A DNA stretch of 64,000 nt from a virus. This document shows, one piece after another, positions 1 to 64,000 of the stretch (within the stretch, counting starts at the first letter, position 1; every line of letters begins with the position of its first letter). The translations under genes and the position numbers were made by a program. The notes under the pieces were generated by a model. It had not been told where the DNA came from. It ran no database searches and was given only the letters and a program-made list of their open reading frames with translations. The stretch is from positions 5,508-69,507 of IMG/VR virus record IMGVR_UViG_3300032116_000145. The stretch is one strand, 5' to 3'.

Positions 1-3000
1 GTCGCTAAGGGCCTTATTTATGATGTAGGTTCTTTTGAGGATGTTAAGTCTGGTAAGAAATACTACTATCCTAACTATCCTTACAATGACTTACGTTCTG
101 ATCGATACATTAAATCTACTCCTGATTGGTATGACTTAGCAGATAGAGGATTTGAAGCAGATTCTTTTGGTATGGGACTTCATGAAGGTTTTAATACTAT
201 TGGGTCTCGTTATACATTCCACTCACCTGATGTACACTTCCAATACCCTAAGATTGGTACAGAACTAAAACTAGAAACAGTAGAGTACGGTAAAGTACAA
301 GGTAAGTTTGTTCCTGTACTAGATCACCCTCAGTATAAGTTTTTAACTAAAGCTGACTATGCTTTAAGTGCTTTAGTATCTACTGCATTATCTCTTGCTT
401 TTGAGTCTGAAGCGGGAACAGGTGTATCAGGTCCTTATGCTAACAGTAATGTAAAAGCAGATGCTATTTCTATTCTTACTAATAACCAAGTCTTAATTGA
501 CTTGCTTGAGAAGCTAATACCGAATACAAATTTTGCTTATCAGTTCAATTCTATAGGAGAGTACAAAAGATTTGTCCCTATTACAACTATAGGTAATAGA
601 AGAAGATTTTTAGATATTGGTCTTTATGCTAACGACAAAATTGTAGAATTAAATGATGATCGTCCTTTGCATAACAGACTCAGGGAAACTTCTGTTTACC
701 TAAAGACTAATGGTTCTTTTAGTACCGAGTTTCCAGGAATAATCGATAATACTCGTTATACTATCGAAGAAAACAATTTACAGGATGATCCAGAAAAAAT
801 AACTGAGTCAGATACAAGAGCCTATTATTCTTCCATCAAAAGAAATTTTCCTAATCAGTACGGACAAATAGAAAACATTACGTATGTGTCTACTGGGTAT
901 TCTTGTTCTGTGTATACAGATATCTCTAATACTGCAAAGATTAGACGTAGATACTATCCTGCTTTTGGAGGAGATACTTACATTAACAAGTTTGCTCTTA
1001 AGAGGAAGCATTCATTCTTTACTCGTAACTTAGCTAACCTTCCTGCTAAAGTAGATAATGTTCCTTTTGATTACTGGCTTTACCCTAATCTAGGATTCCC
1101 TACTTACTACATAGGGGAGTCACCAGAAGAAATAACTTCAGGTGCAGGTACAAGTGCAATAACAGGCGTACTAGGGGCACTAGCAACTGCGTTAGGTCTT
1201 TCACTAGCTGGTGCAGGTACTGGTGTAGCTCTTAATTCTGTTATATCTGGTTTATTAGCGACCATCTATAGTTTGTTTGTTAAGAAGAATAACTTGGATG
1301 GTTCCTCTGTAATAAGTGCTACTATTCCTAATCCTATTCCTGGACAACCTGATATTGATATTGATTTTCCTTCTTCTTTCTTTTATCAAAAAGGATTCTT
1401 CTATACAGCGTCTTATGGTATTCCCGTCTTTTATGTGGAGTCTGATATTAACGTAGACTTACGTCATGGAAGAAACGACTTAGAAGAAAACTTCTATCCT
1501 AATGTAGGAGATGGTATTCCTGATGAGTGGCTACACGAAGTTAATGTACCTATTAAGTTTGATAACTTCTACCACTACAATGCAACTTATTCTGCACAGA
1601 ACTTAAGTCCTAATCTTCCCTACAGATTAAAGTATCCTTCACTAGAGTGTTTGTCTATTCATTCAAACAGAGTTATCTACTCAGATCCTGCAAACTCTTC
1701 TAACTATCTTTCTGATGCTTGGCGTATTTTCCGTCCAGGAAACTTCTATGATTTTCCTAAGCAAGGTGGTCGCTTAATTGACCTAAATGCAGGAGAGAAC
1801 GAAAGAGTATATGCTAGATTCGAGAATACAACTAAAGTATACAACTCTCGTATTACTCTTAGTACTACTTCCCCTTATCAATTAGAGATTGGTAATGCAG
1901 AGATGTTCAAACAAAAGCCTGTAGATCTCTCTAAGACAGATCTAGGTTATATAGGAACTCAACACAAAGCTTATGTTAAGTGTGAGTACGGAACATTCTG
2001 GGTAGACGCTAAGCGTGGTCACATCTATCAAATCACAGGAGACGGCTTTAACGAGATTAAGACAGAAAATAACTTTAACTGGTTTAAGCAAAATCTTCCT
2101 TTCCAAATCCTTAAAGACATTCCAAATGCAGATATAGACAACCCACCAATTGGCTTAGGTATTGTTATGGGATGGGATGAAAGATACGAGAGAGTATTTA
2201 TTACTAAACTTGATTATAGAGTTAAGCCTGAATACAGAGAAGGAAGTCCCTCAGTTGTTAGGTACATTACAGATACTTCTGATAGTAACTTTAGAAAGTA
2301 TGTATTAGAGAGTGGAAGTACCCAAGTAGAAATTACTTTTGGAGATCCTGCATTTTTTGAGAATAAGTCTTGGACAGTAGCATACTCTCCTAAACTTAAG
2401 AATTTTATTTCTTTCTATTCTTACTTGCCTAACTTCTTTGTTGCTCAACTAGGACACTTTCAAACTATTAAAAACAGTTCAACTGGAGCAAGTACTTGGA
2501 ATCATAATCTTTCTATCTTTACTTATCAGACTTATTACGGAACTCTTTATCCTTATATCCTAGAGTATAATGTAAACTCATTCCCACAAGTATCTACTAT
2601 TAACTCTGTTACTTTGATGCAGGATATTCAAGAATACTATTCTGATTACGAATACTATTCTTTGTCTACTGCAAATAAAAAGAACTTAGCAAACTTTACT
2701 AAGGCAATTATTTACAACAAAGAACAGTCATCTGGTATTATTAAGTTGATTCCTGAAGAGTTCGGTAACACAAGACAGAAGATAACCTATCCTAGAATGA
2801 CTGCAACAGGCATAGAAGCGCTTATCTCTCGCAGGGAACAGTTGTATACCTTTAACGGATTTTGGAACGTTGCAGCGCAAGGAAATGGCCAACCACTTTG
2901 GACAACTCAGTGGAGTGACTTATCTTCTCAATACCCAATAGATAAAATACCAAACACCAAGAGTGTAAGACCTGTGTCTGTATCTTATCAAAAGTCAAAG

Positions 3001-3096
3001 ATTAAATCAGACTTTGCTAAAGTAAGATTGATCCAAGATCAGTACTCTAGATTTAAGTTTATTAATACTATTCAAATAACTCAAACCAACCCATAA
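1..3096 (+). CDS. Tail stabilisation / muzzle protein (P22 gp10-like, crAss-type), 5'-truncated
   Basis: Frame is open from base 1 (VAKGLIYD...YYYPNYPYNDL). Motifs FGGDTYINKF, GYIGTQH, FWVDAKRG, GWDERYERVFITK and SWTVAYSP...FISFYSYLP resemble crAss-like muzzle proteins; lies just upstream of the cargo genes. Confidence 0.75.
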   Translation, partial: VAKGLIYDVGSFEDVKSGKKYYYPNYPYNDLRSDRYIKSTPDWYDLADRGFEADSFGMGLHEGFNTIGSRYTFHSPDVHFQYPKIGTELKLETVEYGKVQGKFVPVLDHPQYKFLTKADYALSALVSTALSLAFESEAGTGVSGPYANSNVKADAISILTNNQVLIDLLEKLIPNTNFAYQFNSIGEYKRFVPITTIGNRRRFLDIGLYANDKIVELNDDRPLHNRLRETSVYLKTNGSFSTEFPGIIDNTRYTIEENNLQDDPEKITESDTRAYYSSIKRNFPNQYGQIENITYVSTGYSCSVYTDISNTAKIRRRYYPAFGGDTYINKFALKRKHSFFTRNLANLPAKVDNVPFDYWLYPNLGFPTYYIGESPEEITSGAGTSAITGVLGALATALGLSLAGAGTGVALNSVISGLLATIYSLFVKKNNLDGSSVISATIPNPIPGQPDIDIDFPSSFFYQKGFFYTASYGIPVFYVESDINVDLRHGRNDLEENFYPNVGDGIPDEWLHEVNVPIKFDNFYHYNATYSAQNLSPNLPYRLKYPSLECLSIHSNRVIYSDPANSSNYLSDAWRIFRPGNFYDFPKQGGRLIDLNAGENERVYARFENTTKVYNSRITLSTTSPYQLEIGNAEMFKQKPVDLSKTDLGYIGTQHKAYVKCEYGTFWVDAKRGHIYQITGDGFNEIKTENNFNWFKQNLPFQILKDIPNADIDNPPIGLGIVMGWDERYERVFITKLDYRVKPEYREGSPSVVRYITDTSDSNFRKYVLESGSTQVEITFGDPAFFENKSWTVAYSPKLKNFISFYSYLPNFFVAQLGHFQTIKNSSTGASTWNHNLSIFTYQTYYGTLYPYILEYNVNSFPQVSTINSVTLMQDIQEYYSDYEYYSLSTANKKNLANFTKAIIYNKEQSSGIIKLIPEEFGNTRQKITYPRMTATGIEALISRREQLYTFNGFWNVAAQGNGQPLWTTQWSDLSSQYPIDKIPNTKSVRPVSVSYQKSKIKSDFAKVRLIQDQYSRFKFINTIQITQTNP

Positions 3097-3100
3097 TACC

Positions 3101-3481
3101 ATGAAAGAAAAAGAACTTTTTACCACAGTGAAACCTGAGATAGTAATTGGACAACTATTCCAATCTAGGGACATTATTCACATTGCACACTTACAGACAA
3201 CTTCTTTTAGTGAGCACAAGGCATTAAACGAATACTACGAAGGTATTCTAGGCTTAACCGATGACATTGTAGAATCTTACTTTGGAACAATAGGAAAGAG
3301 ACTTAACTTTAAGATTCCTGGATCTGAGTATATGAATGCAAAGACCCATTTGATCTACATGAAAGATTACATGATGAAACATCGTGGAGTATTTGGAATG
3401 GAGAATACTCACCTACAGAACTCTGTAGATGAAGTAATTACTTTAATTACTAGTACTTTGTATAAACTCACTTTAACTTAA
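3101..3481 (+). CDS. Ferritin/Dps-like four-helix protein (DUF5856-like)
   Basis: HIAHLQT..FSEHKALNEYYE...DDIVESYFG and C-terminal DEV..LI..TLYKL pattern. Confidence 0.7.
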   Translation: MKEKELFTTVKPEIVIGQLFQSRDIIHIAHLQTTSFSEHKALNEYYEGILGLTDDIVESYFGTIGKRLNFKIPGSEYMNAKTHLIYMKDYMMKHRGVFGMENTHLQNSVDEVITLITSTLYKLTLT

Positions 3482-3495
3482 AATAAATAAACTAT

Positions 3496-3924
3496 ATGAA
3501 TCGCTTAAAAAAAGCTTACTCTTCTTGCATGGAGTGCGGAGGTAAGAAAATGAAATCAGGAGGCAATTGGATTAAGAAAGCTGTTTCTAAAAATCCAGGA
3601 TCTTTTACAGCACAAGCTAAAAAAGCTGGAATGTCTGTACCTGCTTTTCGTGATAAAGTATTAGCTAACAAGTCTGATTATTCTTCTACTACAGTAAAAA
3701 GAGCAAACTTGGCTAAGACTCTTTCTAAGATGCGTAAAGGAGAGGATGGGATGTTAAATATGTCTGGTGTTAAGACTATAAAAAATCTTGCTATAAAGAG
3801 TAATAAAGGACAGACTAAGGAAATGCCTAAAATGTCTACCATTAGAACAAAAGATAGTTATGGTAAGAGTGGTATGTTAGTTAAGAGCAAGTCAAAGTCT
3901 TTGATGTCTTATCGTAAGAAGTAA
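3496..3924 (+). CDS. Small Lys-rich putative virion core/DNA-binding protein
   Basis: 142 aa, very basic; NWIKKA..NPGSF...TTVKRANLAKTL module; KMKSGG motif. Confidence 0.6.
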   Translation: MNRLKKAYSSCMECGGKKMKSGGNWIKKAVSKNPGSFTAQAKKAGMSVPAFRDKVLANKSDYSSTTVKRANLAKTLSKMRKGEDGMLNMSGVKTIKNLAIKSNKGQTKEMPKMSTIRTKDSYGKSGMLVKSKSKSLMSYRKK

Positions 3925-4622
3925 TGTTTGTTCCAGGAGTAAATGGTTCTGTAATTCCTAGTGTACCCTCAGGTTCAAGACTTAAGGGTGCATATAAGAG
4001 TTCTAAGAATTCCAAAAAACGTAAAATGCCTGATGGTGGGAGCACTGGATTTGGTATGGCTTTAGAAGCAGCTACCTATGTTCCTGGTCCTGTAGGTACC
4101 TATGCTTCAGGTGCTAGTGCATTAGCCAATCTTTATCAAGGAGATTACGCAGGAGCAGGATTAGATGCTTTAAATATGGCAACATTTGGCACAGCTAAAG
4201 GATTGATGGGGGTAGCTAGAGCTGCAAATGCTATTAGACCTTATAGCAACTTAGCTTTAAATGCAGCACAAGCAAGCAGAACAGTCAATAAAGTGGCTAA
4301 AAAAGTTGCACCTGTTACTAGGGCTGCAGGTACTGTTAATGAATTTACATCTTCTCCTTACAATGCTACTATGAGAGTTCCTCAGAGAGATAATGCTCAG
4401 GTACAATTTAGACCTAATCCTAACTTACGTAGAATGGAAGAGGGAGGAGAAGTAGAGGATGATGATAAAGAAATGGTAGATGGAGTAGCAAGTATCCTAA
4501 GAGGAGTTAAGAGTAAAACCAATAGGTTGCAGTTAGCAAATAAACTGGCTAAACAGTTTAACAGAGAAAAAGTAAATTATGATTTAAAATCATTCTTAAA
4601 GAAATCAAATGTAAAGAAATGA
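3924..4622 (+). CDS. Putative virion cargo protein with Gly/Ala-rich hydrophobic segment
   Basis: 232 aa; coupled by TAATG and ATGA overlaps; KMPDGG and RMEEGG motifs. Confidence 0.55.
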   Translation: MFVPGVNGSVIPSVPSGSRLKGAYKSSKNSKKRKMPDGGSTGFGMALEAATYVPGPVGTYASGASALANLYQGDYAGAGLDALNMATFGTAKGLMGVARAANAIRPYSNLALNAAQASRTVNKVAKKVAPVTRAAGTVNEFTSSPYNATMRVPQRDNAQVQFRPNPNLRRMEEGGEVEDDDKEMVDGVASILRGVKSKTNRLQLANKLAKQFNREKVNYDLKSFLKKSNVKK

Positions 4623-5191
4623 AAAAAATGATAAAACGTAAGGATGGATCTTACTCACAACAGGGACTTTGGGACAATATCCGTAAGAATAAGGGTTCTG
4701 GAAAGAAGCCTACTCCAGAGATGCTTAAGCAAGAACGTAAGATTAAAAGTAAAATGGCTGAAGGTGGTAAGATGCCTACTAGTGTTGCTAAGGCAAGATT
4801 TGTAGCAGCTAATAAGGGAAATGTATCTGAGGCTAGACAAGATGCTTCTAAGTACGGATACAAGTTTATGGCTGGTGGTAGACTTAAGAAAGCTTACATA
4901 GCTAAAGGTGGAACCATTGCTAAAACAACTAAAGGACCAGGAGCTAACTATCGTCCTACTAAACAAGGTGCTGGGATGACTCAGAAAGGAGTTATGGCTT
5001 ACCGTAGAGCTAATCCAGGTTCCAAACTAAGTACTGCTGTTACAGGTAAGGTAAAGCCAGGTAGCAAAGCAGCTAATCGTAGAAAGTCCTACTGTGCTCG
5101 TTCATTAGGTCAGTTGCGTAGGTCTTCACAGGCTACACAGAATGATCCTAATAGCAGAATTAGACAAGCACGTAGGCGTTGGAAGTGCTAA
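4619..5191 (+). CDS. Basic virion protein with C-terminal DUF6321-like domain
   Basis: GMTQKGV..YRRANPGSKL...RRKSYCARS.GQ...DPNSRIRQARRRWKC; N-terminal GLWDNIR module. Confidence 0.6.
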   Translation: MKKMIKRKDGSYSQQGLWDNIRKNKGSGKKPTPEMLKQERKIKSKMAEGGKMPTSVAKARFVAANKGNVSEARQDASKYGYKFMAGGRLKKAYIAKGGTIAKTTKGPGANYRPTKQGAGMTQKGVMAYRRANPGSKLSTAVTGKVKPGSKAANRRKSYCARSLGQLRRSSQATQNDPNSRIRQARRRWKC

Positions 5192-5225
5192 AAATTAAAA
5201 ACTAAACAAAACTAAAACTAAATAA

Positions 5226-5378
5226 ATGGCAACTAAAGCATCTAAATCAAGCACATCTTCATCTTCTAAGTTCAAAGTTAGACCAAAGATCAGAAGAAAG
5301 GGAGTGGTATCAAAGACTAAAGCTTCAAAGTTAAAGTCTAGTAAACATTACTTAAAGAAAAGTAGAGGTCAGGGGTAA
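5226..5378 (+). CDS. 50-aa basic protein ending in SRGQG (not in ORF track)
   Basis: Manual translation MATKASKSSTSSSSKFKVRPKIRRKGVVSKTKASKLKSSKHYLKKSRGQG*; preceded by an A-rich leader, followed by a terminator. Confidence 0.7.
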   Translation: MATKASKSSTSSSSKFKVRPKIRRKGVVSKTKASKLKSSKHYLKKSRGQG

Positions 5379-5402
5379 GCAATTACCCCTTGCTTTTTTT
5401 TA
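5371..5402 (+). terminator. Intrinsic terminator
   Basis: AGGGGTAA-GCAA-TTACCCCT stem-loop followed by TGC and a T run. Confidence 0.8.
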
Positions 5403-5421
5403 TTAATCTCGTATATTTGTA
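5389..5421 (+). promoter_or_regulatory. Bacteroidota primary-sigma promoter (-33 TTG, -7 TAnnTTTG)
   Basis: CTTG-N19-TATATTTGTA upstream of the 879-aa gene. Confidence 0.75.
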
Positions 5422-5482
5422 TAACTAGCTTATTCTCAAGCAGTTGTTAACTTTCTATGTTAATAACATAAATAATTAAAAC

Positions 5483-8122
5483 ATGTTAAGAAACAATCTT
5501 TATAAAAGATTTGGTACAAAAAAATTCCAAGATGCAGGAACTGTAACAAAGACTGAAGAAACAGGCTTGTCTATTCCTACTATAGAAGATATTAAAAAAG
5601 GTTTTAATATAAATAACCCTTTTGTTTTAGATAGTTATACTACTGAAGAGCAACCTAAAGGAACTGTTAGTACTGGTACTAGTTCTTTTGCTCCAGGCAC
5701 TTTCAGTGATTTAGTTAAGAGTCCTATGTTTACTACAGGATTTTCCCCCCTAAATCCCTACGATGTAAATCCTCAGACTCCTGAAGCAGAACAAGGTCCA
5801 ATGACTAAAGAACAAAGTGATTACTTTGTATTAGATCAAACAACTCCTGCGACTACTACCCCTAAGGAAAACAATACACCTGCTATGATATCATTAGGTC
5901 TATTAGGATTTGATGCTTTACTGGGTAAAAATGAGGACTTAAAGAATCAACAAAGATTAAACGAATCAATACAACAACGAAACTCTAAGCCTGAGTACTC
6001 CTACAACTTTATGTATGGTCCTACTACAAGTGGAGGCACAGAATCTCAACCTACAATAAAAGCAGAAATGGGTGCAAAAATAAACAAGCGTTATGCTAGT
6101 GAAGGCATGAACGATGTAGAGATCGAAGGTGGGGAATATATCCAACTTCCTAATCTAGATACTGAAATGGCTTCGGGCCCTTCTCACAGTAACGGAGGTA
6201 TACCTACAAATCTACCTGACCAAACTCGTGTCTACTCTAACAATTTAAAACCAGAAGGTTCTAAGAAAACTTTTGCTCAACTTGCTAAAAATTACGACAC
6301 TACTTCATATAAGAAAACTTTAGAGAATACTTTTGCTAAACAAGTAGATAAGGATACTGCAAATATTATGATGCAGAGAAACCAAAAAATCTTGGATCAA
6401 TTGTTTGCCGACCAACAGGTTATGAATGGTAACTCTAACGGAGAAGTAGAAGCTAAGAATGGTGCTAATATTAATAACGCAGGATTTAATGCTCTTCCAG
6501 GTTATGTGCAAGCTAAAATTAAGGCTAACATGGCTAATGGTGGGACTGACAATCCACTAGACGAGTTACCTAGAATACAAGCTATTGATCCATTAAACTT
6601 AGCGGCTATGAGTACTCTTAATTCAATTGATCCTGCACAGGAGTCATTTATGCCTACTGCTATGCCTGGGGGTCAAGTGCCTCCTGCTAATAAAATAGAT
6701 TATTTTCAAAAAGCATACTCTGATATACTTTCTCAGAAGTTAAGTCCTAGAGGAACTATGGTAGACCCTAGCGGTGATCTTCCTTCTGTAAAAGCTATTG
6801 ATCCTTTAAATCTAGCTGCTCAAACTACTTTAAATCAATTAAATTCTCAGTACAATATAAATCAAGAAGGAACTCTTACTACCAATAGTACCTCTCCTGC
6901 AATGACTGCAGCAGCTAAGACTTCTAATATTGCAGCTCGTAGTAAAAACGCAATGTTTGATCCTACTAAGCCTGGAATGCCTGCACACACTGGGCCTGAG
7001 AAACAATTCTTAACAGGTATTGATCCTAGTATAGATCCTAGTCTACAAATGGTCCCAGGAGTTCAACCTAGTCTAGGTACAGGTGTATACGGAGAGGCTT
7101 CTAACATTGAGACCTTTAATAAGAATTATGGTTGGTATTTGGATGATTTAAAAGCAAGTGGAGAGACTTTTGATCCTAAAAATGAGGGTAGTGTTCGTAG
7201 AGCACAAGTTGCTTTTACAGAAGAGGCTTATAATAGATTTAGAAAAGAAGGACTATCAGAACAAGAAGCAAGAACCAAAGCAGATGAAGTAGGATTTACT
7301 GCAGTAAAAGGTTTACAGAACTCTGTAGATGATATGTTAGGATTGTACACAGCAACACGTGTACTTCCTGAAAGCAAAAAGACTCCTACCTCTACTCCTG
7401 AAAATAAACCTTACATGGATTTATTTGACGGAGAAACTCCTCAACCTGAGAAAGCAAAGTCTACTACTACACAGACTAATACTTCAGGAAGAACTTTTAC
7501 AGGTGTAGGATCTCCTGCTAAAGGAAAGTATATTCCAGGAGAGTTTCCTTTGTATCAGGCTATCCCTGAAGCAATGGGACTTGCACAATCACAACAAATT
7601 TATCCTTATGCTATTCCTGAGATAGATGCTCCTTATGTTCGTCCTCAGACTTTAAACATTCAAAGCCAATTACAGGATATAGATAGTATGGCTACTGCAG
7701 CACAGAGAGCAGGAGGAGATCCTCTTACTACTTACATTGCAGGATTGGATGCTAAACAAAAGGCTTTCCAAGCTAAACAGAATTACGATGCAGAAGGAAG
7801 GTCTAGAGCAGATATGGCTAATGCACAGATGAGTATGTCTGCTGATCAGACTAATGCACAGTACTTTGATCGTGTATACAACAATCTAGTAGGACAAGCA
7901 AGAGATGCACAATCTGCAGAAAAACAAGCAGCTATTGCAAGTCTTACAAATAAAAAGGCTAAATTTACACAGGACGAAACCAAAAAGTCTGCTTACATAA
8001 ACGCTCTTATGGAAAACTACGATGTAGACTCTAAAGGAAACTTTACATTAAAGCCAGGTAAGAATCCTGTTATAAATTCTAATCCAGCTAAAAATGCCAA
8101 AAAGGGCATGTATAAAAAATAA
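5483..8122 (+). CDS. Virion cargo/ejection protein 1-like
   Basis: 879 aa; VEIEGGE...GPSHSNGGI...RVYSN motif recalled from crAss-like cargo proteins; helical Q/A-rich C-terminus; no Cys. Confidence 0.6.
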   Translation: MLRNNLYKRFGTKKFQDAGTVTKTEETGLSIPTIEDIKKGFNINNPFVLDSYTTEEQPKGTVSTGTSSFAPGTFSDLVKSPMFTTGFSPLNPYDVNPQTPEAEQGPMTKEQSDYFVLDQTTPATTTPKENNTPAMISLGLLGFDALLGKNEDLKNQQRLNESIQQRNSKPEYSYNFMYGPTTSGGTESQPTIKAEMGAKINKRYASEGMNDVEIEGGEYIQLPNLDTEMASGPSHSNGGIPTNLPDQTRVYSNNLKPEGSKKTFAQLAKNYDTTSYKKTLENTFAKQVDKDTANIMMQRNQKILDQLFADQQVMNGNSNGEVEAKNGANINNAGFNALPGYVQAKIKANMANGGTDNPLDELPRIQAIDPLNLAAMSTLNSIDPAQESFMPTAMPGGQVPPANKIDYFQKAYSDILSQKLSPRGTMVDPSGDLPSVKAIDPLNLAAQTTLNQLNSQYNINQEGTLTTNSTSPAMTAAAKTSNIAARSKNAMFDPTKPGMPAHTGPEKQFLTGIDPSIDPSLQMVPGVQPSLGTGVYGEASNIETFNKNYGWYLDDLKASGETFDPKNEGSVRRAQVAFTEEAYNRFRKEGLSEQEARTKADEVGFTAVKGLQNSVDDMLGLYTATRVLPESKKTPTSTPENKPYMDLFDGETPQPEKAKSTTTQTNTSGRTFTGVGSPAKGKYIPGEFPLYQAIPEAMGLAQSQQIYPYAIPEIDAPYVRPQTLNIQSQLQDIDSMATAAQRAGGDPLTTYIAGLDAKQKAFQAKQNYDAEGRSRADMANAQMSMSADQTNAQYFDRVYNNLVGQARDAQSAEKQAAIASLTNKKAKFTQDETKKSAYINALMENYDVDSKGNFTLKPGKNPVINSNPAKNAKKGMYKK

Positions 8123-8127
8123 AACCT

Positions 8128-9834
8128 ATGCCAATTTCAGCACAACATACCAAGTTTGTCTATCCAGATTATGTATCTGCATTACCAGCAGATGATCTGA
8201 TTAATCTTGCTGTTAAGAAACAGGAGATGTACACTGAAGGACTTGCTAAAGTACAACAGAGTGTAGACGCTTACGGACAATTAAGAAACAATATCAAGAC
8301 TGATGTAGAACGTGAGTACTTTGATAAAACCATGGATAACCTAGTAAAGACTATTAATGATAGTGCAGGACTAGACTTTTCTATGAAAGGAAACGTACAA
8401 GCAGTACTGAACATTGGTAAACCCTTAGAGAAAGATGAGTATATTACTACGGCTATTTCTAATGGTAAAGAAATTACCCGTAGACAAGAAACTTTATCTA
8501 AACTTAAGTCTGACGAGAGAAGTGCTGCTAATGATGCAGATTACTTTGAAGATGTTCAAGATTATATGAAGAGTGGTAAACTCGGATATAAACTCGGAGC
8601 AAAAGAGTACACTCCTTACATTGACATCTCTAAAGAGATCAATGATAGGATGAAGAGTGCTAAAGAGAACGGAACTGTAGATATTATTATGGATGGTAAA
8701 TACATCCGTACAGAATCTACTAAAGGTCTTTCTGAGAATGAAGTTGCTTCTAAGATTTCAGCTATGCTGGGTGCAAAAGAAAAAAATCAACTGCGTATTG
8801 ATGCTATGTACGATCTTAAGCAAAAAGGTATTCCACAAGCACATGCAGAAGTTGTAGGTTATTATTCTAATCTTAAAGCTTCTAGTGAAGCTACTCTTCT
8901 AGAAGGACAACGTCAACTACAGGAAGCACAAGCTGCCTACGCTAAAGCTCCTACAGAAAGTGCTAGACAGGCTTTAGAAGCTGCTAGAGCTCCACTAGAG
9001 CAAGCAAGAATCCAAGCAGAGGTTGCTAACAAAAGTTTACAGAAAGTATCTGACATTAATAACTTTAATCCTAATCAATATGTAGGATTGTTTACTTCTA
9101 GTTTTATTGCTAATCAAGCTAATGCTTATGCTTATAAACAGGTAGAACAGAAGATTGAAGCAGATCCCTATGGAGTACAAGCAGTAACTGCTGCAAACGC
9201 ACGTAACCTTGCTCAATTAAACAGTTCTCTTCGTAGACAAGAGAATGCTGAGAAGATAAACCTAGCTGCAACTAAATTACCTGCAGATGCTCGTGTTATC
9301 TCTGCTCAAGATAGATTTAACATTGATTTTCCAACTGCTCCTGCGTTAGATCAAATGTCAGAAAGATATCAGAGAGTAGGTATTACTGTTGGAGGAAAAA
9401 CCAATGCAAGTAATGTTGGGAAGGAAATCCAACAAGCTAAGAACCTTATGGAGAAGGCAAATATTAATACTCCAGAAGGAAGAAAGGCTTTGCAAGATGG
9501 TATTAATAGATTGAAAACATCTTATAACTTGACTGGTAAAAAGGATGAGTACTTAGATGGGATAGTTAGAAAAGCTGATGCTATCCTAAAAGCCTACAAC
9601 AACTATCAAGATAAAATTAATGCTAAAGATAGTAAGTTTAAAGAAGGCGAGTTCCCTGAAGTAGATTTTGGTTCAGGAACAATGCCAGCTGACGAGTACT
9701 TTAGACAACCATTCTTTGAGTTGATGGAAAGTCCAAGAACTTTGATTTATTCTAGATCTGGCAGAACTACAAGTATGAATGACTTCTTGTCTACTGTAGA
9801 TTTAAGTCAGACTCAAACAACTGTTGAAGATTAA
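8128..9834 (+). CDS. Virion cargo/ejection protein 2-like
   Basis: 568 aa, helical/coiled-coil, no Cys; lies between cargo 1 and the giant proteins. Confidence 0.55.
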   Translation: MPISAQHTKFVYPDYVSALPADDLINLAVKKQEMYTEGLAKVQQSVDAYGQLRNNIKTDVEREYFDKTMDNLVKTINDSAGLDFSMKGNVQAVLNIGKPLEKDEYITTAISNGKEITRRQETLSKLKSDERSAANDADYFEDVQDYMKSGKLGYKLGAKEYTPYIDISKEINDRMKSAKENGTVDIIMDGKYIRTESTKGLSENEVASKISAMLGAKEKNQLRIDAMYDLKQKGIPQAHAEVVGYYSNLKASSEATLLEGQRQLQEAQAAYAKAPTESARQALEAARAPLEQARIQAEVANKSLQKVSDINNFNPNQYVGLFTSSFIANQANAYAYKQVEQKIEADPYGVQAVTAANARNLAQLNSSLRRQENAEKINLAATKLPADARVISAQDRFNIDFPTAPALDQMSERYQRVGITVGGKTNASNVGKEIQQAKNLMEKANINTPEGRKALQDGINRLKTSYNLTGKKDEYLDGIVRKADAILKAYNNYQDKINAKDSKFKEGEFPEVDFGSGTMPADEYFRQPFFELMESPRTLIYSRSGRTTSMNDFLSTVDLSQTQTTVED

Positions 9835-9848
9835 AAACCAGACTAAGG

Positions 9849-12800
9849 ATGCCTAAAGAACCTTTATACAATTTACCTCCTAAGAGTGGTATCCTAACTT
9901 CTCGTACAGTAGAGTTAGGAAATACTGCAGCATCAAGGTCATTAGCTTATAATGAAATTAGTGCTCAGAATACTAGTGCAATACTAGCACAGGAAGCACA
10001 GCAGAAAGAAGTTGCTAGATTAAAGGCAGCTAACGATGCAAAGATTGATGGAGCATTAGAAGTAGCTGCTAAGATAAACTTAGAGAATGCAGGTGCTCTT
10101 AGGCCTGGAACTTTTTTTCCTCCTCCATCTACTAAAGGTACTATGGGTCCTCAGTTAACTGCTGAGTATCAGATGGTCAATCAAGAAAAGAATAGATCTA
10201 AGCAAATTCTTACTCAGAGTTTTGCTGAGAAAGATCCTATTTCTGAAGACCTAGATAAAAAGATAAACAAACTAGAAAGTGATCTTAACAAAGCAAAGGA
10301 TACAGTTAGAATACAAACCTTTGGTGGATCTTCAGCTGCTCCTTTGGGAGTTAGTCTTAGTGGTATCTCTGATATAAAAGTAGGAGATACAGCTGAACAA
10401 AAAGTATTAAGAAATCAATTAAACGAACTTGTAAAGAGTCAAGCAACTATTAATCAGTTTAAGACCGATATCCAATTAGCAAAAGCTACTGAGGATTATT
10501 TAATTAATCTTAAAGGAAAGGGGCAGAAGCTAGACAACACTACTATAAAAGGACTCATAGATATATCTAAGGATATAACTGCTAAGCAAAGATCAGCTAC
10601 TAGGGGAGACGAGTTGTATGACCCTAATGCCTACGAGACTTACACCAAACAATTAAAAGGTAACAACGACTTCTTTGATTGGAGACATACAGAGTTTAGT
10701 ATCGGTAATGCAATCAATGCAGTAAGCAAGAAACTACAAGAAGATCCTACTAAAAGAGACGAACTTCTTCCTGTACTGAGAGAACTACAAAGTTCTTACA
10801 AGCAACATGAAAATGTTAACAAAGATGCTTACGACCACTATTATGGAACTTCTAAAAGATACTACAAAGAAGGTAAACCTTCTTCTACTTATCTGAAGAC
10901 TCAAGTAGGTATGGCAGCTACAGAAGGATTCTATAATTTTATTTCTCCTTTTGTTTCTGCTTCACAGGATTTATTGGGATTTCAGAAAGCTGCATTTGAA
11001 ACTAGACAAGCTAAAGATAAATATTTCTCAGGTGACTTATTGCAAGCAGACTTAGACGGAGATAACCGTATTACAGAAAGAGATACAGACATACACGGTC
11101 AACATCAGTATATAGGACAGAACGTTACCTATACTAAAAAAGATGGTAGTATGGGCTTTATAGGATCTTCTGTACTAGGGGCTTCTGTTAGAACACTAGC
11201 TGAAATGGTTCCTACTTTAATAGCTACTAGAGGATTGATGGCAGCAGGTGCAGGCGCAAGACTTGCTACTTTTGCTCCTGTATCTATTTCTTCTGGAGTA
11301 AGATCTTTTGAAGAAAATAAAAAATGGTACAAAGATAAAAAAGACGTAGCTATTGTAAGTGCTGTACAAGGTATTATTGAAGGTGCTACAGAATCTATTG
11401 TTCCTGATATTAGTTATTTTCTAGGAAACAAATCACTAGGTACTAAAGCATTAGGTGCTACTGAAAAAAAATACTTTGTTGCTCAGACTTTAAGTCCAGA
11501 GTTTAACAGTCTTTCTGCTAGTGCTAAGAACTTCTTATTAGGTTCTTACTACACAGGTAGATCTTTGGCTAAGCAAACTTTACAGGAGGGAGCTGAGGAA
11601 GAAGTATCTATGTTTGCTAATTATCTGTTTGATAAAGTTTATAAAACTAAAGACGAACAGTTTGGTGAAAAGCCAGAAGAGTTGAATGACTCAAGTGTTC
11701 TGGGCATGGGTAAGTCTATGGTTAAGACATTTGTAGAATCTGCAGCTGCTGGTTTGCTTATGTCTGGAGCTTCTATTGGGTCTTCACGTGCAGAGGATAG
11801 GAACTATATGCGATTTAATGTTGCAAACAATCCTGAACTCTTTAAACAAGAATTAACTAAGCAGTTACAAAACAACGAGATTACTCGTGATCAGTATAAC
11901 AGAGGTATCCTAGAGACTGGTCGCTTAACTCAGTTGAAGGAACAAGCTAACCGTACTATGATGAATCTAGTAGACGGTAACACCCTACTAGAAGACAAAG
12001 ATCAGCAATACGATTACTTTTCTAGACTATTGACTAGAGACGATCTATTGCAGAAAGTAGATTATAACTCTTTGTCTGAAGAAGACAAGGTTGCTTATGC
12101 TAAACAAGTAGAGACTGTAGAGAAAGAAATTGACTCTTACGAAAACTTGGCTAAGCAATATGCTGAGATGCCTCCAGAAAAAAAAGAGGGAGTATTGGCT
12201 AAAATGGTACAGAGACAGTTAGACAATGTAAAGTCTACAAACAGTCCTAGTGTACTAGCACAAAATTTAGAAGCTATTGACGATACTATACAAGTAGGAG
12301 AGAGAACAGGTAAAGGTTCTCCTATTATGGTTTCAGGCAGACAACAAGTAAGAGAAGCTGTAATTGCTCGTATGGAACAATTACAAACCGTTGAGGAGAA
12401 TGGTAATACTGCATTTGAGAACCAACTACTAGATACTCCAGTGGAGTCTATGGGTGAGTCTATGCAGGTTAGCAATACTGTGCGTTTAGAGAAACTTTTG
12501 TTGGAGAATGATAGGATGGTTAGTCCTGCAGTAAAACAAGAGCTTAGAAGTCGTATAGCGAGTGCTTCTCGTGTTGCACAAGAAAGGCTTAACGAACTCC
12601 CTAAGAAAGAACAAAGAAAAGTAATTGCAAGAGAGTTAGCACGTGTAGAACTATTACATCCAGGTACTGCGTTCAGTGACGAAAGACTCAAGACATTGTT
12701 TGGTATGGAGTTTACTCCAGAGGAGAAAGCTGAAGTAATTAGAGAAACTGCAGTAACTTTATCTAGAGAAAAAGAAAAAATCAAAGACGAAGAAGTACTA

Positions 12801-15374
12801 CAGCCTGCAGAGAAGGATATTGTAATGGATGCTTTGATTAAGTCGTTTGAGTCTCAACCACTAGAAGTACAGGTAGAGAACCAGGAAGGTAATCTAGAAA
12901 GAGTAAGAAATGAAGAAAGAGTAAATAGAGAGAAGAGGGCAATCTTTGCTATTCCTAGATCTAAATCTAAAGACCAAGCTAAGGGTAGAATTAAATCTAT
13001 TTTTAAGGCGATGGGTTATAGTTCTGAAGATATTAACAAGGCCCTAGAAGATATTAATAAAGTCTTTGATAATGAGGAAGTTACAGAACCTGGAGATATC
13101 TATAGTTCCTACCTAAGATTCCTAGACCCTAACTTGCTTAAAGGTTTACCCGATAAAGCAGTTACCGAGGAAGTTATAGTAGAAGACGCTGTTGTAGCCC
13201 CAGAGACTCCTGAAACACCTACTGAAACACCTACAGAAGTAGTTGCTGAAGTAATTCCTAGTACTACCGAAGAAGATGAGTTGTTTGGGACTAACGAGGA
13301 AATAGATGCTGCAAGAGAGAAGAAATTAGGAATACCTGAAGTTGACCCTGCAGATCAAGTAGTAGTTGAGACTCCTATTGTTGTAGAGGATGAGTTTGAT
13401 GGCTTAGAGGTTGTTCCTGTAAGTACTATTACTTCTCTTGAGTTAGTACACACTACTCCTACGGTATTTACTAGTAGTAATTCTGGAGTACAAGGTTCTA
13501 TCATGAGGACTATAAGCAACTCTGTAGAGTCTTATAGTATTAAGTTGATGGATATGTTTTCTTTTATTAGAGAGACTTTAGGCGAGTCAGCTATGTCTAG
13601 CCTAGAGAACATCTATAATAATGTAACAGAGGCGCTTAAAATACAGGATAAAGAGGCTATCGCTAAACTCAAAGAAGAGTACTTGTCTGTATTTAGTGGA
13701 AGTACGTTTGCTCCCGAACAATTAGAATACATTTGGAACGAACAATACATCAAAGGAAAGCCTGATGCTTCTGTTCCTTTTCAAGAAGCGGCTTACGTTA
13801 CTAATCCTCAGTTTGCACTAGCATATAAAGACGAGGAAGTAACTGTTGCTGCAGTAAATAAGAGTACAGGAGAGTTGTTCGTTTACAAAGCAAAAGTAAC
13901 AGGTAACGTAAATGACTCTAACCAGATTGAAGTTAAGACTGCTAAGGGTGCTTTAGTTTACGTTAAGAAGAGCAGCATTCAAGCTGGTAAGGTTATACCT
14001 ATTAACGTAAGAGTTAACTTTAATCAGACTAACTCTGTAATGATGACAGCAGTAGATAGAACTAGCGGAGAGATTGCTAAGTTTAACTCTAACGGAGAAA
14101 GAGATTCTCAAGGAGACACTCAGTTGAATGTATTTGCTCCTAAAGAAAATGCTACAATAAAAGAAGTAAAAAAGAATCTTGCTTCAGGTCAACCTATCTC
14201 ACATACTCTTCCTATTCATACAGGTGCTAGAATCAATACTGCTGCTGCTTATAGAAAAGGAAAGAACTCTGTTTATCTAACTGCATCAGTTGCAGGAATT
14301 GATACTAGTATCCAAATATCAAAACCTGAAATAGAAACTCCAAGTCAGCCTGCAGTTTCTGATACTGACATAAGTTTAATATCTACTCCTGTTTCTACAA
14401 TAGTCGGAGAACTTGCTAAACTAAAAACATTAAATGAAAAGTTAAATTGGCTAAGAGAAAATAACTTATTGGCTCCTATTAACATTAATGGCAAAGAGTA
14501 CAATGTAGTTGACTACTCTGATAGAGTGATGGTCTTAATGAAAATTGGTAAGTTTAACATACCATTCTACATAAGCACAGGACTGGCAGGAAAGAAAACT
14601 GTAAAAGCGGGTAAGTGGTATGTTGTGTTTGGTATTGGATTGGAGAGAGGTTGGATAAATAAAGGAAGTGAAGAAGAGATAAATAACAACTACGGAATTC
14701 CAATATTTGAAAAAATTGTTAAAATACTAAACGAAGGACTAGGAACTATTCAAAGTAGAGAAGATAATGGTGATGGTAAGTTAAAAGATGGTATAGGATT
14801 CTTGGGTGATTCTAAAGAAGAACTAGGAGCTTTTAACGCTAACATGCATTTGCCAACAAATCCTGCAGGTACAAACACTGATGGTAAACAATATTACACT
14901 CACGTAAACAGTACAATTGATTTGATAAAAAGTGAAGTAAGTGAGTTACTTTGGGATATACAGTTAGGAACAAATTTTACTACTATCCCTACTCCTCCTC
15001 AACCTAGAGACGCTAAAGCTGATATAGAAAGAAGAAGAGAAGAAGAGTTGAGGCAAGAAGAGAATGTAGAACTTCTATACCCCTTAATACTTGAAGAAAA
15101 TCCAACAAGAGAAGAGAAAGAACTTATTGCCAAAAACAAACAAGATAAAAAAGATAGGCAAGAAAGAAGGGATAAGATTAACTTTAGATACGATCTAGAA
15201 CTAGCTACTTTAGAACGAGCAATAGAACCAGAGGTAACTACTAATCTAAATGCAGATGAACAAGCGATTCTTTCCTTCGATGTTAGTGCACTAGAGAACC
15301 TTGAGAGTGCTGCTGAGTCCTTAGATCAGAATACAGGACAGGAGATTGATAATGCAGGAAGCTGCAAACTTTAA
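9849..15374 (+). CDS. Giant virion-packaged (ejection) protein, 1841 aa
   Basis: Hydrophobic Gly/Ala segments with EG.EE motif (QEGAEEEV), coiled coils; first of the large RNAP-associated genes. Confidence 0.65.
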   Translation: MPKEPLYNLPPKSGILTSRTVELGNTAASRSLAYNEISAQNTSAILAQEAQQKEVARLKAANDAKIDGALEVAAKINLENAGALRPGTFFPPPSTKGTMGPQLTAEYQMVNQEKNRSKQILTQSFAEKDPISEDLDKKINKLESDLNKAKDTVRIQTFGGSSAAPLGVSLSGISDIKVGDTAEQKVLRNQLNELVKSQATINQFKTDIQLAKATEDYLINLKGKGQKLDNTTIKGLIDISKDITAKQRSATRGDELYDPNAYETYTKQLKGNNDFFDWRHTEFSIGNAINAVSKKLQEDPTKRDELLPVLRELQSSYKQHENVNKDAYDHYYGTSKRYYKEGKPSSTYLKTQVGMAATEGFYNFISPFVSASQDLLGFQKAAFETRQAKDKYFSGDLLQADLDGDNRITERDTDIHGQHQYIGQNVTYTKKDGSMGFIGSSVLGASVRTLAEMVPTLIATRGLMAAGAGARLATFAPVSISSGVRSFEENKKWYKDKKDVAIVSAVQGIIEGATESIVPDISYFLGNKSLGTKALGATEKKYFVAQTLSPEFNSLSASAKNFLLGSYYTGRSLAKQTLQEGAEEEVSMFANYLFDKVYKTKDEQFGEKPEELNDSSVLGMGKSMVKTFVESAAAGLLMSGASIGSSRAEDRNYMRFNVANNPELFKQELTKQLQNNEITRDQYNRGILETGRLTQLKEQANRTMMNLVDGNTLLEDKDQQYDYFSRLLTRDDLLQKVDYNSLSEEDKVAYAKQVETVEKEIDSYENLAKQYAEMPPEKKEGVLAKMVQRQLDNVKSTNSPSVLAQNLEAIDDTIQVGERTGKGSPIMVSGRQQVREAVIARMEQLQTVEENGNTAFENQLLDTPVESMGESMQVSNTVRLEKLLLENDRMVSPAVKQELRSRIASASRVAQERLNELPKKEQRKVIARELARVELLHPGTAFSDERLKTLFGMEFTPEEKAEVIRETAVTLSREKEKIKDEEVLQPAEKDIVMDALIKSFESQPLEVQVENQEGNLERVRNEERVNREKRAIFAIPRSKSKDQAKGRIKSIFKAMGYSSEDINKALEDINKVFDNEEVTEPGDIYSSYLRFLDPNLLKGLPDKAVTEEVIVEDAVVAPETPETPTETPTEVVAEVIPSTTEEDELFGTNEEIDAAREKKLGIPEVDPADQVVVETPIVVEDEFDGLEVVPVSTITSLELVHTTPTVFTSSNSGVQGSIMRTISNSVESYSIKLMDMFSFIRETLGESAMSSLENIYNNVTEALKIQDKEAIAKLKEEYLSVFSGSTFAPEQLEYIWNEQYIKGKPDASVPFQEAAYVTNPQFALAYKDEEVTVAAVNKSTGELFVYKAKVTGNVNDSNQIEVKTAKGALVYVKKSSIQAGKVIPINVRVNFNQTNSVMMTAVDRTSGEIAKFNSNGERDSQGDTQLNVFAPKENATIKEVKKNLASGQPISHTLPIHTGARINTAAAYRKGKNSVYLTASVAGIDTSIQISKPEIETPSQPAVSDTDISLISTPVSTIVGELAKLKTLNEKLNWLRENNLLAPININGKEYNVVDYSDRVMVLMKIGKFNIPFYISTGLAGKKTVKAGKWYVVFGIGLERGWINKGSEEEINNNYGIPIFEKIVKILNEGLGTIQSREDNGDGKLKDGIGFLGDSKEELGAFNANMHLPTNPAGTNTDGKQYYTHVNSTIDLIKSEVSELLWDIQLGTNFTTIPTPPQPRDAKADIERRREEELRQEENVELLYPLILEENPTREEKELIAKNKQDKKDRQERRDKINFRYDLELATLERAIEPEVTTNLNADEQAILSFDVSALENLESAAESLDQNTGQEIDNAGSCKL

Positions 15375-15404
15375 TTAAAAAAGAGTAAAAGTACTAAACT
15401 AAAG

Positions 15405-15414
15405 TATATTTGTA
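15405..15414 (+). promoter_or_regulatory. -7 promoter element directly before the RNAP start codon
   Basis: TATATTTG followed 5 nt later by the ATG at 15418. Confidence 0.6.
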
Positions 15415-15417
15415 AAG

Positions 15418-18400
15418 ATGGCAAAAATAATCTGCCCTACTAGGGAAAATAAAGACTTTTCAAACTTAAGCAATGCTCTTGGTAGTGATGCCTTAGCTAG
15501 ATACGTATGGTATAAGAATGGCAACCTTCCTTTAAACTTAACTGAAGATGTTGAAGGTAATATTGTTTCTAGTGATATCTACGACAGAATCTTAAACGAA
15601 GTTGCAGATGGTAATGAAAGTCTTGCTTTAGGGATTACTGCTATCATGTACTACCCTAGCTTTCAAGAGAAGTACGCAGAAGAAGACCCTGCGTTTACTG
15701 TAGACTACATTAAGCAAGAAGCACAAGATAAAGCAGACAAAGCAACTAAGAGACAGGCACAACTTCTTGAAGAAAAAATTATTCCAGGTACTAAGACTCT
15801 TTACATTCAGTCTCCTGAAGGTGATGTTATCTACACCCAAGAAGAAGGAAAAGAAATTTTCGACAGTTTAGAATATCTTGCTTCTACTAAAAAGAGTTGG
15901 AAAGCAGTAGTTAATGCTTTAGCAGAAAGACTTACTGATATTCAAGCTAAGATTAAGAACAGTGCTGTAGATCCTGAGTCTAATGTTACTCCACAAGAAC
16001 TTGCTATTGGTAAGAATCTAGTTAATCTTCTTAAGAATTGGTCTCAAGTAAAAGCCTGGTATCTTAGTCAGGATACAAATTTTGGCTTAGAGTTACTTGA
16101 AGACGAAGTAAATCCAGAGACAGGAGGAAACATTTATAACAAGAATGCACATGACCGTAGTCAGATGGACTTAGCATCTGCTGAGGTTATTAAATTAGTT
16201 CAGTCTCTTCCTAAGTACAATAAACTTACTACACAGAATCGTAAGGACGTAAAGGCAGGAAAGAAAAGCATTACTGATTTTCAAGTTATAAGTAACCTTA
16301 CGGGTTTCCCTATTGTAGGAAACTTCTCTACTAACTGGAATGTACTTACCTCTAGTTTGTCTGGAATTACTAAGTATGACAAGATTCTTGAAGAGTTGGC
16401 AGTTGTTGCTCAAGAGTATCCTCAGTTTAGGAACTTGGTTAATATGCTTCCCAAAGAAGATGTACAAGATGTTGACTTAAACACAGCAAACTTTGTAGCT
16501 TCATTTGTACAAACAGTATCTCTCCCTGAGATTGCTGCTTACCAATTATCTATTGGAAAGAAGAATGACGGTAAAGAGACTAAGATTGTTACCAAGACTT
16601 TTCAATTAGGCACTAGAACAGTTGACAATCTTATCAAGTATTTTGATGAAGATTACTTTAGGTCTAATCCTAAGTACGGAATGCTTAACGATGAAGGAAA
16701 GACTGTACTTAATATCCCTAAAATACTAGAAGACTTTGCTAATATCAAAGACATTGGAAGATTCTTTGTAGAGAGGGGTGATATAAACTCTGCTGAAGGA
16801 AGACAGTTACTACAGAATATTCATAAGTTTTATATTGCACTTGGTATTATTCCTACTAATGCTCTTTATCAAAAAGATAAGAAAGCTCTTTATGACTTTC
16901 TAAACAGTACCACTTATAGTGTAAGAGAGCTTTATGATAAGTTAGAAGCAAGTAAAGATAACAAAACAGTTACTCAGCCTCTTCAGTTCTTGTCTCGTCC
17001 CCAAGGGAGCGGGAAAGCATTAGGCCCTAAGTTTGACATCATCAACTCTATCGTGGGATACTACGGTAAGTTTGAGAGAGAGTTTGCTTCTGGTTCTTAT
17101 TTCAACCCCGAAGACAAACTACAATACAATCGTGTACAATACTTCTACCTAACCCAAGTAACTAATGCACTTAACAACGTAGCAAGTTACAACGAATTGA
17201 TTGCTATGCCAGAGTTTGCTCATCTAGATGTAAGATTGAATCCTAACATATTAGGTTCTGTGTGGCTAGAGAGAATGTTTGGTTTAAGCATTAAGGGTAA
17301 GACACCTGCTCAATTGAAAAAAGATTTAGATGCAGGAAAACAATTTCCTAGACTTAAAACTAAATTTAGTAAAGAACCGTTTAAGATAAACATTGTAAAT
17401 TATTCAGGAGTAAGTATTGATGCTAATGTTAAAGAAGGTATAACTACTACAGAACTTACTTCAGAAGATAAAGTTGTACAAGACTTTTTATCTTTCTTTG
17501 GTTCTGGTATAGTTGAAAATATTCGTTTTGGTGACAAAGGAACTTCGTATGCTACAGTTACCTCAGGTAAAGTAGAAGAAAGAATTTACATTCCTCTTAA
17601 CTCTGACGTACTTGGTATGATGGAGAAACCTACTTCTGTTATTGAACAATCTTTGGTAGATCAGTTTAATGCTTACCTTACTTCAGAAGTCTTTCGTGTA
17701 CTTGCCGTAAACAAAGAAACTAAGAAAAATACTTACACTAAGAACGGTAGACAGTTATTCTTATTTAAAGATATTATTCCTAAAGAGGACTACGATGCTT
17801 TAACTAGTGAGGATAGTAATGTAGTAAAAGAAGCTTACGCAAGAGTGTCTAGTAATCTTCCAACTTACTTAGGTCAATACTTTACTAAGCAGACCCAAGA
17901 GTATAAGAAGCGTTTAATGGATTCTGTACTTGGAGACAACACTGCTATCAAGACGACCATTACCGAAGAACAAAGAGAAGAACAATTGGTAAACTCTTTG
18001 TCTGCTTTGGGGTTTGTAGATCCTGCTTTATTTAAAAAGAACCAACTTACTAAGCAAAACTTAGACTACGTTATTGCAAACTACCTTAAGAACGACTTTA
18101 TCCATAAGGCAGAGTTCATGAAGGTGTTTGTAGGAGATATTTCTAACTTCCAAGTTAAAGGTGACTTCCGTGAGGTATTCAAACGTATTCCCCTTACTTC
18201 TTCTCCTGGCTTTATCTTTCAGGATAATCCAGTAGTGATGTCTCACCTAAACAATAGTAGTGCAACTAACGGATTACATAAAGCGCTTACAGGAGCTGCT
18301 CAGAAGTTTCGTAAGACTGTAAGAACTGTTATCTTTAATGATGTTAATACATTCAGTAAAGAAGATTGGCCTACCTATAGAAATGCTTTAGGTCTTCCTG

Positions 18401-21400
18401 ACACCATGGAGTATCAAGAGTACGTAAACTCTCCTAAGGAAGCAGATGCACAAGGTTTAGTTAGTTTAGACTTTTATCGTAACTATCTTATTGGATTAGG
18501 ACAGTGGTCTCAACAGCAAGAGAACGCTTACTTGAATGAGATCGAGATCTTTAAGATTCTTAATAAGACAGAGAAAACAGAAGAAGACTATGCCAAGATG
18601 CAAGAACTAAAGGCTAGCATGGACTACGTAGGTTTTCCTCCCTTGAAGTTAGGACACTATGGCCCTATTGTAGAGGATGTTAAACTTACTGCCTTACATA
18701 AGTATTCTTTGGCTCCTATGATTCCTTCTATGATTGCTGGTACTCAGCTAGAGGAATTGAATAAGCAAATGATTGCTAAGCAGATTGACTATGCAACATT
18801 TAACTCAGGATCTAAGGCTTCAAATTACGGAGACGCTTTGGACTTTTATGTACCAGATGCAGACAATGCAGGCACACTTAAAGTGAATCCTGACATCAAG
18901 GGAAACAACGTTACTACTTTACACTTAACTAATCTTAAACAACAACAGTACATTGCTCCTAAGTTTAAGAATGAAGCTACTCTAGCTACTCAGATGGTTA
19001 AGCTTATCTTTGGTGATTTTTTTGCTCAAGGGAATTTAGCTGATCTAAATGCTAGTACTGCTAAAAACATCTCTGATCTTTATAAAGACTACACAGATGT
19101 ATTAGGAAATATTATAGGAGCAGAAGAAGCAAACTTGTTTAACAAACTAGGTATTACTAAAGATGCTCAAGGTAACTTTGTAAACTTTGATAACAAAAAG
19201 TTCTATAACTTTCTTAAGGGAGAGTTGGATAAAAGAGATACTAGTGCTTCACTTAAGCGTTATATTCAATTGGATGAAGCTGGTAACATCAAGTATCCAC
19301 TTGACGCTACTAAAAACAGAGCAGAAATAGAAAACATCTTACTGTCTATTATTAATAACAAGATCATCTCTCAGAAGATTCACGGAGAGTCTTATGTTCA
19401 GATGGCATCTACTGCTCAGGGTAACACAAGATTTACTAAACCTACTGAAGAACAGATTAAGAAGTACGGTATTAACGGACTAAGATTTTATCGTAAAGGT
19501 CCAGATGGTACAGAACCTGCAGATGTTAAAATTGCTTTCAATCCTAAAAAACATGCAGGTTTACTTAATCTTACATTCAGAGGCAAGAAGATTGGAACTA
19601 TAGAAAACCTTAACAAGATTCTTAAATCTAGTAACCAAGAAGCTATTGATTGGGTTAACCAACATAGTAAGAAATTAAGTTTAGTAGGTGTACGTATTCC
19701 CGTACAAGGTCTAAACTCTATGGAATACTTTAGAGTAAGAGAATTCTTACCTACTAGTGCAGGTCCTGTTATTGTTGTTCCTGCTCAGATTGTAGTTAAG
19801 TCTGGATCTGACTTTGACATTGATAAGTTGACAATGTTTGAACCCAAGTTAACTGCTAATGGAGATTTGGTTGATGACGGAGGATTTACTCTTAAAGACT
19901 ATAACACTAATCTTCCTAGTCAAAAAGAGTCAATGAGAATGCTTAAGACTCTTACTGAGGTCAAACAAGCTTTGGTAGAAACCTTGGCAGCAACTCCTGC
20001 TTACGTTAATAAGAAGCAACTAGAAAAAGAAATCCAAGAGTTGACTGAGTCTATCTCTACTACAGAGGAAGAGATTAGCAAGTTCTCTAATAAGAAGATG
20101 AGTTTGGAAGAACTTCAGGCTTTGATGTCAGAAGGATCTAATGACAAAGAAAACTTAATCAAACAGAAGATTGAAGAAGCAAAAGCTCTTGTTAGAACAG
20201 GTGATCTAGCAGCCTCACTTCCTGTGCTTAAGGCTCTTAAGTCAGAAATTAACGACTACGTAAGTACAGTTAACGGAGTACAAAACTTTAAGCAAGCTAA
20301 TATCAACAAGTTGATAGATGTATTTAGTTCTGTTCTTTCTATGAAAGAGAACTATGATAAGCTTGTACTTCCTAACACAAACACAGTATTGACAGAGATC
20401 TCAGACAAGCTACAAGCTAATCCTATCACTTCTACTGAGTTGTTTAGTCCTCTTACATCTAATCGTGTATACGGAGATAATATCGAGTCTAAGAAAGCCT
20501 TAGGTATTGATGCTAAGCTTAACACAATGCAGAAGGAGTTTCAGATTGCAGGATTAGTTTACACAAGTGAGTTTGCTAGTATGTATCCTTTCTCTGCAAA
20601 CCGTGTAGAAAAAGGTATCAGCTTAGGTGAGAAGACTCTTACTGATGGTACTTCTATTTCTAGGGTAATCAGTGAAGCGATTAACGGGCACGTAGATATT
20701 GCAAAAGAAGATTGGATTATCTTGTTAGGATTAGATAAAGCTAAGACTCCATTGTTTCACTCTATGATTCTTGCAGGTACTCCTGTAAAAACTGCCTTAG
20801 ACTTTTTAAATAAGCCAGTAGTTAAGCACGTACTTAAGGAGTCTACCAGAGGGCCCTTGTTTAAACAACTAGGAGTAACAAGAGGAAGACCAGTTAAGAT
20901 GACTTTTAAAGAAGTTTTAATGGACACTTTAAAAAGTCTGAACATTTCTCAAGAGTCACTAAGCCTTGTTAACGATTCGATTGTTACTGATAAGAGTGGA
21001 ATTATAAAGGTAAAACCTACTATAGAAGCGCTTAGTTTGTCTTTAAAGAATAACGACTTTGCAAATGAATCAGATGCTGCTCAAATACAAGACATTGTAG
21101 ATTTATTTGTAGTTAAGGAAATGCAGGGTGCTATACAACAGTTGACTGGTTTGGTAGATTACAACACTAGAAGATTTCAAAACTCTTACCAAGTTAAAGC
21201 AGATAAAATTAGTGCAGCAAAAATTAGAGAGAGTTTTAATGCAGAGGGATTAGATAAACTGACTAATAAGTCTGCTCTTTCTAAGTTCAACCAAGCTAAT
21301 ACTATTGAGTCTTTGATGCCCCAGGTGTTTGATGTATCAAATCACCCTAGTGTGTTAGACGCTATTACAATCTATTCTAATAAGGCTGGACTGTTTACTG

Positions 21401-22512
21401 AAGAAGACTTGGTTAAAGCCTCTAGAAAGATTAAGGATAACTACCTTGTTACAATGGTACAGTTGTTTGGGGTAGATGGTACAGGAACTAAACTTCAAGA
21501 TAAGTTTTTCTCTAATGCAGGTCTTTTGAATAAAAATAACCCAGAGAATTTATCTAAGAGGATTGCGGACATCACTGAGAAGTACAGCGACTTATCTAAG
21601 AATCAGATTTTGGCTAATCTTTACACAGCAGAGACAACTTCAAATAATATTATCTTTAGACTTAGAAACGCTAACCTAGATAGTTACCTAGTAGGTGAGT
21701 ATGAGAAAGCATTTATTGAAGGTCTTAATGATGTTCGTGAAGATGTACGTAGTGTATTCGAGAATCTAGGATTAGGTACTTTTCTTGAATTTGGTTTTGC
21801 TAAGAACTCTTATGGTCTTTCTCAAGTAATTCCTTACGAGACTTATGTAACTCATACAACTCAAGCAGTTGCTAAACTTAAAGAAGGACTCAACAATCCT
21901 ACGTTTGCAGAATCTATGTCTAGGTATGTAGGCTTGATGACTTACTTTAACGATAGTAGAAATGTCCCTACTTTAGTTCTTAACTCGAGATTAGCTAAGG
22001 ATAAACATCAAGCCGATTTCTTGATTACTTTAGGTAAATTAGAAGCTGAAGTAGAAGAAAGTTTGAGAAATATAGCTAACTTTAAAGGCAAGACTTATAA
22101 TAACTTTGACAACATTAAAGCAAAAGGTAAGTTTAGATCTTTGCCTATTCAGTTGGTAGATATTATCCCTACTAAGAAAACTACTCCTGTTGCTATGAGA
22201 AACTTAGAAGGTACTATTCTTATTAACGAGAAAGAATTTATTAAGAAGTTTAATGATAAGGCTTGGACTAAACCTGCTAAACAACTAGACGATAGCTTTG
22301 CTACCCCTTTAGCTGCAGATGAATTCCAATCACTAGAAGAGTTCTTGACCTTTGCTTTGATACATGAAGCTAAACATAACACTATCAAACAAGAAGAAGG
22401 TGAAACTAAGGGACAATACGAAGACAGAATTAATCAAGCTGCTCTACAAGACCTACGCTACAACTACGGTAAGGGAGAATCAAGCAGTGTAATAGATCCA
22501 TTTAAATGTTAA
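15418..22512 (+). CDS. Virion single-chain two-barrel DNA-dependent RNA polymerase (crAss-like, phi14:2 gp66-type) with C-terminal HExxH segment
   Basis: RIPVQGLNSM...IVVP...GSDFDIDKL (DFDID at 19810-19824), DAQGLVSLDFYR...GQWS, LHKYSLAP, NGHVDIAKE motifs. Confidence 0.9.
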   Translation: MAKIICPTRENKDFSNLSNALGSDALARYVWYKNGNLPLNLTEDVEGNIVSSDIYDRILNEVADGNESLALGITAIMYYPSFQEKYAEEDPAFTVDYIKQEAQDKADKATKRQAQLLEEKIIPGTKTLYIQSPEGDVIYTQEEGKEIFDSLEYLASTKKSWKAVVNALAERLTDIQAKIKNSAVDPESNVTPQELAIGKNLVNLLKNWSQVKAWYLSQDTNFGLELLEDEVNPETGGNIYNKNAHDRSQMDLASAEVIKLVQSLPKYNKLTTQNRKDVKAGKKSITDFQVISNLTGFPIVGNFSTNWNVLTSSLSGITKYDKILEELAVVAQEYPQFRNLVNMLPKEDVQDVDLNTANFVASFVQTVSLPEIAAYQLSIGKKNDGKETKIVTKTFQLGTRTVDNLIKYFDEDYFRSNPKYGMLNDEGKTVLNIPKILEDFANIKDIGRFFVERGDINSAEGRQLLQNIHKFYIALGIIPTNALYQKDKKALYDFLNSTTYSVRELYDKLEASKDNKTVTQPLQFLSRPQGSGKALGPKFDIINSIVGYYGKFEREFASGSYFNPEDKLQYNRVQYFYLTQVTNALNNVASYNELIAMPEFAHLDVRLNPNILGSVWLERMFGLSIKGKTPAQLKKDLDAGKQFPRLKTKFSKEPFKINIVNYSGVSIDANVKEGITTTELTSEDKVVQDFLSFFGSGIVENIRFGDKGTSYATVTSGKVEERIYIPLNSDVLGMMEKPTSVIEQSLVDQFNAYLTSEVFRVLAVNKETKKNTYTKNGRQLFLFKDIIPKEDYDALTSEDSNVVKEAYARVSSNLPTYLGQYFTKQTQEYKKRLMDSVLGDNTAIKTTITEEQREEQLVNSLSALGFVDPALFKKNQLTKQNLDYVIANYLKNDFIHKAEFMKVFVGDISNFQVKGDFREVFKRIPLTSSPGFIFQDNPVVMSHLNNSSATNGLHKALTGAAQKFRKTVRTVIFNDVNTFSKEDWPTYRNALGLPDTMEYQEYVNSPKEADAQGLVSLDFYRNYLIGLGQWSQQQENAYLNEIEIFKILNKTEKTEEDYAKMQELKASMDYVGFPPLKLGHYGPIVEDVKLTALHKYSLAPMIPSMIAGTQLEELNKQMIAKQIDYATFNSGSKASNYGDALDFYVPDADNAGTLKVNPDIKGNNVTTLHLTNLKQQQYIAPKFKNEATLATQMVKLIFGDFFAQGNLADLNASTAKNISDLYKDYTDVLGNIIGAEEANLFNKLGITKDAQGNFVNFDNKKFYNFLKGELDKRDTSASLKRYIQLDEAGNIKYPLDATKNRAEIENILLSIINNKIISQKIHGESYVQMASTAQGNTRFTKPTEEQIKKYGINGLRFYRKGPDGTEPADVKIAFNPKKHAGLLNLTFRGKKIGTIENLNKILKSSNQEAIDWVNQHSKKLSLVGVRIPVQGLNSMEYFRVREFLPTSAGPVIVVPAQIVVKSGSDFDIDKLTMFEPKLTANGDLVDDGGFTLKDYNTNLPSQKESMRMLKTLTEVKQALVETLAATPAYVNKKQLEKEIQELTESISTTEEEISKFSNKKMSLEELQALMSEGSNDKENLIKQKIEEAKALVRTGDLAASLPVLKALKSEINDYVSTVNGVQNFKQANINKLIDVFSSVLSMKENYDKLVLPNTNTVLTEISDKLQANPITSTELFSPLTSNRVYGDNIESKKALGIDAKLNTMQKEFQIAGLVYTSEFASMYPFSANRVEKGISLGEKTLTDGTSISRVISEAINGHVDIAKEDWIILLGLDKAKTPLFHSMILAGTPVKTALDFLNKPVVKHVLKESTRGPLFKQLGVTRGRPVKMTFKEVLMDTLKSLNISQESLSLVNDSIVTDKSGIIKVKPTIEALSLSLKNNDFANESDAAQIQDIVDLFVVKEMQGAIQQLTGLVDYNTRRFQNSYQVKADKISAAKIRESFNAEGLDKLTNKSALSKFNQANTIESLMPQVFDVSNHPSVLDAITIYSNKAGLFTEEDLVKASRKIKDNYLVTMVQLFGVDGTGTKLQDKFFSNAGLLNKNNPENLSKRIADITEKYSDLSKNQILANLYTAETTSNNIIFRLRNANLDSYLVGEYEKAFIEGLNDVREDVRSVFENLGLGTFLEFGFAKNSYGLSQVIPYETYVTHTTQAVAKLKEGLNNPTFAESMSRYVGLMTYFNDSRNVPTLVLNSRLAKDKHQADFLITLGKLEAEVEESLRNIANFKGKTYNNFDNIKAKGKFRSLPIQLVDIIPTKKTTPVAMRNLEGTILINEKEFIKKFNDKAWTKPAKQLDDSFATPLAADEFQSLEEFLTFALIHEAKHNTIKQEEGETKGQYEDRINQAALQDLRYNYGKGESSSVIDPFKC

Positions 22513-22516
22513 AAAT

Positions 22517-23032
22517 ATGGCAAGTTGCGACTTAAAAACAACAAACAGAGAATACATGATTGCAAAGGGAGCCATAGTACAAGGTTCCCTTAAAATACCG
22601 AATGAACGTTTATTCGATCTTCAGAACGCAGAGATTAGAGACTCTGCCAATCAACGTTATAATCTAACCAACGAGGAACTTCCTTTCACTAAAACAGAGA
22701 GAAGAATTACTAGAAGTGATTATCTTAATAGAGGATCTGATTTCTTTATAGAGTGGGGCTTTAATGATAAGTTCTTTGACAAGATTACTCCTATAGTAGA
22801 AATGTATGAATCTTTTGATGAAGATATTTACGAAGAAGTATCTACTATTCCTACTTACACCCAGACTCAACTTTCTTTTGAAGAAAGTATAGACGATAAC
22901 AACATAATAAAGGAAAGTCCTATTAGGGTATCTTTCCCTTACGAAGCCGAAGACTATCTTGCAGATGTTAAGGCAGAAACTAAAGCCAACTTAACTAGAC
23001 TTCAATTTAAAGAAGAGGCTTGCAATATTTAA
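22517..23032 (+). CDS. Acidic 171-aa protein between giant virion proteins (putative cargo linker)
   Basis: Fills the gap between the RNAP and 2009-aa genes; Cys only at residues 4 and 169. Confidence 0.6.
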   Translation: MASCDLKTTNREYMIAKGAIVQGSLKIPNERLFDLQNAEIRDSANQRYNLTNEELPFTKTERRITRSDYLNRGSDFFIEWGFNDKFFDKITPIVEMYESFDEDIYEEVSTIPTYTQTQLSFEESIDDNNIIKESPIRVSFPYEAEDYLADVKAETKANLTRLQFKEEACNI

Positions 23033-23033
23033 T

Positions 23034-23043
23034 TATATTTGTA
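23034..23043 (+). promoter_or_regulatory. -7 promoter element
   Basis: TATATTTGTA in the intergenic gap 20 nt before ATG 23064. Confidence 0.55.
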
Positions 23044-23063
23044 TAATAACTTAAGATAAAATA

Positions 23064-26000
23064 ATGTCCTGTAAAGCAACTATAAAATCTCCTATTACTG
23101 GTAAGACAGTTATGTCTACTACTTACTATCAATTGACAAACGTATTTGATAAAGAAAAAGCAGTAGATATCTATAATAGCATGTATACTCCTGGATTCCA
23201 AGATCTTCTTGGATTTGATTGGACTACCAACAAAGAGTATAGAGAAGAACTTAACCTAAATGGAGAACCTAAGATTGAGTACCTTAACGAGATTCTTGGA
23301 TTGGAACTATCTGATTATCAAATAGATGCAATTAACTCTGAAGAAGATGCTTTGACTCAGTTAGATCCTATGCAGGAATTTCCTACATACGAAGAGGCTG
23401 TATCAGTTGCAGCAAACTTTAACTTAAATCCAAGGTATAAAAATATCTCAGCAGAAGTAGTTCGTACAGATAAAGGCTTCAGAGTCTCTGTAGGTTTATT
23501 TAAGTCTACTGGTCCTGAAACTAAAGAAACTTTAAGTAGACTTAATTTTGGAGAAGTTATTTCTCAATTCTTTCCAAGTAGTAACTCTACTTGGGATGAT
23601 GTGGTGTCTGGATTGCTTACCAGTGATAGACTTTCAGATACCCAGAAGACTATTCTTACTAAACTAAAAGAACTTCAAGAGATTAACCCTAGTGTAAGAC
23701 TAGTAATATTTGACGACACTGATTCTATGGATGCAGGTCAAGTTGCATTCTATGATAATAACTCACGTACTATCTACATAGGTAAGACAGTTAGTGAGAG
23801 TATGGATGATTCTAAGCTCATTACAGACCTTATCCATGAGTCTATGCACGCTTACACCATTAAAGCTTTGAATGAGCCTGTGACAGATCAGGAGAAAGCA
23901 TTTAAGGCAGAAATGGAAAAGGTCTATAACTCTTACTTGAAGAAGTTTCCTAACCTAGTTGTTAACTATGGTTTTTTTAACGTAGAGGAGTTTGTAAGTG
24001 AAGTAGTATCTAATCCTCATTTTAGGGCAGCATTAGTTTCACAGCAAGAATCTCTTAAGGAAGATAAAAATTTCTTAAGGAATATGATAGAGAAGATTAC
24101 AAACTTCTTAAAAGGTTTGTATACGGATCTACCTAATATTGAACAAATTGATTCTACAATCAATAACTACTTAGATCATTTGATTGAGACTAGGGATATG
24201 CCTATTACTCAGGGAGAATATGATCTAAGGTTTAAGAATGAAAAGTATAACCCTAATGGCCTTACTGATTTAGAAAGATTTCCAGAACTGCAGAAGTTTG
24301 TAAACTTTATCAATAAGAATACTTCTAGTAAGATGTGGGGACAGATTACACAGTCGCTTAAGGAGATTGACTCTACTCTTAGAAGTACAGGAAGATTGCA
24401 GGAACGTTTTAGTGACATTAACTCTACTAATGCTAAAGACATTCTAGCTAATACAATTGCCTACTTGAATACAGCGCTTAGTACTCTTACTACCGTACAG
24501 AATCAACTTAACTTGTATAAGAAGAATGCTTCGGAGTTTGAAGACTTTGCTATTATTAAAACTTTTAACTACGCTAAGAACTTAAGTGGAGTAATCAAAG
24601 AACAGATCAATGAGTTTGAAAAAGAATTCAATGCTATCTTTAGTTTAGAGGATATAGCAGACATGCAAGAGAGGGCTACTACACAAGAAGCTCTTGAGAT
24701 GGCTATTCCTGATTATGCACAGGTAGTTCAGGAACTTATGCAAACTATCGAAGAGACTCGTAAGTTAGTAGACTCTATTGATAGTAATTATAATAATGCA
24801 GTAGTAGCTCCTATTGCTAGGGAGTTAGCTGCTTCTTTTGGTGAAGAGGCTACAGTAGAGGGTAAGAAGAGAGTAAAAGAACAACTTAGTGCGTTGATTG
24901 CAGCAAAATCCAAGGCAGATGCTAATGGTAAAACTGCTTTATCTAAAGTACTTGCTAAAGAAATCGAAGACCTAAGACAGTTAGAGAGATTTATTCCTAC
25001 TGCAAAAAACATTGAAGAACTTCTTAAGAACGATAAAAAGTACGGAAGAGAGACTAGCTTCTTGGGTATGTGGATTAACAACGCAGTACAAGGAAAGAAT
25101 CCTACTGTACAGATTGTTAAACAGTTTATTGACAAAGCTACTGCTGAAGCACAAGTAAACTCAGGTAAGTTTAGTAAGCGTGCTCAAGATATCTTTGACA
25201 GACTCCGTAACCTTAGAGGTAAGCTGGCTACTGAGGGTATGACTTACCAAACTCTTTACAAAGGATTTACTAGAGTTGTTGAAGTTCTACATAAGCAACC
25301 AGATGATTCGCTTAAGAAAGTAAAGCAAGCAGTACTAAATACTAAATTAAAAGAAGAGGAGTTCCAAAATGATCTTAAACTTCTTTTAGAGAGAGAAGAG
25401 CAGGCTATTAAGTCAGGTGATCAATCTGCCATAGATAATACTAAGGCTGCTACTAATAAATTCCTAGAAGACTATGCTCTACGTCCTTACACAGACGAAT
25501 ACTATAAGATTCAAGAGTTACTTACTGAAGAAGCAAAAGAAGCTAGAGAAGCAATCTTGTCTGAGATTAACTTTTTGTCAGAAGATCTTAATCCAGATGA
25601 GATTACTAAGGATGAGATCAAAAGATTGTTGACTGAGTTTAATCGCTTAGGCTCTTTGTACTACTCTAATGGAGATGAGAAACCTGTAGGAAGCAAAGAC
25701 AGAAGAGTAGCAGAGTCGATCATTGCTTGGAAGAAGGAAAGAAATAATCAAGATGTACTTACTTATGATAACGTTACTAAGCGTAAGCAGTGGCAGATTC
25801 AAAAGAATGAGATAGACGAAGAGTACAATAAAATCCTTAAGAGAAAGAATGCCTCAGACATCTCCTTGTCAATGGCAGGATTCGCAGAACAGCAAGACGA
25901 GAATCTTGCAGAACAGAACGAAAAAATTACTAAGGAGTTCGAAGAGGCAAAGAAAGTAAGGGATAAGTGGTACGAAGAAAATACTAGAACAGAGATCTCC

Positions 26001-29000
26001 CCAGAGTTCTACAGAGAACAACAGGCTATAACAGACTCTATTAATGCTATTCTTAGTAGATATCCTTCTTTGGATGCAGAGGATCTTACTGATGCTTACA
26101 AGAGACTAAACAATGCTATCTTAGGTTTTAGAGACGGTGATGGAACTATCCAAGGTAATGACGTAGTTAATGCAGGCAACTTGTTTCAGACAGTTAAGGA
26201 CATAGAAGCAGAGATAGAAGACATTAAGAAGTATGCAGAAGCAAGAGAGTTGAGTGCTGATGATAAATCAGAATTAGGCAGACTGTATAAAATGCTTAAT
26301 GCTTTGCAGGGTAGAAAAGAAACCCAATACTATAGAGACAAAGTAGCAGAAGTCCAAGCAACGATCAGAACAGAAGTAGTTCAAGACCAAGAGTTCATGG
26401 ATTCCTTGGAGGAGAAAGCTAAAACAAGAAGAGAGACTTACATTGCAGCACAGTTGATGAGTACATTTACAACTGTAGAAGAGATAAAACAAACAATCCT
26501 AGAAGAAGAAATAGACGATAGGTTTAGAGCTAGTCAGTGGTATAAAGACAATCACATTGTTACCGAAGAGGTAAAAATGGTAAATGGTGATACAGTAACT
26601 ACAACTAAAGAAAGACCTTCTTATATCTGGACTCAGATTCTTCCTAAAGATCCTCGTCATATTATAGAAGAAGCTCCTTCTTTTCAGTGGTCTATTCCTG
26701 TAATTGATGAAAAGTTCAAGAACAAGGATTATAGATTTACTTCTGAGCCTAGGCCAAGAGAGACTTCTGATGGTAAATACTCTAACCAAGAGTACTATAA
26801 CCTCTCTAGTCAGGAAAGAGCTATCCTAGATGAGATTATTTCTTTACATGAGGATGTACAGAAAGAGTTGCCTAAGAGTCAACGTATTGGATACTCTATA
26901 GTAAACGAGAATAAGACAGCATTTGAAACTCTGTCTAACGTACTTAGAAGACCCCTTGATACTTTCTCAGGTATTTATGAGTTGTTTAAGTTAGCTTTTG
27001 TACCTAACATAGGTTCTAGTCAATACGAACAACTAAACGACTCTGAGGTAGAAACTATCTCTGGAAGAAAAGTACAATTGATTCGTAGTCGTTATAAGAG
27101 TCCATTGAATACAGATCAGGTATCTTATAATATCTTGGGTAACATTGCTAAGTTTGGAGTTTACTCTTCACACTTTGCAGCTATGCAAAAGATTATGCCT
27201 ACTGTTTTCAGTACTAGGGATGCATTAGAAAGAAACAAAACTGCTGAAAGCACTTTGTCTACAGTAGACTTTGAGATTTCTAAAAACTTTTATGGAGAAG
27301 AGATTAACTCAATAGGCAACAAAGAGTTTGTTAAACTTCTTACTCGTCCTGCAAATAAGTTTTTATCTATAGGTCAACGTAAAGCTTTGCAGTTTAATGC
27401 AATTGCATCTATTAAGAACTTTGCAGTCAACTTGTGGAATGCAGGAATAAACGCAAACTTAGCAGGAGTAAGTAGACAAGAATTCATTCAGGGTATGTGG
27501 AGAGGACTTAAACAATCAGATAAGATGTTTGAAGTATATAGAGGTGGAGGAAGTGTTTCTTACTACACAGACTTACTTATGCACTTTAACGCTATGCCAC
27601 AGGCTCAACCTGGAGCTAAGGCAGATACTATTCATCAGACTATGTTAAATAGATTTGTGTCTAGTGAGACTGCAGGTTTTGTTATTCGTGGCTATTTGGA
27701 GAGTATTTCTACTATTGCTGTATTTGAGTCTATTATGAATCAATACAATGTCCAGATAGAAGAAGGTGGAAAAACTAGAACTATTAAGTTAGCAGAAGCA
27801 TATGAACAAGTAGACGGTAAACTACAACTTAAAGCTGGAGTAAAAGTAGAGAACATATCTCGCTTAGAACAACAGATCAGAGATAGAATTTTTAATTACT
27901 TTACTTCAACACAAGGTAACTACCATAAGAGAGGATCAGCTCAGTACGAAAGATACATCCTTGCAAGAATGGTAATGAGTATGAAGCGTTGGCTAGCTAC
28001 TACGTTTAATAATAAGTATGGATCAAGAAGACTTCAGTTAAACACAGGTAACATAGAAAAAGGATTTAACAGAGAAGTAGGTTCTTACTTAAGACTACTT
28101 GCTTTGGGTGGTAGTTCTATGGCTAATGAAACTGTTACAGATCAACAAAAGTCTAGAATGCGTACTGCAGCTACCAACTTAGTAGGTATGCTTGCTATAC
28201 AACAAGCCTTGATTACTACTATGGGAATTATAGCTAAGTCACTAGACCCCGATGATGAGGAGACTACTAGTCCGTTCTTAGCTTTTATTGCTAACTTACT
28301 TCAAGGTATGCACGACGAGTTGACTACCTTCAGTCCTATAGGGGCAGCAAACTGGGCTTACAAGTCATTCTATCAAACTCCTCAGAAACAACCAGGAGAG
28401 AGTAACACAATATCAAGAGCTAAACAGTTAGGTTGGAGTGTTATCGGTGGTACAACTAAAGCTTCTTATGATGCATTGAGTCCTTTGTTTGACGGAGATA
28501 CTTGGTCAGATCCTTTTGGTTCTTTCTCATATAAGTACGCTAATGGTCTTCCTAACTCATTTAGTACTCCTAAAGCACTATATGGTAAGCCTAATCTACT
28601 TGCAGCTTTTATGGTTTACACAGGAGCAGAATCAGGTATGAGTCAATTCCTACAGCCAGAGAAGAAGCTTTACACTGTATTGAAATACAACCCAAGGTTA
28701 GACGTAACAGAAGAAAGAAGAATCAAGTTAGATCCTTTGGGAAGCTACAATCAATTAAGTGAGAGAGTGTCTGAGATTAAAAAAGAATTAAAGTCAGTAG
28801 ATCCTTCAAAGAGAATCACAGATCAAGAAGAGAGAGTAGAGAGATTTAAAGAGATTGCTTCCTTGGAGAATAAGATGGAGATTATAGGAATGCAGTATCC
28901 ATACGTAGCAGCCTACTATAGGAATAGAAAGTTTGGTTCTTCACTGGGGAGCAGAGAGGCAGCGAGACTTAACAAAGAAATAGAAAGGTATCAAATCCAA

Positions 29001-29093
29001 AATAATCCTCAGGAGTACCTAAGAGACAAAATAGAATCTAAGGTAGAAGGGTTAAAGAATAGGATAGAGTCAGAGAGATTAAGGAGAAAGTAA
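23064..29093 (+). CDS. Giant virion-packaged protein with N-terminal zincin-like (HExxH) metallopeptidase domain, 2009 aa
   Basis: AFYD...TIYI...DLIHESMHAYT...EEFVSE.VSNP.F; C-terminal QGNY...MSMKRWL region resembles crAss ejection proteins. Confidence 0.75.
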   Translation: MSCKATIKSPITGKTVMSTTYYQLTNVFDKEKAVDIYNSMYTPGFQDLLGFDWTTNKEYREELNLNGEPKIEYLNEILGLELSDYQIDAINSEEDALTQLDPMQEFPTYEEAVSVAANFNLNPRYKNISAEVVRTDKGFRVSVGLFKSTGPETKETLSRLNFGEVISQFFPSSNSTWDDVVSGLLTSDRLSDTQKTILTKLKELQEINPSVRLVIFDDTDSMDAGQVAFYDNNSRTIYIGKTVSESMDDSKLITDLIHESMHAYTIKALNEPVTDQEKAFKAEMEKVYNSYLKKFPNLVVNYGFFNVEEFVSEVVSNPHFRAALVSQQESLKEDKNFLRNMIEKITNFLKGLYTDLPNIEQIDSTINNYLDHLIETRDMPITQGEYDLRFKNEKYNPNGLTDLERFPELQKFVNFINKNTSSKMWGQITQSLKEIDSTLRSTGRLQERFSDINSTNAKDILANTIAYLNTALSTLTTVQNQLNLYKKNASEFEDFAIIKTFNYAKNLSGVIKEQINEFEKEFNAIFSLEDIADMQERATTQEALEMAIPDYAQVVQELMQTIEETRKLVDSIDSNYNNAVVAPIARELAASFGEEATVEGKKRVKEQLSALIAAKSKADANGKTALSKVLAKEIEDLRQLERFIPTAKNIEELLKNDKKYGRETSFLGMWINNAVQGKNPTVQIVKQFIDKATAEAQVNSGKFSKRAQDIFDRLRNLRGKLATEGMTYQTLYKGFTRVVEVLHKQPDDSLKKVKQAVLNTKLKEEEFQNDLKLLLEREEQAIKSGDQSAIDNTKAATNKFLEDYALRPYTDEYYKIQELLTEEAKEAREAILSEINFLSEDLNPDEITKDEIKRLLTEFNRLGSLYYSNGDEKPVGSKDRRVAESIIAWKKERNNQDVLTYDNVTKRKQWQIQKNEIDEEYNKILKRKNASDISLSMAGFAEQQDENLAEQNEKITKEFEEAKKVRDKWYEENTRTEISPEFYREQQAITDSINAILSRYPSLDAEDLTDAYKRLNNAILGFRDGDGTIQGNDVVNAGNLFQTVKDIEAEIEDIKKYAEARELSADDKSELGRLYKMLNALQGRKETQYYRDKVAEVQATIRTEVVQDQEFMDSLEEKAKTRRETYIAAQLMSTFTTVEEIKQTILEEEIDDRFRASQWYKDNHIVTEEVKMVNGDTVTTTKERPSYIWTQILPKDPRHIIEEAPSFQWSIPVIDEKFKNKDYRFTSEPRPRETSDGKYSNQEYYNLSSQERAILDEIISLHEDVQKELPKSQRIGYSIVNENKTAFETLSNVLRRPLDTFSGIYELFKLAFVPNIGSSQYEQLNDSEVETISGRKVQLIRSRYKSPLNTDQVSYNILGNIAKFGVYSSHFAAMQKIMPTVFSTRDALERNKTAESTLSTVDFEISKNFYGEEINSIGNKEFVKLLTRPANKFLSIGQRKALQFNAIASIKNFAVNLWNAGINANLAGVSRQEFIQGMWRGLKQSDKMFEVYRGGGSVSYYTDLLMHFNAMPQAQPGAKADTIHQTMLNRFVSSETAGFVIRGYLESISTIAVFESIMNQYNVQIEEGGKTRTIKLAEAYEQVDGKLQLKAGVKVENISRLEQQIRDRIFNYFTSTQGNYHKRGSAQYERYILARMVMSMKRWLATTFNNKYGSRRLQLNTGNIEKGFNREVGSYLRLLALGGSSMANETVTDQQKSRMRTAATNLVGMLAIQQALITTMGIIAKSLDPDDEETTSPFLAFIANLLQGMHDELTTFSPIGAANWAYKSFYQTPQKQPGESNTISRAKQLGWSVIGGTTKASYDALSPLFDGDTWSDPFGSFSYKYANGLPNSFSTPKALYGKPNLLAAFMVYTGAESGMSQFLQPEKKLYTVLKYNPRLDVTEERRIKLDPLGSYNQLSERVSEIKKELKSVDPSKRITDQEERVERFKEIASLENKMEIIGMQYPYVAAYYRNRKFGSSLGSREAARLNKEIERYQIQNNPQEYLRDKIESKVEGLKNRIESERLRRK

Positions 29094-29127
29094 CTCCTTA
29101 GTCTCTTATCTCTTGACTTATTTTTTT
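29074..29127 (+). terminator. Intrinsic terminator overlapping the end of the 2009-aa gene
   Basis: AGAGATTAAGGAG-AAAGTAA-CTCCTTAGTCTCT stem (one G-U pair) with a downstream T run. Confidence 0.55.
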
Positions 29128-29144
29128 AATAGTTTACTTTTGTA
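29112..29144 (+). promoter_or_regulatory. Bacteroidota primary-sigma promoter for the fibre operon
   Basis: CTTG-N19-TACTTTTGTA; near-identical in layout to the promoter at 40058. Confidence 0.7.
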
Positions 29145-29212
29145 CTACGGGCCTAAAAAGCCGAGTACTTAAGTACTGTAACGATAATTAAACTAAATTA
29201 AACTATATAATT

Positions 29213-29533
29213 ATGGAAAATAATGATTTGCTTAAAGAGCAAGCTAAACGTCTAAGACAAATCGCTTCTAACACAGAGGAGCCTGCTGACGTATCTAGAA
29301 CCCTTACCCTAACAGGTTCGCTTACAGATTTGCCAGCAGAGTGTTGCAAATTCGTAACACTTATGAATACCACAGGATCAAACTTAAGTTTTACAGTAAA
29401 TAATGCTACTTCAGGTGTATCTGGAGCAACTATCTTGTTGCCTACTAGTGCAGGAATTAGCATAGATACTTCTAATACTTCCAATGTAAAAGTAGCTGGT
29501 ACAGGTACTCTTTATTACATTGTATCTCAATAA
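29213..29533 (+). CDS. Small beta-rich virion protein (hypothetical)
   Basis: 106 aa, T/S/G-rich beta pattern; first gene of the fibre cluster; A-rich leader. Confidence 0.55.
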   Translation: MENNDLLKEQAKRLRQIASNTEEPADVSRTLTLTGSLTDLPAECCKFVTLMNTTGSNLSFTVNNATSGVSGATILLPTSAGISIDTSNTSNVKVAGTGTLYYIVSQ

Positions 29534-29589
29534 GAGATAAGCGAAGTATTTAGTCCAAAAACTTAAACTTAAATCTAAAATAAGATCCA

Positions 29590-31440
29590 ATGGCTCGCTT
29601 AGGGAAATTTTTCTATATTAACGGAACAGACAATCTATCTAATGCTCACTTTCTAAGAGTAAGAGCAGATGGAGGAATTACAGAATCTCTAGGATGCATA
29701 GATACTGCAGGTACTTTACTTGAGTCTGCATCTTATTTTATGAGACCAAGTGGATACAAAGAGGACACAGTATACTCGCTTATCCCTAACAACTCTAATG
29801 GATCTCTTAGCTTTACTAGAGCAAGTGATGCTTGGAGAACAGACATAGAAGGGTTGATTCAACGAGTTCCGTGGAATTTGTTATCATATTCGGAGCAGTT
29901 TACCAATTCTGCTTGGTCGAAGTCAAGCGCAACAATTACCGCAGACACTACGATTTCACCAAATGGTACTTTAACGGCTGATACAATTGCTTTTAGTACG
30001 GCTGGGTTTGTTGTGCAATCCTTTACGCATAATGGCTTAATGACGTTTTCGTTATATGCTAAATATATTGCAACACGTTGGGTGTGTGTAGAGAATTTTA
30101 ATTCAGTCGACAAGGCTGCGTGGTTTGATTTACAAAATGGCGTGGTTGGTTCAACCATAAATGGAGCAACAAGCACTATCACAAATGTAGGAGATGGGTG
30201 GTATCGTTGCACAGTCACAATGACTGCGGTTAATAGTTCTGCCAGTCAATACGCTTTTTTTACAGTTAGTGCGGATTCAAGTTTTACAAGAAGCGGAAGC
30301 GCATATTTTTGGGGCGCACAATTAGTCGAAGGCAGTTCAGCCCAAACCTATTTTCCCACAACCGATAGGTTGAATGTACCCCGTCTATCCTATATGTACG
30401 GCAGTTGTCCTGCGTTGTTGTTAGAGCCACAGAGGACGAATTTGGCGTTTCCAAGCGAAGATTTTTCAACTACTTGGTTAACAAATAACACAACCGTAAC
30501 TACAAATCAAACAACCGCACCCGATGGCAATACGACTGCCGATAGAATATCAATTACAAGTAATGGAGGATTTATTCGTAGGTTTAGTTTGACCGTATTA
30601 AATTCAACGACATACACTATTTCTGCGTTTGTAAAAAATGATACTATTACTTCGGGTAACACTTTTAGATTTTATTTTAACAATAATTTAGGTTCAACAA
30701 ACGCAGCGGAAGCAAGGGCGGTAATTGATATAAATGCGGGAACTGCTACGGCACAATCAACGGGTTCTGGTGTTAGTAACGTAAGTGCATCAATAACGAG
30801 TTTAACAAATAGTTGGTATCGTGTGCAGGTTACATTCACTCTTGGGGCAACCTCAGGGAATAATAGTGCTGAAATTGGATTTGATGCACCAACTGCAACT
30901 CGCACATTTTTTGCGTGGGGCGCACAACTCGAACTTGGCGCATACCCCACAACCTACATCCCAACAACCACCGCATCAGCCACCCGTATTGCGGATTCGT
31001 TCAGCCGCAATAACATATACACCAATGGTTTGATAACAAGCAGTGGGGGTACTTGGTTTGTGGAGTTGAGGAATAACATTGCGTATACGAGGGACAATTC
31101 TAATATTAATATTAATCTTGATGATTCAAGTGGATTCAGTAATGGATTTGCGTTGCGCAATTCCTTGGGTACTGGAAGATTGGCAATACAAAAAACTATT
31201 TCTTCCTCTTCAACATTATTGTACACAACCACAACGGACACTGTAAAAATTGCCATCAAATGGAACGGCAGTACTGCAGATGTATTTGTTAACGGAACAA
31301 AGCAAGTTAGTGCGACCGCATTTAGCACAACGCAGTTACAAAATTTACTAACAAGTATGCAAGTCCCCGTATTCATCCAACAAATGGCACTCTTTAACTA
31401 CCCATTAAGCGATAGTGATTGTCAGTTACTAACCACATAA
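29590..31440 (+). CDS. Fibre/spike protein paralogue 1 (two CBM-like beta-sandwich modules plus LamG-like C-terminus)
   Basis: FTRAS, NLL.YSE.F, G.GWYRC, WGAQL.EG, LLLEPQRTN and T.YIPTT motifs. Confidence 0.7.
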   Translation: MARLGKFFYINGTDNLSNAHFLRVRADGGITESLGCIDTAGTLLESASYFMRPSGYKEDTVYSLIPNNSNGSLSFTRASDAWRTDIEGLIQRVPWNLLSYSEQFTNSAWSKSSATITADTTISPNGTLTADTIAFSTAGFVVQSFTHNGLMTFSLYAKYIATRWVCVENFNSVDKAAWFDLQNGVVGSTINGATSTITNVGDGWYRCTVTMTAVNSSASQYAFFTVSADSSFTRSGSAYFWGAQLVEGSSAQTYFPTTDRLNVPRLSYMYGSCPALLLEPQRTNLAFPSEDFSTTWLTNNTTVTTNQTTAPDGNTTADRISITSNGGFIRRFSLTVLNSTTYTISAFVKNDTITSGNTFRFYFNNNLGSTNAAEARAVIDINAGTATAQSTGSGVSNVSASITSLTNSWYRVQVTFTLGATSGNNSAEIGFDAPTATRTFFAWGAQLELGAYPTTYIPTTTASATRIADSFSRNNIYTNGLITSSGGTWFVELRNNIAYTRDNSNININLDDSSGFSNGFALRNSLGTGRLAIQKTISSSSTLLYTTTTDTVKIAIKWNGSTADVFVNGTKQVSATAFSTTQLQNLLTSMQVPVFIQQMALFNYPLSDSDCQLLTT

Positions 31441-31492
31441 ACATTAAATAAACTTAAATAAAATTAAATAACTTTTAAATAAAAATACGACT

Positions 31493-33604
31493 ATGTCATA
31501 CGGTAAAATATTTCCCTTAGGTGCTAGTGGAGGAATTGTAAACACTGGTGTTCTACAACTTCAAGGAGGAGTACCCTTAGATTCTATCCTAAGAATCATT
31601 ACAGACCAAGTAAACACTGCTACTCCATTAAGGGTGTCTACTACATCAGTTACTAACTATGGAGGAGGAGCTGTACTTACTAATACTGCTTTTGGTACAG
31701 ACTCTTTGCTAAGCAATACTTCTGGGGCTAGTAATGTCGCTTATGGTTATAGATCACTAAGAGCTAATACAAGCGGAACACAAAACGTGGCTGTTGGGGT
31801 TGATGCGTTGTTGAGTAATACAACTGCGAGTAATAACGTGGCTGTAGGGTATCAGGCAGCAAATAGCAATATTATAGGAACAGGCATCACAGCGATAGGG
31901 TATCAAGCACTTACCGCAAGTACAGGAGATAGAAACACAGCGATAGGTTTTCAGGCGTTAGTAGGTAATACTACAGGCGTTGGTAACACTTACGTAGGAT
32001 GGTCTTCTGGAACTGCTAATACTATAGGATCAAATAACGTAGCACTTGGTCAAAATTCTTTACGTCAGAATATTTCGGGCGGCTCAAATGTTAGTATCGG
32101 TTTTGCCTCTTTATTCAACAATACCGCCTCTAACAACACAGCCTTAGGTTTTGAAGCCGCTTTAACCAACACAAGTGGAACGGGTATTACTGCTATAGGT
32201 TATCAAGCGTTGAGGGTTTCAACGGGTAATAATAATACTGCTGTAGGTGATAGGGTTTTAACATCGAATACTACAGGTCAATTAAATACCGCCATTGGAC
32301 AAGTTTCTGCATTTACAAATACTACAGGGGGTTCAAATACAGCCATAGGTGCTTATGCAAACTATGCAAACTCTACAGGGGCATCAAATACTGCGGTAGG
32401 CGTTAATAGTTTAGTAAATAACGTAGCCTCCAACAACACAGCGGTAGGCTTTGATGCAGCACGTACAAACACCTCAGGCACAGACATTACGGCAATCGGT
32501 TATCAAGCGTTATATTCGAGTACGGGTAACTCAAATACCGCAGTTGGTCATACTGCACTTTACACAAATAATACAGGTAGTGAAAACGTTGCTTTGGGTA
32601 GACGTGCTTCTTTTTTCAATACTATAGGAAACTCAAACACCGCCATTGGTAACAACGCTTTGGATGCCAACACTACAGGTTCAAACAATACTGCTATAGG
32701 GCGTTTGGCTTTGACTACAAATTCAACAGGTGCTTCTAATACTGCCATAGGTCGTTCTGCATTAAATTTAAACACAGCATCCAACAACACAGCGGTAGGT
32801 GTTGATTCCGCTGCCGCCAACACCTCGGGTACAGGCATAACCGCAATCGGGTATCAGGCACTTACTGCGAGTACGGGTGTGAATAACACGGCGTTAGGGT
32901 TTCAGGCTGGTGCTGGTGTAACTACGGGTACGAATAATACTTTATTAGGTTATGTTGCAGGAAGTGCTATAACTACAGGCGTGTTAAATGTTATGATTGG
33001 TTCTGGTATTACTACGGCTTCTGGTTCATCAAATAGCGTAGGTATTGGTTCGGACATTACAAATACAGGAGGTAGTAATACCGTTATTGGATATATTGCA
33101 AGTACAGCAGGGTTTAGCAATTCAGTAATTTTAGGTCGTGCAGCAACTGCAACGGCAAATAATCAATTTGTAGTAGGTAGTGTTACCCATAACGCAGGTG
33201 CAGTAGCAGCTGAGACTAATACTACTATTTCTTCTTGGGCTGTTAAAATTAACGGAACAGATAGAAAGCTTCTTTTGTTAGATACTGCACAGAACGTAAT
33301 AGATGTTAAGCAAACTATCTCAGCGTCTACTGCTAGTACTACTGTTAGTTGGCCTAATGGTAACTTAGCGGATATTACGCTTACAGCTAACACTACCTTG
33401 ACTTTAAGTACTCCAGTAATAGGAACTTACATTGTAAAGTTAACTCAAGGAGGAGGAGGCGGATTCTTAACTGCATGGCCTGCAAACGTAAAATGGTCAG
33501 GAGGAGTTGCTCCAGTACTCACCACTACTGCAGGTAAGATAGATATCATTACTTTAGTATGGGATGGATCTTTCTACTACGCTTCTTACGCTCTTAATTT
33601 CTAA
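31493..33604 (+). CDS. Fibre protein with about 14-aa N-T-A-x-G repeats (beta-roll/YadA-head-like) and C-terminal beta domain
   Basis: Dozens of NTA(I/V)Gxx(A/S)LxxNTTG repeats; C-terminal WP.NVKWSGG.AP.LTT..G..DII. Confidence 0.7.
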   Translation: MSYGKIFPLGASGGIVNTGVLQLQGGVPLDSILRIITDQVNTATPLRVSTTSVTNYGGGAVLTNTAFGTDSLLSNTSGASNVAYGYRSLRANTSGTQNVAVGVDALLSNTTASNNVAVGYQAANSNIIGTGITAIGYQALTASTGDRNTAIGFQALVGNTTGVGNTYVGWSSGTANTIGSNNVALGQNSLRQNISGGSNVSIGFASLFNNTASNNTALGFEAALTNTSGTGITAIGYQALRVSTGNNNTAVGDRVLTSNTTGQLNTAIGQVSAFTNTTGGSNTAIGAYANYANSTGASNTAVGVNSLVNNVASNNTAVGFDAARTNTSGTDITAIGYQALYSSTGNSNTAVGHTALYTNNTGSENVALGRRASFFNTIGNSNTAIGNNALDANTTGSNNTAIGRLALTTNSTGASNTAIGRSALNLNTASNNTAVGVDSAAANTSGTGITAIGYQALTASTGVNNTALGFQAGAGVTTGTNNTLLGYVAGSAITTGVLNVMIGSGITTASGSSNSVGIGSDITNTGGSNTVIGYIASTAGFSNSVILGRAATATANNQFVVGSVTHNAGAVAAETNTTISSWAVKINGTDRKLLLLDTAQNVIDVKQTISASTASTTVSWPNGNLADITLTANTTLTLSTPVIGTYIVKLTQGGGGGFLTAWPANVKWSGGVAPVLTTTAGKIDIITLVWDGSFYYASYALNF

Positions 33605-33623
33605 TTTTTAATCGAATCAATTT

Positions 33624-35573
33624 ATGTTTAACGGACCAGTATTTAATAACGAAGTAGTACAAGCAAACTCTAGAGCAGTTAATAATGCAGGGTTTTCAGA
33701 GTCACTAGATGAAGCAAACTCCCTATATTCTCGCTTAACAGGTGCTTCTTTTGAATTAGTTCCTTCTTCTTACAAAGGAGGAGTTGTATACTCAGGTGTA
33801 CCTAATACTGGTAACGGAGACATAACTTGGACAAGAGGATCAGATGCTTGGCGTACTAACTCTAACGGATTGATTCAACGAGTTCCGTGGAATTTGGTTG
33901 GTTATTCGGAAGATTTTTCTAATTTATATTGGAGTAAAACAAATGTAACCGTAACTGCTGATAACACTACTGCTCCCAATGGGACAAATACAGCAGATTT
34001 AATATCATTTACAACATCTACAGGATATATAATAAAAACTTTGCCAATAGCCGCATCAACACAATATACCTTTAGTGTTTATCTTAAAAACAATACATTT
34101 GCAAGTGGGGAAACACTTTTCTTAAGAGTGTCTGACGGTGTGATTGCTCCTGCAATAGCACGAATAAACTTGGTTGCTAAGACTGCTACATACTTTACAA
34201 ATCCATTGGCTTGGACAAATATAAGTGGTCAAATTGAGCAATTACCAAATGATTGGATTCGTGTTTCTGTAACTGCTACATCATTAGGTGGTGGTAACGG
34301 GTGGATTGAGTTAGCTGGAGATGGATTTGCAAAAAGTTGTTTTGCTTGGGGCATTCAGTTAGTTACTGGTAGTTCAGCACTCCCATACTTTCCTACAACT
34401 GATCGTCTTAATGTACCAAGACTGTCATATATGTATGGAAGTGCACCTGCTTTACTTTTAGAACCACAGAGGACTAATTTAGACCCTAATTCTCAAACAT
34501 TTACTGGTTGGACATTAACTAATAGTGGAGGTACAACAGTAACTACTGTAAGTGCATCAAATCCCTATGGATTTTCTACAGTTGCAAAAATAATACCTGA
34601 CGCAACACTTGGACAACATCGACCTTTTTTAAGTGTAAACTATTCGGGTGCGGGTAGATTTTGGGTAATTGCAAAATCTGCGGGATATGATTATTTATCA
34701 CTTGGTGAAGCGGGTGGTGTTTCGGGTGGTGCAATTATTTTCAACTTGTCGAATGGTACAATTTCGGGAACTGCCGTTGGTTACACGGGTGAAATTTCTT
34801 CATTAGGAAATGGGTGGTACAAATGTTCCATTAATATGACCTTTACGGGAGCTTTGTCTCGTTTTATTGTTGTAAGAAATGCAAATTCAACCGCTGATTA
34901 TACAGGCGATGGAACAAGTGGCGTTTTAATTGCTCACAAGCAATGCGAAGTTGGTGCTTATGATACGACTTCAATTATTAGTTCTGGGGCTACAGTAACT
35001 CGCTTAGCAGACTCTTTCACTAGAGGTAATATTTATACTAACGGATTAATAACAGCAGCAGGAGGAACATGGTTTATTGAATTAAGGAATAACATCAGTT
35101 ATACAAGGGACTCTATTGGTGCTTTGTGGATAGGTGATAACTCAACTGCAGCATCATTAGGAAATTCATTAAATATAAGAAGTTCAGGAACAGGAATTTT
35201 ACCAATCAACAAATGTGTTGGAGGTACCTTAACTCAACTACATGTAACCACTACAAGCACAGTTAAGATTGCTATAAAATGGAATGGCACCACGGCTGAT
35301 GTATTTGTTAATGGAGTAAAAGTGACTAGTGCTACACCTTTTACTACTACAAATATGGAATTTTTGAATGGACAAGGTAGTGATGTACCTAAATTTGTTC
35401 AACAGATGGTTTTATTCCCTACACCATTATCAGACGATCAGTGTGTTGCGCTTACCTCTGACTTTACAGAAGGAGAATCAGTAATAGGAAGCTATGAAAG
35501 ATATGTAAACAGTAACGGAGGAGCAGTAGAGAACTTAAATACAATAACCAACTTAATACAAAACTTAAAGTAA
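33624..35573 (+). CDS. Fibre/spike protein paralogue 2
   Basis: Same block architecture as 29590-31440, including YFPTTDRLNVPRLSYMYGS.PALLLEPQRTN. Confidence 0.7.
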   Translation: MFNGPVFNNEVVQANSRAVNNAGFSESLDEANSLYSRLTGASFELVPSSYKGGVVYSGVPNTGNGDITWTRGSDAWRTNSNGLIQRVPWNLVGYSEDFSNLYWSKTNVTVTADNTTAPNGTNTADLISFTTSTGYIIKTLPIAASTQYTFSVYLKNNTFASGETLFLRVSDGVIAPAIARINLVAKTATYFTNPLAWTNISGQIEQLPNDWIRVSVTATSLGGGNGWIELAGDGFAKSCFAWGIQLVTGSSALPYFPTTDRLNVPRLSYMYGSAPALLLEPQRTNLDPNSQTFTGWTLTNSGGTTVTTVSASNPYGFSTVAKIIPDATLGQHRPFLSVNYSGAGRFWVIAKSAGYDYLSLGEAGGVSGGAIIFNLSNGTISGTAVGYTGEISSLGNGWYKCSINMTFTGALSRFIVVRNANSTADYTGDGTSGVLIAHKQCEVGAYDTTSIISSGATVTRLADSFTRGNIYTNGLITAAGGTWFIELRNNISYTRDSIGALWIGDNSTAASLGNSLNIRSSGTGILPINKCVGGTLTQLHVTTTSTVKIAIKWNGTTADVFVNGVKVTSATPFTTTNMEFLNGQGSDVPKFVQQMVLFPTPLSDDQCVALTSDFTEGESVIGSYERYVNSNGGAVENLNTITNLIQNLK

Positions 35574-35584
35574 ACTAAGCGAAC

Positions 35585-37411
35585 ATGAGCAAATTTTCTG
35601 ATTCAACATTCTACCTAGCTCCTTCAGGATATAGAGAGACTATATTATTTCCACAAAAACCCTTATCTTCTATAGGTCAACTCTCTGTTACAAGGGCATC
35701 TAGTGCTACTCGTACTAATCCAGCAGGACAAGTAGAGGAAGTTTGCTATAACTTGATTAGGTATAGTGAGGATTTTTCAAATAGTTTATGGGTAAAAATT
35801 GCAGCAAGTGTAACAACAGATTCAATCATCTCGCCTAATGGTACTTTAACTTCTGACAAATTAATTGCAACTGCTGTAAATACAGGTCACCTTATATACC
35901 AAACATATTCAGCCCAAACTCAAACATATACTTTTAGTACATATGCTAAAAAGGGCGAATACGATTATATGATAATGAGGCTTGATAACGACATTTCAAC
36001 AGTAAGAGTTTGGTTTAATTTATCCAATGGGACTATTGGAACATCACAAGGAGGCTTTCCAACAATCACAAATATCGGAAACGGATGGTACAGGTGTACT
36101 ATGACTTATTCATCCGCAAGTGTTCAAAATATATTTGCGGTATTGTATACTGCAAATGCAGACAATGTTCAAAATTTTTTAGGAGATGGCACAAGCGGAA
36201 TTTTTGTTTGGGGAGCACAACTAGTACAAGGTAACTTACCTAAAGATTATCTTTACACAAGTGACCGCTTAAACTTTCCTAGAGTAGATTACTCTGATGG
36301 ATCTGCTTCTTTCTTATTAGAGCCACAAAGAACTAATTTGTTATTGCAGTCAAATACATTTAACACAACTTGGGCAATGTTTGCAGGTCCTGCGGTGAAT
36401 GCAAATTCTGCAATATCTCCTGATGGAACTAATAATGCTTGGACATTAAACTCAAGTGGTGGAGGTAATGACTTTTTGTTTCAAAACATTACAGTAAATA
36501 TTGGAACTACATATACAACAACACTATATATAAAAAATATAAATTCAAATCAGAGTAGAATTTGGACATCCGATGGAGCAGGCCTTACGGTAGACTTGTA
36601 TTGGAATGGTTCAATTCTCACATCTATTCTAGGTACAAGCGGTACTTATAGTTTTACATCAGTTGGAAATGGTTGGTATAGAATTGTTGGTGTCTTTACC
36701 TCTACACAATCAACTTATATTTTTCGTATTTATTCAGACGCTTTAAACACATCTAAAAGCGTTTACATATATGGAGCACAAGTTGAAACTGGGGCTTATC
36801 CAACAACATATATCCCTACGACTACCACAACTGTTACTCGCTTAGCTGATACCTTTACAAGAAACAACATCTTTACTAATAACCTTATTAGTTCTAGTGG
36901 AGGTACGTGGTTTGTTGACTTGAAGGCAAACTTAAGTGTATTTAGAGATGCATTCAGTAATGGTTTGCAATTAGCCGACAACAATACATCGGGTGGAATT
37001 AGTGGTAACGGTTTTATTATGCGCAGAAATGATTTAAGTCAAGGTAGATTAAATATTCAAAAAGTAATTGCAGGAAATCCTACGGCACTGTTTCAGACTA
37101 CAACCGATACTGTTAAGGCTGTCATTAAGTGGAACGGAACAACTGCGGATGTGTTTATTAACGGTATAAAACAGGTTTCAGCAACCTCATTTACTACAAC
37201 AAACATGGAATTTCTTCTGGGTTATGCAACTGATGTTCCTAAATACATCACACAAATGGCTTTATGGAATACTCCCTTATCTGATTCTCAATGTATAGAA
37301 CTTACAGGAGTTGCTTACACTACACCTACTCAAGCCTATGGAAGTCTTAACCTAGTATCAGAGAGTCCTGATTGTCTTTACACATCTGTTAATACTATTA
37401 ATAGAATTTAA
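35585..37411 (+). CDS. Fibre/spike protein paralogue 3
   Basis: Same architecture: DRLNFPRVDY..LLEPQRTN, GWYRC, YPTTYIPTT, KWNGTTADVF. Confidence 0.7.
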   Translation: MSKFSDSTFYLAPSGYRETILFPQKPLSSIGQLSVTRASSATRTNPAGQVEEVCYNLIRYSEDFSNSLWVKIAASVTTDSIISPNGTLTSDKLIATAVNTGHLIYQTYSAQTQTYTFSTYAKKGEYDYMIMRLDNDISTVRVWFNLSNGTIGTSQGGFPTITNIGNGWYRCTMTYSSASVQNIFAVLYTANADNVQNFLGDGTSGIFVWGAQLVQGNLPKDYLYTSDRLNFPRVDYSDGSASFLLEPQRTNLLLQSNTFNTTWAMFAGPAVNANSAISPDGTNNAWTLNSSGGGNDFLFQNITVNIGTTYTTTLYIKNINSNQSRIWTSDGAGLTVDLYWNGSILTSILGTSGTYSFTSVGNGWYRIVGVFTSTQSTYIFRIYSDALNTSKSVYIYGAQVETGAYPTTYIPTTTTTVTRLADTFTRNNIFTNNLISSSGGTWFVDLKANLSVFRDAFSNGLQLADNNTSGGISGNGFIMRRNDLSQGRLNIQKVIAGNPTALFQTTTDTVKAVIKWNGTTADVFINGIKQVSATSFTTTNMEFLLGYATDVPKYITQMALWNTPLSDSQCIELTGVAYTTPTQAYGSLNLVSESPDCLYTSVNTINRI

Positions 37412-37436
37412 ATAAAATAAACTAAGCCAAAATACC

Positions 37437-39245
37437 ATGCCTATACCAAGTTATATATTACCATCAGCACCAGCATACACAGAAGATAGTGTATATGCTT
37501 TAATACCTACTCCTAGTACTCCTATCTATACTCCTGATGCTATCTCCTTCACAAGAGGAAGCGATGCTACCAGAACAGCTTCTAATGGTCTTATTCAGAA
37601 GTCTCCTGTAAATTTAATACAACAATCAGAAAGTTTTGACAATGGAGTTTGGACAAAGGTTGCATCAAGTGTTACTTTGAACGCAACAATTGCTCCTAAT
37701 GGAACTTTAACCGCAGATAGTTTAATTGAAAATACTGCAACATCTGCACACGAGATGGTGCAAACATTTAATACTATAAGTGGAAATGTATATACTTATT
37801 CTATGTATGTAAAAGCAAATGGAAGAAACTTAATTAAGATTACATTAGCAAACCAATTTGGTGTAAACTCATTATCTTACTATGATCTAGTAAATGGTAC
37901 AACATACGGAGTAGGAGCTACAGCAACCGCATCAATTCAAAGTGTTGGCAATGGTTGGTATAGATGTGTGATTACATCAACTGCAACAAGCACAGGAACT
38001 GCTATACCTTATTTGACATTAATAATAAGCAGTACAACATCAAATTACACAGGTGACGGAATAAGTGGACTTTTTATCTGGGGAGCTCAGTTGGTAGAAG
38101 GTTCTCAACCCTTAACATATTTCCCTACTACAGATCGCTTAAATGTTCCTAGAATAGATTTCTCTCAAGGAAGTTGTCCTGCACTATTACTAGAACCTCA
38201 GAGAACTAACTTAGCGTTGTACAGTGATCAGTTGAGCGATGCAAGTTGGGGCAAGATATTTTCAAGTGTAACGGCAAATAGCACAACATCTCCCGATGGC
38301 AATACAACGGCAGACACATTTACTGCGGACGGAAGTAATAACCAACATTATGTAGTAGGTTCTACGAGTGGAACTATTACAAGTGGTTCTTCATACACAT
38401 ATACCATATACGCCAAAAAGAACACCAACAATTTTATCCAACTTTGGATATCAAATACATTTGGTGGGATGTTCGCAAACTTTGATTTGAATAATGGAGT
38501 TGTAGGAACTTTGGGAACTGGTGGGACGGGTAGCAATCCAACATCCTCAATTACAAGCGTAGGAAATGGATGGTATCGTTGTTCAATGACTTTTGTGCCT
38601 ACAACAACGGGCGTAGTAGGGTTATTGGTTGCAATGACATCAAGTGCAAGTGCGGTAAGAGCGGAGGCAAACACCCTTTCTACATCGGTATTTTTATGGG
38701 GATCTCAATTAGAACTTGGATCTTATGCTACTACCTATATACCTACCACTACTACAAGTGTTACAAGACTAGCTGATGCTTGTTTTAAGACAGGAATAAG
38801 TTCGTTGATTGGTCAAACAGAAGGAGTTGTTTATTTAGATATGTATTTTACACAACAAACAAGCGCAGGATTTAGAGGATTTTTCTCATTAGAAGGAAAT
38901 ATAACAAATCAATTTAGCGGTATTAATCCCCAAACCACAAACAACGGAAATGACATAAATTATGCGGGTACAAGTTACAATTTAACAACGGGAAGGCACA
39001 AAATTGCTTGTACTTATTCTCAAACCAATAACCAAAGAAAATTATTTGTTGATGGCGTTTTACGGTCTACAAGCACCCACACAAACTTTTTGGCAACTAT
39101 TGACCGAATTGGTGTTGGGTGTCGAATAAATTCATTTTCAGGTTTTGATGGGGATAGACCTCTAAGTACAGGAAGTGGTATTATAGCCCTTGCACTATAC
39201 AATACTCTTTTAACAGATGCACAATGTGTGAGTATGACTACTTAA
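37437..39245 (+). CDS. Fibre/spike protein paralogue 4
   Basis: Same architecture with a divergent LamG-like C-terminal module. Confidence 0.7.
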   Translation: MPIPSYILPSAPAYTEDSVYALIPTPSTPIYTPDAISFTRGSDATRTASNGLIQKSPVNLIQQSESFDNGVWTKVASSVTLNATIAPNGTLTADSLIENTATSAHEMVQTFNTISGNVYTYSMYVKANGRNLIKITLANQFGVNSLSYYDLVNGTTYGVGATATASIQSVGNGWYRCVITSTATSTGTAIPYLTLIISSTTSNYTGDGISGLFIWGAQLVEGSQPLTYFPTTDRLNVPRIDFSQGSCPALLLEPQRTNLALYSDQLSDASWGKIFSSVTANSTTSPDGNTTADTFTADGSNNQHYVVGSTSGTITSGSSYTYTIYAKKNTNNFIQLWISNTFGGMFANFDLNNGVVGTLGTGGTGSNPTSSITSVGNGWYRCSMTFVPTTTGVVGLLVAMTSSASAVRAEANTLSTSVFLWGSQLELGSYATTYIPTTTTSVTRLADACFKTGISSLIGQTEGVVYLDMYFTQQTSAGFRGFFSLEGNITNQFSGINPQTTNNGNDINYAGTSYNLTTGRHKIACTYSQTNNQRKLFVDGVLRSTSTHTNFLATIDRIGVGCRINSFSGFDGDRPLSTGSGIIALALYNTLLTDAQCVSMTT

Positions 39246-39266
39246 CAGACTTTACTTGAACTAACT

Positions 39267-39276
39267 TATATTTGTA
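39267..39276 (+). promoter_or_regulatory. -7 promoter element
   Basis: TATATTTGTA upstream of ATG 39296. Confidence 0.55.
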
Positions 39277-39295
39277 AAAAATAAAAATAAAAACT

Positions 39296-39661
39296 ATGCA
39301 ATACTTAAAGTACGAATTCCAAGACATTGCTTCTTGGTTAGAGAAAAAAGAAACTATTTGGTCTGAAGAGACTGGCTATGCTAACTGTCATGTAATTGAA
39401 GTAGGAAACATTACTCTTACTCCAGGTACTTATGATGAAGAAGGTAACGTAATCACTGAACCTGTAACTACAGGTAAGCATGCTATTGACATCGTATGGA
39501 ATGAATCAGAAGATTCTTCTTTTGCTGCTTTTAAAGTTTGGCCTGCTCCCTGTGGAGTACATACTGTAAGCGGATTAGAGAATTTGTATGAAGCTGCTTA
39601 CTATGAGCAATTCCCAGAACTTAAGCCAGTTATTGATTCCGCTACTGATCTTACCTTATAA
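39296..39661 (+). CDS. Acidic fibre-associated protein (possible chaperone)
   Basis: 121 aa; TPGTYDEEGNVITEPV motif; directly after the fibre genes. Confidence 0.5.
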   Translation: MQYLKYEFQDIASWLEKKETIWSEETGYANCHVIEVGNITLTPGTYDEEGNVITEPVTTGKHAIDIVWNESEDSSFAAFKVWPAPCGVHTVSGLENLYEAAYYEQFPELKPVIDSATDLTL

Positions 39662-39672
39662 TAACTAATAAC

Positions 39673-39993
39673 ATGAATAATATGAATTGGAAAATTAAAA
39701 ACATGATGGCTAAGCCTCACGAAGGTTTAGAGAACGTAGTAACTAGTGTACTATTCGAAGTGAGTAAGACCTCAGGAGAATTTACCTCTGAGTATAGTTC
39801 TTCTTGTATTCTTACATTGGGCGATTCTTTTACTCCTTTTGCTGATTTGACAGAAGATCAAGTTATTAGCTGGGTAAAAGCTGGCTTAGGCGAAGATATG
39901 ATTAAGTCTATTGAGAACTCTTTAGATGGTCAATTGGAGTCTTTGAATAATCCTCCAGTAAGTCCAGAGATCGTAGAGCTTCCTTGGTCTTAA
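39673..39993 (+). CDS. DUF7936-like fibre-associated protein
   Basis: W.I..M...GLENVV...FTPFADLTEDQVISWV...LPW pattern. Confidence 0.55.
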   Translation: MNNMNWKIKNMMAKPHEGLENVVTSVLFEVSKTSGEFTSEYSSSCILTLGDSFTPFADLTEDQVISWVKAGLGEDMIKSIENSLDGQLESLNNPPVSPEIVELPWS

Positions 39994-40019
39994 TTTCTTA
40001 AACTTTAATCTATTTATAT

Positions 40020-40108
40020 TCAGGTAGTTAGGAAGCGTCTAGTAAAAAGCTAAGTTTCTTGACTAATTTTTTAATAAAGTTATCTTTGTATAAGTCCTAA
40101 CTACCTGA
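40020..40108. repeat. Perfect 14-bp inverted repeat enclosing a promoter
   Basis: TCAGGTAGTTAGGA (40020-40033) and TCCTAACTACCTGA (40095-40108). Confidence 0.9.
40058..40090 (+). promoter_or_regulatory. Bacteroidota primary-sigma promoter for the lysis cassette
   Basis: CTTG-N19-TATCTTTGTA. Confidence 0.7.
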
Positions 40109-40121
40109 CTATCTCCAACTA

Positions 40122-40532
40122 ATGAAGACTGCTACCATCTCTTTTGCTACTGTTTGTGCTTTTTTAGGAAGTTACTTTCTACACTTAACAGCTGATAACG
40201 CAGAACAATACTTAGGTATTGTAGCTTCAATTCTACTAGACGGTTTCTTCGGTGTTTGGGCAGGAACAAAGAAAGAAGGTTTCCAAACAAGAAAAGCAGT
40301 AAAAGTTTTAAGAACTTTGTTTTCTTGGGTAGTTATTCTAACAGTTATATTAATGATTGAGAAAGGCTTTCAAGGCACTTTCTGGCTTTCGGAGACGTTA
40401 TGTGCTCCTTTTATTATCTTCCAATTGATTAGTGCGCTTAAGAATGCACACACAGTAGGAATCATTGACAATGGTGTTTTGTCTCAGATCTTAACTAAGA
40501 TAGACCAACACAAATTCGATCACACAAAATAA
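40122..40532 (+). CDS. Holin (phage holin 4-like)
   Basis: About three TM segments, D.F.GV motif, ISALKNA..VG, charged C-terminal tail. Confidence 0.75.
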   Translation: MKTATISFATVCAFLGSYFLHLTADNAEQYLGIVASILLDGFFGVWAGTKKEGFQTRKAVKVLRTLFSWVVILTVILMIEKGFQGTFWLSETLCAPFIIFQLISALKNAHTVGIIDNGVLSQILTKIDQHKFDHTK

Positions 40533-40536
40533 TCCT

Positions 40537-40851
40537 GTGAAGACTTTTCAAACCTACCTAAACATTATTTTACTCGGAGTAATCGCTTATTTACTTTTTA
40601 AAGATTACTCAGAAAAACAAGAGACCAATCAGGTCCTTAGCTTTATAGACTCTATAGATAAAGCAAACGATACTTACTTCGAAAAAATAGACTCTCTGGA
40701 ACATATCAAACACGAAGAGTATAGAACTTACGAAAAAATCAACTTAAAGTATGATACCATTCAGATTGCTATTGACACTATGCCTGATATTGACGGCACA
40801 AAATACCTACTCACAATCTCTAGACAGCTTACCGCTAAAGGAGTTGAATAA
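40537..40851 (+). CDS. N-terminally anchored periplasmic protein (i-spanin-like)
   Basis: GTG start, single N-terminal TM, helical remainder, directly after the holin. Confidence 0.45.
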   Translation: MKTFQTYLNIILLGVIAYLLFKDYSEKQETNQVLSFIDSIDKANDTYFEKIDSLEHIKHEEYRTYEKINLKYDTIQIAIDTMPDIDGTKYLLTISRQLTAKGVE

Positions 40852-41110
40852 CGAGTTCCTTAAAGGAATTCAAGCACGTGAAAGAGTAGTAAGTCTTAAA
40901 AAAATAATTAAGACAGATAGTACACAGTTAGTTTACTATAAGGATTCTTTGATTCCTAACTATCAAAAAGCATTAGATACAGCTAAAATAGAGATAGTTC
41001 GCCTAGATACTAAGGTAAGATCTCAAGCAGAAACCATAAAAACATTGAAGAATGTTTTGAAAGGTGGATTAATTGCTATAGCTTTGTTAACCATAGGGTT
41101 AATACTTTAA
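40751..41110 (+). CDS. Signal-peptide coiled-coil protein with C-terminal TM (spanin-like partner)
   Basis: Overlaps the previous ORF by 101 nt; signal peptide ending TYS|Q, coiled coil, hydrophobic C-terminus. Confidence 0.45.
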   Translation: MIPFRLLLTLCLILTAQNTYSQSLDSLPLKELNNEFLKGIQARERVVSLKKIIKTDSTQLVYYKDSLIPNYQKALDTAKIEIVRLDTKVRSQAETIKTLKNVLKGGLIAIALLTIGLIL

Positions 41111-41121
41111 CCTAAAAACCT

Positions 41122-42444
41122 ATGATGCCAATCTCTAAACAGATTATTCAATACTATATGAATAATCCAGACACAGACGAATCAGCCTTAGAAGTTGCTA
41201 TTCGTTTTGATTACTACCCAGAAGATCCTAATAACCTAAGAGCTAAAAGAGTTCGTGATCTTAAGCGAACTGCTATGTCTAAAGTAGTACAACAAAAACC
41301 TTTAAACTATTCTCCTGGACAAGCTACTGCTATTGTAGGAACTTACGATGAAAACTTAGAAAAAGGTACTTTAGAAGTATCTAAACTAGTTTCTGAGCAA
41401 CCTAGATCTGCTGAAGAGATAATTAAGATTCATAAAGTAGACACTACTAAGTGGAAATTAGTTCAATACTGGAGTAAAGAAAAAAGCTCAGGTTGGTTAG
41501 TGTCAGCTTTGTTTGCTCACATTAAACCTGAAGATACTTTTAGTGACGACATAGAAGGCATTCTAAGAGAAGTTTTCCTAGAATCTGGTATCGATGTATA
41601 CCCAACACCTAAAAAGTCTCCTGTAAGCGTTAAAAGAGGCTTATTTGTATACATGAGTGACAAACACGTAGGTGCCCTTACACATCCTACTGCTCTTTAC
41701 GGAAACGAGTATAACGAAAACGTCTTCGAAGAGAGGATGAACAAGACATTAGAGGAGATTGAGAGACAAGTAAAGACTTATGGAAGACTAGAAGATCTTT
41801 TTATTTGTGATTTAGGAGATTCTTTGGATGGTTGGAATGGCTACACTACTAGAGGAGGACATCAGTTACCTCAAAACATGAACAATAAGGAAGCTTTTAT
41901 GACTTACCTTTATGCCCATAAAAGGTTTTTTGATACTTTAGTAGAGAGAAATCTAGCTAATAACATTCATGCAGTAATGCAAGTAAATGACAACCATGCT
42001 GGAGATTATGGGTACGTAACTAATCAAGCGCTTACTCTTTACCTTAACACAGCTTATCCATTCATTAAAGTAACAATAATGGAGAAGTTCTTAGAACATT
42101 TTGACTATGGCAAACATACATTTATTTTTACTCACGGAAAAGACTCTGAGGATCTTAAGCATGGTCTTCCCCTTTTCTTAACTGAGAAAGCAGAAAATTT
42201 CCTTAACAAATACATTAATCACCACAGTTTAGGAGAGAATAAAAACATATCTATAATAAAAGGAGACTTACATACAGAGAGTATGCAACAAGCCTATAAG
42301 TTTAGATATAGGAATGTATTGTCAATGTATGGCTCTTCTAAGTGGATTATGAACAACTTTGGTCCAGGATATCCAGGAGTTTCCTTTGATTTAGTAGAAA
42401 AAGATACGGATTTGATTTATTCGTTTTATATTCGCTTTAAATAA
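41122..42444 (+). CDS. Calcineurin-like metallophosphoesterase with N-terminal extension
   Basis: SDKHVG, LGDSLDG, NDNH, THG and GDLH metal-binding motifs. Confidence 0.75.
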   Translation: MMPISKQIIQYYMNNPDTDESALEVAIRFDYYPEDPNNLRAKRVRDLKRTAMSKVVQQKPLNYSPGQATAIVGTYDENLEKGTLEVSKLVSEQPRSAEEIIKIHKVDTTKWKLVQYWSKEKSSGWLVSALFAHIKPEDTFSDDIEGILREVFLESGIDVYPTPKKSPVSVKRGLFVYMSDKHVGALTHPTALYGNEYNENVFEERMNKTLEEIERQVKTYGRLEDLFICDLGDSLDGWNGYTTRGGHQLPQNMNNKEAFMTYLYAHKRFFDTLVERNLANNIHAVMQVNDNHAGDYGYVTNQALTLYLNTAYPFIKVTIMEKFLEHFDYGKHTFIFTHGKDSEDLKHGLPLFLTEKAENFLNKYINHHSLGENKNISIIKGDLHTESMQQAYKFRYRNVLSMYGSSKWIMNNFGPGYPGVSFDLVEKDTDLIYSFYIRFK

Positions 42445-42451
42445 AAATACT

Positions 42452-42682
42452 ATGATTACCCTAGCAGATATAGATAAATTAATAAACCAATTCTACTTGG
42501 AGTCAGAGAAGGACGGAAGAGCAGTAAGACCTAATGCAATTCTATTAACAGAAAAGCAGTTTGGAGCCTTACTAGAAGAGATGGGAGTAGAAGAAGAAGA
42601 TGACGTAACAATAGAAAGCATACTAGGCTTAGATGTCATCCTAGCAGAAGGCTTAGAGTACCCAAGAGTAATAAGACTTTAA
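42452..42682 (+). CDS. Hypothetical acidic protein
   Basis: 76-aa ORF with A-rich leader; last gene on the + strand. Confidence 0.55.
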   Translation: MITLADIDKLINQFYLESEKDGRAVRPNAILLTEKQFGALLEEMGVEEEDDVTIESILGLDVILAEGLEYPRVIRL

Positions 42683-42688
42683 AGTACG

Positions 42689-45600
42689 TTAAAGTACGTT
42701 TACAATAATACCATTCTGAATATCAAAATTAATAGGAGGTAAAGGACTAGGTTGTTGTATTGTAACCATTCCTGTATATCCTGCAACACTGCCTAATACT
42801 CCAGCAGTAGAAACTACAGGACCATCTGTAGTCAAAGCAGTAGAGCTAATAGCTCCTTGTACCCTAGCTGTACCATTAACGTCTAATTTAAATCCTGCAT
42901 TAGTAGTTGTTCCCACACCTAAGTTACCTGCTGGAATAGAGGTAAAGGTTATGGAGGAGTTTCCAATTACTGTGGTATTTGAACCAAGTCCTAAAGCAAC
43001 GTTTCCAATAACAATTGAATTACTATCGTTATTGGCAAACATTCTTGCTCTGTTACCTATAGCAATATTTTCAAATCCAACTGTAAATTGAGTAGTACCA
43101 TTGTTTAGGTTTCTACCTGCTTGGTTTCCAATAAAAGTATTTCGATAACCAGTAGTTACGAATCGTCCAACTCCATCTCCCCCAAAAAAAGTATTCTCAT
43201 AACCAATAGTTAAACCATATCCTGCTAAATCACCTACTAAAGTATTGTTATTACCTGTAGTTAAACTTGCACCAGCAACACCTACTATAACATTTGCTTG
43301 TCCTGTAGTGATATTTTGACCAGCCTGTGCTCCAATTAAAACAGTCCTAATTGCTGCACCACTAGAAGCAATAATAGCATTACCTGCATTTCGTCCTAAA
43401 GCTGTAAGGTTTTGGTCAATAACCATACCTTGAACTCCAGACACGGTAAAGTAGCGAGCAGTAGTATTTACTTTATAGTATTGAAGAGCCAATCCAGTCA
43501 AAGAAGCATCTGTTGCAGAATCGGTATAAGTAGTCGTAATATTGTCATTAATAGTTACCAAAAACCTATGAGCATCAATAGTTTGATTTAACAATGTTCT
43601 GTAGATCTTACGGGCAGTTACACGAGGATCGCTAGATACAGGAATTCCAGTTAAGTTAACAGTTGTGTTTCCTGTAGTTGTAGTTACAGTTAAGTTAGCT
43701 CCTGCACTAGTCTCACCTATAGCAGTTACATAAGTAACAAAGTAATAGTATGTACCAACTCCTAAATTAGTTCCTGCTGATAAAGTAAACCCTCCGATAA
43801 CAGGAGGTGCAGCCAAAGGATTAATATCAAAAGAACCTTGAACCCGAACAGAACTTGTAGAAAGGGCTGTTCCCTGTACGTCTATTTTATAGTTAGGAGA
43901 AGAAGTTCCGATACCTATATTACCATTAGAAGCTGCGTATAATGCTGTAGTAGATGTTCCAGAAGCTCCGTTTACTAAAAGTACAATAACTCCACCTGCC
44001 TTAATATAAGTTTGTCCTCCCCATCCTGTATCTATGTGACCAAACTGAAGATCATTAGCAGCACTAATAAGAGCTGTTCTTCTGAAGGTTCCCCCAGAAT
44101 CTTTCCACCTTATCGGCCTATCGTTATCTAGTAATAGATCTCCAGAAGATACATAAGAATCGCCTATAAAGCGTGTTGTTCCATTTACATTTAATCTATA
44201 ACCCGAATCTGTAGTAGTGCCAATAAGTACATTACCTTTTAGTGCTGTTCTTACAATAGAGTCATTTCCTAATACAACAGTATTTGAACCTAAACCTGTT
44301 ACTTGGTTTCCAAAAACCATTTCATTAGTTACTCCCGTAGTAGCACTGACATTTGCTCTAAAACCAATGTAAATACCGTTATTTACAGAAGTTACTTGTG
44401 TACTATTATCTGCTATATATCGTCCAGCATTAAAACCAATTACAACATTATTGCTTCCGTTTGTGACAGCATAGTAAGCAGTTGTTCCCATTACGGTATT
44501 AGCGTCTCCTGTAGTATTGAAGTATCCTGTAAGATATCCAACAAATATATTTGACGCACCAGTAGTTGTACTTCCTCCAGTATAAGAACCTAAGAAAGAA
44601 TTATATCCTCCACTTGTAACAAATCTTCCTGCACCAATACCAAAATATGTAGCGTTAATATCCGCTATCATAAATCTAGTACCGTCTATAGTTAAAAAAT
44701 TAGCAGTTGTATTTGCTCTATAATAAACTCCTCTATAGTTAGTGGTTAAGGTACTATCGGCAGCAGTATCAACATAACTAGTTGCCGTGTTATCTGTTAT
44801 AGTAGCTAGTAGATACTCATTAAATGCAGATCCAACTTTTGTTCTATATAATTTTCTACCAATAACTCTAGGATCAGATGAAGTGGGAATTGTAAGAGTA
44901 ACAGTATTATTTCCTGCTGTTGTTGTTATTGAAACAGGACCAAAACCGTGAGTTTCTCCTAAGGCAGTATAAAACGAAAGATAATATCCATGTAAACCCG
45001 TATCCACAGAACCTCCAGCACTTATGACTCCCGATAAACTTGTAGGATCTGGTACTGGGTAAACGTCATAACCAATATGTGAACGAACTGCGTGCGCATT
45101 AGTAGTTCCTGCTACCTCTAATCTATATGTCGGAGCACTTGCTACTCCCAAACCAATAGAATTATTAGTAGTGTTTCCTGCTGTGGTTACTTGTGCTAGG
45201 GTAGGAACTGAGACCAAAGGAGTGCCTCCGAAGATGGTAGATATGCTTTTGTTCTTCCAAAGAGTACTTGAAGTTTCATAAACCACAAGATCATTATTAG
45301 CTGGAGAATTTAAAAGAACTCCATGTAACTCATCAAACTCATAACCGTTTTGAATATGAAGAACTATACGACCTGCGGTAGGGTGAGAACGAGCAATATA
45401 TCCAATAAATACTGCGTGATTGGGTTCGGCAGGAACTGTACTTGTCATTCCTCCAGCCGTAGTAGCAGACAACCAAACAGCAGCTCCATCAGCAAAAGCA
45501 GAAGTGTTTAAATCATGGAGGGTTCCGTTTGTTGCAACATAACCATCAGAATTATTATTAATGTTTGCTACAACTATACCTATGGTCTTAGAAGAAGTGG

Positions 45601-46036
45601 CCTCAGTATGTGCTTGAGATAAAACTGCATTAGGTCTGTTACCCGTAGCACCACTTAAATAAACTATCTGTCCCTTAGTTAAAGTAGCACCAGTAGAGTT
45701 TCTTACGATGATTTCGGTTCTTTCTGCACTATCTACTACTCCGTCATTGTCAACGTCATAAGTAGCCCTAAGCATATCTCCTCCACCTCCTACACTAATT
45801 GTTTTCCAGGTTCCATCGTCTGCTAAATAAAGATTACCTGCACCTGTAGCCCCTGTTCCTAGTCTATCAGGGTCAATAGTACCTATTGTTATGTACTTTG
45901 CATCAAATAGACGATAAGCAAGTGGTCCTGCCCCTAATGGAGGAGATGCAAAAAAGTATCCTGCAGGTATCTGAGGGTAAGGAAATGTGCTTGTATAAGC
46001 GGATAATTCTGCTAGAGTTAAGGGATTGTTTGGCAT
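42689..46036 (-). CDS. Modular tail-fibre-like protein, 1115 aa
   Basis: GGGDML..TYD.DNDGVVD.A, GNIGIGT.SP..K.DV.G linkers, NxxIG repeats and two copies of an Ig/FN3-like domain. Confidence 0.7.
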   Translation of the reverse strand: MPNNPLTLAELSAYTSTFPYPQIPAGYFFASPPLGAGPLAYRLFDAKYITIGTIDPDRLGTGATGAGNLYLADDGTWKTISVGGGGDMLRATYDVDNDGVVDSAERTEIIVRNSTGATLTKGQIVYLSGATGNRPNAVLSQAHTEATSSKTIGIVVANINNNSDGYVATNGTLHDLNTSAFADGAAVWLSATTAGGMTSTVPAEPNHAVFIGYIARSHPTAGRIVLHIQNGYEFDELHGVLLNSPANNDLVVYETSSTLWKNKSISTIFGGTPLVSVPTLAQVTTAGNTTNNSIGLGVASAPTYRLEVAGTTNAHAVRSHIGYDVYPVPDPTSLSGVISAGGSVDTGLHGYYLSFYTALGETHGFGPVSITTTAGNNTVTLTIPTSSDPRVIGRKLYRTKVGSAFNEYLLATITDNTATSYVDTAADSTLTTNYRGVYYRANTTANFLTIDGTRFMIADINATYFGIGAGRFVTSGGYNSFLGSYTGGSTTTGASNIFVGYLTGYFNTTGDANTVMGTTAYYAVTNGSNNVVIGFNAGRYIADNSTQVTSVNNGIYIGFRANVSATTGVTNEMVFGNQVTGLGSNTVVLGNDSIVRTALKGNVLIGTTTDSGYRLNVNGTTRFIGDSYVSSGDLLLDNDRPIRWKDSGGTFRRTALISAANDLQFGHIDTGWGGQTYIKAGGVIVLLVNGASGTSTTALYAASNGNIGIGTSSPNYKIDVQGTALSTSSVRVQGSFDINPLAAPPVIGGFTLSAGTNLGVGTYYYFVTYVTAIGETSAGANLTVTTTTGNTTVNLTGIPVSSDPRVTARKIYRTLLNQTIDAHRFLVTINDNITTTYTDSATDASLTGLALQYYKVNTTARYFTVSGVQGMVIDQNLTALGRNAGNAIIASSGAAIRTVLIGAQAGQNITTGQANVIVGVAGASLTTGNNNTLVGDLAGYGLTIGYENTFFGGDGVGRFVTTGYRNTFIGNQAGRNLNNGTTQFTVGFENIAIGNRARMFANNDSNSIVIGNVALGLGSNTTVIGNSSITFTSIPAGNLGVGTTTNAGFKLDVNGTARVQGAISSTALTTDGPVVSTAGVLGSVAGYTGMVTIQQPSPLPPINFDIQNGIIVNVL

Positions 46037-46065
46037 AGTAATAGGTCTAGAATAAGACTAACTAT

Positions 46066-46075
46066 TACAAATATA
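46066..46075 (-). promoter_or_regulatory. -7 promoter element for the 1115-aa gene
   Basis: TATATTTGTA on the - strand about 30 nt upstream of ATG 46036. Confidence 0.6.
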
Positions 46076-46085
46076 ATATAATACA

Positions 46086-46122
46086 AAAAATAAGAAAGGG
46101 GAACTTCTCAGCTCCCCTTCTT
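46086..46122 (-). terminator. Intrinsic terminator
   Basis: On the - strand: AAGGGGAGC-TGAGAA-GTTCCCCTT followed by TCTTATTTTTT. Confidence 0.7.
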
Positions 46123-46177
46123 GGTTGGTTTGGAAATAACTAAATAAACTAAAACTAAAAACTAAATAAACTATGAC

Positions 46178-46501
46178 TTACACTTCTTGTGGTCCACCTG
46201 TCAAGCTAAAGAAAGCAAGAATTTCTTCTTTTACTTTCAACTCAACTACGATAGGCTCACTAGTGATTTCAAATTTAGTGATTTTTACTGGAACTTTTTG
46301 CTTAGTAGCAGGATCAATTTTGTACTGATAGTCTACAGGGTTAAGTTTGTCTGCTGCTCCTTCAAGAACAATAGCTAAACCATTCTCTGTAGGGTAAGTC
46401 ATCAATACTTTGTTGGTGTCAAATGAATAACCTCTTTTAATGATGAGTTCCATTTCTTCACCACTCTCGATCTTTTCTCTTTCTGTGTAGTAGAATAACA
46501 T
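46178..46501 (-). CDS. Hypothetical protein
   Basis: 107-aa ORF in the - strand operon. Confidence 0.6.
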   Translation of the reverse strand: MLFYYTEREKIESGEEMELIIKRGYSFDTNKVLMTYPTENGLAIVLEGAADKLNPVDYQYKIDPATKQKVPVKITKFEITSEPIVVELKVKEEILAFFSLTGGPQEV

Positions 46502-46516
46502 ATCTCTAAATTTAAA

Positions 46517-46798
46517 TTACCAAACAATAGCAATGTCGCTGTCTCTCACCATAATCTTTTCTTCTCCTTCTACTTCTACTAGTTCAGCAGATTGGAGGTA
46601 CATAAGATTAACATAAACGAAGTCTCCTTCTTTTACGCTGGTTACTTCTTCTCCTAGGGCGAATACTTCTAAACGCTTAAGGCTTGCCAATTCTTTCATA
46701 TTCAATTCTTCTTCCATCTCTGGGGTCAACTGAATAAGTCTTTCTTCTCTTTTGGGACGATTGAGTAATACTCTGTGCCCTTTTACTGTGATGCTCAT
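46517..46798 (-). CDS. groES: GroES/Cpn10-like co-chaperonin
   Basis: GHRVLL...V.ALGEEV..VKEGD.V.V...E..I.VRDSDI pattern, 93 aa. Confidence 0.7.
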   Translation of the reverse strand: MSITVKGHRVLLNRPKREERLIQLTPEMEEELNMKELASLKRLEVFALGEEVTSVKEGDFVYVNLMYLQSAELVEVEGEEKIMVRDSDIAIVW

Positions 46799-46806
46799 AT
46801 TTGTTT

Positions 46807-46838
46807 TTTTAATGTTTTAATGTTTTAATGTTTTAATG
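46807..46838. repeat. Tandem repeat (TTTTAATG)x4
   Basis: Four perfect 8-bp units overlapping the dCMP deaminase stop codon. Confidence 0.9.
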
Positions 46839-47282
46839 TTGTTCTACTTCTGTTGCTTTGAATACATCTAGACCTGCAGCAATCAGTAATTCTACTCCTG
46901 ATCTGTCTCTATAGTCTCTAATGTATACAAATGTAGTGATTCCACTTTGAATTATCAACTTAGCGCAATGCACACAGCATGCATGAGTACAGTACATAGT
47001 TGCGTCTTCAGTACTGATAGGACTCTTGCATGCCTTAGTGATTGCATTAGATTCTGCGTGTAGTACGGAATCTAGAGTTACGTCATTTTCTTCACAGATG
47101 TTGGGAAATCCTTTAATGGAACCATTATAACCAAAGGAGATGATGTTTCCGTCTTTTACTATTAGACTTCCTACCTGTAATCTTTTACAATAAGACTCCT
47201 CTGCGATGCGTGAAGTTAAATCTAAATAAAGTTTAGACTTCTTCTTCATGGTTACTTTATGTATGATTGGTATCTTGTGCAT
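46833..47282 (-). CDS. dCMP deaminase
   Basis: S.C.RLQVG, FGYNG, HAESNAI and CCVHCAKLIIQSGI motifs. Confidence 0.9.
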   Translation of the reverse strand: MHKIPIIHKVTMKKKSKLYLDLTSRIAEESYCKRLQVGSLIVKDGNIISFGYNGSIKGFPNICEENDVTLDSVLHAESNAITKACKSPISTEDATMYCTHACCVHCAKLIIQSGITTFVYIRDYRDRSGVELLIAAGLDVFKATEVEQH

Positions 47283-47283
47283 A

Positions 47284-47736
47284 TTATTTTTTTACTAAAA
47301 ACTCTTCTGGGAGGATAAATTTACATTCTTCTCGTGGGACTTCATAGAAATCTTCTAACCCCTTTCTTCCATCTTTGCTGATGTACTTCTCTACCTTATG
47401 CTCTTTCTTGAATATAACATCAGAGGGAGCCCATATAGCTCCACAATTTACATCACTGATAATAAAGTATATAAACCAATTATTTACAGCAAACTTTCTT
47501 TTTCTAGAAAGAAAAGAAACTGTTCTATAAAAATTCTCAGGAGTAGTTATAGACTTATCTTTTTTCATTTCGGCCTCAAACAAATAGATCTTTCCATTCT
47601 TTTGTGCGACTATATCTATATCATAGTCTTCTTTTTCTTTAGAAAAAATCTCATAGCCCTTACTAACAATATAATCAGAAAGGAGTTGTATTCCCTTCTG
47701 GTTATATGTGTCGTAAGAGTTTTGTATGAAGGCCAA
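47284..47736 (-). CDS. PD-(D/E)XK-like small nuclease
   Basis: DIDIVAQK...LFEAEMK motif. Confidence 0.5.
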   Translation of the reverse strand: MAFIQNSYDTYNQKGIQLLSDYIVSKGYEIFSKEKEDYDIDIVAQKNGKIYLFEAEMKKDKSITTPENFYRTVSFLSRKRKFAVNNWFIYFIISDVNCGAIWAPSDVIFKKEHKVEKYISKDGRKGLEDFYEVPREECKFILPEEFLVKK

Positions 47737-47740
47737 GAGT

Positions 47741-48271
47741 TTAAGCTTTTAAACTTTCTTCAAATCTATAAATTTCTTTTGTAATATCCACCTCTACTCC
47801 GCCAAAGTTTATGTCTTTATGTAATAGTAGTTTATAATCCTCAGAGAATTCATCAAATCTACCTTGCTTAAATAACTCGATATCTCTGTAATAAACCTTG
47901 TTAGGTTTAAATACATACATTATTCTTTCATCTACCTCGTAGTAATCAAAGAAAGAATCAAAGCTAGTAATCTTTTCTTCAAAGGCTTTAAAGGCTGTAC
48001 TTTCTACAGGTTCAAATAGAAAGAACAAGCAGTTAGAATGCTTAGCTCTAAATCCGTAATCGTCTAGATAAACATTGACTAAACCAAAATTATACAATAG
48101 TCTAGCAGCTTGAGCCCCTGAAGTAAATATCAGGGGACTCATAAACTTGGTTGTATTGTTAGTGTCTTCGTTCACTCCTATGTAATTAGATAATTCTGAT
48201 ACCGTCATTTTCGTAATCTTCTTTAGTGTATGCCCACAAATCATTCTCAGAGTGCCATATAAGTCTCTCAA
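47741..48271 (-). CDS. Hypothetical protein (true start probably downstream, near 48208)
   Basis: Continuous ORF; annotated start overlaps the upstream exonuclease gene by 86 nt. Confidence 0.55.
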   Translation of the reverse strand: MRDLYGTLRMICGHTLKKITKMTVSELSNYIGVNEDTNNTTKFMSPLIFTSGAQAARLLYNFGLVNVYLDDYGFRAKHSNCLFFLFEPVESTAFKAFEEKITSFDSFFDYYEVDERIMYVFKPNKVYYRDIELFKQGRFDEFSEDYKLLLHKDINFGGVEVDITKEIYRFEESLKA

Positions 48272-49154
48272 TGGCTTGGTGGAAACCTTCGTAACTCTTG
48301 CCTTGGAATACTCCTCCCATTTTACCTATAGCCATGGCTTCATTTGACAGCTCATAGATTAAGGGACTTCCTGGGAACTTTTGGCTTTCTACGATAAATC
48401 TAAAGTTACTTAACTTTAAATTCTCTCCGTAGATACTGAGATCTGTTTGCTTCAAAGCTTCTGTGTAGAATGCTCCTTGAAAATCATAGCGATACTTCAT
48501 AAGAGTGTCTGTCCAGAAATTTAAGGAAGTAGTAGTGGTCTTTAAGTCGATAGGATAGAGGATGTTGTTTACTACATCAACAACTACCAAATCTAAAAGT
48601 CCCTTACACTTCACTCCTAAGTACTCAAAACTGAGGGCTTGTTGTGTAAATACCTTGTACTGAGAGTTACCTTTTACAAACTTAGAAGTAAAAGAGTGGG
48701 ATTTAAGTCCTTCTGCGATATTAATAATAAGAGCTTCTTGGGCAAAAGAGATTACTTTCTTGCCTTCTGCTGCAATCAAATCTTCGTAATAGGTCTTACC
48801 CTCTGCTGCGAATCTTTCTCTTACCTTAGGAAGAGTATCTCGCTTAAACTTTGCTGCTTCATACGCAATAGTCTCAGCCATACTATCATTTCGATTAGTA
48901 TAAAGATGCCACACAAAATCTCCCATCTGTCCTGTAGGTCTTTCTACACTACTAATGTGGAACTCTGATCTGAATACTTCTTCTCCTTGAGTTAAAATTA
49001 AGTCAACTCCATCACCTATTAGAGTTACTTCTGCGGGCTCATCTGTATCGGAGCTAGGGTCGTAATTATAATAAAGATTAGGGTGTTGTAGTAGCTTTTT
49101 AAGTCTGCTTTGACTCTGTGCTGTACTGTCTAAGTATCCTTGATCTAAAATCAT
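48186..49154 (-). CDS. PD-(D/E)XK exonuclease (RecE/DUF3799-like)
   Basis: SQSRLK, KCKGLLD...PIDLKTT, YRYDFQGAFY motifs. Confidence 0.8.
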   Translation of the reverse strand: MILDQGYLDSTAQSQSRLKKLLQHPNLYYNYDPSSDTDEPAEVTLIGDGVDLILTQGEEVFRSEFHISSVERPTGQMGDFVWHLYTNRNDSMAETIAYEAAKFKRDTLPKVRERFAAEGKTYYEDLIAAEGKKVISFAQEALIINIAEGLKSHSFTSKFVKGNSQYKVFTQQALSFEYLGVKCKGLLDLVVVDVVNNILYPIDLKTTTTSLNFWTDTLMKYRYDFQGAFYTEALKQTDLSIYGENLKLSNFRFIVESQKFPGSPLIYELSNEAMAIGKMGGVFQGKSYEGFHQAIERLIWHSENDLWAYTKEDYENDGIRII

Positions 49155-49333
49155 TTGTCTATTTTATCTATTGTTAAAGTTAAATTAAAAAACAAAAACC
49201 CTAAGTGAACGCTAAACTTCTGTCTAGAGTGTGTTCTACTAAGGGTTAGTGTAGGGATTATGTAGAAAAACCAATAAGGATAATCTCGTTGTCCTTGTTT
49301 TCTCTTAAAGAAATTACTGAATTTTACCTTCAT
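49151..49333 (-). CDS. Small hypothetical protein
   Basis: 60 aa; overlaps both neighbours; aromatic/hydrophobic. Confidence 0.45.
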   Translation of the reverse strand: MKVKFSNFFKRKQGQRDYPYWFFYIIPTLTLSRTHSRQKFSVHLGFLFFNLTLTIDKIDK

Positions 49334-49685
49334 CTGTTAAATCGTTAAATTCAGGTTTCTCTCTGAGTATGTAGGCTAGGAACATAGCATTACATTGTAT
49401 GTGTCCTATGTGAGAGATTTTCGATTCTATGTCTTGGGACTCCCCATTTAATAGACTGAACGTATGCCTAAGCATACTTTCTAAAACTTCACTAGCAGGC
49501 ATACCTTGGCGCCAATTATTTGGAGAATACTTAATACAGCCATACTCCAGTACTTCTACCATAGGCTCTAAAGATTTAAAGTCTACGAGAGACCATTTTC
49601 GCTTACCTGAGTTATACCTTAAGGCTTGTTCTTTCTTAGGAGATCCTTCGTTATAGTCTTCCATAGCAGGGAAATCGTCTGTCAT
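49314..49685 (-). CDS. DUF5664 / dATP-dGTP diphosphohydrolase-domain protein
   Basis: RYNSGKRKWSL, YG..KY..NNWRQG, SMLRH, D.ES..SH..H..CNAMFL. Confidence 0.8.
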   Translation of the reverse strand: MTDDFPAMEDYNEGSPKKEQALRYNSGKRKWSLVDFKSLEPMVEVLEYGCIKYSPNNWRQGMPASEVLESMLRHTFSLLNGESQDIESKISHIGHIQCNAMFLAYILREKPEFNDLTDEGKIQ

Positions 49686-49687
49686 AA

Positions 49688-49954
49688 TTAACGCATTAAG
49701 GCTCCTGTAGTAGTTTGAGAAACAGGATTAGTAGGTTCTACGGTTAAGATAACTCTTCCAAACTTCATTGGAACAATCTCAGTAACCTTACAGATTACCC
49801 CGTTGCAATTAACAAGAGTACCTAGTTGAATACTTTCTGCTGACTCACTGTCATTGTAAGTGACGATGTTATCACCGTAGTGATAATCTACATGTGGTAA
49901 GCCTACTGCTTCCACTCTGTTTGTTTCTGTTCTTGGTTCTATAATGTATAACAT
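49688..49954 (-). CDS. Hypothetical protein
   Basis: 88-aa ORF in operon. Confidence 0.55.
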   Translation of the reverse strand: MLYIIEPRTETNRVEAVGLPHVDYHYGDNIVTYNDSESAESIQLGTLVNCNGVICKVTEIVPMKFGRVILTVEPTNPVSQTTTGALMR

Positions 49955-49963
49955 AATTTTATT

Positions 49964-50401
49964 TTAAGTTAGTTCTGGTACTTCCACTCCCAGTATTTCT
50001 CTTGCAAAGGTAATAACATCTTGGATAAACTTATGAACTTCTTCCTTCTTTCCCTTAGAAAGTGAGAGAGGAGTTTTGATGAATTGTCCCTGAAACATAG
50101 TCTCTTCGTAGAAGTACTTATCCTTAAGGAAAGTTACTACGTCTTCTTTGGTGTATACTTCCCCTGTAAGCGACTCAAATCCTCCTCGGATAATAGGTAC
50201 TAGGGTACTATAAAAATAAGCCAACTGAGGGTTTGTTTTCTTTGAGTCAATTCGTGTGATACAAATCTCTACATCTACTTTGGGGTCCTGTTTCATAAGT
50301 TCTCTAAAATAAGTCTGCATTAATTCTCTGTCTCCCTTAAGATGGACTGTGCCATCTATGTTGAGAGACAGAGATGCAGGTATGTAAACTCTATTTATCA
50401 T
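49964..50401 (-). CDS. NinB-like protein
   Basis: KT.PQL.YFY..LV..I ... S.S...K.E...FI..V..FA.E.LG..VP pattern. Confidence 0.5.
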   Translation of the reverse strand: MINRVYIPASLSLNIDGTVHLKGDRELMQTYFRELMKQDPKVDVEICITRIDSKKTNPQLAYFYSTLVPIIRGGFESLTGEVYTKEDVVTFLKDKYFYEETMFQGQFIKTPLSLSKGKKEEVHKFIQDVITFAREILGVEVPELT

Positions 50402-50661
50402 AACTTAGTGTTCGTTCTCTTTTCTATTTCTTCTAAAAGCAAAAATGCCAACTCTTCATCTTCATCTATCTGGCTACTTGCATTTCTTCTCTGCAAATAT
50501 CCATCTAAAATCTTAACAAAGTAGGCATTTTTTGCTTTAGCTTCATTAATTGCTTTACGTAAATCGTCATTAACAAACTCACGAATGAATTGATACTGTG
50601 TGTTAACTGCTCTAGCAAGAAGATAAGTTCTTCTTACTTCTTTTAATTGTTCGTCTGTCAT
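50398..50661 (-). CDS. Hypothetical protein
   Basis: 87 aa, helical, coupled by ATGA overlaps. Confidence 0.55.
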   Translation of the reverse strand: MTDEQLKEVRRTYLLARAVNTQYQFIREFVNDDLRKAINEAKAKNAYFVKILDGYLQRRNASSQIDEDEELAFLLLEEIEKRTNTKL

Positions 50662-51404
50662 GCATTAAGCAGGTCTATAAATTTATAATATTTTCTATTG
50701 AGTCTGATACAATCATCACTGTCAAGGTATATTAGATCAAAGAATTTTTTAAAGTCTGCTTTTCTCTCTACCCAAACATCATAGTGATTTGTTCCTAATC
50801 TACTTCTTAACTTACTGTATATCCCGTTGCTACTCAGAAACTCTACAATTTGTTCTCCTAATTCTAGACTTCCCGTAGTTATCTTGCAACAGTGCTTTTT
50901 GTTGTGTACAGATCCATCTCCGTCAAATATTCCCCTCAATAGATGAGTGGTGATTGGGATGGTTAACTTTAGACTTAGAGATTTTTTAGGAGTTATACCG
51001 TAAGATACTAGTATGTCTACTATCTTTTTGTTGCTGAAGTACATTACATGTAAATTCTCTTGCTGAAGGTGGTAGTTGGCACTGCAGTAAGAGATGAATT
51101 TATCTTTTATCTCTGAGTCTATAGTGGCTAGTGACAACCTATTACTTCTGTTTATGCAAGATATATTACCGTCAGCTATTATGTATCCTACCCAATATTC
51201 TGAATTTTTGTTTCCTACAGTAAATAGTTCGGGATTAATTGTAGACTTTCTACCTGATCCACGTGCTACTCCATATTTCTTAGCTACGATAGACGGGTAG
51301 TCCTTGTATACATTTAATCTCTCACATATATCTTTAATCTCTAGGTTTTCTTTGTATAGAGCTAGGACTTTTAGTTCCAAATCACTATTGTATCGTTTTT
51401 TCAT
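50658..51404 (-). CDS. Free-standing LAGLIDADG homing endonuclease with N-terminal HTH
   Basis: Two motifs YWVGYIIADGNI and LLRGIFDGDGSV; YGITPKKS; L.RKY end. Confidence 0.85.
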   Translation of the reverse strand: MKKRYNSDLELKVLALYKENLEIKDICERLNVYKDYPSIVAKKYGVARGSGRKSTINPELFTVGNKNSEYWVGYIIADGNISCINRSNRLSLATIDSEIKDKFISYCSANYHLQQENLHVMYFSNKKIVDILVSYGITPKKSLSLKLTIPITTHLLRGIFDGDGSVHNKKHCCKITTGSLELGEQIVEFLSSNGIYSKLRSRLGTNHYDVWVERKADFKKFFDLIYLDSDDCIRLNRKYYKFIDLLNA

Positions 51405-51406
51405 GC

Positions 51407-51416
51407 TACAAATATA
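51407..51416 (-). promoter_or_regulatory. -7 promoter element of the endonuclease gene
   Basis: TATATTTG-TAGC-ATG on the - strand. Confidence 0.6.
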
Positions 51417-51473
51417 GTGTTTTTTCTAGTTTATCCTACCATATTTATAACAAATCCTGTAACTTTATCATTT

Positions 51474-53447
51474 TTACTTCTTCCAATACCTTGCATGGGC
51501 AGGTTCTGCGCCTAATCTAACTCTTTTACAAAACTTAGCAGCAGATTTTTCCATAGCTTGCTGAATAGCATTTGAGCATTGTTCTACAATTGACTCAGGA
51601 CACTCTATTAGGTACTCGTCATGGATTATATTTACTATCTTAACTGTGTTAAACAGATTCTTGGGAATTAAATAGTCTTTCCAGAAGTAAATACCTGCAA
51701 GTTTGCTTATCTCAGCGCTCTCTCCCTGTACTCGATAATTCAACGACATTCTCTCAATGTCTCCTTTCTTGCGGAAATACCTGGATACTTTGTCTTTCAT
51801 TGTTCTTGCCGTAGGAGTATCACTGTTCTTAATCTGTTTGTACTTTTCCCAGAACTCTTTACTCTTTAGTTCTTGTTCTATCCCTTTAAACTCTTCAAAG
51901 TAGTCTACATAACACTTCTTACCAGTAACAGGCGACAATAACACATACCCTTTCTCAACCCCAAACTTCTTTGCTTCGGTGTAATACCTGTCTAAGTCTG
52001 GAAATGCCAAGAAATATTTCTTGTATATGTCTTCTCCTTCTTCTGGAGATAGGTTAAGTTGATCTGATATAGCTTTTGCTGAACCTCCATAGGCTAAAGC
52101 AAAACCAATAACTTTACTTTGCTGTCTTTTGTCTTTGTGCTTTGACTTAATCTCATCTAAAGATAATCCGTTTAATTCTTTAAACATCTTACTTGCGATA
52201 AAGCTGTGCATGTCAGAAAGACCCTTATCATAAAACTCTAACAAAGATGGGTCTAAACATTGGTTAGCTAAAACCACAGATTCTTGTGCTGTGTAATCGC
52301 AACTTATCAAGAGATTACCATCTTCAGCTACAAAGCAACTACGAGTCTCTTGGTCTGACGGAATGTTTTGAAAGTTAAAGTTCTTTACGTTACCAGATTT
52401 ACCCCCACTAGATAAGCGTCCTGTGTTCATCAACTGCTTAAACTGTGTGTGGATTCTTCCGCTTACTGGATTGATTTGTTCTATCCAGTTGTAACCATAA
52501 GTTCCTATGTCTTTCTGTGCTTCTTTAAAAGAGAGGTAAGTATTAATAATTGGGTACTTAGAAGCAAACTTACCTAAGTGACTTGCTTCTATCGTTTGTT
52601 TCTTGACTCCTTTTTCTACTACAGTTGTATTTACTCCTATAGCTTCAAAGAATTCTACAACCTGTGAGGGTGAGTTCCAGTTTACATTAATTTTATTACC
52701 TGAAGAGAACATGTCTAGTTGATGGTCTATAAACTTAGTCATGTTGTTCTCTAAGATAAACTTATTAAGTGATTCTACTGCCTCATCAGCTTGTATTTGT
52801 ACTTTTTCAATCTTCTTCGTCCATTGTTCTACGTCTAGTTTCATACCGCAGTATTCGATATACGCTAGAACTAGAACAAAGCGATTGTCCAGTTCCATAG
52901 ACACATCAGTGCCTTCTGTTAACTGTCCAAAGTTTTGCTTACTTTTAATTTCGTGTAGGTATTTTACGTCATAGGCAGAATACTTAACAAACCCTTCGGT
53001 TAGTCTACCTGTAATATTTGCTCGTTCTTCCTTACTAAGTGTTACTCCGCAATGACGTTGTACACAAGCAGCTAAAGAACATCTATGACTTTCTATACCC
53101 AAACGAGCTGTTTTCTCGCCTAAGAACGTATCATATACCCTAGTGGGTACAATTCTCTGATGATACAAGAATCTTAAGTCAAACTTAAAGTTATGACCTA
53201 TTAGTTCTTTAGTTTCTAATAAATTCTTATACTCTTGGATGTCTATCGTAGACAAGTCAATAACATACTGAACTTCTTGGTCTCCTAACTGCAAGGTATA
53301 AAACTTGCAAGTATATGGATCAAATCCAGAAGTCTCAGTATCGACACCAATAGAATCAAACTTATTTAAGTAATCTAAAGAATCTTGTACAGAGCAGAGA
53401 GTTACATCAGGTAGGGAGATATCTTGTTTTGTTACTAGATAAATCAC
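51474..53447 (-). CDS. polA: DNA polymerase family A with 3'-5' exonuclease domain
   Basis: Exo motifs DTETSG, HNFKFD, YSAYDV; pol motifs TGRLSS, NFQNIP, DYTAQE, RQQSKVIGFALAYG, VQGESA, IHDE. Confidence 0.95.
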   Translation of the reverse strand: MIYLVTKQDISLPDVTLCSVQDSLDYLNKFDSIGVDTETSGFDPYTCKFYTLQLGDQEVQYVIDLSTIDIQEYKNLLETKELIGHNFKFDLRFLYHQRIVPTRVYDTFLGEKTARLGIESHRCSLAACVQRHCGVTLSKEERANITGRLTEGFVKYSAYDVKYLHEIKSKQNFGQLTEGTDVSMELDNRFVLVLAYIEYCGMKLDVEQWTKKIEKVQIQADEAVESLNKFILENNMTKFIDHQLDMFSSGNKINVNWNSPSQVVEFFEAIGVNTTVVEKGVKKQTIEASHLGKFASKYPIINTYLSFKEAQKDIGTYGYNWIEQINPVSGRIHTQFKQLMNTGRLSSGGKSGNVKNFNFQNIPSDQETRSCFVAEDGNLLISCDYTAQESVVLANQCLDPSLLEFYDKGLSDMHSFIASKMFKELNGLSLDEIKSKHKDKRQQSKVIGFALAYGGSAKAISDQLNLSPEEGEDIYKKYFLAFPDLDRYYTEAKKFGVEKGYVLLSPVTGKKCYVDYFEEFKGIEQELKSKEFWEKYKQIKNSDTPTARTMKDKVSRYFRKKGDIERMSLNYRVQGESAEISKLAGIYFWKDYLIPKNLFNTVKIVNIIHDEYLIECPESIVEQCSNAIQQAMEKSAAKFCKRVRLGAEPAHARYWKK

Positions 53448-53453
53448 TTTAAA

Positions 53454-54098
53454 TCATTTTAATAATGGTCCTACTATTTTGTTATAATCGTGTAATGCTT
53501 CACGGAGCTTCTGATACTTCTCAGTTTGAGTGTAGTTGCCTTGTTCAATATCTGTTAGGCAAGTTCTGTACACATCGTAAATGAGTTTTCTATCGTGGTT
53601 GCTTAGCTTAAGAATCTTATTTGAAAGTTGCAGCATATCTTCCGTAGTGTCTTCTCCCCATATCTTGTTTAAAGATTTACCTAAGTTCCACACGTGGTGA
53701 GGAGTATATAGGTTGCATTTTGGGCAGGCTGGTAAAAGATTAGTTAAGTGGTATCGTGTAGATACTTTGGTTCTTCCTACGAAGTGTGCACACTGAAGTC
53801 CTTTAGGATCAAGTGTAATCTCACAAGCATGGCACTTATTAATGTGTGCCCCTCTTACTAGCCAGGAGGTTATTTGGTCTAACCTACTTTGAGTAATAGT
53901 TTCTTGTTTGATCTTCCTCTTGATCTCTTTGCGGACTTTTTGCTTAGCTTTTTTTTCTTTGACTACACAGGTAGCACACAACCTCTTTGTTTTGTTTGCT
54001 ATTGCTTTAATCTTACCACACTCAGAGCAAGGTTTCTGCAACTCTTTCTCTTCTGGTAGTCCCTTTACGGGTATCTTTTTAGGTGTTCTCTTTAACAT
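53454..54098 (-). CDS. NinG/Rap-like HNH-type endonuclease with N-terminal Zn finger
   Basis: CSEC..CATC, then CHAC...QCAHF.GR....TRY...NL...CPKCN. Confidence 0.7.
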   Translation of the reverse strand: MLKRTPKKIPVKGLPEEKELQKPCSECGKIKAIANKTKRLCATCVVKEKKAKQKVRKEIKRKIKQETITQSRLDQITSWLVRGAHINKCHACEITLDPKGLQCAHFVGRTKVSTRYHLTNLLPACPKCNLYTPHHVWNLGKSLNKIWGEDTTEDMLQLSNKILKLSNHDRKLIYDVYRTCLTDIEQGNYTQTEKYQKLREALHDYNKIVGPLLK

Positions 54099-54102
54099 AC
54101 TT

Positions 54103-54112
54103 CACAAATATA
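54103..54112 (-). promoter_or_regulatory. -7 promoter element
   Basis: TATATTTG-TGAAGT-ATG on the - strand. Confidence 0.6.
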
Positions 54113-54125
54113 GATAAGAACTACT

Positions 54126-54152
54126 AAAAAGAAAAGGGGGCCAATGACCCCC
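54126..54152 (-). terminator. Intrinsic terminator
   Basis: On the - strand: GGGGGTC-ATT-GGCCCCC followed by TTTTCTTTTT. Confidence 0.75.
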
Positions 54153-54176
54153 AAATCCTTTGGCATGCAACAGGTA

Positions 54177-55025
54177 TTACAAAGATAACAATTCTTGGTA
54201 AATAGGAGTGTAGGTTTCAGAAATTAATTCTAAACCTTTGTTGTTGATGTTATAAGCAGTGCCATGAATCAGAGACTCACGCTTAGACTCTATACTCTTG
54301 TGTGACATCATATAGTTAGTAAAGCGAGTAGTTGCGTTAAACAAAGCGTAAGCAGTGTTACCGTGTGTCTCATACTCCATATTAATGGCTCTTTTAAAGT
54401 CACCTACTCTGTTCTTACCTCTTGAGTTAGCTACATCTCCTCCGATAATATTTAAGATAAAATCATCTGTAACAGTTTCAGGTACGTTAATCTTACTCAA
54501 TTCAATCAACTTTTCAATAAACTGCTCTTCTTGGGTGAGAGAGTTTTGAAGTTGAGAGACGATAAGACTTAAGCGACCATGTGAATTCTTAGTATGTCTT
54601 ACACGCTGAGAGTCCCTTAGTGCCATATAAAAGGTATTAGCACATACAACAGTTACATTAGTGGCACCAAAGCCTATAGGAGAGCTTCCATCATGGGAAG
54701 TCAAAGCAGTTAAGTATCTTTTATTAGAAGATCCTCCGATTTGTACATCTTGTAGGGGAAACTGATAGTAGACTTTTTGTCCATCTCCAAGCATTCCACC
54801 TCTTTCACCTGATATATTTACTCTAGCAGCTGCTTCAAGTAACATATCTAGGATTTCTTCATTCTGTGTAGGAACATATTTAGCTCCTACAATACCTAAA
54901 CATCTGTTAGAGTCTGTTCTAAATACTCCAAATGCTGGTGTTGTTTCTCCCTCAGGACCAAATAAGGCTTTCTTTTCTACCCTCCAATTAGTTCCTGATG
55001 AGTTTAATAAATCTAGTTTATTCAT
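54177..55025 (-). CDS. DUF932 family protein
   Basis: NW.VEK, RTD....LG.VG..Y...QN.E, SHDGS, VVCANT, RHT, TAYALFNA.T. Confidence 0.85.
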   Translation of the reverse strand: MNKLDLLNSSGTNWRVEKKALFGPEGETTPAFGVFRTDSNRCLGIVGAKYVPTQNEEILDMLLEAAARVNISGERGGMLGDGQKVYYQFPLQDVQIGGSSNKRYLTALTSHDGSSPIGFGATNVTVVCANTFYMALRDSQRVRHTKNSHGRLSLIVSQLQNSLTQEEQFIEKLIELSKINVPETVTDDFILNIIGGDVANSRGKNRVGDFKRAINMEYETHGNTAYALFNATTRFTNYMMSHKSIESKRESLIHGTAYNINNKGLELISETYTPIYQELLSL

Positions 55026-55219
55026 ATTGTTGGTTTTTTAAATGTTTCGATAAATTTTGTTAGTTCTTCTAGTTCTTTGATTCTTCCTTGTACTTCACAG
55101 TAAGCGTACTCACTGTCTTGTTCGAGTTTTTTGATTTCTATGGTTCTTTCTTTAAGGTGTTCTACTAGTTTACCTTTGAATTCGATATGACCTAAGGTCT
55201 CATAATCTTGCCAATTCAT
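55022..55219 (-). CDS. Hypothetical protein
   Basis: 65-aa helical ORF. Confidence 0.5.
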   Translation of the reverse strand: MNWQDYETLGHIEFKGKLVEHLKERTIEIKKLEQDSEYAYCEVQGRIKELEELTKFIETFKKPTI

Positions 55220-55234
55220 GTTTTTTATTTTAAT

Positions 55235-55936
55235 CTATTTTAAGTTATCTAACCACTCAATAGAGTCTCCATTGTTTGCAGTTAGTATTTGGTTAATTCT
55301 TGTAAAGTGATCGCAATCCCACTCTCCTCCTTTGTATAATGCGGAAGCAGGATGAGGTGCTGTTAATACGTGGTGAAAGTTGTCATCAACTAAGTGAGCA
55401 AACTTTAAAGCATCTTTACCCCAGAAACAAAAGATTAATCCCGTAGTACTACTGCTTAAAGTTTTAAGTACATCTTCGGTAAACTGTTTCCAAGGCTCCA
55501 AGTGAGAACCTGACTTACCTTCTTCGATAGTTAAAGCTGCATTTAGCATAAGAATTCCTTGCTTAGCCCATGATTCTATATTCATATCTATGGGGAAGGA
55601 TAACTCGTCTGGATAAATGTCTTGCTTAATTTTACTGTACATAATCCTAAGGGAAGGAGGTACGTAGTCTCTGTTTCTAGGTGCAAAAGAAAGTCCACAT
55701 GCTACTGGTTCACCCTTATACTTGTTTGGGTAAGGGTCCATCCCCAGCAGGACAACACGGACTTTCTGAAAGGGAGTTAAATTAAAAGCCCTGAAGACTT
55801 CATCTTTGTGAGGAAAGATTTCTTTAGTTGTTCTTTCTTTAGCGACGAAGCCTCCAAGGCTCTTAAAATACGGACTTTCTATTGTTTCTTTTAAATGCTG
55901 ATACCAATCATCTGGTATATCAATTAGCTTTTTCAT
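55235..55936 (-). CDS. ung: Uracil-DNA glycosylase, family 1
   Basis: VFRAF..TP...VRVVLLGMDPY, GLSF, PPSLR, WAKQGILMLN..LT, WG, HPAS. Confidence 0.9.
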   Translation of the reverse strand: MKKLIDIPDDWYQHLKETIESPYFKSLGGFVAKERTTKEIFPHKDEVFRAFNLTPFQKVRVVLLGMDPYPNKYKGEPVACGLSFAPRNRDYVPPSLRIMYSKIKQDIYPDELSFPIDMNIESWAKQGILMLNAALTIEEGKSGSHLEPWKQFTEDVLKTLSSSTTGLIFCFWGKDALKFAHLVDDNFHHVLTAPHPASALYKGGEWDCDHFTRINQILTANNGDSIEWLDNLK

Positions 55937-56567
55937 TATTAATGTAATCTAAAAATGCTCCATTAACTAGAGTTCTTGATTTCTTACCCCAACCTCTTCT
56001 GTCTTCTACTAAAATAATGTTAGGATTTAGTGTTGTGTTAAGGAGTCCTGGGTATTCTTTTTCAATCTCGTTAAGGACTCTTACGTACTGAGCTTTATAA
56101 GAAGCTATAGTGTCATAAAAGTCTTTATGTTGTTTAATGGAATGGATGATACTTGAGTGATCTTTAGATAAGAGAAATCCTATCTTGCTTAAAGTGTAAT
56201 AAAACTGAAGCCTGAAGACGGCTGCAAATTGAAATCTTGCATCTACTAATTCTCTTCCTCTACGTAAGCGTACAAAGTCTTCTATATCTACTTTATGTAC
56301 TTTGCAGATAATAGACATAATAGACTGCTCTAACTCGTTAAACTTTTTAATGTTTATCTTGGTCTCTTGCGATCTTTGAAATGTAGCCAATCTTTTTGCT
56401 GCTGCTTCCTCTGAAGTTACAATAGTTACATTCTTTGTGTAATACTTAGAATATTTACTTTTGCTTCTTGTTCTGTTCCACACACCCTCCTGTACTAAGG
56501 GTTCTACTTTTAAGTCCTTAAACGCTAGCGTTAAGGCTTCTTTTACAATATCATGAACTGATGGCAT
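55920..56567 (-). CDS. Protein with DnaA domain-IV-like helix-turn-helix
   Basis: RR.RELVDAR...TLSKIG..L.KDHSSIIHSIK resembles the Bac_DnaA_C signature. Confidence 0.65.
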   Translation of the reverse strand: MPSVHDIVKEALTLAFKDLKVEPLVQEGVWNRTRSKSKYSKYYTKNVTIVTSEEAAAKRLATFQRSQETKINIKKFNELEQSIMSIICKVHKVDIEDFVRLRRGRELVDARFQFAAVFRLQFYYTLSKIGFLLSKDHSSIIHSIKQHKDFYDTIASYKAQYVRVLNEIEKEYPGLLNTTLNPNIILVEDRRGWGKKSRTLVNGAFLDYINNEKAN

Positions 56568-57532
56568 ATTTCTATTAATTTTTCTTTTCCGTGCTCTTTA
56601 TAAATGTCGCTTATGTCTTTGCCTAAGCTCGCATGATGATACAATACTGGTATATCGTACATCTCTGATATTTTCTTTGCTCCTTCTATTCCTGCTCTAT
56701 CTGCGTCAAACCAAACATATATGGAATCAAACCTAGCCCTAAGTAGTTCGTAAGCATTTTCTGAAATAGGAGTTGTTTCACTTCTAACAGCTACTGCATT
56801 AACCCCAATAGAGTGTAAGGTCATTACATCTTTGGTTCCCTTTGTTATGATTAAGATACTTCCCTTATGAGGTAATTGAGTGTAACCTTCTAGCATACCT
56901 CCAAAGAAGTTAGTTCTGAATTTTACTTTCTTCTCAGCGTAAGGACGATATAGTTTGAATTTATCTTTCTCTTTATACCGATAACAAGGATCAAAGTCAT
57001 TGTTGATGTACCATATGTTTTCTGCTATCCAAGCCTTATCTACTTTTCTTACATCGTAGAATTTAAGAATCTTCTCTGTTACTCCAAACTGAGACCAGTA
57101 TTCTAAATCTTTCTGATTGAATTTAGTTAGTTTTACTTTTATGGATGCCGGTTTTACTTCTGCTGGTTTAACTGTTTTAAGACTGTCTATTTCTATTTTA
57201 AGTCCAAGCCTATCTTCTAGGCTAAAGTTCTTAAGCTGGAAATCTGACTCAATCTTATAAAGAATATCAGGATACTCATACCCTGTTCTCATTTGAGCTA
57301 TGTCTATGCAGTTATAGTGGATTTTCTCAGTAGCGTAGTCAATAAAGTAAAGATTACCTCCTTGACTCCACTTAAAGAAACAGGTAGCATGCTTATCAGA
57401 TCTGAAAGGATTCTTGTATTTGTTTCTTAAATCTATCTTTTCTCCGAAGTAAAAAGACATTAAAGTCTCTTGTCCTACAAGCTTGTACAAAGTCTGTACG
57501 TTAGGTCTGATTTCAATACTTGTTAAATCCAT
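56543..57532 (-). CDS. dnaG: DNA primase (crAss-type DnaG/Toprim)
   Basis: NPFRSD...C.F, KLYRPY, IITKGTKDV, WFDADRAG, KDISD. Confidence 0.85.
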   Translation of the reverse strand: MDLTSIEIRPNVQTLYKLVGQETLMSFYFGEKIDLRNKYKNPFRSDKHATCFFKWSQGGNLYFIDYATEKIHYNCIDIAQMRTGYEYPDILYKIESDFQLKNFSLEDRLGLKIEIDSLKTVKPAEVKPASIKVKLTKFNQKDLEYWSQFGVTEKILKFYDVRKVDKAWIAENIWYINNDFDPCYRYKEKDKFKLYRPYAEKKVKFRTNFFGGMLEGYTQLPHKGSILIITKGTKDVMTLHSIGVNAVAVRSETTPISENAYELLRARFDSIYVWFDADRAGIEGAKKISEMYDIPVLYHHASLGKDISDIYKEHGKEKLIEICHQFMIL

Positions 57533-57548
57533 AACTAGGTTAGTTAAT

Positions 57549-57579
57549 AAAAAAGGGGCTACAAATGTAACCCCCTTTT
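57549..57579 (-). terminator. Intrinsic (possibly bidirectional) terminator containing a -7 promoter element
   Basis: On the - strand: GGGGGTTACA-TT-TGTAGCCCC-TTTTTT; TACATTTGTA forms the upper stem and loop. Confidence 0.7.
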
Positions 57580-57609
57580 CTAAAAATAGAATAGAATAAT
57601 TTAAAAGAA

Positions 57610-58452
57610 TTAAAATAGGCTGTCTACGTCTTCGCTGATATTAGCTGTTGCTACATCGCTAGAATCCCAACTCATAGCAGGTTCGTTAGAGAAAGGACTC
57701 TCTACTTCATTGCTTTCAGGAGCATTGTTCTCAGTGTATTCTTTGAAGGTAAAGTTTCCGTAGAAACTCTTGAAGCCATACTCACCAGTGATTTGCTTAG
57801 CTACGTAGTCAGTAATTTTACCACCTACGTTAACAAATACTTTAGTGCATACATCTTGATACTTACCATCTTTAATTCCCAAGAGAACTTTAACACCCAT
57901 GTTGGCTTTGTTGAAGTGAGCAAAGAAGTCTACCAACTCATTACCCTTACCTTTTGCGATAGCATTCCAAGAGTCAAGTACAAATGGTTTCTCTTTAGGA
58001 GAGATGTTACCATAAGCCTTAAGCAAAGAATAAACTGTCTCTTCACCACCCTTAGCTTCACGAGCACTTCTCAAGTCCATTCTACGAGAAGGATCTAAAG
58101 CAGATTGTGCATCACTTAAGTCAGCTAAGTTAAGAGCCCAAGAGGTTCTTGTATAATTGTCAATGAATTGTTTCTTACCTGCTTGTGAGGTACGAGTATC
58201 ATTGTTAACCCACAAAGAAAACTTACCACGCAAATCTGTTTTGAAGTCTGGATGGTTTACATACCAGAAGTCCAAACGCATTCCGTTATCTCCTTCGTAG
58301 TTAGGTTCTTTAACTTTATCTTCGTCAATTCCCAAGAGGGCAGCAAGTGCTTTACTAGTTGGGTTTACAGCAACGATTTGGATAGGTGCAAATCCTGTGT
58401 ACATTTTCTTGCCTGATGAAGGCTCTCTGGTTTCTAATTCGTCGAATTTCAT
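57610..58452 (-). CDS. Putative single-stranded DNA-binding protein (crAss-type)
   Basis: YTG.....VAVNPT, R.DFW, K.QFID; acidic tail ending EDVDSLF; lies between the AAA ATPase and primase. Confidence 0.6.
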   Translation of the reverse strand: MKFDELETREPSSGKKMYTGFAPIQIVAVNPTSKALAALLGIDEDKVKEPNYEGDNGMRLDFWYVNHPDFKTDLRGKFSLWVNNDTRTSQAGKKQFIDNYTRTSWALNLADLSDAQSALDPSRRMDLRSAREAKGGEETVYSLLKAYGNISPKEKPFVLDSWNAIAKGKGNELVDFFAHFNKANMGVKVLLGIKDGKYQDVCTKVFVNVGGKITDYVAKQITGEYGFKSFYGNFTFKEYTENNAPESNEVESPFSNEPAMSWDSSDVATANISEDVDSLF

Positions 58453-58473
58453 AATTTTTTGTCTTTAAGTTTT

Positions 58474-59169
58474 TTATTTGGTTTTTGTTGGTACTTCTTC
58501 TGCGTAATAAGTGTCAATTGTTTGACATACAAGGTTTAGGTCATTTGGAATCAATGTATCAGCAAACATATCCATAGGGCTCTTCGCAGGATAGTTTCTA
58601 AAACGATTGGTTACAAAATTGTAAGTCGGCTTTTCTTCTTTGTCTTCACCTATGTGAGTATAAAGACAGATAGTAAACAATCCCTCGAGTACAATTTGAG
58701 AATCTAGTGCTTTACCGATAGTCTTAATCTTCTGACCTACTATATTTCCATTATCCTCTATGTTCTCTGAGTGAGTGATGTAAAATACTTTAAGGTCATT
58801 ACGAAGTTTACGAGCTGTAGTAAGCATGTGAGTTACTTCTTGCGCCAATTTTGTAAATTTTGCGAATCCGATCTCATTGGCTTTTCTCATCATAAGGAAA
58901 GACATAGAGTAAATAGCATCATCCATAATTACATTCTTGATGTGTGGTGCTTTCTCGCTAATTTGTTGTAACAAAGCTGTAATTTGAGGGATCTCATCTA
59001 CTTCCATGTAGTTCTTAGACTCAGTGTTGTAGAGTTTCTCCGCTCCTTTGAAAGGCAATTCTTTCCGTGCTACGTTGATAATAAAGGTTTCTTTTGGGTC
59101 TAGGGTTCTGATAGAGGTAGACTTCCCAGTTCCGCTAGGACCTACGATTGCGATTAGTTTACTTGACAT
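58474..59169 (-). CDS. AAA_24 / Sak4-like ATPase
   Basis: GPSGTGKSTS, LPFKG, IMDD, KTIGK.LD....EGLFT, AKSP..MF...IPNDL. Confidence 0.85.
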   Translation of the reverse strand: MSSKLIAIVGPSGTGKSTSIRTLDPKETFIINVARKELPFKGAEKLYNTESKNYMEVDEIPQITALLQQISEKAPHIKNVIMDDAIYSMSFLMMRKANEIGFAKFTKLAQEVTHMLTTARKLRNDLKVFYITHSENIEDNGNIVGQKIKTIGKALDSQIVLEGLFTICLYTHIGEDKEEKPTYNFVTNRFRNYPAKSPMDMFADTLIPNDLNLVCQTIDTYYAEEVPTKTK

Positions 59170-59187
59170 ATATTTGTTTTATTTGGT

Positions 59188-59511
59188 TTATTTGGTTTCT
59201 TCGATTTCGTCTATTTGGTCAATAATATCGTCTTCTGTTTCCCAACCAAAGTTGCCTACAAAGTGCACAGCAGCAGTAAAACAGTTTTCGATACTTCTTT
59301 CAGGATCTGTTAGTAACTCTTCTCTCATAGCTTCATTGTTGTAAAGCTCAGAGGAAAGCCACATCAAGAAGTTATCTTCTTGTTCTATTGTCCATGTGTG
59401 CTTTTCATACCATCCATCCTCTTTAACATCTACAGCGCTATAATCTACGTTTATAACATCACACATGTGTTTGATTATTCTAATTAAATACGGGTTCTGT
59501 TGTTCATCCAT
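59188..59511 (-). CDS. Hypothetical acidic protein
   Basis: 107-aa ORF in operon. Confidence 0.55.
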   Translation of the reverse strand: MDEQQNPYLIRIIKHMCDVINVDYSAVDVKEDGWYEKHTWTIEQEDNFLMWLSSELYNNEAMREELLTDPERSIENCFTAAVHFVGNFGWETEDDIIDQIDEIEETK

Positions 59512-59518
59512 TCTTTGT

Positions 59519-60631
59519 TTACATTTTTAAAAATCGTTCATAATGATTGCCTACTGGGTTATTCATGTCTTGTGGTCTAGGTAACTCTTGGAATTCTCCG
59601 TTAGCTCCGTTAAAGTATAGTCCTATGCTTGAGTTTTCTAAGCCATAGTAACGGTCTTTAAGGAATTTAAGGGAGCGATACTTGTTACCCAATAGACTTA
59701 CATCGTACCCATTATGAGTAGCGATGTTGTATCTAGCAGGACTAAATAAACCAATGACAATTTCGTAGTCTTGGTGTACACCTTTGTTAATGTGGAGTTC
59801 CTCCATTGATGGTTCTAGTTTCTCTTCCATCAATTGACCTTTGTAGGTGTAAGTCTGTTTCTCTGATGCAGGTGTCTGCTGATGTACGATTACGTTGATC
59901 ATCTTATAACGCTTAGAAAACACTTCTAATACGTAATCTTTAACCATAAAGTCAAAGGTTTGATAAGATGATAACTTAGTCTTGGTGTCAGGAGCAATCT
60001 CATTAGATAAAAGACTAATGTGGTCTAAAATAAAAAATACCCAAGTATCGTCTGATTTATACTTATAGCCTGTGATTAATTTCTTACCATCTTCGAGTTC
60101 TTTATATGTGTGCTCTCCGATTTCAGGGTTATCAAAATAGGCTCTAATATACTTAGACATACCTGTAGGGTTTCTAATGTAATCAACTACTTCTACAATG
60201 TTCTGTAGGTTGTAAATAAACCTTTCAGCATCTTTGACCTTATCCATAAGATCAGAAGTCATAGTGTAATTACCAATAGATTTTAGTTGTTGTACGCTAA
60301 TAGTTATTTTGTATCTCTCATACATGTAAATAGAGATAAAAGATAACCAGAAGTCTGTAGCGCTTTCTTCTAAGGCAAAGTAGAAGATTTTAGGTTTGAT
60401 AGAACTCTTCTTGAGTGTTACTTGCTTGTAGATGTTTAAGATAGTCATGTACTTAGCGAACTTTGACTTACCTACACCTGAAGCAGCAGTTAAACAAGTA
60501 ATAGAACCTTTAGTAAATCCTCCGTAATGTTCGCCTAGTCTAGGAAATGGAGGAGGGATAGAAGTTAATCCCCCCTCTTCCTTCACTAATTTATTACGTT
60601 CAATCTGCCCAATTAATTGTTCAAAATCCAT
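59519..60631 (-). CDS. dnaB: DnaB-like (SF4) replicative helicase
   Basis: AASGVGKS Walker A, YFALEES, ILDHISL, VHQQ, LKDRYYG...LYFNG. Confidence 0.85.
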   Translation of the reverse strand: MDFEQLIGQIERNKLVKEEGGLTSIPPPFPRLGEHYGGFTKGSITCLTAASGVGKSKFAKYMTILNIYKQVTLKKSSIKPKIFYFALEESATDFWLSFISIYMYERYKITISVQQLKSIGNYTMTSDLMDKVKDAERFIYNLQNIVEVVDYIRNPTGMSKYIRAYFDNPEIGEHTYKELEDGKKLITGYKYKSDDTWVFFILDHISLLSNEIAPDTKTKLSSYQTFDFMVKDYVLEVFSKRYKMINVIVHQQTPASEKQTYTYKGQLMEEKLEPSMEELHINKGVHQDYEIVIGLFSPARYNIATHNGYDVSLLGNKYRSLKFLKDRYYGLENSSIGLYFNGANGEFQELPRPQDMNNPVGNHYERFLKM

Positions 60632-60633
60632 AC

Positions 60634-61197
60634 TTAAAGAATTTGATGACTGTTGTAAGCTGGACCACTGCCATTCTTTAACTCCTCACACCACTTAGCT
60701 AAGTCGCTTTGGTCTACTCCATCTATCTTTTTGTAAATAAAGTAACCACACTCTCTAATGAATCTGATGTTTCCTTGAGACTTAAGCGTACTTATGTACA
60801 GATCTGTTGCTTGTGATATTTCTTCTAGAGTATAGTCGTATTCACTGATAAATCTAATTAAGCGTTTTACTACGCTAGATTTATCTGTAGTCTTACCTGA
60901 TACTCCTAGATTCTTAGCACTAAACTTAGCTACAAACTCAGCCAACCAAGTAGCAGAAATAACAATTTCTTTCTTTGGTGATTGGTTTACGTGTTTGTTA
61001 GCAAGTGATTCAATTACAGAAGGCTTAGAAGCAATCAACTCTCCAACAGACTTAGAAAAATCTAAGTCTTCTAGTGCCTTAGGTGTCCAACTAAAAGTAG
61101 TTCCGTTATGTAGAAGCTTTTCCTCGTAAATCCACTTGTCTATCATCTTCTCTTTCAGCAGTAGTGCCCAGAGTACTTCGTAAAACGTCTTCTTCAT
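60634..61197 (-). CDS. Hypothetical protein (possible helicase loader/initiator)
   Basis: 187 aa directly upstream of the helicase; function inferred from position only. Confidence 0.5.
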   Translation of the reverse strand: MKKTFYEVLWALLLKEKMIDKWIYEEKLLHNGTTFSWTPKALEDLDFSKSVGELIASKPSVIESLANKHVNQSPKKEIVISATWLAEFVAKFSAKNLGVSGKTTDKSSVVKRLIRFISEYDYTLEEISQATDLYISTLKSQGNIRFIRECGYFIYKKIDGVDQSDLAKWCEELKNGSGPAYNSHQIL

Positions 61198-61384
61198 TGG
61201 TTGATTTGGTTAAAGTAAAGTTTACACCCTTAAAGATTTCTTGGAAATTAATCTTTATTGGGTCTACAAAGATAGCCAAATTCTCCTCTTTTTGCAAGAG
61301 AATTTGGTCTTCTATCCACATTTTTTTCATAAAAAGAAAGTCTGGATGTGACTCCAGACTCTCTCCATAATGTTCTATATCCAT
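61106..61384 (-). CDS. Hypothetical protein
   Basis: 92-aa ORF starting 3 nt after the peptidase stop; 3' end overlaps the next gene. Confidence 0.45.
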   Translation of the reverse strand: MDIEHYGESLESHPDFLFMKKMWIEDQILLQKEENLAIFVDPIKINFQEIFKGVNFTLTKSTNEEDVLRSTLGTTAEREDDRQVDLRGKAST

Positions 61385-61387
61385 AAG

Positions 61388-62815
61388 TTAGAGTTTGACA
61401 ATTTCCTCAAAAGGAACTTCTCCAGCTTTGCAGTCTTGCATCATCGTTTCAATGAAATCTTGCTCGTCTTCAGGTACGTTACAGATGCTTTCGCACTCAT
61501 AACAATAACTGTTGAGTAACAAATCATTTGTAACGTGAATCTTATCTCCTAAACAATTAGGACAGATACCTTCCATAATCATTTCATCGAGGTCTGCTTG
61601 TTTGTAAAGAACTTTAGACTTGTTGCTGAATGATTGTAATGATTCCCTTAGTCTTGGGTCTGCATACTGAGGATAACATTCTGCTATCCATTCGCTGTAG
61701 ATTTCATACTCTTCTTCTGCTGCGGCTTCTTCTGCTTTATCTTTATCATAAGCAACATCTCCAAAAGGATCTAACATGTCCAAGGAATCTTCTGGTCTAG
61801 ACCAGTACTTTGGACCTTTAGTAGAAGCCAATTCGCTTTTTGGAGGCATCCACTCTCCCTTCTGTACATCAAAGTACCAATCTTCGTCATCGTCATCCCA
61901 AATGTTAATCTGTCTAGCACCTGTTCCCAAATAAGTAGAACTAGATTTAGTCTTACTACCTCCATAAGGAAGTTCAGAACGAAGATCAGGTATAGGGAAA
62001 GTAAGAGGAATGTTTCTCTCAGCCAACATTGTAAGCATTTCATAAGCAAAACTAAAAGCATTGGTAAGAAGTGCTACACTTGCTACCTCGCTATCTCCAT
62101 GCTCGTTGAAATAACCACAAGAAAGATTATGAGAAGATACTTTAAGACCTCGCTTACGAAGACCACCTACATCAGTAGCTGTGCCTGAGTTGAGAGAGTA
62201 GCCATACTTATCCATCAAATCACCAATTAAGTCATAATGCTCAGGGTTGAAAGTCTGAACACCATTAGTATATTTAATGAAGTCATTTGTATAGGATCTG
62301 CGATCTAACTGAGTGACAACCAAAGAGTTATCAAAGAAAGACATATCGCAAGCATAAGTACCAACCAATCCCCTTTCTTCGCCAAAAGGCAAGAAAACCT
62401 TACAATGTGGCATCATCTTAAGCATTTGAATAGCAAAGCATACACCTACAGCATCATCGAGACCTAAGCCACACTGTTCACCTCTTGCATTGTCAAAGCC
62501 AAAAATCCACTCGTCTGTTTTGAAGATTCTCATGCCAGCATGATAGTCTTGAGCTGTGTCATAGTGAGCTACAATAGTAGGATAGAATTCTGCTGCTCCT
62601 TTTGTGCAATAGATATTGCCTCCTCTCTCATAAACAGTAACCCCTTCGATCTTAGAAATAAGCTCTACAAGCCAATTTTTCTTAAGTGCTTCGAGTTCTG
62701 GTTGATAAGTAGGACTTTGTTGATACATAATATCAAATAGTAGATCAAAATCTACTGGGAAATCACCCTTAATGGTGTGGTCTATTGATTCTAGTTTACT
62801 TGTTGTGTATTTCAT
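61388..62815 (-). CDS. M28/M20-like zinc peptidase with acidic linker and C-terminal Zn ribbon
   Basis: VAHYDT, LGLDDAVG, EERG, QLDRR, TDV, LSCGYFNEH; C-terminal CPNC..CYEC. Confidence 0.8.
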   Translation of the reverse strand: MKYTTSKLESIDHTIKGDFPVDFDLLFDIMYQQSPTYQPELEALKKNWLVELISKIEGVTVYERGGNIYCTKGAAEFYPTIVAHYDTAQDYHAGMRIFKTDEWIFGFDNARGEQCGLGLDDAVGVCFAIQMLKMMPHCKVFLPFGEERGLVGTYACDMSFFDNSLVVTQLDRRSYTNDFIKYTNGVQTFNPEHYDLIGDLMDKYGYSLNSGTATDVGGLRKRGLKVSSHNLSCGYFNEHGDSEVASVALLTNAFSFAYEMLTMLAERNIPLTFPIPDLRSELPYGGSKTKSSSTYLGTGARQINIWDDDDEDWYFDVQKGEWMPPKSELASTKGPKYWSRPEDSLDMLDPFGDVAYDKDKAEEAAAEEEYEIYSEWIAECYPQYADPRLRESLQSFSNKSKVLYKQADLDEMIMEGICPNCLGDKIHVTNDLLLNSYCYECESICNVPEDEQDFIETMMQDCKAGEVPFEEIVKL

Positions 62816-62820
62816 TGTTT

Positions 62821-64000
62821 TTAAATTAAAAATTGATCAGGACTCTCAGTAGTTTCTGCAGTCTCTGTGTTTTCTGTAGGTTGAGTATTCTCACTAACTT
62901 CAGTAATTTGATTAATCTGAGCTGACTCTCCTAGTGATCTTGCAATATCTCCGAGAGTAATAGGGGCGCTAAGGTACCCAGAAAACTGACTTGGGTGATA
63001 GACAATAGAAGAACCAGATGAAGAAAAACTAGAAAGAGAGTTAGAGACAGAAGAAGAACTAGTTAATATATAAGGAGTCTCTGTATCTCTTGTAAAAGTA
63101 AAATCTTGTGTAGTTTCTGTAACAACCTCGATTGAAGTGCCTGCTTCAGGTTTGTTCTCATCATCTGGATGATAGAAACATCCATCGATCTCTTCGTAAC
63201 TATGTTCATTATGAATAAAGTAACCAAAATCATTTTCATACTGTCTGAGATAATCATCGTTTACATATGCATAATCTCCATTAAACAATTCTACAGCTCG
63301 ATCTCTTAATACAGGGTCACTATTATAGTCTTGTACGAAGTTATCTCGATCTGTAAAATTAGCATCCATTACCTCTGAATAGATAGAACAATCACCACAA
63401 CATCTTTCGTCTACGTATCTACCTGCGTCTATGTGATAAGAATCATCATATTCTATTTCTGCATCACAAACAACACAACATATAGTATCAGGGAGACCTG
63501 AGTGGTTATAGAAACTACCTCCAGTACACCTAAGAGTATAGTGGTGGCCTTCTCCATAGTTACTTAAGATTTGATCGTCAGGATGATAACAGTAAAGAGT
63601 ATCTACATAAGGAAACTGATTAATTCCAGTTAAATCTATATTAATAGAATAACGTTCAGATGTTTGCCAGATTTTCTTGTAGTTAGCAGATTCTAAGGCA
63701 GTTTTAAGTAAGTTTTCAGTTTCGGTCTTAGTAGAATAGATTCTATCGTAAGCCCACTGATTACCTAGATTCCACAAAATAGCCCTAGCTGCTACTTTAT
63801 TTCCCCTCATAAGCACACCTATCTTAACCTTAGAAGGATCTCTAGTATACATCTCGAAGTATGGTTGACATCTTTCATAGCGCATACAAGAGCTACCTAA
63901 AGTATTACTGTGGGCGTGATAGTTGTCTTCGTCATAAGCCCACTTAATTTTTTCTCCTTCCATAATCTGAAAATCATATAGGGGATTAGAGATTGTGATA
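62821..64000 (-). CDS. Conserved phage protein (SCM...ARA.LW...DRIY...PY.DT type) with Cys-rich region, 5'-truncated
   Basis: Frame is open to the window edge (ITISNPLYDFQI-MEGEK); motifs GSSCMRY, AARAILW, YDRIY, FPYVDT; CxxC pairs; low-complexity tail. Confidence 0.6.
   Translation of the reverse strand, partial: ITISNPLYDFQIMEGEKIKWAYDEDNYHAHSNTLGSSCMRYERCQPYFEMYTRDPSKVKIGVLMRGNKVAARAILWNLGNQWAYDRIYSTKTETENLLKTALESANYKKIWQTSERYSINIDLTGINQFPYVDTLYCYHPDDQILSNYGEGHHYTLRCTGGSFYNHSGLPDTICCVVCDAEIEYDDSYHIDAGRYVDERCCGDCSIYSEVMDANFTDRDNFVQDYNSDPVLRDRAVELFNGDYAYVNDDYLRQYENDFGYFIHNEHSYEEIDGCFYHPDDENKPEAGTSIEVVTETTQDFTFTRDTETPYILTSSSSVSNSLSSFSSSGSSIVYHPSQFSGYLSAPITLGDIARSLGESAQINQITEVSENTQPTENTETAETTESPDQFLI

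Follow-up and report, generated by a model that had tools for sequence, protein, structure and literature searches.

At the borders between the giant cargo genes of crassviruses, cysteines are found at both of the facing protein ends or at neither of them, with few exceptions. The comparison of related loci strongly supports the suggestion that these junction-facing cysteines are C-end/N-end pairs which stand in for a peptide bond where the coding sequence is broken, and the pairing rule is, as far as the sequences tell, general across the phage order. In our judgment the best explanation is a chain of cargo proteins joined head to tail by disulfides. We consider it probable, if by no means certain, and the bond in crassviruses is one that we infer from sequence comparison and by analogy with phage A4.

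Cargo genes of the window and their cysteines

The window, i.e. the whole stretch of 64,000 nucleotides that was analysed, carries on its plus strand a block of genes for proteins of 879, 568, 1841, 2364, 171 and 2009 aa, in this order, followed by tail proteins. As in other crassviruses, the RNA polymerase (RNAP) gene is placed between giant genes in the structural operon, with two mid-size cargo genes ahead of them and the tail-fibre genes behind, and the gene order agrees with that of phi14:2 g068-g065. The 879-aa protein (5483-8122) and the 568-aa protein (8128-9834) lie upstream of the cysteine-linked chain and, as had been claimed, their translations contain no cysteine at all (1,447 residues; P = 5e-7). 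By position, the former would correspond to cargo protein C1 of crAss001, where gp45/gp46 are upstream of gp47, and the latter is C2-like; the 879-aa protein gave a weak PHROG match only and no Pfam match. Further upstream, a 190-aa protein (4619-5191) has cysteines at 159 and at its C-terminal residue 190, with no partner cysteine in the next protein.

The first link of the chain, protein A (1841 aa, 9849-15374), has Cys1839 as its sole cysteine (codon 15363-15365), two residues from the C end, and by its position corresponds to gp67 of phi14:2 and gp47 of crAss001. Protein B (2364 aa, 15418-22512) is the virion RNA polymerase, and its only cysteines are Cys6 (15433-15435) and the C-terminal Cys2364 (22507-22509). 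It is, to judge from the following matches, a giant two-barrel RNAP homologous to phi14:2 gp66. The catalytic DxDxD is at residues 1465-1469, with D1465, D1467 and D1469 invariant in the alignment (A1), and residues 876-1476 share 25% identity with phi14:2 g066 (tblastn, E 2e-15). The sequence alone found no match among PDB chains with phmmer; the profile A1, which includes gp66 itself, matches 6vr4_A.

Protein C, the 171-aa link (22517-23032), has Cys4 (22526-22528) and Cys169 (23021-23023) as its sole cysteines, both invariant in alignment A3, and a C-terminal tail of the type F-x-E-x-x-C; it belongs to no PHROG or Pfam family. In the relatives a link protein may be present, absent, or swapped for other cysteine-capped proteins. 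The last link, protein D (2009 aa, 23064-29093), has a single cysteine, Cys3 (23070-23072), within an N terminus in which M1, C3, A5, I7, S9, P10 and G13 are invariant. It corresponds to gp65 of phi14:2 and gp49 of crAss001. An HExxH motif at residues 258-262 (23835-23849) is likewise invariant, and a zincin-like domain was named in gp65 by Drobysheva 2020. For protein D itself a zincin fold is weakly supported: the match to Pfam SprT-like (E 0.013) is under the curated cut-off, and a Foldseek search of residues 1-500 against the PDB gave nothing at E<=0.001, the best hits being HExxH-type folds at E 0.013-0.2. The AlphaFold2 model used for that region has a mean pLDDT of 80, with residues 5-18 predicted as a beta-hairpin.

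Taken together, the 6,385 residues of the four chain proteins contain six cysteines, all of them at most 6 residues from an end that faces a junction. Each codon was read in the DNA; the open reading frames and cysteine positions given in the first-pass annotation were exact, and its manual scan had overlooked no internal cysteine in these proteins. The 34 other ORFs of the window contain 119 cysteines in 11,926 residues (0.998%), from which about 64 would be expected in the chain (P(<=6) = 1.7e-20). The probability that all six fall within the 36 junction-facing end positions, (36/6385)^6 = 3e-14, is a post-hoc figure.

Junction-facing cysteines in the relatives

The relatives comprised 93 loci, which form 61 clusters at 70% identity of the RNAP core (18 clusters at 40%). 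Junctions were counted in one representative per cluster, with the first ATG taken as the gene start, and 60 clusters had junctions. Cysteines were found on both sides of 92 of the 169 junctions, on neither side of 63, on the upstream side alone in 6 and on the downstream side alone in 8 (Fisher p=4e-30, in a test that ignores the shared ancestry among clusters). The class with neither corresponds to the outer borders of the chain; for instance, wherever a protein of ~530-620 aa precedes the first giant protein in a representative, their border belongs to it. Counted from the C end, the paired cysteines are 0-8 residues away; at the N end they occupy positions 3-6. Split inteins, which act by protein trans-splicing, have at the broken ends two halves, of some 100 and 35 residues, and a nucleophile at the intein-extein border; the cysteine positions leave no room for such halves, and on these grounds this candidate was rejected.

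The number of cysteines follows the number of breaks. In 33 complete chains the mean number of junction-facing cysteines was 2.00 with one break (n=14), 4.00 with two (n=10) and 6.12 with three (n=8), and the single unbroken ORF of 5,002 aa (L056) had none. In other words, junction cysteines are gained and lost in pairs and are absent where there is no gene break, as the first-pass annotation had predicted. The outer ends of the complete chains have three cysteines, each in a locus with a shorter or cut upstream ORF that ends in a C-terminal cysteine. The counts alone are compatible with other pairings. Over all 145 giant ORFs (365,496 residues) there are 172 terminal cysteines and 44 internal ones (0.012%), and the cysteine content of the downstream ORFs of the same loci is 0.72%.

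Breaks within the chain that have no cysteine pair are endonuclease insertions or an intron and not breaks of the protein. The five uncapped intervening ORFs are GIY-YIG or T5orf172 endonuclease genes, the RNAP break of cr108_1 is a group I intron (80 bits), and the pairing holds across the inserted endonuclease genes. For annotation this would mean that a break with a cysteine pair is a true protein border, and one without a pair marks an intron or the insertion of a selfish gene.

The architecture of the block has changed repeatedly on the RNAP tree, with no fewer than 4 changes at the A|B border and 10 or more in the number of link proteins. The RNAPs fall into three classes according to how far the catalytic motif lies from the N end, i.e. 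~1,380-1,800, ~2,050-2,520 and >3,000 residues, the last being fused. Residues 168-1009 of the window RNAP align 660-1,030 residues further in along class II RNAPs, and that the A|RNAP break has shifted is a guess. The extra class II segment was compared with the C-terminal part of protein A of class I, with no match by blastp and a probability of 0.3% by hhalign. A clean fusion of RNAP and link was rejected as well: in L017, L026 and L020 the RNAP has no more than its last 37-98 residues in common with the link, and the middle differs. These cases are therefore to be read as 'no break, no pair' and not as an orthologous fusion.

The short tails go with the protein that follows. The tail F-x-E-x-x-C precedes the head MSC-x-A-x-IKSP on the link protein in five loci (L005, L008, L016, L019, L027), is carried in front of the same head by the RNAP in three others (L017, L025, L026), and a FEV-x-KC tail has shifted onto an inserted 328-aa protein in L029 as compared to L050. 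To judge from these motifs, the tail tracks the head of the next protein and not its own carrier. When D(1-500) and the 171-aa link were co-folded, the score was 0.39 (best control 0.01). Among solved complexes 58 of 80 reached the mark for such scores, as did 2 of 110 mismatched pairs; scores that were at the mark and did not exceed 0.60 came from 7 of the 80 solved complexes and from both passing mismatches. The runs share at least 27% of their contacts and the 171-aa partner has a pLDDT of 32-34. This model weakly suggests a contact between D and the link, the fold of the 171-aa partner being uncertain.

The same rule is seen in cultured crassviruses. The blocks gp67-gp66-gp65 of phi14:2 (gp66 is PDB 6VR4) and gp47-gp50-gp49 of crAss001 are homologous to that of the window, which differs from both in having a fourth member, the 171-aa link, and in an RNAP identity of only ~25%. 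In phi14:2, gp67 (1797 aa) has only Cys1797 and gp65 only Cys3, and gp66 carries Cys3 and Cys2179; in crAss001, gp47 (2341 aa) has only Cys2339, gp49 only Cys5, and gp50 has Cys5, 1334 and 2404. Since the crAss001 gene for gp47 is on the strand opposite to those of its partners gp50 and gp49, the rule is not an effect at the DNA level and does not depend on the genes being neighbours. A pair was found at the RNAP-D junction in 10 of 10 named-phage records, a set drawn from outside Intestiviridae and Crevaviridae and leaving out p-crAssphage.

A proposed disulfide chain and its alternatives

In the proposed chain, three tail-head pairs would be formed, A Cys1839-RNAP Cys6, RNAP Cys2364-link Cys4 and link Cys169-D Cys3. 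The conserved short C-terminal tail would dock on the N-terminal region of the next protein, and each pair would oxidise to a disulfide in the assembled particle, outside the reducing cytoplasm, so as to turn the separately encoded pieces into one covalent head-to-tail chain of ~6,400 residues. We propose that no wrong cross-link can form because nearly all other cysteines have been purged, and that the joints are almost linear because the bonds lie so close to both ends. The linkage would keep the pieces in a 1:1 ratio and in a fixed order of exit from the particle, and once in the cytoplasm they would be parted by thiol reductases of the host. The module could thus be regarded as a giant injected 'polyvalent'-like protein that is encoded by one to five genes depending on the lineage, each break being bridged by a disulfide in place of a peptide bond. 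It speaks against the chain that the host cytoplasm is reducing and that no thioredoxin or glutaredoxin gene was found in the 69.5-kb record (59% complete); the bond would therefore have to form after assembly or lysis. In a search for Erv1 the control itself had no match anywhere. If true, the chain would explain how some 700 kDa of protein, with the polymerase for the onset of infection among it, comes to be packed in a fixed ratio and delivered in order, and why the number of genes in the block ranges from one to as many as five among the phages. The phages concerned are the most abundant of the human gut and many of their aquatic relatives.

Proteins of the module are packaged in phi14:2 and crAss001 particles according to mass spectrometry (Drobysheva 2020; Bayfield 2023), and the same would be expected of the window phage. 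The consulted part of Bayfield 2023 also reports several disulfides in the tail and portal vertex of crAss001, so disulfides do form in crassvirus particles, and that same part reports no disulfide link among gp47, gp49 and gp50. The latter speaks against the disulfide chain, as does the fact that gut crassviruses keep the cysteine pair despite their anoxic habitat. The first-pass annotation had proposed concatenation in gene order by disulfides or metal bridges, giving a chain to be threaded through the tail and freed by reduction in the host; the threading and the reductive release are hypothetical. The replacement of a peptide bond by a C-end/N-end pair is supported by the comparison and by the geometry in the unrelated cyanopodophage A4, where cryo-EM has resolved a disulfide between gp27 Cys1715 and gp26 Cys5 in the pre-ejectosome (PNAS 2025, PMC12002296, consulted in part); the metal bridge found no support.

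The alternative that deserves most attention, although we consider it unlikely, is that the disulfides merely staple a static assembly of cargo in the capsid, a pre-ejectosome, with no single thread and with bonds that may break before or during ejection. In the consulted part of PMC12002296 the A4 authors read their bond in such a way, as stabilising a gp27 helix inserted in a cleft of gp26 within a pentameric ring. The placing of gp47, gp49 and gp50 in a cargo zone of the crAss001 capsid (Bayfield 2023, consulted in part) would suit a staple, and so would the 20 N-terminal residues of D, which are modelled as a folded hairpin and not as a loose tail. A staple, however, needs neither the extreme ends, nor a head-to-tail polarity, nor the loss of cysteines where genes are continuous, and the near-total purge of internal cysteines fits an unfolded passage rather than a static staple.

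It is distinctly improbable that a metal ion is held by the two thiols where tail and head meet, or that the contact is non-covalent, with no disulfide. Two adjacent thiols could share a metal and the cytoplasm disfavours disulfides; yet there is one cysteine per side, no conserved His or second Cys was found among the 14 end residues of the listed junctions, and the solved analogue in A4 is a disulfide. The chances are slighter still for a thiol switch in which Cys3 of D, with or without the preceding tail cysteine, caps the HExxH zinc and silences a protease until delivery. The invariant HExxH, the nearly invariant and apparently folded 13 N-terminal residues and the zincin-like domain of gp65 (Drobysheva 2020) would fit such a switch, which leaves unexplained the A|RNAP and RNAP|link pairs, where there is no protease domain, and the pair of A4, in which the peptidase is in gp28 (PMC12002296, consulted in part); moreover, the zincin fold of D is itself weakly supported.

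We give a little less credit again to a different pairing, in which the two-cysteine proteins close their N end to their C end and A pairs with D. This would give the same two cysteines per break, whereas the tail motif tracks the next protein's head and not the protein's own N end, the two-protein case of A4 is a junction pair (same source), a loop closed on itself would pass the tail with difficulty, and the words 'disulfide' and 'cysteine' are both absent from the Drobysheva preprint on gp66. Coincidence, or a signal in the nucleic acid between genes that by accident reads as cysteine, has nothing in its favour beyond the short intergenic gaps (4-43 nt). Against it stand the two probabilities given above, the conservation of the rule down to 23% RNAP identity, and its holding on opposite strands and across inserted endonuclease genes; the strands in crAss001, the junction counts and the rise of cysteines with the number of breaks already refute it.

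The disulfide chain can be extended to a joint reading, to which we would give somewhat less than an even chance. Crassviruses and at least one unrelated cyanophage family would build a redox-cleavable pseudo-polyprotein, in which two to five separately encoded cargo proteins, among them the virion RNA polymerase and, optionally, effector 'wagons' (an ADP-ribosyltransferase, for instance), are joined head to tail by disulfides in the particle, go down the tail as a single thread in a set order and are cut into working parts by the reducing cytoplasm of the host. Tail-head coupler motifs would set the order, and homing-endonuclease insertions may have split an ancestral gene.

Comparison with known systems

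The A4 pair resembles those of the window in that the giant upstream protein has its sole cysteine 2 residues from the C end and the next product has its sole cysteine at position 5; in the genome of Anabaena phage A-4L, the 1717-aa protein has Cys1715 and the 1114-aa protein Cys5 as its only cysteine. There is just one pair in A4, and no RNA polymerase, whereas the window has three pairs in series through the RNAP. Crassvirus pairs also covary with gene breaks, and the A4 authors read theirs as a local stabiliser (PMC12002296, in the part consulted). Four A4 proteins had no match at E<=0.01 (phmmer) among the ORFs of at least 400 aa in the 93 loci, and the resemblance is one of design and not of detectable descent.

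Ejected proteins that are almost free of cysteine, including a giant virion RNAP, are also known from Schitoviridae (N4 gp50; DEV gp71, gp72 and gp73). The DEV paper gives 0.00075% cysteine for gp71 homologues versus 0.865% for proteomes and ties this to the passage through the periplasm. Similarly, T7 gp15 has no cysteine, and in T7 gp16 the first 1,302 residues are free of it. These ejection proteins lack terminal cysteine pairs, whereas the purge in crassviruses spares exactly the junction ends. The first-pass annotation knew of no description of such a chain, which is only partly right. The A4 bond and cysteine-free ejected proteins are in print. The terminal cysteines go without mention in the Drobysheva preprint and in the consulted part of Bayfield 2023, and the order-wide terminal-cysteine rule was not found in a literature search that was partly swamped by 'Neurospora crassa'.

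The polyvalent proteins of phages and conjugative elements (Iyer et al. 2017, PMC5512222) are likewise injected, of giant size and composed of many domains, the effector domains being exchangeable; in this respect they are like the relatives of the chain. In the latter, ART-PolyVal occurs as a free cysteine-capped link (L029) and as an insert in D (L026, L027), with E values of 1e-10, 3e-8 and 2.5e-7, and the C-terminal region of the L020 RNAP has a 2OG-Fe(II) oxygenase domain (2OG-FeII_Oxy_2, E 2e-14); the window's own cargo proteins have no Pfam effector domain. In the consulted part of PMC5512222, where the words crAss, cysteine and disulfide do not occur, release of the polyvalent proteins by proteolysis is proposed. 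Unlike the polyvalent proteins, the crassvirus pieces each have a gene of their own, and their joining seems to take place afterwards.

Terminal cysteines of the predicted cargo proteins in the window

Protein B of the window matches the virion RNA polymerase (RNAP) gp66 of Cellulophaga phage phi14:2 (25% identity, E 2e-15) and, at similar levels, crAss-like gut phages. Identity was below 60% in 57 out of the 57 records matched, and the catalytic residues D1465, D1467 and D1469 do not vary when it is aligned with relatives and gp66. The 5' flank of the block encodes a large structural protein of the virion as well as small proteins, and the 3' flank has five tail-protein or tail-spike genes. 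The region is the structural operon of a crAss-like phage that is only distantly related to those known, and the 69.5-kb virus record from which the window was taken has an estimated completeness of 59%.

Six consecutive genes on the window plus strand were scanned by script for cysteines. The 879-aa protein (5483-8122, +) and the 568-aa protein (8128-9834, +) have none. The sole cysteine of protein A (1841 aa; 9849-15374, +) is Cys1839, the RNAP, protein B (2364 aa; 15418-22512, +), has Cys6 and Cys2364 and no others, the link protein C (171 aa; 22517-23032, +) has Cys4 and Cys169 and no others, and Cys3 is the sole cysteine of protein D (2009 aa; 23064-29093, +). All six codons were checked directly in the DNA; the positions listed in the first-pass annotation were exact, i.e. 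the observation is confirmed. At the background rate of the 34 other window ORFs (119 cysteines in 11,926 residues, 0.998%) A-D, with 6,385 residues in total, should contain about 64 cysteines vs the six seen (P(<=6) = 1.7e-20). The probability that all six fall within the 36 junction-facing end positions is 3e-14, which is a post-hoc figure.

Protein D carries an invariant HExxH at residues 258-262. Its Pfam match to SprT-like (E 0.013, under the curated cut-off) and its best fold match (E 0.013) are too weak to call.

Cysteines also occur in the neighborhood of the block. A 190-aa protein (4619-5191, +), in which DUF6321 forms a C-terminal domain (E 4e-11), carries Cys159 and ends in a cysteine, both conserved in four relatives (L009, L010, L012 and L015); the ORF at the same position in L025 is likewise 190 aa long and has two cysteines, one terminal and the other internal. 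The 879-aa protein that follows is cysteine-free, so it offers no partner. The 106-aa protein right after D (29213-29533, +) has adjacent Cys44 and Cys45, and its 112-aa homologue in relatives has Cys22 and Cys23. Further downstream, 29590-39245 (+) holds four paralogous tail proteins (616, 649, 608 and 602 aa, all phrog_5939), with a 703-aa tail-spike-like protein between the first two.

Cysteine pairs at gene junctions of relatives

RNAP-module loci (L001-L098) were collected in three scans of viral contigs, the third of which kept 80 of 412 relatives. The 93 loci analysed, including the window, form 61, 32 and 18 clusters at 70%, 50% and 40% RNAP-core identity, respectively. One representative of each of the 60 clusters having junctions gave 169 junctions, defined as consecutive plus-strand ORFs of at least 150 aa, and a cysteine within 12 residues of the facing end was scored as a cap. 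The first-pass annotation had proposed that facing cysteines join A-B-C-D head to tail, and in the related cargo loci two-sided pairs do dominate: 92 junctions have a cysteine on both facing ends vs 14 on one end (6 upstream only, 8 downstream only), and 63 have none (Fisher odds ratio 121, p = 4e-30, a test that ignores the shared ancestry of clusters). The junctions with no cysteine are the outer borders of the chain, i.e. those between a protein of ~530-620 aa and A, and between D and the next gene.

The cysteines are located at the extreme ends. Where a paired junction had a flank of at least 1,000 aa (91 junctions), the upstream cysteine lies 0 (23 cases), 1 (26), 2 (14), 3 (10), 4 (9) or 5-8 (9) residues from the C end, and the downstream cysteine is at position 3 (41), 4 (34), 5 (13) or 6 (3). 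The 145 ORFs of at least 1,000 aa (365,496 residues) contain 172 terminal cysteines and 44 internal ones (0.012%). In the same loci the cysteine frequency is 0.72% in the downstream ORFs and 0.058% in the upstream mid-size proteins.

The same arrangement is seen in named phages, where the junction before D carries a pair in 10 of 10 records. In phi14:2 the sole cysteine of gp67 (1797 aa) is Cys1797 and that of gp65 (1421 aa) is Cys3; gp66 (2180 aa) has Cys3 and Cys2179. In crAss001 the sole cysteine of gp47 (2341 aa) is Cys2339 and that of gp49 (1349 aa) is Cys5, and gp50 (2412 aa) has Cys5, Cys1334 and Cys2404. The three crAss001 proteins have masses of 262.5 (gp47), 276.9 (gp50) and 154.5 kDa (gp49), so a linked trio would come to about 690 kDa. 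Both trios are counterparts of A-D, which differ by an additional small fourth member. Since gp50 and gp49 of crAss001 are on one strand and gp47 is on the opposite one, the rule is a property of the proteins and not a DNA signal where two adjoining genes meet. In Flavobacterium phage FPSV-S29 a 4419-aa protein with Cys4418 precedes one of 1596 aa that has Cys3 and Cys1461. Six gut Suoliviridae (cr10_1, cr53_1, cr115_1, cr125_1, cr118_1 and cr4_1) have a fused A+B of 4,460-4,946 aa with a cysteine 1-10 residues from the end, followed by a protein having Cys3 or Cys5; there are 4-6 internal cysteines per fused A+B, and some of the next proteins also have internal ones.

The number of cysteines follows the number of gene breaks. 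Among 33 clusters with a complete chain, the junction-facing cysteines per chain were 2.00 with one break (14 chains), 4.00 with two (10) and 6.12 with three (8), and the mean total cysteines were 3.07, 4.30 and 6.62 (Spearman 0.78, p = 1e-7). The only unbroken form is the 5,002-aa ORF of L056 (4748-19756), in which the RNAP motif has 2,611 residues upstream and 2,391 downstream. This ORF is the wholly unbroken form of the block; it has no terminal or junction-facing cysteine and just two internal ones. Pairs are absent where a gene break is lacking, as the chain idea had anticipated.

The discordant junctions fall into a few kinds. In L032 and L033 the sole cysteine of protein A is 19-21 residues from the end, and they were scored as discordant because this is outside the 12-residue limit. 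In four clusters (L036, L049, L085 and L094) six small ORFs without two caps lie between capped partners. Five of these are free-standing GIY-YIG or T5orf172 homing-endonuclease genes placed exactly at chain-gene junctions (L036:12361-13047, L049:278-760 and 10024-10638, L085:17986-18576, L094:16042-16713), and the sixth is without a Pfam match; insertions of such genes may have split an ancestral giant gene. The ORF following D has an N-terminal cysteine in L086 and L094, where D itself lacks a C-terminal one; these ORFs were taken as outside the chain. In cr108_1 (L102) the RNAP gene is interrupted at the catalytic motif with no cysteine pair; a group I intron (RF00028, 80 bits, E 1e-20; L102:15331-15649) accounts for the gap, so the protein is continuous. 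The cr108_1 record lists the two exons as separate proteins. With these cases resolved, no junction between two chain proteins without a pair was found in the 60 cluster representatives and cr108_1.

Matched ends and variable cargo

The terminal motifs of the chain fall into matched tail-head families. The tail F-x-E-x-x-C is always followed by the head MSC-x-A-x-IKSP, whether this tail is carried by a link protein (L005, L008, L016, L019 and L027) or by the RNAP (L017, L025 and L026). L029 and L050 belong to the same 70% cluster: the FEV-x-KC type tail before D sits on the RNAP in L050, and in L029 on a 328-aa protein between RNAP and D that makes an extra cysteine pair to the RNAP. This protein (L029:17008-17991) is an ART-PolyVal ADP-ribosyltransferase (E 1e-10, 42.9 bits vs a cut-off of 31.2), a domain that is also found as an insert within D (L026:17578-19677, L027:18683-20782). 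The RNAP of L020 has a 2OG-Fe(II) oxygenase domain in its C-terminal region (L020:16673-18301). An N-terminal motif of the C-P-N...W type is found repeatedly, on RNAPs as well as on link and D proteins. As the tail goes with the next head and the cargo varies in between, the chain appears, from its sequences, to behave as a modular train.

A quick maximum-likelihood tree built from 61 RNAP cores requires at least 4 changes of the A|B architecture and at least 10 in how many capped link proteins there are, the latter state being defined using the caps. An orthologous fusion of RNAP and link protein was considered for L017 and L026 and rejected, since the similarity of these "fused" RNAPs to the link protein is confined to the last 37-98 residues. 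The safe statement would be that where there is no gene break, there is no pair.

Length also varies within the window's own 70% cluster (L007 and L014 vs the window, L011 and L013): the RNAP has 2237-2735 aa, with the whole spread after the catalytic motif (775-1273 residues), and protein A has 1559-1981 aa.

Proposed linkage and known ejection systems

Most plausibly, an inter-protein disulfide would form at each pair within the particle, re-creating from separate gene products the one chain that other lineages encode in a single protein. Cysteines at the extreme ends, together with the head-to-tail polarity, would give near-linear joints, the purging of other cysteines would prevent wrong cross-links, and reduction in the host cytoplasm would release the parts. 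Bond formation, threading and reductive release in crassviruses are what we infer. Weak support comes from a co-fold of D(1-500) and the 171-aa link protein (score 0.39 vs 0.01 for the best control; contact agreement between runs at least 27%, partner pLDDT at least 32). Of 80 solved complexes 58 reached the mark used, as did 2 of 110 mismatched pairs; with a score at or below 0.60 it was reached by just 7 of the 80 together with both passing mismatches. The AlphaFold2 model of D(1-500) (mean pLDDT 80) predicts a hairpin at residues 5-18, immediately after Cys3.

The main rival is that the disulfide is real and is a static staple of packed cargo. This is how the bond is read in cyanopodophage A4, where cryo-EM shows the C-terminal helix of gp27 in a cleft of gp26, with a disulfide between Cys1715 and Cys5 holding it there (PMC12002296). 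The two proteins (1717 and 1114 aa) have no other cysteine in the A-4L genome, where the gp27 gene is upstream; no similarity of A4 gp26-gp29 to the large ORFs of the 93 loci was found by sequence search. The chain interpretation of the first-pass annotation is partly supported: the pair and gene-break rule stood (92 of 169 two-sided; 2.00, 4.00 and 6.12 cysteines), and its claim of novelty held in part, one such pair having been solved already in A4.

For crAss001, the available text of Bayfield 2023 (PMC10172136) gives gp45, gp46, gp47, gp49 and gp50 as cargo, describes several disulfides in the tail and portal vertex, and proposes that the cargo partly unfolds as it is ejected, the order depending on packing and mutual contacts; we found no mention there of the cysteines of gp47, gp49 and gp50. 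Mass spectrometry in that study covered samples with and without reduction. The Drobysheva preprint, in which fused forms are supposed to be cleaved, contains neither "cysteine" nor "disulfide", and the polyvalent-protein paper, in its available part, has neither these words nor crAss. No statement of an order-wide cysteine-pair rule was found in the literature searched, subscription papers and supplements being outside its reach. Suppression of cysteines in the ejected proteins of N4-like phages was tied to passage through the periplasm in the DEV paper, and gp15 and gp16 of T7 are also cysteine-free in the sequence parts examined. What is known already is a single solved disulfide pair (A4) and cysteine-free ejection proteins; what would be new is the proposed order-wide chain through the virion RNA polymerase, whose cysteine pairs track gene structure.
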